From assembly GCA_951406725.2 (NCBI GenBank), contig OX597820.1, positions 45,012,001 to 45,076,000 of the forward strand: a stretch of DNA of 64,000 bases, read 5' to 3'. The position numbers were made by a program, and so were the translations under genes. The DNA is from Octopus vulgaris. Lineage: Eukaryota. Below the pieces are notes generated by a model that searched no databases, was not told the origin of the DNA, and worked only from the letters and a program-made list of their open reading frames with translations. Each line of letters starts with the position of its first letter. Position 1 is the first letter of the stretch. Positions 1 through 64,000 of the stretch are shown here, one piece after another.

Positions 1-262
1 TCTAGTCAGAAGCAACCACCATTACACTTTCCCACTGGATTCCCAAGCATGACCAACTGAGACTACAGATGTTATCCAACCATCACATTCTTGGTCTACC
101 CCAAGGTGTTCTGCTGGTTGGCTTGGTTTGAAGACTTTGTCTTGCAATTTTCTTCTAACAACATTCTAATCATATGTCCATAGTACTGGAGCTGTGATCT
201 CTCAATGTGGCTTGACCTGGAGAGACTCCTTGATCTCTAAGCTACACACCCTGTTGAGTAAC
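1..262 (-). mobile_element. RTE-type LINE, decayed 3' ORF fragment
   Basis: Minus strand reads LLNRVCSLEIKESLQVKP..IERSQLQYYGHMIRM and later GRPRM.WLDN, matching the RTE C-terminal pattern (LRWYGHV.RM...GRPR..W.D) also present in the copy at 57541-58420. Confidence 0.75.
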
Positions 263-299
263 AATATTCCAGAGAATTGGTCCTCCCAAAAGTCCTCCC

Positions 300-585
300 T
301 GCATACTCTGCAGGTTATGAGAACATCACTGAGACAAGTGGAGAAGTTTAAGTATTTAAGGGCCATATTCATGAGTGATGGAAAACTGGAGGCTGAATCG
401 GATGATAGAATTGCCAATGCTAGTGCAGTAATGTGCCAACCTCAGCATTCAATCCTCAAAATGAGAGGTTGGTACAAAATTCAAACTTGCTACTTTCAGT
501 TTGATTTTCATGCTTATTCTCTATGGTTATGAAAGTTGAGAAATGACGAAAAGAGTAAAATTATGAATACAAGTGGTCAAATGAC
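300..585 (+). mobile_element. RTE-type LINE fragment (end of RT domain), inverted relative to 1-262
   Basis: ORF 194..532 contains LRQVEKFKYLRAIFMSDGKLEAESDDRIANAS (V..FKYLG-type motif); a frameshifted continuation gives YGYES..MTKRVKL.IQV. Confidence 0.7.
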
Positions 586-1599
586 TAAGTAAGAAAAAAA
601 AGGGGGAATTAAATAAAAATGTGAGTACTATCCTCATTATATTATCATTTTTCAAGCAGACAGCATCCATGAATAATTTCCCTCCGTAATATATTCAAAC
701 AGAACATGAGTTAGTTCTATATTGCTGTTTACAATGATTAACAACTTCCTTCATGTTTACTATTTACTCTTAGATACTGTGCTATTCTGCTCAGTTTAAT
801 AATTGAGATAACATTGTTGACATTTGAATTGCAAACAGATAAGTTCTACTAGATTAACTACAATAAAATAGTACTGTAGCAATAAGTAGAGTACTTTTGT
901 AGTAATATGTATTGTAGCAGTGAAGTAATTATGTAGAATGGTACTATAATAATAGGCATCCCAACTGAGTTTTTCTTCCCTGTTCAGCCCTAGGCTGACC
1001 AATGGATTTTGAGTAAATTTGGTAGACAAAAACTGAAAAAAGCCTCTGTGTGTGTGTGTATGCATGCACGTGTGTGTGCATGCATGTATGTGTGTGTGTG
1101 TGCATGTGTGGATGTATGCATGCATGTATGTATATGTATCTATATGCAGGCATGTGTATTACTTTCTCCTTGTCTTGACATCATGCGATAATTGTAAAGG
1201 AGTGACCTGTCAAGCAAGTGATGTCTTTCATTTTCCATATTCTTTGGGAACATGCCTGCTTATGGGGAAATGTTACAGATGAGGGTTGGTGACTGCAAGG
1301 GCATCTGGCCACAGAAAATCTGCCTCGAAAAATTCTGTCTGACCAATGTGAGCATTGAAAAGTGGACATTAAAACAATGATGATTATGATAATGCAGATT
1401 AGTATGATATATAACAGTTTCTAGAAGGCAGAAAGAGCAATATCTGATTCTAACCAGAAAGCAAGCCAGCAAACCAGCAAGCCGAAAACAAGCAAGTCAA
1501 CAAGCTAGCCAGCCATTTTCTCTGCCCATTTTTCATGAGAGGGTTGTATTAAATGGGTAAGTAATAAAAGTTAATATCCCTGACAATCTGATTTATTGC

Positions 1600-2355
1600 T
1601 GAATCTTTCCATGGTCACTCAATTTGTTAAAGATAGTAGCCAAATCTTTTCAAATCACACCCGACCATGCTGAAAAAGGGAAGGACATATTGGACAAAGT
1701 ATTACTAGATATACATAAAAAAATAAGATGGTCCTGGTTAGACTATCCTTGATTATAGAGCTGAATTGGAGCTAAATAATAACCTAGATGCACTTAGTCA
1801 AGTTGAATTAAATATATTGCCCGATTACACTTCTGCAATGGATTTAAACTCAAAACTTATGAAGCAGTAGTCCAGTATCAGATCTACTCACAATTCTATT
1901 GTGAAATACTTAGATGGTGTGAGTCAAAGTAGGAGCCTCTACATGGCCAGTCAGTCTGTGAGAAATAGAAGCCAAATCTCCCTCAACTTACAGTGTGCTA
2001 CCTTAAAAAAAAGGGAAGGTGGATTGGATAATGTAGATTTAGGAACTTTATATCTAAATAAAAGACAATGGTTACAACTGGAACATCTTTGATCTAAGTC
2101 CAATGGATCAAAATGGGCTTGGTGTTAAACAACAATGTCAATAAGGGAACCTCTATATGCTGAAAACAACAGCTAAATCTTTCTAAAATCATGGCTTACC
2201 ATCTTCAAAAAGGAATGACAATTGGATAACCAAGTCCTAGACACATTGTGCCTGAGAAAAAAAAAAAAAAAAGAAGAAGAAAATATGCCTAGCTGTAATA
2301 TCTTTGATCAGAGGTTTCATGGATTATAGCTAACCCATGGGGCCAAACAACAATT
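1600..2355 (+). repeat. Three adjacent diverged copies of an old ~200 bp interspersed repeat
   Basis: Recurrent motif ccaaatct..caaatcacacc..ttaaaaaa..ggacatattgga..tagtcctaga..ctttgatc..aaacaacaa at ~1600, ~1930 and ~2145; related copies near 23090, 28200, 48650 and inverted near 30370, 53355, 53560. Confidence 0.6.
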
Positions 2356-2839
2356 AAAATTGTGAAGATCAACTAAATCCACCATCCACTCATTTAAAAC
2401 AAGATGAACTTTACGTCTCAGAATGAAATGATAACACAAAGTACATCTCTGATAGACATAAATCAATAATGGAATAAATTTATGGTAAGTTTTATAGCAT
2501 CTGCTAAAAAAGAAAACAGAAAATTATGAGGAAACGTAGCAACAACTGTAACAAAAACAAAATAATTCTTAAATAGCTGTCATGTCTGAATAATCTAAAG
2601 GAAGGGAAATGAAGAGATGGAGAATTTGTGATTTCCCAAGAGCATCAGTGCATTGAGTGCAATCGCTTCAAACAAGAATGAAAAACTCAGTTGTGAACTC
2701 AATATGGTGCCTATTGTTATAGTACCATTCTACATAATTACTACACTGCTACAATACATTTTACAACAAAACTGCTCTACTTATTGTTGCAGTACTATTC
2801 CAATTATTGTTATATATTTTACATATCACTGAAAAACTA

Positions 2840-4101
2840 CTGAGTCATCCCATAAATAATGTAGTTTTTTTAATACTTCTTTTATTTTTCAAAATTAAGA
2901 TAAACAAAGTTTGTTTTTAATCTGAAATATATTCTCATTCATTTTCTACAATGCTCTTCCATCTATCTGGTAGACTTGCAAGGCCCCTCTTCCAAAATTC
3001 ACTTGCCCGTGACGAAAAATACTCCTCCACTACTGTTCTGACCTCATCTACATAATTCATATTTTTTCCATCCAAATGATTTTGAAGACTGCAGAATAAA
3101 TGATAATCAGTTGAAGTAATGTCTGGTAAATATGGTGGGTGGGGTATCGTTTCCCATTCAAGCTGCTCCAGCCTTTGGAATGTCATCCTTGCTGTATGTG
3201 GTCGAGCATTATCTTGATGGAAGAACGCCTTTCATCTTGAAACCAAAGATGGTTGTTTTCCTTCAAGAACTGACTTAAGTTACTTAAGTTGCTCAAGCTG
3301 CTTGCAGTAGATCTCCTTTCTTATCATTTGGATTAGGTTTAAAAGTCCAAAGTGGACTAAACCTTTCATATCCCACCAAACAGATAATACCTTATGTGGG
3401 TGAAGAATTCTTTAGCCTGGGATGCTGGCGTTTCTCCTTTCCCTACCCAATGTCTTTGGCACTTGACATTTCTCATCACCAGTCACTATTTGGTCCAAAA
3501 AAGTTTCATTCGTGAGATGTGACAGCAAAGAAGAACAAGCATTCACTCTCTGCGCAATTAGACTCAGAAAGTTTGTGAGGAACCCAATGACCCAATTTGC
3601 TGACTTTTCTGGTGGCATGCAGGTGTGGTTGAACAGTTGAATGACCAAATTCAAGCTTCTCTGCTAGTTCCTCAACAGTTACGGTGGGATTTTGTTCCAC
3701 CATGGTTTGCAGGACATCCTCATTGAGCTCTACAGATCTTCCAGTACAATGCTCATCTTCTAGGATGTAGTTTCCGGCTCTGAATTTCTGAAACCATCAT
3801 TGACACTGGCTTATGCTTATTGTCTGATCCCCATATACTGCATTAATAGTCCTCACACTTTCCATTGGGTTGTTACCTTTATTGAACTTATAAAGCCAAA
3901 TATGCTCTTTTGTCACTTCCATGATAGCTTTGAAAAAATAATTGTTAAAATCGAACTGCACTCTTCAAAACTTGCACTAAGAATAAGGACAAAGTAAAAT
4001 TACTATGTTCTTTTATAGCAAGTTGATGCAAGTATTTTTGTCCCCCTCTGACTTTTAGTTCATGCAATTGAAAAAAACGCATTATTTATGGGATGACCTG
4101 A
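2840..4101 (-). mobile_element. Full-length decayed mariner (Tc1/mariner) transposon, ~1.26 kb
   Basis: TIRs ctgagtcatcccataaataatg (from 2840) and cattatttatgggatgacctga (to 4101), TA on both sides. Broken ORFs carry WVPHKL, IVTGDEK and PHPPYLPDITSTDYHLF, matching mariner WVPHEL, TGDE and YSPDLAP.DYHLF. Confidence 0.93.
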
Positions 4102-4849
4102 TATTTCCATGTAGTGCAACCAAGACTGACTTAGTAATGAAATAAACCAGCTATTTTATAGATTTTATCAAAATGTGCATCTATTTTCTTAATAAACAAT
4201 ACAAGCATATAGCTTCATAGATCAGAAGCTGGACTAACAAGATTTCAATACTCTGCAGGTGAACTTTGCTTGTGTGTGTGTGTGTGTGTGTGTTTGAGAG
4301 AGAGAGAGAGAGAGAGAGCACAGCATGACCTAATTTAAGTGTTCTAATTGTCGGTGAGCAGGGAGTTGTGATAATTGAAGAACAGGCTAGACTAGAGATT
4401 GAAGGTAGATATGAAAAAAAAAAAAAAAGAAAAAAAAAGAATTGGTGCATTAGCAAAATCATTGGGGCATCAGATAAAATGTCTAGTGGTATTTAGTTAT
4501 GGCTTCTTACTATCTGAATTGAAATATCATCAACATCAACTTTGCTTTTCATCTTTCTGATGAGGTCAATAAAGAAAAACACTGATCAAGTACTCGCATT
4601 GATTTAAATTTCAATAATGCATTCCAACATAATATGTGTGAATGGAATTTATAATAGAAGACAAATTTTTAAAAAAAGTTCAAGGTCTTTAAAAAACTTT
4701 TTTCGTGTTTCTGAGAATTGATTGTAACTTTTTTCTTTTTCTCAGGCTTTATAAGACTGGAGGAAGAAGCATTGCCCATAATTTCTGCAGGCCCCACCAA
4801 GATCTGTGAGCTTCATGCCTTTAATGTTCCATTATTATTAAATTGTTTA

Positions 4850-5072
4850 AGGTGGTAAGCTGGCAGAATCATTAGCATGCTAGACTAAATGCCTTGTGGC
4901 ATTTTGTCTGTCTTTACATTCTGAGTTCAAATTCAGTCAAGGTTGACCTTGCCGTTCATCCTTTTGGGATCAATAAATGAAGTACCTGTCAAGTATTGGG
5001 TTCAATGTGATTGACTATTCCCCTTCCCCACAAATTCCAGGCCTTGTGCTTATATTAGAAAGGATTATTATT
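4850..5072 (+). mobile_element. tRNA-derived SINE, family B
   Basis: ggtggtaagctggcagaatc..gagttcaaatt (A/B-box-like) followed by gaccttgccgttcatccttttggg..aagtacc; short ATT tail; many copies in the window. Confidence 0.8.
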
Positions 5073-5085
5073 AAACTATTGTAGG

Positions 5086-5453
5086 TCTGCCTCTGTAGGA
5101 AAGACATGAGTGATAAGGTTCTGAAGGATCAAAGTTCTGAGGAAAAAGACCTGGGCATAATGGTTAGTGTGCAGCAGAGAGGTTGGGAGCACCAAGAGTA
5201 AGGAAAGGTGGAAAGATGAGTGGATCGGAAGAACCTGAACGCCAAGGTACAAAACAACCCAGCTCTGAGGAACAGAAGTAGTGACTGAAAATACAGCAAA
5301 CTTGTAGGCGAGAGGCTGGAGCATATCCATTTGTGACTGAATTTCAGTCAGTCAAACAGCCCTTGTCTGGATGCAGTTTAGGATGTATGTGTGTGTAGTA
5401 GCAACAGCACTATTCCAGATATGGGAGTAGTACTCCAATTTAAGTCTCACTTG
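5086..5453 (-). mobile_element. CR1/L2/Jockey-like LINE C-terminal remnant
   Basis: Minus strand reads QVRLKLEYYSHIWNSA...HILNCIQTRAV, the RP.LEY.S..W...IQ.RA pattern downstream of RT in these LINE groups. Confidence 0.6.
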
Positions 5454-6548
5454 AATTCAATAGAGGGTCAGTAACTGTTAAGGGTTAAAATATTTTCTGA
5501 TTCTCATCAACATATCTAATGTTGTCAACATCTAAACTCTAATTAGAAATACTTATGTGGTGAGGAAAAGACAACATTAGCTAATTCTTTTTATCAATGA
5601 TAAAGGGCCTTTAACGATGGAAATATAACCCTTTTTATACTAATCTGTTTGAGACTGGTTCTATGACACAAAACTGGTTTTTGAAGGTGCATGTATTTCA
5701 ATTTAAAACTTCATAATTCTCTGTATGAAAAAAACCTTTCAAGTTACATGCCAAATATAGTTTTAATAATCAATTCTAGTTTAGATACAGTTAGCAACTT
5801 TTTTGCAAGAAGGGATTAGTTGATTACCCCCTGTATGTAAACTGGTACTTCAATTTATTGAGCCCAGAAGGACAAGAGCCAAACTTGATCTCAGCAAGAT
5901 TTGAACGTCATATACAAAGAACCACAACAAATACCATGAAGCATATTTTCTGATGGTCTACTGATTCTACCATCGCTCTTACAAGCTTAATAATGCAGAA
6001 ATTATTTTCTTAAATCCTTTTTTTGCTTATTTTCAAAATTAATTTAAGCATAACGGAGAGTTGGTGGAATGTCAAATAATTCAATTGCTGGCAAGAGTAG
6101 AAAAATTTAACATTTCATACAAACAACTAATTCATTTTCTTCAAGTCTCTATTGAATGGCACTGACCTGAAATGTTAAAATTTTCCACTTCTCATGGCAA
6201 TTGAATTAATCAAAAATCTATGAACTCATATCTTTTTGGTTTATTGTTATTGATACAGACCTTCAATACTCTTCTCTAATTCCAGATTTTAACTTAATTT
6301 GAGATATAGGCTGAGTATTTTGCTGAAAATATGGTCACAGAATGGTTAACATATCTAACACTGAAATAAACTTCAATTTCAGTTTATTTTGCATGTCAGG
6401 TCAAGAAATTAACTGAATGAAGCTTCTTTAAGTTTTCATCTACCAAATCCATTCACAAGGCTTTGGTTAAACTAGGGTTATAGTGGAAGACACTTGCAAT
6501 GGGACTGAATCCAGGAGTATATGGTTGGGAAGCAAGCTTCTTAACCAC

Positions 6549-6920
6549 ACACCCATACAATATATATATACATGCATACACTCAAACATATGTATGCACA
6601 TAAATACATACACACATATATATACACATACATATGTACATATATACATATATATATATATATATATACATTCAGACACACAGATAAAAAGATAGATGCA
6701 TATATACATACACATAAATATACACCCACATATATATGTATATATACACATATATGTACATATAAATATAGCCACAGACATCTACACTTGTACATATATA
6801 CATACACACATATGCATATATTCATACACGTGGACATACACAGACATACATACATAGACACACACACTGACATACATACATTCAAACTCAGCATACATCA
6901 GAGTCATACATACACATAAC
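6549..6920. repeat. Compound (TA)n/(CA)n/(TACA)n microsatellite
   Basis: Directly visible; source of the spurious Y/I/H/T/C/V-rich ORFs in the track. Confidence 0.9.
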
Positions 6921-7839
6921 CAAATACACACTGCTTCCAATAGATAATTCAATTTTCCACTCAACTTAACAATCACTGGACTACGAGCATTGGGAATGAG
7001 TGTCTAACTCGTTGGTATCATAAAGATACTGTTGTTGTTGTTGTTGTTTCATTTGTTTGTTGTTCATCTCACTGGTACTAATATTAGTATCACTAACATA
7101 ATACTGCTTACTTATTGAATCGACCTACTGAATAGGCTGCACATAGGTGATGGAGAGAAGCTATTAATAAGCAATACAATGCATGCATACACACATATAC
7201 ACACCCCTCCTTACACAGACATGCATGCATGCATACAATCCATCTAACTATGTATCTATTTGCCTATCAAAGAGATGGATGGATGGATGGATGGATACAT
7301 ACATACATACATACATACATACATAAATAAATACATGCATACATGCATGCATGAATACACACATCATAAATACAAGTGTGTATGTACTGCAAGACACCAG
7401 AAGAATATGAAAGAATATAAATGAAGTGTGTGTGTATATGTGTATATGTGTGTGTGTGTGTGTATGTGTGTGTATATATATATAAATATATATATATATG
7501 CATGTATATATATATATATTGGCCTGCTCGCTTAGCCAGCAGAGTGGCGTCATTTGAAGGCTAAAAAATAATGTGAGAGCATGTATCAATCCCTAGCAAG
7601 AAATTAGTATTTATTCAATGTATGTTGTCATTAGCATTATTTTAAGTCTATATTTTTTCCTATGCTAGCCTGAGTGGATAGACAGATTATTAGGGTTCAT
7701 ATATTTTTGCACACAGTAACAATGAGAACCAACTTTGTTGTTGCGTATGTCTTATGGTGTAGACAATGTGCATTTCATTATGCCACTGGCTTTACATATT
7801 TATTCATAAATCACACTGTATTCCTATCAAACCTGTACT

Positions 7840-8010
7840 ATTACCTGTAGCTTTTGGTATACAGGTGATCTAATTGGTGGCAGTAGGTGTTCCAAAATAT
7901 ATAGACAAAGTAAGAATGGGTTGGGAAATGTCCAGGAAGCTATTATCTCTGCCGATTAAAAAAGATTTCTCTCTAAGAGTGAAGAGCAGATATATGATGT
8001 TTATGTGTAA
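7840..8010 (+). mobile_element. Degenerate RTE LINE fragment
   Basis: gtaagaatgggttgggaaatgtccaggaagctattatctctg..ctctctaagagtgaagagcaga aligns by eye with 57911-57992 (VRIAWAKFRELLPLL..GLSLRVKGR). Confidence 0.65.
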
Positions 8011-8380
8011 GTCAGATGTTGTTCTTCGACACATCTAAGGCAACTGTAACTCTGAATTGAATAAGAACTGACTTGGAACATATTTTTGTGAGAAGTACAG
8101 TTTTATCTTTGTGTGCAGGCAATGGTCAATTACAAACACATTTCACTCTATTTGACCGCATCAACATAGCAGAGACTACTCAAGCCTGGAGAAGTGAGAT
8201 CACTTTCAATGCTACAATAAATAAATTTTTACACTCTTCTACTGCAATTGAGTATTGTTTCCCCCTTTTGTTTGTAAACTCAAACATACATCCATAGATG
8301 GATGGATAGACAGACAGACAGATAGATAGATAGACAGAATGTAAATAAATCTACATGTTTCAGGAAACAAATATACATTT

Positions 8381-8552
8381 AGGTGTAGGAGTGGCTGTGT
8401 GGTAAGTAGCTTGCTTACCAACCACATGATTCCGGGTTCAGTCCCACTGCATGGCACCTTGGGCAAGTGTTTTCTACTATAGCCTCGGGCCGACCAAAGC
8501 CTTGTGAGTGGATTTGGTAGACGGAAACTGAAAGAAGCTTGTCGTATATATA

Positions 8553-8593
<41 letters not shown>

Positions 8594-8797
8594 TTGTGTT
8601 TGTCCCCCCAACATCGCTTGACAACCGATGCTGGTGTGTTTACGTCCCCGTAACTTAGCAGTTCGGCAAAAGAGACCGATAGAATAAGTACTAGGCTTAC
8701 AAAGAATAAGTCCTGGGGGCGATTTGATCGACTAAAAAGATGGTGCTCCAGCATGGCCACAGTCAAATGACTGAAACAAGTAAAAATGTAAAGAGTA
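8381..8797 (+). mobile_element. tRNA-derived SINE, family A (internal TA/TG microsatellite)
   Basis: Head aggtgtaggagtggctgtgtggtaag..gggttcagtccc (A/B boxes), central microsatellite, tail gctccagcatggccacagtcaaatgactgaaacaagtaaaa; at least 10 copies in the window. Confidence 0.9.
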
Positions 8798-9173
8798 CCT
8801 GTTACGTTAAAAAAAAAAAATTTAGCCTCATTATGCAAATAGACTTCATCATTAAACAATAGAAATTTCTTTACTCTATTTGCACAACTAGGCTAAATAT
8901 AAACATATTAAATATATGCACGTGAGTATAAATGCTGTTTCAGTATTTTAGTTAATTAGTATAGGCATGTGTATTTACACAGATATGTATACATTCACAC
9001 AAAATGTTTTCCATGCACATGTAAGTACATTTACATATACAAATATATATACACACATATATATATATTCACTGTTTGGAAAAAAGGTTTTAGTTCCACT
9101 GACATTTTAAAACCTATAGCTGTTACTAGTATTTAAAATTGCTGCTGTTTTATTCAAAAGAAGTCATTGAAGC

Positions 9174-9341
9174 AACTAGCATAGCGAGAGAGGGGCAGTG
9201 GGAGCAGTGTGTCCCAGGTGCCACTTTTAAAGGGGTGGCACTTTTGGGTCTGCTGTAGGCAATATGTGTTTTTTTGTGAGGTCTGGGGGGTAGAAAACGA
9301 AAGGGCTGCCCTAGGTAGCACACACTCTAGCTACGCTAGTG
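9174..9341. mobile_element. Short hAT-like MITE
   Basis: Imperfect TIRs actagcatagcgagag / ctctagctacgctagtg; degenerate 8 bp flanks attgaagc / attacagc. Confidence 0.5.
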
Positions 9342-9404
9342 ATTACAGCACAATACAAAACAAGAAAGATATATATCAGTTGATAATAAAACTATCTTAT
9401 ATTA

Positions 9405-9575
9405 AGGTGCAAGAGTGGCTGTGTGGTAAGTAGCTTGCTAACCAACCACATGGTTCCGGGTTCAGTCCCACTGTGTGGCATCTTGGGCAAGTGTCTTCTG
9501 CTATAGTCCCGGGCCGACCAATGCCTTGTGAGTGGATTTGGTAGACGGAAACTGAAAAGAAGCCTATCGTATATA

Positions 9576-9636
<61 letters not shown>

Positions 9637-9865
9637 GTGTGTTTGTGTGTCTGTGTTTGTCCCCCTAGCATTGCTTGACAACTGATGCTGGTGTGTTTAC
9701 GTCTCCGTCACATTGCAGTTCAGCAAAAGAGAGCGATAGAATAAGTACTGGGCTTACAAAGAATAAGTCCCGGGGTCTATTTGCTCGACTAAAGGTGGTG
9801 CTCCAGCATGGCCGCAGTCAAAATGACTGAAACAAGTAAAAGAGTAAAAGAGAAAAGAGAGAGTA
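9405..9865 (+). mobile_element. SINE family A
   Basis: Near-identical to 8381-8797; (AAAAGAG)-type tail; followed directly by a family B SINE (~9866-10075). Confidence 0.9.
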
Positions 9866-10356
9866 AGGCATTGAGATGGAATAATTGTTAGCATGCTGCA
9901 CAAAATGCTTAGTAGCATTTCTTCTGGCTTCACACTCTGAGTTCCCAGTTTGCAAGGGTCAATTTTGCCTTTCACCCTTTCAGGGTTAATAGAATAAGTG
10001 CCAATCATTTACTGGGGTCAATATAATTAACTAGCTCTCCCGCCAAAATTTCAGGTCTTGTGCCTATAGTAGAAAGAAAGAAAAAAAGCTATCTTATATA
10101 GACTTGCAAAAAAAAATTAACATTTTAATTTATTTAATATTTTATTATTAATTACATTTCTGTATTTGTTTTGCAAGATTCTTGATGTGAAATTATGTGT
10201 TGAAACATACTGTTATACTCGGGGTTGATTAAATATTGCTAATTAAACATATGCACGCACACACACACACTATATATATATATATATATATATTTGGTCT
10301 TTACTAAAATAATAGTAATAAAGCTAAAGCTTTATTTGTATTATTTTAGTTTCTTT

Positions 10357-10403
10357 ATCAAAGAACTTTTGTCACACACACATCCTGTGACCTCTTCAGT
10401 GAT
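10357..10403 (-). ncRNA. Decayed type I hammerhead ribozyme motif
   Basis: Minus: ATCA-CTGAAGA-GGTCACA(ggatgtgtg)TGTGAC-AAAAG-TT-CTT-TGAT. Stem I ATCA/TGAT and stem II are intact, GAAA is mutated; (TA)n lies ~65 nt downstream. Confidence 0.45.
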
Positions 10404-10939
10404 TCTCTATTAATGTTTTCATTTAAGAATGAGTAAAGAATTAATAGGCGAGGCACAACTGCATAGTTAAGTATCTTACTCCTCAACTCTGTGCTCTCAA
10501 GATTGAATCAATTTGTGGTACTTCGGGCAAGTACCTACTACTACTACTACTGCTACAATCTGGGGTCAACAAATGTCTTGTAGGTGGAATTTGGGAAACG
10601 GAAACTGTGTAGAAGCCCATCAGAAAGAGTGTTCCTATTCTAGAGTGGTAAACTTAATCCGTTGTTTGGTTTATTGGTTCAACTCTTTAGTGTTCAGATT
10701 ACCCTATTAAAAATTATGCTTATTTACTCATATCATTTTGTATTAATCACACATTACCTTATAGCTTTGAGGATTCAATGATGTGATTGCTTATTTTTAG
10801 AATGTCAATGTAGGGTAGGTGTGAAAGGCTAGATATGGCCAGTTTGAATGTACAAAAGGAAGACTATTTGGGCTGGATATGGCTGGTTTAAATGCTAAGG
10901 CAGTGTTTCTCAACCTTTCTACCCTTGCATAACCCTTAA

Positions 10940-11159
10940 CCCTTTAGCATTCAGATTATTCTGTCAAATGTAAAGCTTATATATTCACACCATGTAAAAT
11001 TAATCTTGCATCATTTCATGGCTTTGAGATTTCAATGATGTGATTGTTTATTTTTAAAATGACACAATAAGGTAGCTATGAATGACCATATCTGACTAGT
11101 TTGAACATAAAATAGGTAGAATATTTTGGCCGGATATGGCCGGTTTAAACACTAAAGGG
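10940..11159. mobile_element. piggyBac-like MITE, 220 bp
   Basis: TTAA on both sides (10936-10939, 11160-11163); termini ccctttag / ctaaaggg; further copies near 22505-22712 and 56320-56535. Confidence 0.85.
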
Positions 11160-11288
11160 TTAAAATAAATTACATGTCTGAAGGAACCCCTACACAAAAT
11201 TTATATACTATATCTTTCTCATATTTTTCATCGTAGATCACATGGTAAATATCATATCATCATCATCATCATCATCGTTTATATATAT

Positions 11289-11717
11289 ATATATTATATT
11301 AAATTAGAGACAAAACCACTCTTAGGCAAATCAAACAATGAAAAACTTAAGCCAATACATATGATTAATTTATATTATTTAAATATGTAAAAAATATAAT
11401 TAATATCACACTACGATTGTTTAAACCTCGCCAAGAAAAATATTTAAACCACCTGATGAATGACTGCGACTCAAAAATTTGAAGACAGCAGGCATGAAAC
11501 GATCGTAGTGTGATATTAATTATATTTTTTAATAATTTTGTTACATATTTAAATAATATAAATTAATCATATGTATTGGCTTAAGTTTTCATTGTTTGAT
11601 TTGCCTAATAGTGGTTTTGTCTCTAATTTAATATAATATAATATTTTACTATAAAATTGGATTCAATCCTAAATCTGATTTTTCCCTGTAAGTTTGGATT
11701 TATTCCCTAATATTTAT

Positions 11718-11720
<3 letters not shown>
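11289..11720 (+). mobile_element. Penelope-like pLTR/retrozyme-type element with inverted truncated arm, between (TA)n tracts
   Basis: ~135 bp inverted arms (about 11289-11422 and 11497-11640); hammerhead motif in the spacer/right arm; right arm continues ~80 bp to a (TA)n run. Confidence 0.7.
11450..11510 (+). ncRNA. Minimal type I hammerhead ribozyme
   Basis: CAC-CTGATGA-ATGACTGC...GCAGGCAT-GAAAC-GATC-GTA-GTG: intact core, stem I CAC/GTG, stem II 7 of 8 paired, palindromic stem III ACGATCGT. Confidence 0.8.
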
Positions 11721-11766
<46 letters not shown>

Positions 11767-12889
11767 AAGGTTGTTATGATTTTTTGACAACATAATAAGC
11801 TAGATAGGATGATTACAATATTACAATAACCAATAATATGTTGTGCATGTATAGTAATATGATCGTGAAATTAGCATTAGCTTATCTCACTCTTTCTCGA
11901 GGAACCCGGTTGAGAAACACTGTGCTAAAGGGTTAAGACATCAACTGTTGCAAGTATTTGGGCCAGATTTCTACTTTACCCCACAAGTCATGGAAGCCCT
12001 GAAAAAATTCATAGCCTCTTCCTTTCTCTCTCTCTCTGAATAAACCATTATAACATAAAATAAATAAAAAATTCAAGAAAACTGGTCATGAAAACTATAT
12101 TAATAGCAAAATATAATGGAGAACTTTACGCAGAGATAGTATACCCTAGCAACAAACTAATGTCAGATAATACAACCTAACTGTTTCCTGATTGCTGAAA
12201 GAAGCCTATTGTTAATATGTCAAACATTTCGAATCAGAAAGATAATGAATCAGAAACAACAGACAGTAAATCACTCCCACAATTCCTGCCTACATTAAAA
12301 AACATCAATAACTAAGACAACTGATAACTACTTTATTCTGAAGATAAGACCAGGAATTGTATAAATGGTGCAAACCTTGGGAAAATTATTGTTCAAAACA
12401 AAATAAAAATAAAAGTATTTAGGAAAAAAAAAAGGAATATATGATATTATGAAAGATATCTTAAATAAGAGATTAAAACTAAAGCATCATCACTTTTATG
12501 TCCATTTTTCCATGCTTACATGTGTCAGATGCAATTTTTCTCTGACTGGAAGCTTTTTCTGTCACTAACCCTCACTTGTTTTCTAGCAAGGTAATATTTC
12601 TCTATGACCAGACATGTTTTTACAGATTAGAAACGAATGATATTTCTTATGTGATGGTAACATGATGTCAAGACAAAGAAGAACACACACACATACACAC
12701 ACATGCATACATTTGATGGGCTTGTTTCACTTACAAAGCTTGGGTCGGCGCAGGGTTAGAATAGAAGAGATTTGCCCAAGTTGCCATGCAAAAGGAGTGA
12801 ACCCAAAACTACATGATTAGAAAGCAAACTTGTTAACTACACAGCCAGGACTCAAAAATATAATTTGTTTCCTAAATATAATTATAAAA

Positions 12890-13105
12890 TTGGTTTCAAA
12901 TTTTGACACAAGGCCAGTAGGTTTGGGGGAGGGGCTAAGTTGATTAACTCAACCCTAGTGTTCAACTGGTACTTATTTTATTGACCTCAAAAGGATGAAG
13001 GGCAAAGTCGACCCTAGCAGAATTTGAACTCAGAATGTAAAGACAGATGAAATGACACTGAGCATTTTACCTGGTGTGCTAATGATACTGCCAGCTCACC
13101 ACCTT
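12890..13105 (-). mobile_element. SINE family B
   Basis: Reverse complement of the 4850/31573 family (..ctggtacttattt..aaggatgaagggcaaagtcgacc..ctgccagctcaccacc). Confidence 0.8.
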
Positions 13106-13654
13106 AATTATAATTATAATATTAATATATATACACATAGAGTGACCCTATTAGTATTTAAATAATAAATAATATATAAAACATTTATTTTTATATTTTG
13201 CGGCAATTTTGTTTTTATATATTTTTAATACTATCTTTGCTATTTGATTGTGACTGCCTTTTGATATACATGTTTTTTTTTTATTAGTAATTGGCAGAAA
13301 GTTACAGAATAACTAAAGGGCCAAGAGTTTTGTGTTGCTGGCTCTTTCTGCCAATTATTAATTAAAATATATACAAACTCATGTTTGGAGTTCTGTTTTT
13401 CCTGTACACCAACCTTATATATTCACATATAGATGTTAAATGATGATGATGGTCACACACACATACACTACACACACACATATATTTATATATATATTTG
13501 GGAAGCACTGGGTAGATATGGTGTTTTTGCACCTTGTACCATTAGAGAGAAATTTTCTTCCCATAATAACTGCAGTAAATTTACCTATAGAAGTTAAAAT
13601 ATGCCATAAACGTATTTTAACTAAAGTTTATATATATATTCTTTTATTCTTTTC

Positions 13655-14026
13655 TTTTTCTTACTCATTTCATTCATTCGACTGCAGCCATGCTGGGGCA
13701 CTGCCTTAAAGGGTCTGTTAGTCGAAGAAATTGATCCAGGATTTATTCTTTGTAAGTCTAGTACTTATTCTATCAGGCTCTTTTGCTGAACAACTAAGTT
13801 ACGAGGACAAACACAGAGACAAAGACACACTCACATAAATAGATACATATTTATCATACATACAATAAACTTCTTTCAGTTTCCATCTACCAAATCAACC
13901 CACAAGGCCCTGGTCAGCCCAAGGCTATAGTAGAAGACACTTGCCCAAAGTGTCATGCAGTGGGACTGAACACAGAAGCATGTGGTTAGGAAGCAAGCTT
14001 CTTATCACACAGCCATTCCTGTGCCT
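13655..14026 (-). mobile_element. SINE family A, diverged
   Basis: Reverse complement of family A head, body and tail. Confidence 0.8.
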
Positions 14027-14536
14027 ATATATAAAACAGCTAGTAGTGAGGGATTATCAATCCAGGACCTGACCTAAACACAATGCAAAAATGTTCATGT
14101 GGGTTGACCAGATTACAAACACTAATGGCCACTTCTCAAATTTCAGCCATCCTATCCTGCTTCTTCTATAGGGTGACCACTTCCTCTATTCTTTCTATAT
14201 CTTCCTCTCTTCACCTTAATCATAACTTGTCTTTCCATTTCCTCTTTATCTCTAATCCACTGGCCTCTTTCCTTCTCTTTTCTTCCCCATACCCCATCCA
14301 TGTACCATTCCCTCAGTGTTCTGCCTTGTTATAACCAGAAATGGCTCTGACAAAAGTAGGATTAATTGTTTAGGTCATTCAATTTTTCTAAACTAATCAA
14401 TAGACCAATTGAGTAAACCTATCAGTCATGTACCTATAATGACTACTGGGAACAGCTGTAAGCCTAATTTACTCTATTAAAAGGAAAATATGAAATGACC
14501 ATTATTTATACTTTGTCATATATATATATATATATA

Positions 14537-14848
14537 TCACTGTGATCACCGTGACTGACCAGGCTATCAGATGTTGCTACACATTGCTGGTCACAATGTG
14601 CTTTGCATTGTTTTAGCCTTCAAATGATGCCACCCTGCTGGCAAAGCGAGCAGGTCAACAGAAGAAAGTGTTAGAAAAAGTTGTGGTGAAAGAGTACAGC
14701 AGGGATCACCAGCACCCCCTGCCGGAGCCTCATGGAGCTTTAGGTGTTTTCACTCAATAAACACTCACAACGCCTGGTCTGGGGATCGAAACCGCGATCC
14801 TACAACCATGAGTCCACTGCCCTAACCACTGGGCCATTGCACCTCCAC
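14537..14848 (-). mobile_element. tRNA-derived SINE, family C
   Basis: Minus head gtggaggtgcaatggcccagtggttagggcagtggactcatggttgtaggatcgcggtttcgatcccc is tRNA-like with A and B boxes; flanked by (TA)n; partial copy near 7519-7585. Confidence 0.8.
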
Positions 14849-14852
14849 GTTT

Positions 14853-14883
<31 letters not shown>

Positions 14884-15019
14884 TATATTAGGAAAAATGT
14901 CATAATCATCATCAAAACATGAGAGAACATTGTGTCCGGAAAGATCCCACAACATAACAGAAACCTTGTTCAATTGTGTGTATAAGTTTAGTGTTGACTG
15001 TTGGAAAAAATAGTACTCA

Positions 15020-15523
15020 ATACTAATTGTAGAGGATACCTGTGGAAGGGAAAGACCCAAGAAGACATGGGACAAAGTGGTGAGAAAGAGTCTTTGGATG
15101 GTGGGCCTCACTGAGGAAATGACAAGGGACTGGGAGATGTGGCGATTTGCTATACTTGATGAGCCAAGCTAAGTAAAATCACCGTCTTCCACATGTACAG
15201 GCTTGTCCTTCCAGGTTGGTACTGCATAAATGCACTCATGTCAGTGCTGCATAAATGCACCACCCATGCTGGAGCTGTGTAAATGCACCATCCATGTCGG
15301 TGCTGCATAAATGTGCCATCCATGCTGGTGTTGTATAAATGCACCTGTGCTGGTGACACATAAAAAGCACTCAGCACACTGGTGTTAGGAAGGTCATCTA
15401 GCCATGGAAACCATGCCACAACAGTCAACTGGAATCTGAACAGCTCCCAGCTGGCCAGCTCCATGTCAAACTGTCTAACCCATGCCAGCATAGAAAGTGG
15501 ACATTAAATGATGATGATGATGA
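15020..15523 (+). mobile_element. RTE LINE 3' end, old
   Basis: Homologous to the end of the 57541 ORF (GTCGRERPKKTWDKVV), diverged ~30 bp tandem repeats, end ccatgccagcatagaaagtggacattaaatgatgatga. Confidence 0.75.
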
Positions 15524-15607
15524 CTATTGATTGCACTGGTCACTTGCTACTCTGTGCACCTACAAGCAAAACTCCAAGTAACAAGAGACTGACTTGACCT
15601 AAATAAC

Positions 15608-15831
15608 TATTTCTTTACTACCCACAAGGGGCTAAACACAGAGAGGACAAACAAGGACAGACAAACGGATTAAGTCGATTATATCGACCCCAGTGCGTAA
15701 CTGGTACTTATTTAATTGACCCCGAAAGGCAAAGTCGACCTCGGTGGAATTTGAACTCAGAGCATAGCGGCAGACAAAATACCACTAAGCATTTCGCCCG
15801 GCGTGCTAACGTTTCTGCCAGCTCACCGCCT
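15608..15831 (-). mobile_element. SINE family B, young
   Basis: Near-identical reverse complement of 31573-31794; TSD cctaaataac on both sides. Confidence 0.88.
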
Positions 15832-17198
15832 AAATAACACATACTCAAACACACAAACAAACAAACATATACATTTATACATTATATATAATTACATACA
15901 TATATATTGCATATATCCACACATGCATACACATTCACGCTTATAATTACACATAAATACAGCTATACAATGTCCCAATGTACTATAGCAAGAGGCAGAG
16001 TGGGAACTCTTGCTCCACATAACATCATACTATCAAACTTTATTCCATTATGGAACCATAAAGAATCAACCATTATTAATGATCTTTTTTTAGATGTTAT
16101 TTCTGAACTCTGGCCTCACACTGTGCGGGCAGCAGGGGGTAAAAAGGATGTGATGATGGGCAAGTAGAAGATGAAATATGTACGATGATGGATGCTGTGA
16201 GAGTTATGGGTAGAAAGAGGAGAGATACTTTCAAATGATTTTCATACATGTAAGTAACTTTTGAACTGAAATATATAAAAGCTATTTCATAACAGATGTG
16301 CTACATGTTGATATGTTAACACACATGCATAAAAATTTGCACAGTAGTGGATTACAAAACCGTGAGTGTGCGTGTGTGTGTGTGTGTATAAGCTTCTGTG
16401 ATGAATCTGGTTTATATACATATGTGTATGTATGTGCATATTCATGAGTGTGTGTGTATGTTTATTTGTTCATTAATTTTTACATCTGTTTTTCCATGCT
16501 GGCATGAGTTAGGTGATCATCATCATCACCATTTTTAACATTTACATTTCCATGCTTTCATGGGTCAGATAAAATTTGTTGAGGCAGGTTTTTTTTCTTT
16601 TTTTATGGCCAGATGTTCATCTTGTTGCCAACACCTCATCTATTTCCAATCAAGGTTATATTTTCCTTATCTGTTCAACAAAAACAGCTCTACAGCCAAA
16701 TTATATGCATACACAAGCAACAAGCACACATACAAATAACTTGTGTTTATGCGTAAATTTTTGTGTGTGTGTGTTTCTGTGTTTTTCAACATATAGATAA
16801 CCAAACACAGATTTTAAAGAAAGGCTTTCACTATAATGACAGGTTGTTGTTGTTGTTAAGAGAGAAATTCAGTGAGAGAGAGAAAGAGAGAGGGACAGAG
16901 AGAGAAAGCGTGTGTGTGTGTGAAAGATAGATAGTAGGATGTTGCAACCATAGCAACTAATATGTAACTTACTATATAACAGTCTACTATTAAAAGCAGG
17001 TATGTGCATGATTAACAAATATTGTTACTGGCAGCATAGCGATGGGTAAAGACCTAGTCAAGTAATAATAATTCTATCTACTCTAAGCAGAAGGCCTAAA
17101 ATTTGGGGGAAACAGGGTTAATCAATGACACTAACCTCAATGATCAAAAGATGCTTATTTCATTAACTTGGTACCAGTACAGATGTTATTCACAAAGC

Positions 17199-17238
<40 letters not shown>

Positions 17239-17254
17239 TAATAATAATATTAAT

Positions 17255-17500
17255 AATCCTTTCTACTAAAGGCGCAAGGCCTGAAATTTTGTGGGGAGGG
17301 GACTAGTCGATTAGACTGAAAGCCCCCACCACCACCACACCACCCCCTCCTCCGTGTTTCACTGAAACTTAATTTATCGACCCCGAAAGGATGAAAGGCA
17401 AAGTCAACCTTGGCAGAATTAGAACTCAGAACGTAAAGACAGATGAAATGTCACTAAGTATTTTGCTTGACGTGCTAATGATTCTGCCAGCTTACCACCT
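17255..17500 (-). mobile_element. SINE family B with (TAA)n tail at ~17199-17255
   Basis: Family B body on the minus strand between AAT microsatellites. Confidence 0.75.
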
Positions 17501-18738
17501 AAATAATAATAACAACAATAATAATAATAATAATAATAAATTCTTTCATTGCCTAATAAGGGTGTTGAATGAGAAGGCCATGACAAAGAAATATCATAGA
17601 AATTGGGAATTGATGTGATGGGTATACAAAATTAACAAAGAGCAAATACAAGTATGAAAGAATGTCTACAAGAAATATGAAACGAGACATCTAAATTAGT
17701 GGGAAGGGTAACAGGCAATGATTTGGGGCCAGTTAAGGAACTCTCCTAAATTTAGATTCACCCTGACTGCCAGGGGTTAGTGCTGTCTTTCAACTATGTT
17801 TTCTGGCCTAGAGGTGCATGCTGATGGTGATGGTGGTGAAGAGGAGAATATGAATAACAACAAGAGGAAAAAAAAAGACAAGAATATGAAAAATGAAGGG
17901 AAATGGAGAAGAAAAGAAGAGAAAAGGGCATTAGGAGTGAAAGGAGCAAAGAGGAATAATGAAAAAGACATACTGTAAGAGAAAGGAAGAATATGAAAGA
18001 AATGAGGAAAGAGGGAAAAAATAAGAGAATTAGATGTAGAGTGAAGAAGTAGAAGAAGTAAAGGAGGAGGGGAAGAAAGCCAGATCAATATGTTTGCTTG
18101 CTAGGCTGAGTATAATGAAAAAGGCAATTCTATTTAAAAGTCTTCACAGTGGTAGAATATAGTAAACACCATTAGCATGTCTTTATTTTCTTTCACAATG
18201 TACAGTAATGAATGCAACTATTGTTTACGCCTCATTTGACACAATGGCCCTAAAGTAGATATCGTGTATGTGCATGCATGTGTGTGTGTGCGTGAGTGCG
18301 CACACGCACGCGCATATCCTTAAACCACCAGAATGAGGCTAGCAAAATGGTAAGAAGCAGTAAGTTGTGAAAAAAGAGGAGACATGCAACTAGTTCAAGA
18401 GAACGAGAGAGAAAAGGCGAGATATATGTGTGTGCGTGCGTGCGTGCATGCGTGTGTGTTAAGTGTTTGCATGTACAAAGCAGAAAGATTGTAAGAGAGG
18501 AAGAGTGTATGTACATGTATGAGAGAAAGAAAGAGAGGAGGCAATCATGCTATTGATGGTGGCTGGTAATAAAGAAGAAAAGGAATTAGAACTTGAAACT
18601 AGTGATAGTCTGAGAGCAACGAGGAAGCCTCTGTGCAGTCATTTGCTCACCTAGAAATGGTAGTCAAATCTCTCTTAATCACATTCTACTCTGTTAAAAA
18701 AAACGCTAGGATATATCAGATAATGTAGTTCTAGATAT

Positions 18739-19127
18739 AGGTGTGGCATGGCTGGGTGGTAAGAAGCTTACTTCCCAACCGCGTGGTTTCAGGTTCAGTC
18801 CCACTGTGTAGAACCTTGGACCAGTGTCTTCTACTCTAGCCCAAAGCTGGAGGAGGAGACACTTGTGTGTGGATTTGGTAGATGGAAACTAAAAGCAGCC
18901 TGTCACATGTGTTTGTATGTTTGTGTCTGTGTTTGTTCCCCACCACTGTTTGACAACCAGATTTAGTGTGTTTATGCCCCCCCCATAACTTAGCAGTTTG
19001 GCAAAAGGGAGTGATAGAAAAGTACAATGCTTTAAAAAAAAAAAGGACTAGGTCAAATTCATTTGATTCAAAATTCTTCAAGGTGGCACCACAGGATGGC
19101 TGTAGTCTAATGACTGGAACAAATAAG
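18739..19127 (+). mobile_element. SINE family A, diverged
   Basis: Head ggctgggtggtaagaagc..ggttcagtccc, body and tail recognisable. Confidence 0.75.
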
Positions 19128-21559
19128 AAAAAAAAAATACACTGTGTCTGAATGATAAAAAGGATAATCACATACATGAACAACTTTGAACATAGGTCTC
19201 TAAACAACAACAAACTAATATCATCATCATCATTTAACATCTGTTTTCCATGCTAGCATGGGTTGGACGGTTTGACAGTAGCTGGTAAAGGCCAGGGTCT
19301 TCACCAAGTTCTGTTGTCTGTTTATAAAAAATGATATGTTATTTTGCTCTGAAGAGTATCATCAATATCAAACATCAGGCAGACTTTGATCACCAAGTTT
19401 TTGCTACTGCTTTTAAGTACCCATGTAGTTGTAAGCAGGCACAGAAAACCATGACCCAATGGAACATCTAAGACAGACAGAGGGAGAGATGGAGGCTGCA
19501 CCAGCTCTGGGCTAATACTTCATTGATCCTGGGAAGATGAAAAGCAAAGCTGACCTCAATGAGACTTGAACTCAGAACACAGGGAACCAGAATGAATACT
19601 GCAATACATTCCATCAATCTTTTAAATGACTCTGCCAATGGACTAGTTTTTCATACAAACACACAAACATGCATGCACACACACACATGTATGTGTGCAA
19701 TGATGGTGAAAGGCCACAACAAATGGTGAGAGGCTATAAGAACCATCCAACCCAAGCCATAATGGTAAAGTGGACATATGATGATGATAATAGCGATGGT
19801 GCATCTTATCTCTCTCCTGAGTTCAAATCCTGCTATAATCAATTTTGCCTTTAATTTCTCTGGAGTTTATAAAAAAAAAAGATCTACCATCCTACCCTCA
19901 AAACAATTGGCCAAGTGCCTAGTGAAAAGAAATCAATTTTGTTATATTTAGGTCATTGCAGTTTCTCCCATTTTCCATTTCTATGAAAATCCTACATTTC
20001 ACATCATGTCTATTTAGAAAAAAAAAAACCCTCTGCAATTACTAGGATATCAAAAAAAAAACAACAAAACCACTCCAACCTATGAATTCAGCACAACCCA
20101 TGTCATTAAGCTATGTCCAGACAGAGATATACATCTATCCTTGTTCATCATAAGAGTTTATGTAAAAACAAACAGCGATAAATAAATCAGTGATATATGA
20201 ATCATCTCCATTCACTTTGTGAATAGAACAAATGTTAGATTTATTGATCCCTGAGTAGCAAAGCTTCCGTCATGTATTTTCTTGATAATCTCTAACTTTT
20301 CCTGTAGAGAGAGAGAGAGTATATTCATCTGCATCCTTTGTTAGGATCAGGCACCTTCATATTTTTTTCTGTTCGTTGGCCTCATGTTTAGGGGTATGAG
20401 TACATAAATCTGTGCAAAAAATATGCAGCCTTGCAACACTCATGTAAATACAAGTGATAATCAGTGCATTCTAGGTAGCTGAGCATTGTAAGTGGTCACA
20501 AGCATGTTTTTGTAGTACAAGCAGTATCTCTGAATGATCAACCTATGTTATCACAAATCAATCCATGAGAAGTGTAATATAGTTCATAAATGAGCAATAG
20601 TGCATTATCTCAGAGCAGTGATAAATGGATCAGTAATAAATGAGACTACACATAATGCGTATCTTAAAATAATGAAAGAGATGTAAGGTGTCATATTGCA
20701 TATATAAGAATACTGTATACTGCTGAACTATTGTATACTTAACTCATTGTTAACAAATTTAACATAGGGAGTATTAAAAGGCTAACAAGAAATAGATGTA
20801 TAGGAATATTAAAATGATATTAATAAATGATTAATATTATTTCAGTTTCCTAGCAAGAATGAGGAACAACTTCAGATGACATGTTTTGGTATTATTCTGA
20901 CTCATTAGTTAAAACAAAGCTTTCACTGAACTTGCTGAAACAGTGATGAATAAATCATGAAGTAAATATAGAAATGTGTATAGAAATGTTCATTGGTGGA
21001 GGAAAATAGAATTCTTCAGGAATTCAATAATTCAGAGATGTTAACTTCTGATAGAAAATAAAATAAATATTAAAAAAAAGTACAGTCTGTATTATGTCCA
21101 AAACGAATCACATTGTTGGATTGCATACAAACTAATGAAGCTAAGTAGTGTGTTTGTTTAGCCCAAGGTCTGCCCTGACCAGGCAGATAAATGAGCAAGA
21201 GCATTTCAGCTGTGACCGTTTCATTATTTTGTTTTTTTAGACATTATTTAGTGTATCCACCCTTTCTGAAAGACAGTAGAATGTGGATCGAAAAAATTTG
21301 GCTGCTCTTTCAAGCAAGTCAAGCATCTGCTAAACAGCATGAATGGATAATGTGTAATGCATAAAATTCACTGAACCAAAAAGAGGTAAACAATGGATGT
21401 TTTGTCAAGTGTCAGAACCCGGCCAGAAGATTGCTTCACTCCTAACTGTAACCATAAAATTAGTAACAATAATTATGGTTATTATTATGACACTAATTAA
21501 CCCTTTTGGTTGCCATATTTCTGTTGAAATACACTGCCTTATTACCATTTTTTTTTTAC

Positions 21560-21910
21560 CTGTTTCAGTCATTAGGTCACTATCTTGAAGAATTTTAGTC
21601 GAACAAATCAATACCAGTTCTTAATTTTTTAAAGCCTGCTATGTATTCTGTCAGGTTCTTTTGCTGAACAGCTAAGTTAAGGAGATGTAAACACACCAAC
21701 ACCAGTTGTTGAACAGTGGTGGAGGACAAACATGGATACAAAAACACACACACATATACAACAGGCTTCTTTCAGTTTCCGTCTACTAAATCCACTTACA
21801 AGGCATTGATCAACCCGAGGTTATTGTAGAAGACACTTTCTCAAGGTGCCACAGAGTGGGACCAAACCCAGAACCATATTGTCGGGAAGCAACTTCTTAC
21901 TACGTAACCA
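21560..21910 (-). mobile_element. SINE family A, diverged
   Basis: Reverse complement of the family A body. Confidence 0.7.
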
Positions 21911-24540
21911 GAGAATTGATTAAAATAACTTTGTAATTATTAAGCAGGTATTTGGAACATAAATTAAAATGAACTTTTTAAAAAAAATTTTTTAAGTTTT
22001 ACCCCTTTTACAACAAAAAGCAGATATGATATATCCATTCAAAATTTCATTACTCTTAACTGCAAAAAGCAGTTTTAAATACCAGGCTATCTTTTGTTGA
22101 GGAATGTCATGTTTGAAGTTATTTTCCATTGATACAAATCAAGTTTATTGAAGCAATATGACTTACAGAAAAAAATCAATTTTATTTTTTTTTGGTAGAT
22201 ATTTAATATCATTACTGAAATAACTACAAAATTTAATTTCACAGTTAAAGGGCCAGCCATCCCTGGAGGAATGGTATCAAAAGAGTAAGAGCAAACAAAT
22301 TTCTAAGAGGTAAACTCAACTCTTGAAAGAATATTCTTTAGTTGAAGGATTAGACTAACAACAATGCAACAAAAAACTAATTCAGAAGTATAAAGGTAGA
22401 AACTAATAATGCAATGCAAAGAATACAAGCTGGAATCATATGATGCTCTGTACTAACCATGCATTCAAAACACTAAGTTAAATCAGTTAAGTTATCCCAA
22501 TAGTTTAACCAATAAGCATCTAAATATTCTACCTGTTTTATGTTCAAACCAACCAGATCTGGTCTCTCGCACCTACCCTACAATGTCATTCTACAAAATA
22601 AGCAATCATGTCATCGAAATCTTGAAGCTATGAGATAATGCATGATTAATTCAAAACAGTGTGAATAAACAAATATTAGATTTGAGAGAGTAATCTGATT
22701 GCTAAAGAGTTAAAGCAACAGTGAAACAATGTTCCGACTACCATAGTCACTGGATTTATTAAACATAATACTAAATCTTCATCAACAAAAATTCTTACTG
22801 TTTTTTTGTTTTGCTTTTTATCTGGGAACCGTGTTTTAACTCCTAAATCTTACAACACTATGCTTCACAATGGCTGACTTAATCCCTTGCTTTGGTTTTA
22901 ACATCACCACCAAACCTTTCGATGACCTTAGTGGAGTTTACTCAGTTACAAGCATTCTACACAAGGTCTCCAGTTTCTTCCATCAAGGCCTGTGAAGGTC
23001 TTGCAAAAAAAAAAAAAATTATGTGTACTACCCTCCTTTCTTTAACTCATCCATAAAACTCTAGTTAAACATGAGCTAACAAAAGAACTTTTGTATGGTT
23101 ACTTGATCTGTTAGAAATATTAACCAAATTCTCAATAACACCCTGCCGTCTTAAAAAAATGAGTCATTAGATAATGAGATCCTAGACACCTTGTGTCTGG
23201 AAAAAAAAAGTAGGGATTGGATTGTCTTTTGATCACAAGGTCTTACTTGAGCAGAAGTGACCTGGAATTAAACAACAACAATAGTTCTAGTCAAACACAA
23301 ACCCATATACTGAACATCTGGGATGCTGGTTGTATAATTTGGTCATATCTAAACATTTTATTAGTCCTACATTTTGTAGGTTTGTTCAGGTAGGATTGGC
23401 TGAAAATACTCAATAACTCCAACAAAACTAATTATGACAATGAAAGATCATTTTGATGCTCATATAGACTAGCTATATGAATGGCATAATTACTTGAAGT
23501 GTACCAGGACATACAATATTTTTTTGCTTAATATCAACTAGAACAAGATTGAAAGAATTTAATATTTATATCCACACTATGTTTTAACTGATGTAATCGT
23601 TGACTGTCATTAGGTATCCTGTTCCTAGAATATGACACATAATGATGGTCAGATGTAGTCTGAAAATTTATAACTTAGATGTTATTAGAACAGAGTAATA
23701 TTAAATTAATCTAATGAGAATATGTTTACCCTAAAGTCACCAAAACAGAAATAGTATTGGTCAAGCATAAGTGGTTTTAGTTTCAGAAGTACATCTTTAA
23801 CTCAGGCCAAGGACTTGAACTCAACAGCTCAAGTCACCAGCTTGCTGGATGAAAAGTTTGTAACCTCTAAATGGTCTTGCACTGTGTCCATGACCAAAAT
23901 CCTTAACCCTTACAAACACAGGCCACCTTGCAGCAAAAAAGGACACCATAAAGGTGTAGCTCATTGCTGGAAGCAGAAGATGAATTTATAATTAATAAAT
24001 GTGTGATTAAATTTAAGTACTGAGTTCAAACCCTGGTATAGTTATTATGACTTTAACTAAAGTATGTTGGATTGGAACATACAAATGAGATGAGGACTCA
24101 CAGATTATTCATCTATGAGAGCAGTTACACCAAATAACAACTAGAGGATGACCATTTAGTCCTCTTTGTTACAGAAGGACAACCTTTCCATTGCCAGTGG
24201 TATGTTAAAATGCACTCAGATGACTCTGTAAAGTGGCTGGTGATAGGAAGGATATCCAACTAAAGAAAACATGCCAAATATGGAATGTATGCGCAAGACA
24301 TTGGATTCGGTAAGACACATCACATACTACTTATCTAGGAGGACAGAAACAGTGAATAAAAACTGGTAGGGGGTAGAGAAAAGGCTTTAGTCCTCACTAG
24401 TGAGGCTATTCCTCCAGTGAAGACAGCTTTTCTAGAGCTGGTGGAATGACAAAATGTAACAAGTCCACAATTTGTGGAATGACAAATTGCATCCAACGCA
24501 CACCAAAGACAGCCAGTTTTCTGTTTGTATGCAAAATAGT

Positions 24541-24790
24541 GTGGAGGTGCGTGGCTTAGTGGTTAGGGTGTCAGCATCATGATCGTAAGATTGTGGTTTC
24601 GGTTCCTGGACTGGTCGACGCTTTGTGTTCTTGAGCAAAACACTTCATTTCACGTTGCTCCAGTCCACTCAGCTGGCAAAAATCAGTAACACTGTGATGG
24701 ACTGGCGTCCCATCCAGCTGGGGAACACATACACCACTGAAACCAGGAAACCGGGCCAATGAGCCTGGCTAGGCTTTAAAAGGGCACATT
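24541..24790 (+). mobile_element. tRNA-derived SINE, family D
   Basis: gtggaggtgcgtggcttagtggttagggtg..ggtttcggttcc head; core ttgctccagtccactcagctgg; related copy at ~30637-30860. Confidence 0.8.
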
Positions 24791-26104
24791 TATTTTTTAT
24801 TTATGCAAAATAATGCAAACTGTAAAGATTTGTTCAACTCTTGCCAGCATAAAAAACACACATGAAATGATGATAGTGGTGGTGATGGTGGCAATGATGA
24901 TGATGATGGTTGATTTATCTGATTAGGAAAGGTCAGCTAATTGATTCTATTTATTATATTTTCATTAAAAAAAAATAATGATTACTGATAACTCTATTGA
25001 CACACATTTTGATGCTCGGTGTAAACTCTTGATTTATACTATTCCCACACATAAAAAAAGTCATTACAATGAAAACACTAGGTATATTCAAAGTGTGTGA
25101 CACAATAGACACGCAAACATAAACACACTTGAACAAATAAACCAAATACACAGACAGACACACATTACAAACTACACTCCAGGAAGGAAGTCATATACAA
25201 TGATACATCTAAATGATGTCAAGTGATATCTGGGATTCACCAATGAGGTATCCACTCTTCTCTCATGTCTTTCTTATATCTAAACAACCTTCCTCACACA
25301 TAAACATACTAAAGAGAAGCCGCTATGCTAGCAATTACAGCTAAATCCATCCAAATCATACCCTACTATCTTAAGGAAATTATGTTTTTTTTCATTTTAA
25401 ATAAAAAAAGATGGCAGTTCCCATGACCCTTTATAGCTGAGGTCCCCAGCATTTTTTTTTTTTTTTTGCACAACAGACTCATTTCATACCAGACAATCTT
25501 TCCATAAACCAAGGAATCACATGCATAACAAAACAAATAAAGTGCATATATAATGTAATTATTACATATATAATACATGTATATTACACATATAACACAT
25601 ATAATGCTAGAACACCCTGCAGACTAGAATTATAGTGAACAGAATAGAAATAAAATTTCAATGATTCATGGTCAGGTCCTGGCCCTTAACCTCTCATTAC
25701 AGGACCTTTAATACTGATAGAAGGGAAGATGGAAGCATCCCAAAGCTGGAGACCTGGCCCAAGTACTCACAACACAGTGGCAGCAAATAAAGGGACCAAA
25801 GATTCCAGATGATGGTGTTAAATTGGGCAACAGATTAATTCTACAACCTTGACAGGATCTGAACACAGAATACAAAGAGCCAGAACAAATACTACCAAAC
25901 ATCTGGTCTGACAGTTCTTATAGTTCCACCAACCCACCACACTGGATTGATACTTTTTTATCAACCCTAAAAGTACAAAAGCCAAAGCTGACTCCAGTGG
26001 GATTTGAACTCGGAGCATAGAGATTCGAAACAAATACCACCTCGAGACATTTTATCTGACACTCTAATGATTCTGCCAATTTGCTGCCTGATAATGTAGT
26101 TATG

Positions 26105-26430
26105 AGAAGGAACATGGCTCAGTGATTAGAGCATTGGGCTCACAATCATGAGGTAGTGAGTTCAACTCCAAGACCAGGCTGTGTGTTGTGTTCATGAGCA
26201 AGACACTTTATTTCATGCTGCTCCAGTTCACTCAGCTGTAGAAATGAGTTGCAATGTCACTGGTGCCAAGCTGTATTGGCCTTAGATAACATCAGTGGTA
26301 TGGAGAAGGGGGACTGGTATGCATGGGTGACTGTTGGTCTTCCATAAACAACCTTGCCCGGACTTGTGCCTCGGAGGGTTAACTTTCTAGGTGCAATCCC
26401 CTGGTCATTCATGACTGAAGGGGGTCCCTC
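26105..26430 (+). mobile_element. SINE family D variant
   Basis: tRNA-like head and core gctccagttcactcagctgtagaaatgagt; inverted relatives at 27050-27383 and 32812-33145. Confidence 0.8.
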
Positions 26431-26669
26431 TTTTTGTATTTTTAATGTAGTCATAGATGCACTATTCCTGAATAAAATGTGGGATGGTCATGGATAGAAT
26501 GATTTTACTTATAGGGTTGCATAATCAGGACTCCCCTAAAGCTAAACAATAATGACAACAACAGCAGTATAAGAATACATATTTAAGACAATCCCAAGTA
26601 CAGTTCTAACTAAACTCTATACAACTATACACAACTTTATGCAATTATATGCAACACTAATACAACTAA

Positions 26670-27050
26670 AGGTGTAGGCATGGTTACGTGGTTAAGAAGC
26701 TCAATTTGCAACCATGTGGTATTGGTTTCAGTCCCACAGCACAGCACTTTGGGCAAGTGTCTTCTACAATTGTCCTGGCTGACCAGTGAATTTGGTAGAC
26801 AAGAACTGTGTGGAAGCCTACCATATACATGTGTGTGCGTGTGTGTGTATGCATGTTTGCCCCCTCCCCACCACCACCACTTGACAACCAGTGTTGATTT
26901 GTTTACATCCCAGTGACTTAGCTGACTGACAAAAGAGATCAATAAAATAAGTACCGGATTTTGAAAAAATAAGTACTGCAGTTGATTTGTTCAACTAAGC
27001 TCTTCAAAGAAGTGCCCCCAGCATGGTCACACTCCTATGACTAAAGTAAA
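26670..27050 (+). mobile_element. SINE family A, diverged
   Basis: Family A head, microsatellite and tail. Confidence 0.7.
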
Positions 27051-27383
27051 GACCTCCTTCAGTCATGAATAACCATGGGATTGCACCTAGAAAATTCCTT
27101 TCCAAGGCACAAGTCCAGGCAAGGTTGTTTATGGAAGACCAGTAGTTGCCCATGCATACCAGCCTCCTCTCACCATGCCATCAATGTTATTCAAGGAAAA
27201 GCAAAGGCTGATACAGCTTGGCACCAGTGATGTCGCAACTCATTTCTACAGCTGAGGGAACTGGAACAACATGAAACAAAGTATCTTGCTCAAGAACACA
27301 ACACACTGCCTGGTCTGAGAACCGAACTCACTACCTCACAATTGTGAGCCCAATGTTCTAACCATTGAGCCATGGGCCTTCAC
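27050..27383 (-). mobile_element. SINE family D variant
   Basis: Reverse complement of 26105-26430. Confidence 0.8.
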
Positions 27384-29251
27384 TATTGATATACTATGTT
27401 TGAATAAAAGACAGGATAGTTATGGCTGGAACACCTTTGTACATAAACCTATTGGATAAGGGGTGAGTTGGAGTCTTAATAAGTCCCCAAAACACACACA
27501 CACACACACACAAGGTTATAGTCAAATTTCAACATTAATGTATCAGCACTAACACATGGATATTGATAGCTGTCAACACAATACCTAATTAGATATTGAT
27601 AGCTTTCACACAACACCTAATTAATCTAGAAGCAAAAACAAAAGAGAGAGAGAGAGAAAACCTGATTCAGCAAGAAAGGATCTGCATGGTTGAACAACCT
27701 GCAGGACATAGCAGACAAACTTCCCTAATAACTCACTCACTACTAAAAACAGAAGTGGGGTGGAGAAGACATGTTAGATAATACAGTCAGTCAGTTCTGA
27801 TAGTCTAAGAAATCTTCCATCAGATTCTGGATGTCATCCAAGTACACTATGTCTCAAGAGAAAGAACTACAAAGACAGAGTGCCTTTGATTATATTGACC
27901 TGCTTGATCAAAATGAGGCCTAGGGTTAAACAGCAACAACCCACAATAATATACCATATTTGATGGTATATAAGACACTTATTTTCTCTCCAAAAATGTC
28001 TAAAAGAAAAACCATCCTGGGTCCTATATATGATTTTGGGCCTCCCATAAGCTTTAATGTACTAAAATCTTTTTTTTTTCTTACATATATTGCTGCTGAA
28101 ACTGAGGTATGTCTAATATATTTGTGTGTTTTTTTATGCTATTAAATATAGTAGATAATACAGAGATAAACACCAGACATGCTTGAGCCAACATTGGTCT
28201 CTACAGGCTTCTTCAAGTTCCTAGAAACAGCATCCAAATCTCATTCAAATCACACTCCCACTATCTTAGGAAATTCCCTGTACATAGGAAAATAATAGGC
28301 AGTCATGGTTGGAATGCCTTTCATAATAGTACTGTTCAGCCAGAGCTGACCTGGGGGTTAAACAACAATAGATATAAACTTATTAGGACATATAATACTC
28401 AGGTAAACAGAAAGACATACAAACACAACGAAGAAAGTAAAAAAAATAAATCTCTTATTCTAGGATCATACATAATACAAACATAGAAATATTTGTTGTA
28501 CACATAAGTGTCTGGAAATCCATCATGTGTATGTGTGTGTGTGTGTGTTTGTGTGTATGTGTGTGTGTAGATGTCCCCCACCACCACTTGAGATCCAGTG
28601 TTGGTTTGTTTACATCCTCATAACCTTAGGAGTTCAGCAAAAGAAACTGTCAAAATAAGTACAAGACTTTAAAAAATAAATACTGAAGATGATTTCTTCA
28701 CCTAAACCCTTCAAGGTGATGCTCCAGCAGGGCTGAAATATGTAAATGGTCAAAGATAAAAATATTGGGGGAGGAAAAAAAAAAAAGATAATGACAGAAA
28801 TATGAAAATATATAATTAACTTGCTACTACTGGATAAAACATTTAACCAGTAAAACTATTAAAAAAAATTAAAAAGAAATTTTTTTAAAATCCCAGCTAA
28901 ACTGACAAATCACACACAAAAAATATGGTCCTAGAATGTTCCTTACATCCATTTCAATGGAAGAATTGAAAGAATATGTCTAACTAAACCTGCAGAATTT
29001 CTTTGTTTTGCCCAGCTAGCCTTGAGAAGAAAGAACACTTCATTGGCATGGCTTCTTCTTCAGTGATATATTTTCTCAAAAACTCTTGTCAAGCAAGAAA
29101 TAGCACCAGAATGCTTGTGTTTTGTAATCTTCATAATACAGAGAAATATTTGCACTGAGATATAATTGATACTTGAGACCAGATGAATTCTTAGAAAGTG
29201 TGTGTGTGTGTGTGAATGAGTGAGTGAGATACGCACGCACGTACGCGCACG

Positions 29252-29282
<31 letters not shown>

Positions 29283-31572
29283 GAAGAGATATCGTCCTTA
29301 GCAGAATTATCTAGACTAAACCATCTATAATTATGTTGCTTTATTTTCAAAGCAGAAATTTATCTTGAAATACATTGCTATGTGTGTATTGTTCCTATGG
29401 TTTAGCTTTCCATGGTAAAGATAATCAAATGAATTTAAAAACAAACATTAATTTATTTATTTATCTTGTCATTTTTTTTATTTCTTTATCAGAACATTTA
29501 CATAACTTCAGTCACTGGTTGGGGGGTAACAAGAGGAGAAACTTTGATGCATTAAACACAGTCCATCAGAAGGGTTTACATAATTTCCCTCTATTAAGTT
29601 TCACAAACAAGGCTTGGGTTGTCTTGAAGCTATAATAAAGGACACTTGCCCAAGGTGTCATGTAGCAGGATTGAACTGAAAACCACAGTTCAGTTGTGAA
29701 ATGAAAGTTTTGCTTACACAACTATTCCAGTCCACCATCGTTTTAATGCCCACTTTTCTATCTTTGCATGGGTTGGATGGAATTTAGTGAAGCAAATTTT
29801 CTATGATTGGCTGTCGTGAAAGAGAAGGTTCAGAAAGATTTACTGCAGGAGTGTGCATAAGGTACAAGAGAATAAACTCGATGCAGTTAACAGATTTAAA
29901 GTTATTAACAACCTAGCATCACCTACAGAGACATACAGCTTATATAAGCAACTGGGAACTGAACAACAATAAGAGACAAGACACCAAAACAAGAAAGATG
30001 CTGACCATTGAGAAAATACACCATTCAAAATCAAGTATTAACAAGCTGTACCTATCAAGAGCTTTTGAAGGATAAGGTCCAGTTCAACTCTAATTAACCT
30101 TCAGGATTACAACTACTGGGCAGAAAATCGTAAACCATAAGGTCTACTCCATCACAAAAGAAGTTGTGTAATTCTTTAGAGTTTGCAGTCCCTGAAACTC
30201 CACCACCACTCTATAGTAGTCAGCCAGAAAGTCATGGCTTTGAAGTCAGTACATTGACCTCAATGCCACTAAAGTCTCTATCATAGCAAATAGACAAGGA
30301 ATGTATTAAACAATTAATGAAAGCATTCAATCAATGTATTCATTTACTACATCGATCTTAGTGTAGAGCTGTTGTTTAAACCCAGGACAGTCCTGAAGAT
30401 TGAGGTCAGACTCTATGACTGAAGATATCCCAGCCTTGACAATCCAGTCTTTTTATACAGATACAGTGTATCTACAATTACATTATACAATGTCACTTTT
30501 TCAAAACAGATGTAATTAGAAGACTTGATTGTTATTTCTAGCAGGGTGAGTAATGATACATAGTCCCACATTGGTGTGTAATCCCTTCATGGTTCAGTAA
30601 TTATAGGGTGGAATTCTATGACATTATGACTCAATAGTGGAGGCTCATAGTTTAGTGGTTAGGATGTTGGACTCATGATCATAAGATTGTGGTTTCAATT
30701 CCTGGACCAGACAATGCATTGTGTTTTTGAGCGAAATACTTCATTTCTCATTGCTCCAGTGCACACAGCTGGTAAAATGAGTAATCCTGTGACAGACTGG
30801 TGTTACATCCAGGGAGTAATATATACACCAGAGAAACTGGGAAACCAGCCCCTATGCTTCTTACAGAGTAATGTGGACTAATCCATGAATCAATGAAGCA
30901 AAAGATTTGAGTTCAAAGTCTACAAGTACTGAGTTGTGTTTCTAATTTTCATGTATGTCTTAGGGAAGTTGACTACAAAAAACAAAAAAAAATCCACAGC
31001 CATCACTCACATCCACATGTGACTTGGTAGCAAGTACCTTCATCATCATCAAAATTTAACATCTGTTTTCCAAGCTGGTATGGGTTGGACAGCTTGACAG
31101 GAATTGGCAAGGCCAGGGACCGAACTAGGTTACATAGACTGTTTTGACCTTGTTTCTATAGTCAGATGTCCTTCCTAAAACCAACCATTTTACAGTGTGT
31201 ACTGGGTGGTTTTTACATGGCACCACCACCCACATGTTTTAGGTGCCTATGTAGCTGTGAGTAGACATAACCACCCCTGTGGCTCTCTCACCATTATTTC
31301 AGCACAACATCTAGAATGTGACACCTGGTAGGAGAGAGGGCTGCACCAGTGCTGATATAGTATTTATTTCCAGCTGAGTAGACAGAGCAATGTGAAATAA
31401 AATGCCTTGCCTAATCCAGGAATTGATCTCACAATCACATGATCGTGAGTTTAATATTTTAACCAGTAGGCAACAAACCTTACACATAATACCATGTTTA
31501 CATCTCTCTCGGTTGGTTGGCATTCAGAAAGTTATATAATTGAGAACTTAATAAGAAACTGTTGTTAATTAG

Positions 31573-31794
31573 CGAGCTGGCAGAAACGTTAGCATGCCGG
31601 GCAAAATGCTTAGCGGTATTTCATCAGCCGCTACGTTCTGAGTTCAAATTCCGCTGAGGTTGACTTTGCCTTTCATCCTTTCGGGGTCGATTAAATAAGT
31701 ACCAGTTATGCACTGGGGTCGATATAATCGACTTAATCTGTTTGTCTGTCCTTGTTTGTCCCTTCTATGTTTAGCTCCTTGTGGGCAATAAAGA
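31573..31794 (+). mobile_element. SINE family B, young
   Basis: Perfect 23 bp TSD aataagaaactgttgttaattag (31550-31572, 31795-31817); many CpGs retained. Confidence 0.9.
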
Positions 31795-32472
31795 AATAAG
31801 AAACTGTTGTTAATTAGATTATTATTTTATTTTCTGCACTATCAAGCACATGTTTAGAAATGAAGAAAAAGAAAAACAAAAGCGTTTTCATTTCTAAAGA
31901 TGAGGTTAATAATTTAAAAGAAAATTGTAAAGGTGCAGGCTAAGCTATGATGTTACCAAATTCACTTTGTGACCACATGGTTTCAGATTTGCCTCCATTC
32001 TTCACATCTTGGACAAGTGTTTTCTACTGAAGCCAAACTACATCTGTTCTGATAATTGGCTATGACTTGGTCAGTGAATCCTTTCTGATGGCTGACAATT
32101 GACAGCAAGATCATCTGCTATGGATCATACTAAAGCGTGTATGCATGCAACTGGGGACCACATACAAACTTGTATTCCCACTGAAACTCTAAACATGATT
32201 TCTACACGTCAACAGCAAATGATGACTACGACTATGGAATCTGCGCTATCCAATACACTTGCTTTCTCAGCGGAGCACTCATCAATTTTGCATGCTGTGG
32301 TTGACCATTAAATGTCTGGTCAGCATTTGTGAGGAAGATGGTAAACTTGTTGATTGGAACCAGCTCAACCCACCCCAGGTGAATGCCACTGCAAGTACAA
32401 GTAAGTACTGAAGCTTTGAGTTGTGAGAGAAATCCTGTAAACAGAAACCGTATGGAAGCCCAAAGTCCATTA

Positions 32473-32657
32473 TATATATTATATTTTGGTTGAGTCTATC
32501 TCTTTGCTACTCTGAGTTTCATATGTGAGTGCACAGTGTCTTTCTTCAGTCAAGCTGTCACCCGTAACCTATGAGCTGTAACTTGCCCGAACACCCTGTG
32601 CACCCAAATGCAAATCTCAGAGTAGCTAGAGACTGACTTAACCAAAATAAAATATAT
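32473..32657. mobile_element. Old foldback with decayed hammerhead motifs in both arms
   Basis: Imperfect ~80 bp inverted arms next to a TA run. Minus arm: CTTGA-CTGAAGA-22 nt-GAAAC-TCAGA-GTA-GCAAAG (32554-32502). Plus arm: cttgc-ccgaaca..ctcagagta-gctag. Confidence 0.5.
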
Positions 32658-32811
32658 TAACTTCTAATGTGGTATTGAGTACTCATTTTCCAAACAGTCA
32701 GCATTAAATGGATGTGTGTGTGAGTGTGTGAGTGTGTGCCTAAGTGACAAAAACAATAACTAGCCTGTTGATAAATAGAGATCCATAAAATAAGTAAAAG
32801 AGTAAAGGGTA

Positions 32812-33145
32812 AAGACCCCCTTCGGTCATGAAAAACCATGGGACTATACCTAGAAAGTTACCCTCTGAGGCACAAGTCTGGAAAAGGTTGCTTATGGAAG
32901 ACCAGCAGTCGCCCATGTATACCAGTCTCCTCTCTCCATACCACTGATGTTCTCCAAGGGAAAGGCAAAAACTGATAGTTTGGCACTAGTGACGTCAAAA
33001 TTCATATCTACAGCTAAGTGAACTAGAGCAATGTGAAATAAAGTGTCTTGCTCAAGAACACAACACAACAACCCAGTCCAGGAATGAAACTAACTACCTA
33101 ATTATTGTGAGCCCAATGCTCTAACCACTGAGCCATGCGCCTTCA
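32812..33145 (-). mobile_element. SINE family D variant
   Basis: Homologous to 27050-27383. Confidence 0.75.
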
Positions 33146-33296
33146 AGAGAACAAGACTGAAACAACAAATGAGGTTGATATAAACAACTAAAACCCTCAA
33201 AGGTAGTATTCCAGCATGGCCATAGTTCAGTGACTGAAACCAGTAAACAAATAACTATGTAATTATAGTTAAAAAAAAATATTTGACATATTTACA

Positions 33297-33693
33297 CAGA
33301 CAGGAGTGGCTGTGTGGTAAGTAGCTTGCTAACCAACCACATGGTTCAGGGTTCAGTCCCACTGCATGGCACCTTGGGCAAGTGTCTTCTACTATAGCCC
33401 TGGGCCGACCAATGCCTTGTGAGTGGATTTGGTAGACGGAAACTGAAAGAAGCCCGTCGTATATATGTATATATATATACGTGTATGTGTGTTTGAGTGT
33501 CTGTGTTTGTCCCCCTAGCATTGCTTAACAACCGATGCTGGCGTGTTTATGTCCCCGTCACTTAGCGGTTCGGCAAAAGAGACCGATAGAATAAGTACTG
33601 GGCTTACAAGGAATAAGTCCTTGGGTCTAGTTGCTCGACTAAAGGCGGTGCTCCAGCATGGCCGCAGTCAAATGACTGAAAAAAGTAAAAGAG
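33297..33693 (+). mobile_element. SINE family A, young
   Basis: Near-consensus copy retaining CpGs. Confidence 0.9.
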
Positions 33694-34062
33694 ACATCCA
33701 TATTTTGAAAATTAGAAATAAGTGACAGAAGATAAAAAGGTAAAAAAAACAAAAATAAATAAATAAAGTACAAATGAAACAACAAATACTTTGTTCTAAG
33801 ACAATGACAACAAACTACAATAATCACGTAAGTTAATTAGAACTCTTTGAATAATCTCTCACATCTCTATCATCATCACCATTTAAATATTTATGCTTTT
33901 CCATGCTTGCATGGGTCAGTCAGAATTCATTCAGGCAAATTTCTATTGTCCAGATGCCCTTATTGTCACCAACCCTCACGTGTTTCCATGCAAGGTAATT
34001 TTTCCTCATGGTCACCAGTACTTTCACAGAAGAATGGTATCAAGAGACTCCAGATCTATAAC

Positions 34063-34495
34063 TCTTACTCTCTTTTACTCTTTTACTTGTTTCAGTCATT
34101 TGACTGCGGCCATGCTGGAGCACCGCCTTTTTAGTTGAGACAATCGAACCCAGGACTTATTCTTTCTAAGCCTAGTACTTATTCTATCAGTCTCTTTTGC
34201 CGAACCGCTAAGTTACGGGGACGTAAACACACCAGCATCGGTTGTCAAGCGATGTTGGGGGGACAAACACAGACAAACATATACACACACATATACGCAC
34301 ATATATATATACACATATATATACATATATACGATGGGCTTCTTTCAGTTTCCATCTACCAAATCCACTCACAAGGCTTTGGTCGGCCCGAGGCTATAGT
34401 AGAAGACACTTGCCCAAGGTGCCACCCAGTGGGACTGAACCCGGAACCATGTGGTTGGTAAGTAAGCTACTTACCACACAGCCACTCCTGCGCCT
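34063..34495 (-). mobile_element. SINE family A, young, inverted to 33297-33693
   Basis: Near-consensus reverse complement starting aggcgcaggagtggctgtgtgg. Confidence 0.9.
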
Positions 34496-37400
34496 AACTG
34501 TAATGTTTGTTTACAACTATTGCCCACTGTTAAGAAAAAAAAGACAGAAACACTCACCCATGCATGCACACACACACACACACATATATATATATACATA
34601 TATATGAAGGACTTCCTTCAGTTTCCATTCACCAGGTCCACCAACAAGGCTTTGGTTGACCTGAGTCCAACCAAAGATATATGCCCAAGGTGCAAATCAC
34701 TGGGACTGAATCCAAAACCGTGTGATTGAGAAAGAACGTCTTAACCACACAGCCATGTCTGTGCCTGTACCATACCTGACATATAGGTAGACATCATGTA
34801 TCTCTTGTGTGTGCATGTGTGTGTGTTTCCCATACATGTCTATGTGTGTAAAAGAAAACTAACAAAGCAATCTATCATATTTTTCAGACCTAGTGTATCC
34901 CAGTCTACACTATTTTATTGTTTTCAGGCTGACCGTTTTCTTTAAGATGGCAGTGTTGTTTGAAGGAAATTTGAGTATTATTTCTAACAGGTAAAATGAC
35001 AGCATGGAGGCTCCTTCAGTAACGTATACAGAATTATGTTATGTGGGACCAAACTTGAAATCATGTGTTCAGAATTTTGTTTTCCCAACAAATGAATAGG
35101 TAAGATGTGGTAGGGTAGAATGTAGAACAAGAGGAAACTAGTGATAGTCTATGTCAGCAATAACCAGTTTATAGGAGGGAGTTCAGTAAGTTCAATTGCT
35201 GTGATAAGTGAAGAATCTGATGTTATAGGCTCTTGACCTTCATCTGAGAGAAAGAAAGGGAGAGAAGGAATTGAAGGAATTATTTGTAAAGCAAAGTGGA
35301 AGAGCCGTGAGAGAGAGGTGTAAGGGGAGGTTAGCAGTAAGCAAAGGAGGAGGAACCCAGAGAATGTAGAAGGAGCCAATATCTCAGGGTAAACAGATGA
35401 AAGAGAAGAATGGGAAAATGAGTGGAAGACACAAAAATATGAATAAAAAATTGGACTAGAAATATCAAGTTTGTTGATTTTAATTCAATAACAATCTATT
35501 TTTATGTTGTAATTAAACAAGAGCATTGATGGCTACAGGTTTCCAATGGATGTATCACTTGTTCACTGCACTTATGACAGTAACTGTGGCAGGTATCAGT
35601 AACTCAGTGCAGAACAAATATTGCAAAGGACTTCATTCAATGAGCATCATTTGTTTTACTTTTTTTGCTGATATTTACATCCTCTCTGAAAGATAAACAT
35701 ACTTGTACACACACACACATAGTTCTTTTTTTTAATTCTTTTTATTTGAATGGAAGGGGCAGTGCCTATGACCCTTTACAGGACCCATGAAACTGGTAGG
35801 CGGAAGAGAGGAAGATATTCTAAAACTGAGGACCCAGCCTGAATGCTTCTAACAGAATGGATCCTATTAAAAGCACTCAAAAGTTTCAGGTGATTGTGGT
35901 GTGAAACCAAGTGATGGATTAAAAGTTTTTAGCTTTTTTACTCGAATCAAGACTCATATGTCTACAATAAACATCATGGCTGCATTAGCCACTCTGATGT
36001 GCATGTGTGTATGTATATGAGAGAGAGGGAGAGAGAAAGAGAGTAAAAGATCCACTTTTGTGTAGTTTCATGTATTGAATTTTGAAGTTATAGTAGAAGA
36101 CTCTTTTCCAAGGCACCATACAGAGTGATTGGACCGAAAACCATGTGGTTTTGAAGCTAACTTCTTAATGATACAGCCATGTCTATATCCATGGTGGTCA
36201 GCTAGTTATTTGATCCACAAAAAATGAAAGGCAAATCAACTCTGGGAGGATTTCAATATAAATATTGCATAGCAGTGTTCCATGCGCATGTGCAAGCATG
36301 TGTGTAGTACTGTTTTGTTAAGCATAATCTATAATTGATAAGCTGGCATTTAAGAGTGCATACCTAGTCAAGATTCATTTTGGTTGTTCTTGTTGTTTAT
36401 TTCCCAAACAGCTTTGATTTAACAAATGTTTGCTTAAAGCTATTTCAGCTCCAATCATCTTGTCTTTTATTGTATATCAAGGATTACATTGTCCAATATG
36501 CCCTTTCCTTATTCAAGATGGTCAGGTGTAATTCGAGAAAGGTTTGGCTGCTATTTCTAGATGGGTAAGTGAATACATAGAAGTATCTTACTGATTCTTT
36601 CATTACTCATTTATGTCTGTTTTTCCATACTGGCATGGGTTAGACATACTTATTTGAGGCAATATTTTACAGCCTAGAGGCTTTGCTCTTACCTGTTTTT
36701 CAGGTAAGGGATTTTTATTATTTCACTTAGCTTTGAAAGCACAGAGCTACAGGATGCACTGTTTACAGGAGATGTAAACATGTCATAATTCTTTCCTCAA
36801 ATGGTCACATGGGAAGCAGAAATTCACAAACACACACATATATGCATATAACATAGCTAGGAAGCAAACTTACGACCACATGGTTGGTTCCATAGTGCCT
36901 CACCTTGGGCAAGTGTTTTCTACTATAGTTTGGGCCAACCCAAACCATGTTACTGGATTTGGTAGGCAGAAGCTGAAAGGAGCCTGTTAAGCTGTCTTGT
37001 GTGAGTGTTTGTCATGCACATGCAAATGTCAGCATGTATATTTGTGTTTCTTTGTTTTGATAGTATGTAATAGTTGTAAATAAGTGTCACTGTCATACAA
37101 GAGGTATCGTTCTTTTGTAATCTGCCATGAAAACATGTCTGGCCATGGAGAAATATTGCTTTGCTTGGAAACAGGTGTGCATTAACAACATGAAGAGCAT
37201 CCAACTGCAGAGATTCTGTTTCAGTGAATACTGTTCAATTCATGCAAATATAGTAAAGTGGATGTTAAAATGATAATGATGATATACATAAAACAGGCTT
37301 CCATACAGTTTCTTTCTACCTATTTTAGTCGCAAGGCATTGGTGGACCCAAGACACCTGCCCAAGTGTCAGACTGAATTCAAAACCATATGATTATGATG

Positions 37401-38295
37401 TGAACTCTTTACCATACAGTTATACCAACATCCATTCATATACTGGTTTTAATTTCTAGCACAATTATATGTGCTAGAAATATATCCATTCATATATCAA
37501 TTATAGTCATACTCCTGTATGTTGTCTATAAAGTGGATGAGACAGAAACATTTAAAAGTCATTGTCAGAGACATAAAAAATGGTCAAACTCCAATTTTTG
37601 GCTAGGAACTGATTTAGTATATCATATCTTCTGATATGTTGAGTATAAAGACAAACACATAACCTCAGATTACATCCTACTGAGACATCTACTTGCATTC
37701 TCTTGCACAAGAAAATGAATTATTTAATTTTTGAACAGTTCTGTTTTCATGCTCCAGTAATCTTATATATTTCCATATAGATTCATTCATCACTATTTCA
37801 ACAAGTATAGTGAAGGATATGGTTTTCTATTGAGGTTAGGACAAACAAGTTCAGAAATACCTTCCAATACTGATAAAATAAAAATAATATTGGTTTCAAA
37901 TTTTGGCACAATTTTGGGGTGGGGTAAGTCAATTACATCAACTGGTACTTATTTTATTGACCACAAAAGGGTGAATGACAAAGTTGATCTCAGTGGAATT
38001 TGAACTCAGAACGTAAAGATGGATGAAATGCTGCTAACTATTGAATATTAACTGATGGCAACAGCTATTTTCCATCTCTTTGATACCACACAATTGGCTA
38101 GGAATTGATTTAGTATTTAGTATATCACATCATCTGATATATTGTGTATAAGCACATACAAATAACCTCAAATAACATTCCACTGAGACATCAACTTACA
38201 TTCTCTTGTCTAGAAAACTAATGAATTATTTAATTTTTGGACAGTTCTATTTTCATACACTAATAATCTGGTATATTAAATTAAAATGCTGAAAG

Positions 38296-39139
38296 ATCAT
38301 CATCATCATCGTTTAACGTCCGCTTTCCATGCTAGCATGGGTTGGACGGTTCAACTGGGGTCTGGGAAGCCCGAAGGCTGCACCAGGCCAGTCAGATCTG
38401 GCAGTGTTTCTACAGCTGGATGCCCTTCCTAACGCCAACCACTCCGTGAGTGTAGTGGGTGCTTTTTATGTGCCACCGACACAGGTGCCAGACGAGGCTG
38501 GCGAATGGCCACGCTTGGATGGTGTTTTTTATGTGCCACCGACACAGGTGCCAGACGAGACTGGCGAACGGCCACGCTCAAATGGTGTTTTTTATGTGCC
38601 ACCGACACAGGTGCCAGATGAGGCTGGCGAACGGCCACGCTCGGATGGTGTTTTTTATGTGCCACGGACACAGGTGCCAGACGAGGCTGGCGAACGGCCA
38701 CGCTCGGATGGTGTTTTTTACATGCCACTGGCACAGAGGCCAGGCGAGGCTGGCACGGCCACGATCGGATGGTGTTTGTTACGTGCCACCAGCACGGAGG
38801 CCAGTCGATGCGGTACTGGCTACGGCCACATTCGGATGGTTTTCTTATGTGCCACTGGCACTGGTACCACAAAACTACAAATTCCATTGATGTTCATCGA
38901 TTTTGATTTGATTTGATTTTCACTTGCCTCAACAGGTCTTCACAAGTAGAGTTATGTGTCCCAAGAAGGAAGGTATGCACAGGTGGACTGACTACGTCCC
39001 AGGTAGGGGCCATGGGTTATGGCCTCACGTGTCCTGCTGGGTCTTCTTGCGCACAGCATACTTCCAAAGGTCTCGGTCTCTGATCATTTCCTCGGTGAGA
39101 CCTAAAGCGCGAAGGTCGTTCTTCACCACCTCGTCCCAG
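38296..39139 (-). mobile_element. RTE LINE 3' end with 63 bp minisatellite in the 3' UTR
   Basis: Reverse complement of ~58305-59126; (CAT)n tail at 38296; repeat unit starts at 38521, 38584, 38647 and 38710. Confidence 0.9.
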
Positions 39140-39149
39140 ATACAACAAA

Positions 39150-39450
39150 TAATTGGGTTCATAATCTGTGATGATTTTTCATGGCAACCCAACATAATGA
39201 AACTCCATTACAAAGACTAAAATTCTTTTTTAGAGCTAGAAAATACTAATCAATTTCTGTTCTCTCTACAAACCTTAAGACCCACAACAGAGTATTGCTC
39301 CCACATCTGGGCATGATATTTCTGCTACATATACAGAGATCCTAAACTACATCTAAAAGAAGGCCATCTGATTGATTGGCAGAAACTCATTCATCAATAT
39401 GCTATAACATAGGTGAAGGACTTGCAGCCTTCCAAAAGAAGTACATCATT
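39150..39450 (+). mobile_element. CR1/L2/Jockey-like LINE remnant
   Basis: Reads IIGFIICDDFSWQPNI... then RPTTEYCSHIW..EILNYI.KKAI.LIG with frameshifts; same pattern as 5086-5453. Confidence 0.55.
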
Positions 39451-39989
39451 TGAGAGAAAATCATTATTCCAGAGCATATTTTTGTTAATTTAATTATATT
39501 CTAAAGTCAATCTTTTCCATGAAATTATAAATTTTAGAAACACCAATTTATATTTCTTTATGCATGCTTGTAATTACTGAAGGTAATTACAATTGTTTGA
39601 AATGTAGGAATCTGAAGAAATTCTTAGAAACAAAATGTTACAGAGGGCTTAGTCTGAAACTCAAACCTTTTCTACATTCTGTTACAGATTTTATAACTGA
39701 TAATATTCTTTAAATAAGGTTTGGCAGAATGAAGCATGATTTAAAATGAGGCCTTATTAGATGACGGTAAACTTCACTGTGGGCTTCAAGCATAAAAAGG
39801 TATCTCATCTCTGTACAATAAACTCTGGCCCACAGATGAACTACCTCATCTTTCTCTGTTTAATTTCCAATAGTGCCATGAATATAAAATAAAGTACTTA
39901 TTCTAGCATACAATAAATAGCATTTTATCAATTTCAGTTTAATAGACCTATTGAGTCAAGATGACCTATTGAGTCAAGTTTGATCTATT

Positions 39990-40358
39990 GAGTCAAGTAC
40001 ACCAACATCAAAAATCAATGGAAATTGTAGTTGTGATCCCTGTGCCGGTGGCACGTAAAAAGCACCATCCGAACGTGGCCAATGCCAGCGCCACCTTGAC
40101 TGGCTTCCATGCCGGTGGCACGTAAAAAGCACCAATCCAATCGTGGCCGTCGCCAGCCTCGCCTGGCACGTGTGCCGGTGGCATGTAAAAAGCACCCACT
40201 ACACTCATGGAGTGGTTGGTGTTAGGAAGGGCATCCAGCTGTAGAAACACTGCCAGATCAGACTGGAGTCTGGTGCAGCCTTCTGGCTTCCCAGATCCTG
40301 GTCGAACCATCCAACCCATGCTAGCATGGAAAACGGACGTTAAACAATGATGATGATG
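39990..40358 (+). mobile_element. RTE LINE 3' UTR fragment
   Basis: Matches ~58545-59126 with fewer repeat units; (TGA)n tail. Confidence 0.85.
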
Positions 40359-41956
40359 AGAATATAAAAGTCATACAATTGAACTAATCTGTTGCTTAAA
40401 TAAAGATATTTATTTATACAGAGACATTAGGTGCTAAATAACATCTTAGACAGACTGATAACACAGCATGAGACAGACATGAATAGCAGTATTAAAATCT
40501 TTCATTCACCAAATACCAACTACAGAATGAAGGCTGTAGTAGCTTTGATAGTAGTAACTCTGCGTGATCTCACAGCAACTGGCTGACACGAGTAAAAGAG
40601 AATGCCAACGAACCCAGAAAGAATGACAGGTTAAGCCAATTTTATAATATGATTTGAATGATGCATGCAATAAATTACACACATGCATGAACTATCAAAT
40701 AATGTGCTGATAATCCAGTCTGAGATCAATGATTTAATCACAAGCTACTTTTGAAATAACAGCAAAACAAATCACATAGTCTTGTTGTAAAATTCCTTCT
40801 AACCATCTAAGACAACCATTTAGACTAGATACTTGTATAGGATGAATTTAATAAAATACACATGCAAGCTAGTTATATTATAGTCTGTAATCAGAACCAA
40901 ACATCATAAGATGAATAGCAACTAGAGTTTTGAAAAAGTTTCCTATTGTCATTTCTAAGTCTAAAAGAACACAACAATACTGTGTTGTCTTTAATTTAGG
41001 CACCGAATCCTGTATTTTATCTGGCAGAAGAACAATTTAAAATCAGTGTAAAAAACCAAAAATCTAGTGTAGCAAGCGCTAAGTCAAATAACATGTTTTC
41101 AATAAAAAAATCAGTGAGATTTCTTTATTATTAATAATAGACAATTCCTCCTTGGAGACTCACTGATAAAAGATAAATACAGAAACACCAATGGATGAAG
41201 ATGCAGGAGTGTCATCAATTCAGGCTCTACATCTCACAGAAATGTAAAGTCTACGGGAGAGTCATGGCAAAATAATGATAATGATGATGATGATGGAAGG
41301 TGGGGACAGACAACAGAAGCCTCTAATTCTCCATCCTGCTTAAATGTCTGATAAAATAAAAACTACAGTTGAATGATTCCTCAACATCTTTAATCATTTC
41401 TGAATTGCAGTTAGAGCAGAAACATCTGCTCCAAGAAAAACAAAAATATCCTAGCCAGAATAAAAAATAAAGAAACATAATATTCATATTGTTTGGTGAC
41501 TCAACAATAGCTGAACAGGATTTTTGTGAATGGGGGAGTATATATGTAATAAGAGTAGCAGAGCTTCCCTTGTCTCTTTCTTTCCTTCTTTTTTTTTTTT
41601 TTTCTGAGTCCAAAAGAAGACGTTGGGTGGTGCTCATGGTCTTTTAATGACCTAATAGACTGGGAGACTGGATTACTTGAGAAAAGTGAATGCAATTAAC
41701 AGCTAATTTGAACTACTGTATACTAGTAGATGGAATCAGGAAATATTACTGGAAATAGATCTTATTTTCAGGGTGGTGGTATATAGATAGGGTATTAAAT
41801 CTGAATGGTTTTTGGATTGCAACATTACACAGAATTCTCCAAGAATAAACCGAAGTGGTTTCCTGTTGCTGTCACCAAATCCATTATAGGATTTACACAC
41901 AACCTGTCAAGCTAAACTAAACATTCATAATTATAGGGTGCTCCTACTCTTTATAG

Positions 41957-42260
41957 TGAAGGCATATGGGTTAGTGGTTAGGGCATTCGGCTCATGATCG
42001 TAAGGTTGCAAGTTTGATTCCTGGCAACGCGTTGCGTCCTTGAGCAGAACACTTTATTTCACATTGATCCAGTCCACTCAGCTGTCAAAAAATGAGTAGT
42101 ACCTGTATTTTAAAAGGGCCAGCCTTATCACACTCTGTGTCACGCTGAATCTCCTTGCGAACTACGCTAAGGGTACACATGTCTGTGAAGTGCTCACCCA
42201 CTTGCACATTAATTTCATGAGCAAGCTGTTCTGTTGAACCTTGTCATTGTAACCGACAGA
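41957..42260 (+). mobile_element. SINE family D variant
   Basis: tRNA-like head; 19 bp TSD gtgctcctactcttta(t/c)ag at 41938-41956 and 42261-42279. Confidence 0.85.
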
Positions 42261-44527
42261 GTGCTCCTACTCTTTACAGCAGTGAGCTGTATCCATTTAA
42301 GAGACAAATTTATAGCTACAGGATATAATGAGCCTCTACTTCTGCTGACTTGCATCAGATAGTGAAAAATGTGCCACATATCCTGTTAGTGTGCCATTTT
42401 CACATCAGTATGGCTTTCAAAGCTAATAATTTCTGTAGTCACTTCAACTCACAAGAATACTCTGGTTGTTGAAGTTTGCACGATCTACAATGTACAAGTA
42501 GCATTAAGATACTCTCTGGTTTGAAGAAGATAAGAAGACACTAAGAGTTGATTACATTGACCCAAGTATTTGATTGTTAGTTTATTTAGCATAACAAACC
42601 TGTTAGAGTTAAATGCCACTGATGATACAATTTTACCTATCAAATATAGCCTTGCCATCACCTGTGCTGGCTTGCTTCAGTAGATTCCATTGAACCTTGT
42701 AGTGTATGACCAACTGAAACACTTGGTGCTGCATTGATATTTTTTCCTTTCTCCCCACCTTCTTTTTTGTTTTTGTTTTTCTTTAGTAAAATATATTCCT
42801 TTTCATATTCTGAATAAAATGTACTCTAAACCAATAAATATACTAAAACCTTTAGACAATAAAAGTGACTTCTATGCGTTCATTAAACCTAAGAGTCCAA
42901 TATACTAACAACTTTAGCCAACAAAGAGATTATATGGTCACTAAAGTTACTAGTTCAACATACTAACACCTTTAGCCAATAAAGAGGCTTCTATGTGGTC
43001 ACTCAATTGGTTACAGACAGTGACCAAATGTTCCTCAAATCACACCCCACCATCTTAAAAAAAGCCCCCCCAAAAAAAGGTTGGCATCAGGAAGAACATT
43101 TGGCCATAAAATACTACTTCAATAAGTCTTATCCAACCCATGCCAACATGGAATTGTAGACATAAAATTGATAATGATAGTATGTGTTAATGTATGATGT
43201 GCATTTATAATTACTAGCAATGAAATCTTGGAAAAAAATCTCTGATGTACACTGTACAATGACTTTCTTTTAGTATCATGATATAAGGAAAAAACAGGTG
43301 TTCAGTCAGAGTTCTTTTTTTTTTTTATTAATGTATAAAATACATTGAAAAGATGCAACACATCCTAAATGATAGTAAAAGCAATTTGAAAGTGACCATT
43401 GCATTTTACTGGTGTAGGCTGTAAAAATGCACCACATTGTGGAAATCACCTGATCACTTTTCTGTTTCATGAAAAACAGTCTATATTCAATACAAATAAA
43501 TGTTATACATAATTTGTTCATCTTTTTAAGGTTGGTGCTTGTAATGAAAATTTAGACAAGGAATTCATGAGGTATAAATTGTAGATACATAGAAGGACAT
43601 CATGATTTGTAGGATGTTTAACTATAGTAGTTTCCAAGTAATGTTTGTCCTGGCTATGACATTAAACTGCATCTCATAATGGGGCCCTAGTTTAGGAGTT
43701 CCAAGATTTTGAAGAGTGTGGAACCACTTCTTAGCAACTATTGTTCCTAATTCTATGCTGACCCGGAGTAGGGTTCCAACTATGGGCTAATTAGCATGTT
43801 ATGGAAGAAGCTCTTAGAATGAACCCTCATTGCCTTGTGAGTGCCTTGGGAAAGGGAAAAGGTTAAGGGAATCAATCTTGACAGCAAGTCAAGGGGTGGA
43901 GTCTTTCAGATGGTCTGGTGCCCTCTTTGACACCCTTCTGGTGGGCAACTCCAGAGTAGAAGGAGCTCTCCAGTCCTATAAAGCAATTCACTAAAGAAAA
44001 AGGCTATTCCAATGTAAAACGGACAGTTTACTGGTTACTGCAGCTGCCTTAGCCCACTGAACCACACTGGTTAGACCTCTAAGTCTAAAGAATGAGATCA
44101 GATTGCATGGACTGACTCTCCTTTTATAACTATTAAGTGCAAGCAGAAGAAAAAAGCCTTGCAACATCAAAGATAGGTTTAGATAGCCACTTGAAGGCAT
44201 GCCACTCTTCCTCGTGATCTTCAGACATAAAGCAAAACTGCCATCATGCATATGTAATACTTACGTATGTATGTATGTAAGATTCAGTTGAATCAGGTAC
44301 TTAAATTGAGGCACCTTGTTAGATTGGAATAATATACATACACAATATTATGTAAATATCAAACTAGGTACAGAAGTACCAACCGAATGATATTCATGCA
44401 GTGTATGTAGACAATTAGACTCGGCTGAATAAATAGATCTGCTCTTGAGTTATTCAGACATACACATTATATTAAATATACAGTCCATAATATTTACAAA
44501 TAGCAAATTCCAAGACAGGTGAATAAA

Positions 44528-44654
44528 ATATGAATGAGTAAAAGTAGAGGTACAGGTGTCAATCCATGTAATGTTTCCATTAATCAATTAAAGAAGTCGT
44601 TAAAAACAGCCATAATGGATTGCCACCTGTACCTCTACTGTTACTCATTCATAT
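44528..44654. repeat. 40 bp inverted repeat (hairpin) next to (TA)n
   Basis: Arms 44528-44567 and 44615-44654 differ at 2 positions; 47 nt spacer. Confidence 0.85.
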
Positions 44655-45114
44655 ATATATATATATATATATATGTGTGTATATATAAATATAATAAATA
44701 TATATGTATATATATATATATTTCTATATATCTTACAAGTCATGATGAATTATATTACAAATATTTGAAATGTGTATTACAGATATACACTAAAGTACTC
44801 TGATACAACTCTACTTCTTACTCATACTAAGATCAGCAAGAAGAACATATATGTAGTTATTTGACCAGCTAGAAGCAACAGTAAAATTCCTTCAAATGAC
44901 ATCCTACTGCTTCAAGAAAAATAAGAAGGACACATTGAATTGTGTAGATCAAGCTACATTATTCCTTAAAGCAAAATGGGATTGTCACATTGAAAGTCTT
45001 TGATCAAGTTACTAAGCAAGATTACCAAGCAGATAAGGTATTGAATATTGGTTATGGTTACTACAGTAACAATACAGTGTGGGTTATCAGTAAATTAATA
45101 TTATGCATATAGCT

Positions 45115-45494
45115 TTTACTTGTTTCAGTCATTAGATTGTGGCCTTACTGGAGCACTGCCTTGAAGAATTTTGAGTCAAATAAATCAACCCCAGTTCATA
45201 TTTTTTGTTAAAGCCAATACTTATTCTATCAGTCTCTTTTGCTAAACTGCTAAGTTACAGAGATGTAAACACACCAACACCAGTTGTCAAGTGTTGACAA
45301 ACACAGATACACACATATATGTATATATACATGATGGTCTTCTTTCAGTTTCCATCTTCCAAATCTACTCACACAGCTTTGGTCGCCTGAGGCTATAGCA
45401 GGGGACACTCGCCCAAGGTGCCATGCAGAGAGACTGAACCTAGAACCATGTAGTTGGGAAGCAAGCTTCTTACCACACAGCCACACCTACATCT
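45115..45494 (-). mobile_element. SINE family A, full length, abutting the U6 pseudogene
   Basis: Minus head agatgtaggtgtggctgtgtggtaagaagc begins immediately after the U6 T-run; tail actgaaacaagtaaaag. Confidence 0.85.
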
Positions 45495-45596
45495 AAAAAT
45501 ATGGAATGCTTCATGAATTTGCATGTCATTCTGGCACAGAGGCCATGCTAGTCTTCTCTGTATTGTTCCAGTTTTAGTATGTGTACTGCTGAAGCA
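45495..45596 (-). pseudogene. U6 snRNA pseudogene
   Basis: Minus: tgcttcagcagtacacatactaaaactggaacaatACAGAGAagactagcatggcctctgtgccagaatgacatgcaaattcatgaagcattccatattttt. Collinear with U6 incl. the ACAGAGA box and 3' T-run; lacks ~5 nt at the 5' end; six CpGs converted. Confidence 0.95.
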
Positions 45597-46486
45597 TAAA
45601 TTTAATGTCATTGTGAAATTAGAGTACATGGTCCTTTTAGGCAGTGTGGACTGAAGATTGAATCAGCTATTAACTGGTACTTGATTATATCAAACCTGGG
45701 CAAAATGAAAGATAAATTTGATCTCAGTATGATTTGCACTCAGAATATAGACAGTCAGTATTTATTTCAGCTCTTTACATTCTGAGTTAAAATCAAGTTG
45801 AGGTCAACTTAACCTTTCATTGTTCTACAGGTTGATGAAAGAGAGTACAAGTGAAGAACTATGTTCAATAAAATAGACTGTTTCTTTCCCATTCCTTTTG
45901 TGCCTGGTATTGTGCCTGTGTTAGAAATTATTATTACTTAATAGATTGCCATATGTACATTAAACAGTAAGATACAAAATGATGACTTTATTCTTTTATT
46001 TGTTTTTCAGTCATATGACTGTGGTCATGCAGGAGAACCGACTTGCATATTTATTTTTAATACGTTCCAGTAGATTCATCATCATCATCATCGTTGTTGA
46101 ATGTCTGCTTTTTATGCTGGCATGCACTGGATGGTTTGACAGGAGCTGGACAGCCAGAGAGCTGTCCAGGCTTCAATTATCTGTTTTGGCTTGGTTTCTA
46201 TGGCTGGATGCCTTCCCTAATGCCAACCACTGGCATGGATGGTTTTTATGTGTCACTGGCACAGGTGCATTTTATGTGGCACCACCACAAATGCATTTTA
46301 TATGGCACTAGTACCTGCAAGACAAAGACCTCTCGGCTGGGAAAGGGAGTGAGGACATGGCCATATAAAAACATACCTGTCCAATGTGATATGTTAATCA
46401 CTGCTGTGTTCATCACAGGAAAACAGTTTCTCTTTTATGATGAATATGCACAGGTTCATAACACACTTAATTCATAGTATATATGA

Positions 46487-46534
46487 TTTTGGAACAACTG
46501 GTGTTTCAACACCTTTGTGTTTCATCAGCCAGAA
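46487..46534 (-). ncRNA. Minimal type I hammerhead ribozyme, sense to the ATG4-like transcript
   Basis: Minus: TTCTGG-CTGATGA-AACAC(aaag)GTGTT-GAAAC-ACCAGTT-GTT-CCAAAA. Intact core, perfect 5 bp stem II, stem I 5 of 6 paired, stem III ACA/TGT, GUU triplet. Confidence 0.75.
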
Positions 46535-46786
46535 GCAACCCCAGACCAATGAATCGAACAAGAGCCTATGGCCTTGTTTATAATTTCAGTGCGCAAACTG
46601 TTTGCTAATCCATGTTGGCATTGTTATATGTATGGGGAATAGCATTGATCTCTTTTTCCTTAACAGTTAATGTTAAGTAGCCTTCAGTTACTTATTAAAA
46701 TACAAATATGTATCTTGGTGTAAACTCATTTGTCTAATGGTACATGCTAAACAGTATGACAATAATTATTACAGTACCAGTATGAA

Positions 46787-47015
46787 TCATCATTGTTGTC
46801 GTTTAACATCCGCTTTCCATGCTAGCATGGGTTGGATGGTTTGACTGAGGACTAGCAAGCCAGAAGGCTGCACCAGGCTCCAATCTGATCTGGCAAGGTT
46901 TCTACAGCTGGATGCCCTTCCTAATGCCAACCACTCCAAGAGTACAGTGGGTATGGGAGCCAGTCAGGCGGCACTGGCAATGGCCACGCTCGAATGGTGC
47001 TTTTTACATACCACC
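46787..47015 (-). mobile_element. RTE LINE 3' UTR fragment
   Basis: gtttaacatccgctttccatgctagcatgggttgg.. as at 38311; older copy at ~46076-46310. Confidence 0.8.
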
Positions 47016-49488
47016 AGTCCCTTGCCTATCCTCATTTTGTCCCCTTCAAACACCAGAACCTACATTAATCCTTTGATACCAACCCACGAGAAATCATCCC
47101 TCTATACTAGTATACAAAGTCATATATTAATTAAAACCTTCTACCATGCTTTTATGTAAGGTGCTTTTGTTAAGTTATGATACAAACACCATTTTGATAA
47201 TGAGAGTTCTTAATAATTTCCAAAATTAATTGAAAGGTTATGTGCCCCACCTTTCTTTGAATTACAATATAAAGAGAAAAATGCTGCAAATATATATATA
47301 TATAAAAAACTAGCATAGTGGTGTCCAGATTCATCTTTATAGTGCAACCCTAGGAAGGTTTGTATGTTGATTATAGGTTTCTAATACACCAGAAAATCGT
47401 GACACATACAGCTCAATGGGTTTAGTGTGAGGTCTAAGAGAACAACCCTGATTTCCTAACTTCTGTTCCCTTAAAGCTACATTAAAAAGAGCTTAGGGAG
47501 TAAAACCTGAAGAATCGGGAGATAGGATAGTTAAGGCAGTTGGTACTATTTCCAACCAGTAACAATGGTGGTGCCAGACTGCATTAGCACTTGTGCTTAG
47601 ACTATAACGGCGTTGTTGTTGTTGTTTATTCTCGTGTTGGCTCTGATCGAGCAAACCCACGATCAAACTCGTTCTAGTCACGACTATCAAATTTTATTTT
47701 CTGGAATAGTGTACTTCGGGTTGCCTTATCTGATGGCCGCTTTATTAAAACAGTAGGATAAGGGGTTTTGTGCTGCTATTTGTTCGTGGTGCTGCTATAC
47801 CAGGGTTGGGAGAAAATGTGGTGTGAGTAGAAGCCTAATGGATACTATAACATAAATCTCTTCGTAATTTGTAGCGTGATACAGAAAGATGCCAGATAAG
47901 CAACAGCACACTGCCAAGAAAAAAAAACAACAAAAAAAGGGAACGTCAGAGTAAGACAAAAAAATCTATAAGCTATGTAACGAAAATATCTATAAACTAT
48001 GGCATAAAGATAAATAAATATGGGTAGCACAAAAATAATAAATATATATATATATATATATATTTCCGCTTCTAAAATAAAATAATTAACATTATCCCAA
48101 GGTATTTTTAGCAACTTTTATAGCAGGAGTTATTTCTCTTGACTTCCGCCACCTCATCACCCAATGATGAGATGCAATGTTATGTTTGATGAGACAGATG
48201 TTTTCTTTTATGGAGTCTAGTTTTTACGCGCAAAATCGAGCGATGAAGCGTTAAAAATTATAGAGAAATAATTAGATCAATTATCAGAATAATGTTTACT
48301 CAAAGTAGCAGGTGTTTGTGTGAGAGGGGTATATAAAGTGTACGTAAAAGAATAACAGGATTACAAGTTTAACCTCATCATCATCATCAGTTTTAGATTC
48401 ATCTTGCTATGAGTCAATGGGTTGGACATGTTTGCACTACAACATCCGTTCCGCATGCAATGACCCCACACCAGCTATCTGTTAAATAACACACACACAA
48501 GAAAGAGAGAGAGAGACGAAGTGCTCAGCATAAGTGGACTTTGATTAGTCTTTTGACGTAGCAACAGAACTGGTTGCTCTAAAAATCCTTTCGTTGTCAG
48601 GTATGCGGGGCCAGTGCAATGTGCTTGACAGTAAGCCAAACAAGACAATCTCTGTGTAGTTGCTCGACCTGCTAGAAATACCAGTCAAACATCCCTCAAA
48701 TTACACCGTCACTTTGAAAAAGGGAGAGCACATTGCATAATGTAGTCCTACATACACAATGCCACGAGGGGATGATGATCATGGCTGAAACATCCATCTA
48801 CTGATTCAGGGTTGATCTGGTGTTAAACATTAACAGGACTGAAGCGGCCGACAGAGAGTAGAAAGTGAATTGGTCGGGGTTTAGAACCGATGCTGCATGT
48901 TTACAAAGCCAATGGTAGAATTATATAAAAAAAAATATGTCAAATAAACTCGTAGAATGAATAACTTCTTACATTCAACAAGCCTAGCATTTAAGGAGTC
49001 GATAGCGAAAGGGGGGCGGTTGCAAAGCCAACAATTTAATCAATTGTTCGGATCACAGAGATTTATAGTGACTCAATTTTGTGAATATTTCGCAACCGCG
49101 TCTCTATAAGCATCCACAAAGCATGATATCGGTTATTTGTGAGTGAATGAAACTTAATAAATCCAATGCGCTGGTTAACATGTGTAAGCCATTCAAACAA
49201 CACAACTATTGGTTTCACACCAGAACATATTAATATGTTTTACGGAAAGAAAAAGAGATAGAGGGGCGGAGTAACGCTGAAAAACATTGTTGTTGTTTAC
49301 GTGAACAATGTCAAAATCACTACCGCCCTCCAACAGAAACCAAACACCTTTATATTCCACTTGTTTTCTTCACTCTTTTCTAACCGATTCATAGAAGCAT
49401 GCTAAGATGCACGATAAAAAGGGTTTCCAATAAATATTATAAAGCTTCCAGTAACAAATTGAAAGTAAATAGATAAAAATCAACTTAC

Positions 49489-51502
49489 CATATTTTACAT
49501 TGTTCCACATAGACATGAGTTTTGATTTGACTTTTTCAAGGTTTTCCCCTTCAGATTGGCCATTACTAGGCGAGGGGTCTATTGAAGTACTTGCAAATTC
49601 ACTAACTGACATAGAACGTCGGGCAGGTACACTACTGGCACGGTGGCTGCTCCCACTACTTGTAGGTATCTTACTACGACTCGGTCGGTCAGCTGTATAG
49701 TAGACATGTTCTTTGGAAGAAGGGCGGTTGGGTTTTTCTTCCACACAGAACACCTCTTCACTGGAACCTTTCATTTTCTTGTCATGGCTTTTGACTTTTC
49801 CTCTATTGTGACTGCTGGATTTACTTGAATAACTTCCATAATCGCTCGTGTTACCGGCGCTACCATAACCACTATCTTTACTAAAACTACTGTAGTTACC
49901 TTTGTAATCAGTATACGCGGTGTTACTACCAAGAGTGTGGCTGTAGTTTGTGTGTTTTCTATTGCTACTCGTGTCGGTACTTCTAAGAATAGGACTAGTG
50001 TTGTAACCACTTCGAATATCAGCAGCGATATCGTGGCCGACTCTGTGCTTACTTGAAATCCTATATGTGGGTTGAGAATCCCTTAACTGAACAAGTTTTT
50101 GGTTGGTTTTATAAAAGTTTTGAATAAAACTATTATCAATGTTACTTATGTTATGTTTATCGCTTGAGGAAGATCTGTGTTTCGTCTCCCCAGACGGTTT
50201 AGGAAGACCGTCTCCGGCAACATTACTGAATGATGTGGTCCCACGAGTATAGGAAGTTAAATCATTCGGAGGTTTTTGATCCGACGGTAAATAAGATCTG
50301 TGTTTATCAGCTTCCACAATATTTTTGTAGTTGGTGTTTTTGCTACTTGTAACGGTAGTATTAATCGTAGTGTTAGCTGTAGTTGTTGTTGATAATGATG
50401 ATGTGACATTACAAGATTGCTTATTGGAACGGGCTCGGGCAGCAGCTGATGTCCTGGTTGGAGGGAGCACGATATCATCTTTCCTTCTGGTATCCAGATA
50501 TGGTGATGCTGGCGTAGCACGGGCCGGGCTGCCTGGTCCACTAGATGATGGAGATGGACATGAAATTGAACGTTCGGTGACAAAAGGGGCTGGACTGGGG
50601 AAGACTGGTGCAGACTTAACATTGCCACTACTTCCATCCACTTTTTTCCTTGTACTTCGAACATGAGAATCAATGACTATGGGAGATGGAGGCAGAATTT
50701 TCTTGTGACTTCCTTTAGCAATATCGCTTGCGCTGCCAGGAGGACTGCCCGAGACAGCTGTATTATGACGAGAAGGGGATGATGAAGACGATCGACTACT
50801 TTGTCCACTGTTCGATCGGTGACGATGAGGGCGGTGTTGGTGAGGTGAGGATGGAACTGATGGAAGAATGCGTTTAGTCGAAGAAGGGGTATGCCTCGGG
50901 GAAACCTCCACAGATGACGTCGGAGAATCAAACGAAAGTGGATTTCGAACCAGTTCGGGTATTTCATCCGCGTCGGTCACTCCAGTGCCATGATAGGCTT
51001 TACCTTGTTGGCAATGATGAGACGACATTCGACTGATATATTTTTTACTCTGTGCAGGGCAGCTGGAAACATAGTCAAGAGTAGACGCATCCGTCGCTTC
51101 CTTGGGAACAGGTGACGAAGAGTGGTGATGCTGATGATGTTGGGAACGATGACGGGGGATGTGATTATGTAGTGAGACATCTTGCTCAGGCGCTGGTGTT
51201 TGCATCTGTTTCTTTTTCTTCTTCTGCAGCTGTTGCGGTAGTTCTCGATGCTGATCTGTATTGTAAACGCCGCAATCAGCACCTTCTTTAGTAGCCTTCT
51301 GCCTCGTTGATGTAGGTGAAGGTAAAGGCGAAGACGACAAATGTCTTAGGGGCGAACAGGGTCCAGACGTCCCAAGTCCAGTATTACCAGCAGTGCAGAT
51401 AGTTGCAGTAGTGTTACGAACTACAACCGTAGTGCCAGTGGCGGCTGTTAGTGTTCTTGCTGCGGTTCGGGAAGAGGATAAAGCAGCATTGTTATCTGTC
51501 AT
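49489..51502 (-). CDS. ATG4: First coding exon (2014 nt, 671 codons + 1 nt) of an ATG4C/D-like cysteine protease with a long low-complexity N-terminus
   Basis: The 710 aa ORF reaches LEKVKSKLMSMWNNVKYG, matching vertebrate ATG4D DKFKAKFLTAWNNVKYG, and is followed exactly by a G|GTAAGT donor at 49488; the remaining 38 codons are intronic read-through. No catalytic-domain exons were seen. Confidence 0.85.
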
Positions 51503-51525
51503 TGTCCCAGCAATGATTCAACCAT
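51499..51525 (-). promoter_or_regulatory. 8-codon upstream ORF (MVESLLGQ*) whose stop overlaps the main start (ATGA)
   Basis: Minus: gcggcgccATGGTTGAATCATTGCTGGGACAATGA; the main ATG (51502-51500) is the last A of CAA plus the TG of TGA. Confidence 0.7.
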
Positions 51526-51900
51526 GGCGCCGCAGTACGTAAGACTTCTTCTTTGTAATTCAACTACAATGCTTATGCTTCCTCTGCTTCTTCTTCCTCT
51601 GGTGTAATCTTAATAAGAAGCAGAACGTGGATACTTCCTTTGTAAAATAAACATTAGTTGCAATTTATCAGAGCGGTTGTAAAGAAGAAACCACTCTTTG
51701 ACATACACACATACGAGAAAGGGCAACTAGCACCGCTCGTAGTGTTAAAGAACGAACACTATTTCTGATTTGACACACACGCACGCACTCACTCACACTA
51801 TCAATCACAAAGAGAAAGCAGACGGTGGTTTTTCCAATAAAGTGGATTGGAAAGGCGAAACGAAACGGATATAAATATGCTTTTACATGATTAAGTATAC
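51526..51900 (-). promoter_or_regulatory. Putative 5' UTR / promoter of the ATG4-like gene
   Basis: Repeat-free, CpG-retaining DNA upstream of the ATG; inverted CCAAT pair tttccaat-N7-attggaaa at 51831-51853. Confidence 0.45.
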
Positions 51901-54329
51901 ATATATATTTATGTATATAAATTTATTTGTATAAAGAACAATCGAGAAATTGTCGGATACTTTATTCTTCCTATTTTCCATTCCAATTTTGTTTATTAAA
52001 GTAGATTCCAAAATTACGAAACGAAACTATCAGTTTCCTCTATATAAATACGCACATACACAATCAGAAATAGTTATCACTTAATTGTATTTATATATTT
52101 ATGCGGAGTTAAAAGTCTTTTAGACTACACCTATAATTTTTTTTTATGTATGCATAACAATATGAAGGTGTAGCAATATTTTTATTTTTATTTTAAATCT
52201 TCGTGAGAAATATTTGTTTTTAATTACATTTTCCTTTAGCTGTTCTAGGTTCTATAACATAAATACAAAACATACAAACGAAAAGAAATTTTAAAAAATA
52301 CGAGAACTGCTACGCACACACATATACGAATATGAGAGCGTGCATGAACATTAATTTAATGTATTTAAATATTATAAATAAAAAATATACGTGTGTGTGT
52401 GCGTGCGTGTGTGATACTTGTGGAATTAACTGAAATAGTAATACTGTGAGGCAGATGTTGTTTCTACGGTAGGGTCTTATCAGATCAGGACAGCTTGTGA
52501 CAATCACGAGATGTAGTCCTTCCGTTCAAAACAAATTGTCAACAAACAAGGAGGTATAACTAAATAACAAGAAATCTTCTGCTTGCGAAAATAATGGCAT
52601 TTTAGTTTGTTATGAAACGATACGTTGACAAAATGTTAAAAAGTGGTTAAAAACCCTTTAAACATAACTGAATTTCTGAATAATAATAATGATAATGATG
52701 ATGATTTCTTTATTAACCATAACAGCCGTTGTAATTATCTTGAAAAATAGAAAGTATTGTCGTAAAAATCAATAAAGGTTACTTGAATCTTCGACTAAAA
52801 AACAAAACCATCACAACAGATAAAATGTGTTCTATATTACTATTATCAATTCCATTCATATCTAGAATGTATTATAAGAATTGATTCTTGTACTTGAGTG
52901 GTATTTTATGTTATCAACCCCGCCCTAAAAGGATGAAAGGCAAAGTTGAACTCGACGGGATTTCAAGTCACATGTTAGAGAGTAGAAGTTTAATTTAATA
53001 GCAGTTTATTGAATTTTTCTATTTATTCGTCCAGTTAGTTTTGATGTATAGAGAACGAAGGTGGAATTGTAAAATACTTTGACGTGTGTATCAATAACTG
53101 ACGTTAGCGTTAATGAATGACAGAGGTAGTAAAGCGTCAGACGAAATGCATTGTAGTATTTAGTTACATCCCTTTATACTCTGAGTTCATACCCCGTCAA
53201 TGGCCAATTTGTCATTCATCCCTCCAAGGTCGCCATAAATAAGTAACATTTGTAAACTGTATCGATTCAATCGATAACATTTTCTTTCGTATATCGTAGC
53301 ATTTTCTTTTTTAAGTAATTAATAAAACAAAACAAAATCAGTCGTTACAAGATAGGGAGTTATTTAACCCCAAGTATTGATCCAACACATAATATGATCG
53401 AAAATATTCAAATTGTGACGATCCGTCTTTTATTTATTTATTTATTTATTTATTTGACAGTGAATTTACAACTTTCTTTTTAAGATAACGTTGCGTGATT
53501 TGGGAAGAGTTCAACTGTTATTTGTAGCAGATCGAGTGATACTACCCCCACATATTTTTCCTTGAGGCCCAAGCCAGCTCTGACCGAGCAGACAATTGAT
53601 CAAATGAGTTCCAGCAGCGACTATTTTGGTGTTTTGTAGTTGTTTTTATATTCTAGGACCACTTTGACCAACATTTCCCCTCTTTTTCTGGGCTTTAGGA
53701 TGCGATTTGAGATAATTTAGCTACCACTTCTAGCAGGTCGAGTAACTGTCTAGAGGCTTACCCACGGGCTAGAAAAGTAAAGATTTAAAAAATAATTATT
53801 AGGCACAGCACTAAATTCCTTGTGGTATTAAATGTCATTCTTTTGTATTCCAAGTTCAAATACCTTTGGGGCCAGCTTTACCTTTCTTTCCTCAGGATTG
53901 ATAGAATAACTGAATAATTGATTCAATCGATAATATTTTATCTTATTAAAAAGATGACTGAGTAACCAATCATTAATCAATATTAAATTTATTGATCCAT
54001 TCATTTAAATGTTAAAAAGAGAAGTTGATTTTTTTTTTCTAGCTCAGTGCCAGCCTTGATTAAGCTGGCACTGTGTGACTAACTCATTACTTTTTTTTTA
54101 ATGATAATGTATGTACATATGTAACACGTATGCATATGATACATATATAATTCAAAACCACGTTAAATACAAATCCAAGACCGAAGGAAATGCAAACGTG
54201 AGTGAAGAAAGAAAAAAGGACAAAAAGGAGGAAAAAGAAGAATGAAAGAAAAAGAAAGAAAAAAAACATCAATTCAACCCAAATGCTTCAATTGGTCACA
54301 CATCACAAGTTTCAATGAAACCTACTGCA

Positions 54330-54740
54330 GCAAGCCAACACACTCATGGCATTACTGCAGGCAATGGCTAGGGTAAGGTGTTGAAACAGCTAGGTAGCCT
54401 TATGGGCATCACCTGACATGGGCATCAGTAAGGCAATGACAAAAACATTGCCATTAGCAGCCCAGCCCTTCCAAATATCTCACACTTCACAGGTTGGAAG
54501 AAATAGTTCACTGACAAGTCCTGATACTTAATGATTTTGTTCCATTCAGCTATGGAAGCAATAACCCTCCCATTTAATGCAGCATCCAAGATGTGGGAGG
54601 GAGCAAAAGAGTCACAGATTGTGACATTCCAGATAGGGCACCTACCTCTTACCCAGACCAGAGACAAAGGGTAAGACCATCTGGTCTCTTCACACATCAC
54701 TTCTAGATAATCCTGCTGGCTCCAGAACCGAGGAGGTATC
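54330..54740 (-). mobile_element. CRE/R2-group non-LTR retrotransposon remnant (restriction-like endonuclease domain)
   Basis: Minus strand gives KRPDGLT, then after a frameshift WNVTICDSFAPSH..IAEWNKIIKYQDL..FQPVKCEIFG, the RPDG..D.T..AE..K..KY..F.P..E..G signature. Confidence 0.75.
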
Positions 54741-54954
54741 AACCCAAGCCAGAAAAACAAAAGTATCTACTATTACATTATCCAATTCCTGATTTTTTTT
54801 TTTTCAAGACAGTTAGGCGTGATTTGAGGGAGATTTAGCTGCTATTTCTTGCAGGTACTAATAACATCTTAGTGCCCCCCTTGTTGGCTCGTAACAGATG
54901 AGTAGACTGTATATCATCATAATCATCAAGAACATTATCATTATCATTTAACAT

Positions 54955-55124
54955 AGGTGTAGGAGTGGCTGTGTGGTAAGTAGCTTGCTTATGAACCACA
55001 TGGTTCCGGGTTCAGTCCCACTGCATGGCACCTTGGGCAAGTGTCTTCTACTATAGCCTCAGGCTGACCAAAGCCTTGTGAGTGGATTTGGTAGATGGAA
55101 ACTGTAAGAAGCCTGTTGTATATA

Positions 55125-55164
<40 letters not shown>

Positions 55165-55381
55165 ATATATGTTTGTGTGTCTGTATTTGTCCCCTCAACA
55201 TCGCTTGACAACTGATGCTGGTGTGTTTGCATCCCCGTAACTTAGCGGTTCAGCAAAAGAGACCAATATAGTAAGTACTAGGCTTACGAAGAATAAGTCC
55301 TGGGGTTGATTTGCTCGACTAAAGGCGGTGCTCCAGCATGGCCACAGTCAAATGACTGAAACAAGTAAAAGAGTAAAGAGT
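54955..55381 (+). mobile_element. SINE family A
   Basis: Near-consensus copy. Confidence 0.9.
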
Positions 55382-56868
55382 ATCCACTTTTCCATGCTTG
55401 CATGACTTGAAAAGAATTTGTTGAGGCTGATTTTTCTATTGCTGGATGCCTTTCCTGTAACAACCCCTCACCTGTTTCCAAGCAAGGTAATATTTCCTCA
55501 TGCCTAGAAAAGTTTTTCACAAAAGACTAGAAATGAACAGCCTTGCTTGTATGATGATGATGCTGATGATGCTTTACAACCATGTCATAACCCTCCTGCT
55601 TGCCAGCTCTTGTTAAACCATACACCTTATGTCAGCATGGAGAATGGATGTAAAATGATGGTGAGGAACATGATAATGTAATATCTCAACAAGGGTACAC
55701 ACAAACACACACACCTGCACATACAAGCATACATATACAGTTATTTATACCCCTGGTTTCTTTCAGTTTACATCTATCAAATCCATTCACAAGGGTTTGG
55801 TCAGTATAGAGCTACAGCAGAAAACACTTGCCAAAGGTCCCACACAGTGGGACTGAACCCAAGACAACATAATTGGAAAGCAAGATTCTTAACCACACAG
55901 ACACATGTGAGCCTATATAAAATTAAAAATAAAATGAGCTAAGGGAAATAACTCAAATGATCCAGTGGCATGACTGCATAAATGAGTAAATGTGTAATAC
56001 TCTGAATGCTGTATGTAGAAACGAAAAAACAAAAAAAAAAATGATATATTGAAATACCTGTAGTCAGGGATGGAAATGGATATTAGGAACTAGGTGTATG
56101 ATAAGGGCTGAGAAGGCAGGATTAAATGCTATAAGTCAGCCTTCTCTGTGAGTTGAAAGTAGATCACTGTACTCCTGCACCCTGTCCAACCCCAACATCA
56201 TCCATTTCCTTCTGCTTTTACTTGGAGAAAGTAAATAAAAACCTTGTTAGCAACTCTTAAAAAAAAAAGTGGGAGAAAAATTTCAAGATAGTAAATATCT
56301 TGGAGCTTATTGATGAGTTTAACTCATTAGCATTTAAACTGGCCATATCCAGCCCAAATATTCTACCTGTTTTATGTTCAAACTAGCCAGATCCAGCATC
56401 TCACACCTGCCTTGCAATGTCATTCTAAAAATTAATAATCAAATCTTCAAAATCTCTAAGCTATAAGATAATGAATGATTAATTGTTAGAAATGTGAATA
56501 AATAAGCATTATATTTGACAGAGTAATCTGAATACGATGTAGTTAAAGGAGCAAATGTTTGATCTTTGTTGGCTGACTTGAGACAACTATTGACACATTT
56601 AATTTTATTAGACTTCATTAGCATAGTCCATGGTATTACTTTAAGCTGCATCCGGTAGTGGGATCCAGGAGTTCTAGGGTTTTCAGGAGTGTGGAACCAT
56701 CCTCTTAGCCACTGTTGATCCTATGTCTATTCTGACCTGGAATACTAGCATTTGTCAGGGTCCCAGCTGTGAGTTAAGTAGCATGTAACCACTCGAGCCA
56801 GGTTACCTTGAAATCAGGGAATGCAGCAATGTGAATTATTTTGGCAAATGAACTTATTGAATCAATAT

Positions 56869-57080
56869 AGGCACAGGTGTGGCTGCATGGGAAGAAACTT
56901 GCTTCCCAATGACATGATTCTGGGTTCAGTTCCACTGTGTTATACTTTGGGCAAATGTCTTCTACTATAGCCTTGAGCTGACCAAAGCTTTGTGAGTGGA
57001 TTTTGTAGACAGCAACTGAAAGAAGACCATTGTGTGTGTGTATGTATATATATATATATGTATATGTATGTATGTATATG
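56869..57080 (+). mobile_element. 5' half of SINE family A, ending in its internal microsatellite
   Basis: Head and body up to gaaagaagacc then (TG)/(TA)n, where the foldback element begins. Confidence 0.75.
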
Positions 57081-57109
57081 TATATTAAAAATGGGGAAGG
57101 TCAGTTTAT

Positions 57110-57170
57110 GGGATTACCTTAGGTTTCCTGTCCATAAATGGTTTAACTTTATGGTGTATCATCAGATCCC
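57110..57170 (-). ncRNA. Type I hammerhead ribozyme (left arm)
   Basis: Minus: GGGAT-CTGATGA-taca-CCATAAA..TTTATGG-acag-GAAAC-CTAAG-GTA-ATCCC. Confidence 0.78.
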
Positions 57171-57377
57171 AAAAACCTGTTGGCCCATGACCTCTTAAAA
57201 ACATGGAGGGAGAAATGCCTCTGGGGATTATCTCCCTTCACTAATGGCTATCAACTTCTGGCTGCCAGAAGTCAATAGCCATTAGCAAAGAGAGATAATT
57301 TCCAATTGTTACCTTCGAGTAGTAGTGAGGCATTGCTCTTTCCATATTTTTAAGAGGTCGTGGACCAACAGGTTTTG

Positions 57378-57438
57378 GAGATCTGATGATATGCCATAAA
57401 GCTAAACCCTTTATGGACAGGAAACCTACTGTAATCTC
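57378..57438 (+). ncRNA. Type I hammerhead ribozyme (right arm)
   Basis: GAGAT-CTGATGA-tatg-CCATAAAG..CTTTATGG-acag-GAAAC-CTACT-GTA-ATCTC. Confidence 0.78.
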
Positions 57439-57540
57439 ATAAACCGGCCTTCCCCATTTTTAATATATACTGCTCTACATCTTAGAGTGGGCTTCTTTCG
57501 GATTTATGTTTTTTTACAAATGCTATATATATATATATAT

Positions 57541-59126
57541 AGAATCGAAGGGCCTTAGAGTCAATCTAGCTAAAACCAAAGTCGTAATCAGTAGGAAGGT
57601 AGACAAATCACAAACGCCTTCAGGTAGATGGCCCTGCTCGATCTGTAGAAAAGGTGTAGGTAGAAACTCTATAAGGTGCACCAAGTGTAAGCTATGGACA
57701 CATAAGAGGTGCAGCAATGTCAAAGGAAGGCTAACTAGGAAGATGGTTTTTGTATGTGGCAGATGCTCAGGAACAATAAACACTGAAAATGCTCTGAGAC
57801 CAACTTCTGTCGCTTTCCAGGGAGAAAAACTAGAAATAGTTGATAGCTTCCGTTACCTAGGTGACCAAGTCAGCAGCGGGGGCGGGTGTGCTGAAAGTGT
57901 AACTGCTAGAGTAAGAATAGCTTGGGCAAAGTTCAGAGAGCTCTTACCTCTGCTGGTGACAAAAGGCCTCTCGCTCAGAGTAAAAGGCAGACTGTATGAC
58001 GCGTGTGTACGAACAGCCATGCTACATGGCAGTGAAACATGGGCCGTGACTGCTGAGGATATGCGTAAGCTCGCAAGAAATGAAGCCAGTATGCTCCGAT
58101 GGATGTGTAATGTCAGTACTCATACTCGACAGAGTGTAAGTACCTTGAAAGAAAAGCTGGACCTAAGAAGCATCAGTTGTGGTGTGCAAGAGAGACGTTT
58201 GCGCTGGTATGGGTATGTGGCGAGAATGGATGAAGATAGTTGTGTGAAAAAGTGCCACACCCTAGCGGTTGAGGGAACCTGGGGAAGAGGCAGACCCAGG
58301 AAAACCTGGGACGAGGTGGTGAAGCACGACCTTCGAACTTTAGGTCTCACTGAGGAAATGACTAGAGACCAAGACCTCTGGAAGTATGCTGTGCGCGAAA
58401 AGACCCGGCAGGACAAGTGAGACCATAACCTGTGGCCTTCTACATGGGATGTAGCCAGTCCACTTATGCATACCTTCCCTTCTTGGGACACAAAACTCTA
58501 CTTGTGAAGACCTGTTGAGGCAAGTGAGGATCAGAATCGAAATCGATCAATGGAAATTGCAGCTGAGTTACCAGTGCCAGTGGCACGTAAGAGAACCATC
58601 CGAATGTAGCCATTGCCAGCGCCGCCCAGACTGGCCTCATGCCGGTGGCACGTAAAAAGCACCATCTGTTTGTGGCCGTTGCCAGCCCCGCCTGGCCCCC
58701 GTGCCGGTGGCATGTAAAAAAAACACCATCCGTTCGTGGCCGTTTGCCAGACTCGTCTGGCACCACCATCCGTTCGTGGCCGTTGCCAGCGCCGCCCCGA
58801 CTGGCCTCGTGCCTGTGGCACGTAAAAAGCACCATCCGTTCGTGGCCGTTGCCAGCTTCGCCTGGCCCTGTGCCGGTGGCACGTAAAAAGCACCATCCAT
58901 CCGTGGCCGTTTGTCAGCTTTGTCTGGCACATGTGTGGGTGGCACGTAAAAAGCACCCACTACACTTACAGAGTGGTTGGCGTTAGGAAGGGCATCCAGC
59001 CGTAGAAACACTGCCAGATCAGACTGGGCCTGATGCAGCCTTCTGGCTTCACAGACCCCAGTTGAACCGTCCAACCCATGCTAGCATTGAAAGCGGATGC
59101 TAAATGATGATGATGATGATGATGAT
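57541..59126 (+). mobile_element. Young 5'-truncated RTE-type LINE: open ORF to 58420, minisatellite-bearing 3' UTR, (TGA)n tail
   Basis: GLRVNLAKTKVV, VDSFRYLG, LHGSETW, LRWYGYVARM and GRPRKTW motifs in one frame; Cys/His finger inserted; ORF start in the track is microsatellite read-through. Confidence 0.92.
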
Positions 59127-59133
59127 ATATACA

Positions 59134-59165
<32 letters not shown>

Positions 59166-59169
59166 CATA

Positions 59170-59550
59170 TTGGGTCATCACATAAATAATGCAGATTTTT
59201 CAATTGCATGAATTAAAAGTTGGAGAAGGATGGGATAAACTACTTGCATCAACTTGCTGTAAAAGCAGGCAGTAATTTTACCTTGTACTTATTCTTAGTG
59301 CAAGTTTTGAAGAGTGCAGTTCAATTTTAACAGTTATTTATTCAAAGCTATACTGGAAGTGGCAAAGGAGGATATTCGGTGCAACAGAAAGTGTGAGGAA
59401 TATTAAAGCCGTATATGGAGTTTGGACAGTAAGTGTAAGCTAATGTCATAGAAACTCTGAGCCAGAAACTACAGCCTAGAAAACAAGCCTCATCCTGGAA
59501 GATCTATAGAGCTTGATGAGGATGTCCTGCAAACCCTGGTGAAACAAAAT
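59170..59550 (+). mobile_element. 5' fragment of the same mariner family as 2840-4101
   Basis: TA then ttgggtcatcacataaataatgc TIR; collinear with the reverse complement of 4101-3685; truncated at a (TA)n run. Confidence 0.88.
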
Positions 59551-59646
59551 ATATATATATATGATGGATTCTCTCCTGTAGGTTTTGACGTGTGAGGCTT
59601 TGACAACATACTCTTTCTTTGTCAATTATAATGTTTATGTCGAATG

Positions 59647-60255
59647 TGTAGCAATATTGTTTTCTTCATTGCTATCTTCACCGTTTGAGAGAAATATCAA
59701 GAATGATCTCCTTTGAGATTGCAAACATCTTTGGCTAGTTTAACGTTGTTGTGTCCACTATTTTGATTGGTTGGCATCTAAGCGCGATTTGTCTCTACTT
59801 ATTTCGCGCCACTGACCAAAGCCAACCAATCACGGCCTTTGTTTAAGGTCCCATTTCCTAGGCTCTGTTGGGCCACCTTACTTGTATATAAGGGAGTGTT
59901 TTCAGTATACTTGCGTCTTTGGTTCCAGTCCTTGTAAGGACTAACTTCAGACCACAGCGTTACTCAACCCAGCGATATACGATTGCTCCTGCTACAACTA
60001 GCGACGACGCTAATGTACATTCACCACAGAAAGCCTACTATCTTCGCCATACAAACTGTAAACCAATTTCCATTATTAACCCTATGCTTTGTACCTTTCT
60101 ATGCCACACGCATTCACCCTGATTGTATCTGACACACACACGAACATACAGACACAAAAACGTGTTGCATACGCACATACGTGCTAACACTTACAAACTT
60201 CTAACATTAACACCATTGTAAATAAAATAATATCTATCCCTCAAACGGTGGTACA
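59647..60255 (+). repeat. LTR-like sequence, copy 1
   Basis: Begins TGTA; CCAAT boxes, TATATAA at 59885, AATAAA at ~60221; could end TACA at 60255; no TSD seen. Confidence 0.5.
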
Positions 60256-60527
60256 GCTTGTTGTCAATTCATCTATATTCTATTGGCACTGCATTGTGTA
60301 AAATTGTACTAATGGCTTATCTACATTCGTTAGGAATGCGACCACGTGCGACCCTCTTTCTTACACTGGCGACCCTCCGTTTTCAAACACGCAGCCATTT
60401 TATGTTCCCTCGAAAATTTCACATAGGTGACTTTGTGCCAGTTGAATTGACCAACCATTCGAATATCATCTTTGCTTCAATCTTATCGTCGTTTTGTCGT
60501 AGACAAAACGTCTGGCAAGAGGCTATC

Positions 60528-60915
60528 TGTAGCAATATTGTTTTCTTCATTGCTATCTTCACCATTTGAGAGAAATATTAAGAATGATCTCGTTTGAGAT
60601 TACAAACATCTTTGGCTAGTTTAACGTTGTTGTGTCCACTATTTTGATTGGTTGGCATCTAAGCGCGATTTGTCTCTACTTATTTCGCGCCACTGGCCAA
60701 AGCCAACCAATCACGGCCTTTCCTAGGCTCTGTTGAGCCACCTTACTTGTATATAAGGGAGTGTTTTCAGTATACTTGCGTCTTTGGTTCTAGTCCTTAT
60801 AAGGGCTAACCTCTGACCACAGAGCTACTCAACATGTCCAGTCACAGCGACAGACGATCAGCCACGACGACGCTAATGTACACCCGCAACAGAAAACCAA
60901 TTTCTATCTCCGCCG
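60528..60915 (+). repeat. LTR-like sequence, copy 2 (direct repeat, offset 881 bp)
   Basis: Near-identical to 59647 onward for ~300 bp, then diverges. Confidence 0.7.
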
Positions 60916-61124
60916 CCGTCGTCACCATCATTGTAGCAACTTCGAGTCACCATCACCATCGTCCACTTCAGACATGTACACACCAACTTCACAGATTCAA
61001 CTCATACTGTTAGTGTGAAAATCTCACCACGGAAAAACAGTTGCAGTATATATATCTGAAAAAATATCTATATCAAGAGAAAGATAAGCACAAGTGATTC
61101 AACTAATCTCAGCTCCGAGACACA

Positions 61125-62623
61125 ACATCCCAGGATTTCATGGAAAGTTCCTGGAAAATTCCAAGAAGTTTCCGAGGATTTCATGGAAAGATCCGGAGAT
61201 TACCTAACTTACTGGAAAGTTTGTCGGAAACTTCCTGGAAAGTTCCGAGGATTTTATGGAAAGTTCCGGGATACATCAACATCCTGAAATTTTGGTCGGA
61301 AACTTCCGGGGATTCCCCAACTTCCTGGAAATTTTGTCGGAAACTTCATGGAAAGCTCCGATGATTTCATTGAAAGTTCCGGGGTTTTCTCAACATCCTG
61401 GAAAATTATTCGGAACCTTCCTGAAAAGTTCCGTGGATTTCATGGAAAGTTCCAGGGACCCCCCAACTTCCTGGAAAATTCCGATGATTTCATGGAAAGT
61501 TCCGGGGGTTCCCCAACTACCTGGAAGATGGATCGTAAACTACCTGGAAATTACGAATTTTCGATCAAATATCCCGGAAGTCAGGAAATCATCGGAACAT
61601 TCCTGGAAGTTTTTGACCAAATTTCCCCAAAGTTAGAAAATCCCCGGAACATTCCAGGAGGTTTTCGACCAAATTTCACACAAGTTAGAAAACCCAACCA
61701 ATTTCCAGGAAGTTTTCGACCAGATTTCCAAGAAGCTACAAAATCACCGGAACTTTCCCGGAAGATTTCGACGAAATTTCACGGAAGTTAGAAAGTCTCC
61801 GGAACTATCCAGGTAGTTTTCTCCCAAATTTCACGGAAGTTAGGAAATCCTCGGATCATTCCAGGAAATTTTCGTTCATATATTTCGGAAGTCAGGAAAT
61901 CATCGGAACCTTTGAGGAAGTTTTCGACCAAATTTCTCGGGAGTCTGACAATCCTCGGACCTTTCCAAGATGTTGTCGACAAAATTTCACGCAAATTAGA
62001 AAATCCCGGAATTTCCAGGAAGTTTTCGACTAAATTTCCAGGAAGTTAAAAAAATCACCGGAACTTTTCGATAAATTTCCTGGCAGTCAGAAAATCCCCG
62101 GAACTTACCAGGAAGTTTCCGGCCAAATTTCCCGGAAGTTGGGAAGTTCTCGAAACATTCCAGGAGCGTTTCAACCAAATTTCCCGGAAGTCATGAACTC
62201 CTCGGAACTTTCCAGGAAGTTTTCGATCAAAGTTCCCGGAAGTTCGAAAATCCCAGGAATTTCCAGGAAGTTTTCGACGAAATTTACCGGAAGGTAGGAA
62301 ATCCTCGGAACTTTCGAGGAAATTTTCGACGAAATCTCCTAGAAGTTAGAAAATCTTTGGTAATTTCCAGGAAGGTTTCGACCAAATTGCCAGAAAGCTA
62401 GAAAATCCTCGGAACATTTGAAGAAGGTTTCCACCAAATATCTCGGAAATCAGAAAATCCTCGGTACTTTCCAGGAAGTTTTCGACAAAATTTGTCGGAA
62501 GTTAGAAAACCCCCAGAAGTTTCCAGGAAGATTTCGACAAAAATTTCCCGGTATTTAGAAATCCTCGGAACTTTCTAAGAATGTTTCGACCAAATTTCCC
62601 AGAAGTTAGGAAATCCTCGGAAC
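61125..62623. repeat. ~52 bp satellite with an internal orientation switch
   Basis: Unit about ggaactttccaggaagttttcgaccaaatttcccggaagttagaaaatcctc (starts at 62204, 62256, 62307); reverse orientation (ggaaagttcc) left of ~61540. Confidence 0.9.
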
Positions 62624-64000
62624 ATGCAGCAGTTATTCTATGAAGGAGTCCCTAATTTGCATACCGAACATTTTTAACCCCTCTATAAACTGTTTAAATA
62701 CTCAACAAATGCAGAAGTTATTCTATGCAGGAGAACCTAATTTGCATACCGAACATTTTTAACCCTTCCATAAACTGTTTAAATACTCAACAAATACAGC
62801 AGTTATTCTATGAAGGGCACCCTAATTTGCATAACGAAAATATTTAACCCTCTATAAACTGTTTAAATACTCAACAAATGCAGAGGTTATTCTATGAAGG
62901 AATCCCTAATTTGCAAACCGAAAGTGTTTAACTCTCAATAAACAGTTTAAGTACTCAACAAAGGCAGCAGTAATTCTATGAACGGGTCCCTAATTTGCAT
63001 ACCGAAAATTTTTAACCTCTCTATAAACTCTACATATACTCAACAAATACAGCAGTTATTCTATGAAGGAGTCCCTAATTTCATACCGAAAATTTTTAAC
63101 ACTCTAGAAACTGTATATATACTCAACAAATGCAGCAGTTATTCTATGAAGGAGTTTCTAATTAGCATAGCGAAAATTTTTAACCGTTCTATAAACTGTT
63201 TAAATACTCAACAAATACAGCAGTTATCCTATGAAGGAGTCCGTAATTTGCATACTGAAAATGCATAGCACTCTATAAACTGTATATATACTCAAGAAAT
63301 TCAGCAGTTATTCTATGCAGGAGAACCTAATTTAAATACCGAAAATGTTTAACACTTTATAGACTGTTTAAATACTCAACAAATGCAGCAATTATTCTAT
63401 GAAGTCCCTTATTTGCATACCGAAAATTTTTAACCCCTCTATAAACTGTTTAAATACTGAACAAATGCAAAATTCATTCTATGAAGGAGTGCTAATTTTC
63501 ATATCGAAAATTTTTAACCGCTCTATAAACTGTTTAAATACTCAACAAATGCAGCAGTTATTCTATGAAGGAGTTTCTAATTTGCATAGCGAAAATTTTT
63601 AACCGCTCTATAAACTGTATATATACACAACAAATGCTGCAGTTATACTATGAAGGAATCTCTAATTTGCATACCGAAAATTTTTAATACTCTATAAACT
63701 GTATATATGCTCAACAAATGTAGCAGTTATTTTATGAAGGAATCCCTAATTTGTATACCGAAAATTTTTAACCCCTTTATAAACTGTTTAAATACTCAAC
63801 AAATACAGAAGTTATTCTATGAAGGTGTACCTAATTTGCATACCAAAAATTTATAACCCCTCTATAAACTGTATAAATACTCAACAAATCCTTAAATCCT
63901 TAAAAATGTTTTAGCCCGAAGGCCGCGGCCATGCTGGAGCACCACCAAATGGAGAAGTTATGCTATGAAGGAGATCCTAATTTGCATACCGAAAATTTTT
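62624..64000. repeat. ~85 bp AT-rich satellite, ~16 units, runs off the window
   Basis: Unit atgcagcagttattctatgaaggagtccctaatttgcataccgaaaatttttaacccctctataaactgtttaaatactcaacaa; starts at 62624, 62709, 62794, 62878. Confidence 0.95.

Follow-up and report, generated by a model that had tools for sequence, protein, structure and literature searches.

What kind of element carries the hammerhead ribozyme motifs scattered through this 64-kb stretch of Octopus vulgaris DNA (the window), several of them in foldbacks that end at TA runs? An earlier note on this DNA proposed a separate, ORF-less retroelement population. We find instead that the loci are probably 5'-truncated 3' ends of several Hydra-type families of Penelope-like elements (PLEs), with a second copy attached in inverted, head-to-head orientation at four of the loci.

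Hammerhead Motifs in the Window

We recognized type I hammerheads by a CUGANGA, GAAA and UH core, by stems I-III in type I order and by a frequency above chance. Cores in which every conserved letter is present, accompanied by a stem III and by 3-6 bp of stem I, occur at 11453 (+, locus B), 46528 (-, locus E), and 57165 (-) and 57383 (+), both in locus F. As a control we used 300 dinucleotide shuffles in 1-kb blocks. The four real motifs compare with a shuffle mean of 0.63 when nothing is demanded of stem II, and with 0.09 when at least 5 of 8 stem II pairs are required, a filter chosen after the loci were known; no shuffle reached four in either setting. These full-core motifs are more frequent in the window than in shuffled sequence. 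A strictly contiguous stem II leaves two real motifs against a mean of 0.03, matched in 1 of 300 shuffles, and the core heptamer by itself is not enriched (31 in the window versus 29.3 +/- 5.3 in shuffles).

A decay-tolerant score of at least 22 is reached by six matches in the window, with 0.15 expected from 519 shuffles. These are the four full-core motifs, 32549 (-, locus C) and 12338 (+), which was not on the earlier list. The 12338 match (score 22.4) has neither a foldback nor a TA end. At 10399 (-, locus A) the score is 20.5, a level at which chance alone gives 1.17 matches per window, and we consider this locus a plausible but borderline decayed hammerhead. The candidate at 44576 (+, locus D) is absent from the relaxed-scan matches scoring 19 or more with two core changes permitted. 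By their sequence, B, E and both F copies are classed as type I hammerheads, C joins them through its relaxed score, and D does not. Four full-letter cores therefore bear out the "four intact" ribozymes of the earlier note, but the word is too strong for F, where stem II is irregular at its base, and for E, with a 3-bp stem I and an imperfect palindrome; among its three decayed ones, 32549 scores well, 10399 is borderline and 44576 could not be confirmed. Rfam returned 68 matches at E <=10 in the window, none to a hammerhead model, which we do not count against the motifs because these variants deviate from the Rfam models.

Foldbacks, TA Runs and Host Context

The features outside loci B and F are as follows.

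10357..10403, minus strand: locus A, possible decayed hammerhead with one core change, 4-bp stem I and 5-bp stem II
15539..15606, plus strand: third copy of family C, more decayed, core lost
32474..32657, both strands: locus C, old foldback of two head-to-head copies with the hammerhead region in both arms; TA run at 32471-32479
32504..32553, minus strand: C hammerhead, core letters kept and stem III palindromic, stems I and II decayed; predicted cut after 32508
44528..44654, both strands: locus D, 127-nt foldback ending at the TA run 44651-44674; hammerhead not demonstrable
46490..46531, minus strand: locus E, solo hammerhead with intact core at 46528, 5-bp stem II and 3-bp stem I, no inverted arm
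49487..51502, minus strand: first coding exon of an ATG4-type (peptidase C54) host gene, 100% identical to residues 1-672 of O. vulgaris P0001

Foldbacks are present at B, C, D and F, each with an inverted 5'-truncated copy, and are lacking at E. A TA-type run lies at or beside the end of five of the six loci; sequence no more than 10 nt from such a run makes up 2.2% of the window. The proposed targeting of (TA)n is borne out by these ends and by B copies that run into (TA)n. The description of the loci as mostly (TA)n-associated foldbacks fits these four, but A has only a 48-nt hairpin (10303-10350, 3' of the motif and followed by a TA run at 10271-10293) and E has none. BLAST between five loci detected no similarity outside the core and microsatellite, as expected of independent families; the two motifs at 57 kb, however, belong to one family (see below). 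No tandem array covers any locus in the window.

The arms of C differ at 21% of aligned sites, and the third copy, missing from the earlier list, is 81% identical to family C over 58 nt (E 2.7e-10). For D, a composite hammerhead parse was rejected, as it would need three core changes and a deletion. Inverted pairs of octopus SINEs may account for the 45670-45855 foldback as well as for long inverted repeats at 26, 33, 38 and 55 kb. No later exon of the ATG4-type gene was found within the window, and it is likely that loci A-E sit in the intron following the first coding exon, which would measure at least 49 kb.

Anatomy of Loci B and F

11294..11422, minus strand: B, inverted shorter copy of the element 3' end, from GAAA/stem III to the TA run 11280-11294
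11416..11640, plus strand: B, forward copy, starting at about 11416-11423; first 3' end at 11640
11450..11510, plus strand: B, type I hammerhead, core at 11453, 3-bp stem I; predicted cut after 11507
11641..11720, plus strand: B, "tail", confined to the forward arm; second 3' end near 11714, TA run 11721-11760 beyond
57083..57465, both strands: F, two copies of one family, head-to-head, forming a palindrome about an axis at 57263 (foldback 57081-57467)
57109..57171, minus strand: F, left hammerhead, core at 57165, 6-bp stem I; predicted cut after 57115
57378..57438, plus strand: F, right hammerhead, core at 57383, 5-bp stem I, damaged stem III; predicted cut after 57433

The B foldback spans 11285-11640, and its inverted arm aligns to 11497-11637 with 126 matches, 2 mismatches and 3 gap events. 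In the hammerhead, a long stem II is interrupted by a 1x1 loop, and the 8-nt stem III is a perfect palindrome. From the predicted cut site it is 133 nt to the first 3' end and 207 nt to the second, the tail measuring 74-80 nt. In F the arms align with 156 matches, 24 mismatches and 1 gap, and the right arm carries a 22-nt insertion. The motifs at 57110 (-) and 57378 (+), previously listed as unrelated families, belong to one family (88% identity) and are two halves of one palindrome. In both F copies stem II has a lone U-G wobble beside the core, followed by a 3x3 loop. One compensatory stem I pair differs between the arms, which chance could give at 13% divergence.

We examined the motifs by fold prediction. 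The left F stem III is palindromic around one central base, and the minimum-energy fold of this hammerhead shows stems I, II and III. E, with a stem III one mismatch short of a palindrome, is predicted not to fold as a hammerhead monomer. Stem III self-duplexes are predicted at -10.0 (B), -7.4 (C) and -8.2 kcal/mol (the minus-strand F copy), in keeping with the dimer-type stem III suggested in the earlier note. Inside the B and F foldbacks the predicted pairing probability of stems I and III is 0.00. By prediction, the inverted arm pairs across stem III and the cut site and blocks the ribozyme, so that the foldback copies are probably silent.

Family B across Sequencing Contigs

Copy structure was assessed for family B only, using contig depth for shape and not as a copy number. 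Contigs from four runs aligned to it (8827, 2799, 2877 and 92), establishing the genomic family that had been postulated; family B is high-copy in the genome. Depth increases toward the 3' end, being 10- to 40-fold higher over the final 50 nt of the arm than at the hammerhead. Loose ends enter (TA)n behind 11640 in 44, 27 and 3 contigs (runs X1, X2 and X9), and loose ends lie behind 11714 in 26, 36 and 5 contigs (X2, X3 and X9). X9 may be an RNA run. Family B is therefore 5'-truncated with two fixed 3' ends. None of the 28 listed substitutions falls on the 13 core or 6 stem I positions, and 12 are in stem/loop II, the pairs being unphased.

The inversion junction of locus B is not general in the family. 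Depth at its flank is 0.3-4% of hammerhead depth, so that most copies are without it. One X2 contig crosses the same junction, and two further opposite-strand joints were found elsewhere in the family.

It is conceivable, if rather unlikely, that at least family B is a non-autonomous unit of ~225-300 nt, consisting of the terminal repeat only, with its 5' end ~30-37 nt upstream of the core, and moved into (TA)n in trans by a Hydra-type PLE protein, which would make it a monomeric, dispersed relative of the non-LTR retrozymes. In X9, three contigs begin at 11416, immediately after (TA)n and near locus B's own junction, and could mark a fixed 5' end; several further forward copies start at 11415-11427. 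The loose ends listed for X1-X3 show no upstream extension in common, the window holds no ORF remnant, and retrozymes are considered in the literature to be non-autonomous derivatives of PLEs that include monomer copies (10.64898/2026.07.22.740005). However, depth drops near any homology edge, a further 295 loose ends exist beyond those listed, and one X3 loose end carries a differing upstream sequence. Among the joints listed, moreover, none connects the end of one B copy to the start of another, and short ORF-less copies also prevail in a lineage that does possess an ORF.

That lineage, L061, comes from a metagenome comparison and contains a full element in which a 732-aa ORF is flanked by hammerheads. 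Its protein has, by eye, the Hydra motifs RWK, DKT and CxCX5C and no CCHH. A Hydra element was expected there, because our search pattern was drawn from the Hydra table. The protein has no significant Pfam match, and no Octopus-named protein is among the best 120 of its 2061 relatives. Of 24 copies in this lineage, 14 have their end in TA, either 43-52 or 109-115 nt beyond the cut site; among the 9 distinct loci whose 5' flank covers at least 100 nt, 2 have an inverted arm. The tail in this lineage is 66 nt long; the B tail exceeds the 30-40 bp, at one end only, given in the literature. The exact 21-nt B motif has 0 matches in the metagenome contigs, and the 22 viral-contig matches and the GC-rich metagenome matches were rejected, having a longer stem III or no hammerhead and lacking the PLE motif set. 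Given this foldback in an ORF-bearing lineage and the unshared B junction, the separate ORF-less population proposed earlier is unsupported.

Probable Relation to Hydra-Type Penelope-Like Elements

Our preferred reading, truncated ends of Hydra-type PLEs, rests on a match in hammerhead anatomy, 3'-end distance and (TA)n target to the published Hydra clade, and the Penelope link drawn in the earlier note holds to this extent. In Hydra hammerheads an additional base follows the first core box, GAA is preceded by a pyrimidine, and stem III is a palindrome of 3-4 bp with 1-3 central bases; the motif lies near the 3' end. Nearly all families, one of them from Octopus bimaculoides, insert in (TA)n, and in one Repbase family a second hammerhead sits on a truncated copy in inverted orientation (PMC8557442). 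The window hammerheads fit this pattern by eye against File S2, with 29-34 nt from predicted cut to end in C and F, compared with ~37 nt in Hydra-1_Obim (PMC8557442). None of eight window motifs was found in that paper's supplement, where line wraps may conceal matches (PMC8557442). Solo hammerheads, pairs on opposite strands at a spacing of 100-700 bp and an extreme diversity of families have been reported as truncated PLEs (PMC4209133). In an annotation of O. vulgaris, 30 Penelope families are given as recently active (PMC13282606), and its repeat library may already include the families described here.

We found no PLE coding remnant in the 64-kb window. The 150 longest of 249 filtered frames (308 of at least 55 aa) gave no reverse transcriptase (RT) or GIY-YIG match in Pfam, and tblastn with 120 Hydra-type proteins gave a best E of 0.004, at 53864-54040 and near no locus (profile best E 0.2). 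The absence of an RT + GIY-YIG ORF from the window is what truncated copies would show. It is most likely that the window is mostly ordinary transposon debris, and likely that the hammerhead rides along within the element's terminal repeat.

A PLE protein is known to cut and extend both strands from two internal start sites, with ribozyme cleavage dispensable in vitro (PMC11167929). In the proposed course of events, the parent RT-GIY-YIG protein of a full-length element would cut a (TA)n run, begin copying at either of two internal RNA sites 30-210 nt past the ribozyme cut site, and halt early. The choice of start site would give a 3' end with or without tail, and the inverted arm would be a second copy primed from the opposite strand. 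We favor two priming events over simple fold-back copying because tails are on one arm only (forward in B, inverted in L077). In a parental tandem transcript the hammerheads would work as dimers via the palindromic stem III.

The ends could instead derive from another hammerhead-bearing, (TA)n-targeting clade (Neptune, Nematis) or from mixed clades, which we consider improbable. A microsatellite bias also exists in Neptune and Naiad (PMC8557442), small palindromic stems III occur in Drosophila, rotifer and shrimp PLEs (PMC4209133), and B's 74-nt tail and F's irregular stem II depart from the listed Hydra examples; but Naiads have no canonical hammerheads, and the C hammerhead matches those of L062, L075 and L092, a Hydra-type lineage, at 19 of 19 nt, 12 of them outside the search pattern. 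Long terminal inverted arms, TA flanks and the X2 contig with B's junction would suit DNA transposons of MITE type whose captured hammerhead travels within a fixed palindrome into TA sites, yet this is very improbable because B junctions largely vary across copies, and the arms stop at different 3' points and solo copies exist (E and 15539-15606).

Comparison with Known Systems

If truncated Hydra-type ends are the correct reading, (TA)n-flanked foldbacks of 130-390 nt with a hammerhead mark PLE ends rather than MITEs or microRNA precursors, and the short, dated copies record the PLE transposition step, that is, how tandem or inverted ends and tails form. In the literature on hammerheads in octopus and cephalopods we found only Hydra-1_Obim and 235 Rfam hits in giant squid. 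A very high octopus hammerhead density or a non-autonomous B unit would be new, if true. A speculative and rather doubtful extension is that O. vulgaris has ~100,000 hammerheads in many Hydra-type families, including a non-autonomous B with a fixed 5' end (~225-300 nt); that junctions cluster within ~40 nt of the ribozyme as RT stalls there, the ribozyme shaping insertion; and that the inverted arm then silences the ribozyme and seeds long intronic hairpins.

The Hydra clade (Craig et al. 2021, PMC8557442; Hydra-1_Obim, Penelope-13_HM) shares with our loci the type I hammerhead near the 3' end, the extra base, the pyrimidine before GAA, the short palindromic stem III, (TA)n insertion, inverted 5'-truncated copies that place hammerheads on both strands, and an Octopus host. 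It differs in that the window families have no ORF in the window and were not found in the supplement, that B has a long stem II and 133/207 nt between cut site and 3' ends, and that the stem II base of F is unpaired. Minimal PLE hammerheads (Cervera and de la Pena 2014, PMC4209133) resemble ours in their solo motifs, opposite-strand pairs, many unrelated families and dimer-type architecture, but the window motifs keep a 3-4-bp stem III, and beside the core they are mostly A-U rather than G-C. With 5-6 motifs in 64 kb, the window, provided it is typical, exceeds in density the genome counts of that study.

Animal non-LTR retrozymes (PMC7229834; 10.64898/2026.07.22.740005) are likewise short, ORF-less, type I and AT-rich and derive from PLE terminal repeats. 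Retrozymes, however, are head-to-tail tandems yielding circular RNA; our loci are solo or head-to-head without head-to-tail hammerhead units, and their foldback is predicted to block cleavage. The Poseidon element PAc of Anolis (Frangieh et al. 2024, PMC11167929) has two alternative 3' ends, an AT-rich target and a hammerhead upstream of the RT start sites, as proposed here, but belongs to another clade, and its ORF begins inside the ribozyme, which is not seen in the window. If our preferred reading holds, the octopus families extend a clade already described.

Hammerhead Motifs, Foldbacks and TA Flanks in the Window

We scanned the window with a type I hammerhead descriptor and found exactly four motifs, at 11453 (+; locus B), 46528 (-; locus E), 57165 (-) and 57383 (+; both locus F). 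Among 300 block-wise dinucleotide shuffles of the window none reached four, the mean being 0.63 when stem II was left free and 0.09 when a tolerant stem II was required, a filter chosen post hoc with the loci already known. Requiring a strictly contiguous stem II leaves just B and E (2 versus 0.03; 1 of 300 shuffles), and the core heptamer by itself occurs at chance level (31 versus 29.3). A decay-tolerant score of at least 22 gave six matches, versus 0.15 in 519 shuffles, adding locus C (32549, -) and a previously unlisted site at 12338 (+). The latter has intact core letters and a score of 22.4 but no foldback or TA end, and is either chance or one more decayed family. Locus A (10399, -) is borderline, scoring 20.5, where 1.17 matches are expected by chance. 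Within the window, locus D (44576, +) was not recovered by this score, and Rfam hammerhead models gave no match. An earlier note had claimed at least four intact and about three decayed hammerheads of unrelated families; the excess over shuffled sequence upholds B, E and both F motifs, and the relaxed score C, while D drops out as a hammerhead.

Genuine foldbacks occur at B, C, D and F; their arms diverge by 1.6%, 21%, 4.9% and 13%, respectively, and they are thus of different age. F is a single palindrome with one hammerhead per arm, so that the two 57-kb motifs form one family rather than separate ones. Locus C is likewise head-to-head across the entire ribozyme, and its family has a third copy at 15539-15606; the other five loci share no similarity apart from core and microsatellite. 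A TA-type run lies at or adjoins the end of five of six loci, whereas just 2.2% of window positions are no more than 10 nt away from such a run. TA targeting is not restricted to hammerhead elements, since a repeat of ~315 nt (14538-14852) also has (TA)n on either side; its minus strand has a tRNA-like head by eye, for which ARAGORN made no call.

Other features of the window are the following:
45495-45597, -, full-length U6 snRNA copy (86 bits, T-run end)
49487-51502, -, ATG4-type (peptidase C54) first coding exon, 100% identical to residues 1-672 of the O. vulgaris protein
57464-58420, +, LINE-like ORF, 3' part, with a PHD-like finger (E 1e-4)
61134-63889, adjacent satellite arrays of 52-nt and 85-nt units

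No later exon of the C54 gene was found in the window, and loci A-E (10-46 kb) thus likely lie in a single intron of at least 49 kb. The first coding exon, which is more than 49 kb from the next, encodes a Ser/His-rich N-terminal extension of 660 aa that is also conserved in Argonauta, at 78-82%. The LINE-like ORF, which we take to be of RTE type, begins directly behind a TA run at a distance of 60 nt from palindrome F. The U6 copy is probably a retrocopy, and a tRNA-like call (60715-60808) precedes the satellite arrays.

Family B in Public Sequencing Runs

The B stretch is present, in whole or part, in 20 of 24 listed runs (nine studies, four organism labels). Alignment of four runs to 11385-11718 with 80% similarity gave 8827, 2799, 2877 and 92 contigs. 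Depth dips across loop II and climbs from the ribozyme toward the 3' end; the rise is 10- to 40-fold by 11613-11624, a point at which related subfamilies that differ upstream come in. In the three large runs, junction-flank depth is 0.3-4% of that over the ribozyme. Copies run out into (TA)n after 11640 or after 11714, indicating two 3' ends 74 nt apart, and in the window the tail is on the forward arm only. The window junction is spanned by one contig of run X2, and two further opposite-strand joints lie at different positions. The segment 11586-11714 is common to subfamilies with unlike upstream parts and is a candidate signal for protein binding and initiation; several tiny palindromes occur in the tail (11641-11714).

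Of the 28 substitution rows listed, 12 affect stem or loop II and one stem III, and the 13 core and 6 stem I positions have none, a pattern that is suggestive only, because a few master sequences dominate the depth and variants are unphased. The commonest change, at 11492, leaves stem II with a 1x1 mismatch. At 11544 and 11569 both arms have the minority letter, consistent with a single template or a single minor subfamily.

Three contigs of run X9 start at 11416, directly behind a TA run and near the window junction, and no common upstream extension was found among the loose ends listed (295 further ones lie beyond these). Both observations count against B being a truncated Penelope-like element (PLE). 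The contig starts would instead suit a non-autonomous unit, as would a window without any coding remnant: none was found by Pfam on 150 of 249 window frames, or in the window by tblastn and profile searches with 120 Hydra-type proteins. We regard this alternative as possible but rather unlikely.

A Related Lineage with a Complete Element

A short pattern derived from the published Hydra hammerhead table matched at least 121 metagenome stretches and 22 viral ones. One lineage accounts for 24 hammerhead copies, spread over 23 of the 142 loci, and its member L061 is complete, with the order hammerhead-ORF-hammerhead. The 732-aa protein of L061, read by eye, contains RWK, DKT and CxCX5C, which are Hydra protein motifs (PMC8557442), and a GIY-YIG-like end; its closest named relatives among the matches listed come from stony corals. 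Of the 24 copies in the lineage, 14 terminate in TA, 43-52 or 109-115 nt past the cut site. Foldbacks were scored in the 12 copies whose 5' flank measured 100 nt or more (12 shorter-flank copies were dropped), representing nine distinct loci after three duplicate pairs were merged; an inverted arm is present in two of the nine (L075; L077/L119), with the joint ~27 nt upstream of the core. Recovery of Hydra elements was preordained by the pattern; the foldback among truncated copies is independent of it. Locus C is identical to the lineage at 19 of 19 nt (E 0.002), 12 of which lie outside the pattern, with some convergence through ribozyme constraints possible. The junction in L077 (145-244) and L119 holds three to four repeats of a 7-nt unit, the reverse complement of the ribozyme GAAA region, a pattern resembling successive re-priming at the core.

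The octopus families work like Hydra-type PLE ends and show each of the non-protein features tested; Hydra-clade membership is unproven, as no ORF could be linked to them. That they represent another PLE clade is improbable, and that the foldbacks are MITE-like palindromes more improbable still, both readings being weaker than a non-autonomous B. From the earlier proposal of an ORF-less, microsatellite-targeting retroelement population, the PLE link, the (TA)n flanks and a high-copy family B are retained, and the ORF-less unit persists as the unlikely alternative.

Proposed Mechanism and Cleavage

PLE insertions are 5'-truncated and often come with a one-sided tail as well as a truncated copy in inverted orientation; Hydra families insert in (TA)n and bear hammerheads like these (PMC8557442). 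A PLE protein cuts both strands of AT-rich DNA and begins copying at two internal RNA sites, ribozyme cleavage being dispensable in vitro (PMC11167929). A foldback would comprise two short cDNAs, one primed from each strand of the cut (TA)n site, which would be joined at their 5' ends. B has its tail on the forward arm and L077 on the inverted one, an arrangement that fold-back copying of a single cDNA would hardly produce.

Predicted stem III self-duplexes amount to -10.0 (B), -8.2 (minus-strand F) and -7.4 kcal/mol (C), and the palindromic stem III is predicted to require a partner; dimer cleavage is the subject of work by Lunse et al. (as cited in PMC6765202). Predicted foldback energies range from -60 to -250 kcal/mol, and the predicted pairing probability of stems I and III is 0.00 inside foldbacks B and F, so foldback copies should not cleave, according to these models. 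Locus E (46490-46531, -) is solo, sense to the host intron and free of a blocking arm, and is the window's best candidate for cutting host pre-mRNA; folding prediction gave no hammerhead fold for its monomer.

Comparison with Known Elements

Solo hammerheads and opposite-strand pairs 100-700 bp apart were described as truncated PLEs, together with extreme family diversity (Cervera and de la Pena, PMC4209133). Craig et al. (PMC8557442) record an Octopus Hydra family, and one Repbase family with an inverted copy and second hammerhead; searches with eight window motifs recovered none of the window families from their supplement. An O. vulgaris annotation lists 30 recently active Penelope families, with hammerheads unmentioned in its available sections (PMC13282606). 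The scale may be new: five to six motifs per 64 kb would correspond to ~100,000 in the genome, though the window was chosen for its motifs; junction clustering near the ribozyme may be new or a selection effect. A mostly GC-rich, partly viral set of loci with type I hammerheads (L003, L012, L044, L051, L052, L056, L122-L142) shares a common 3' flank; the base of stem II matches that of Hydra PLEs, but stem III is longer. L075 and L077/L119 have the same inverted-arm build as locus B.
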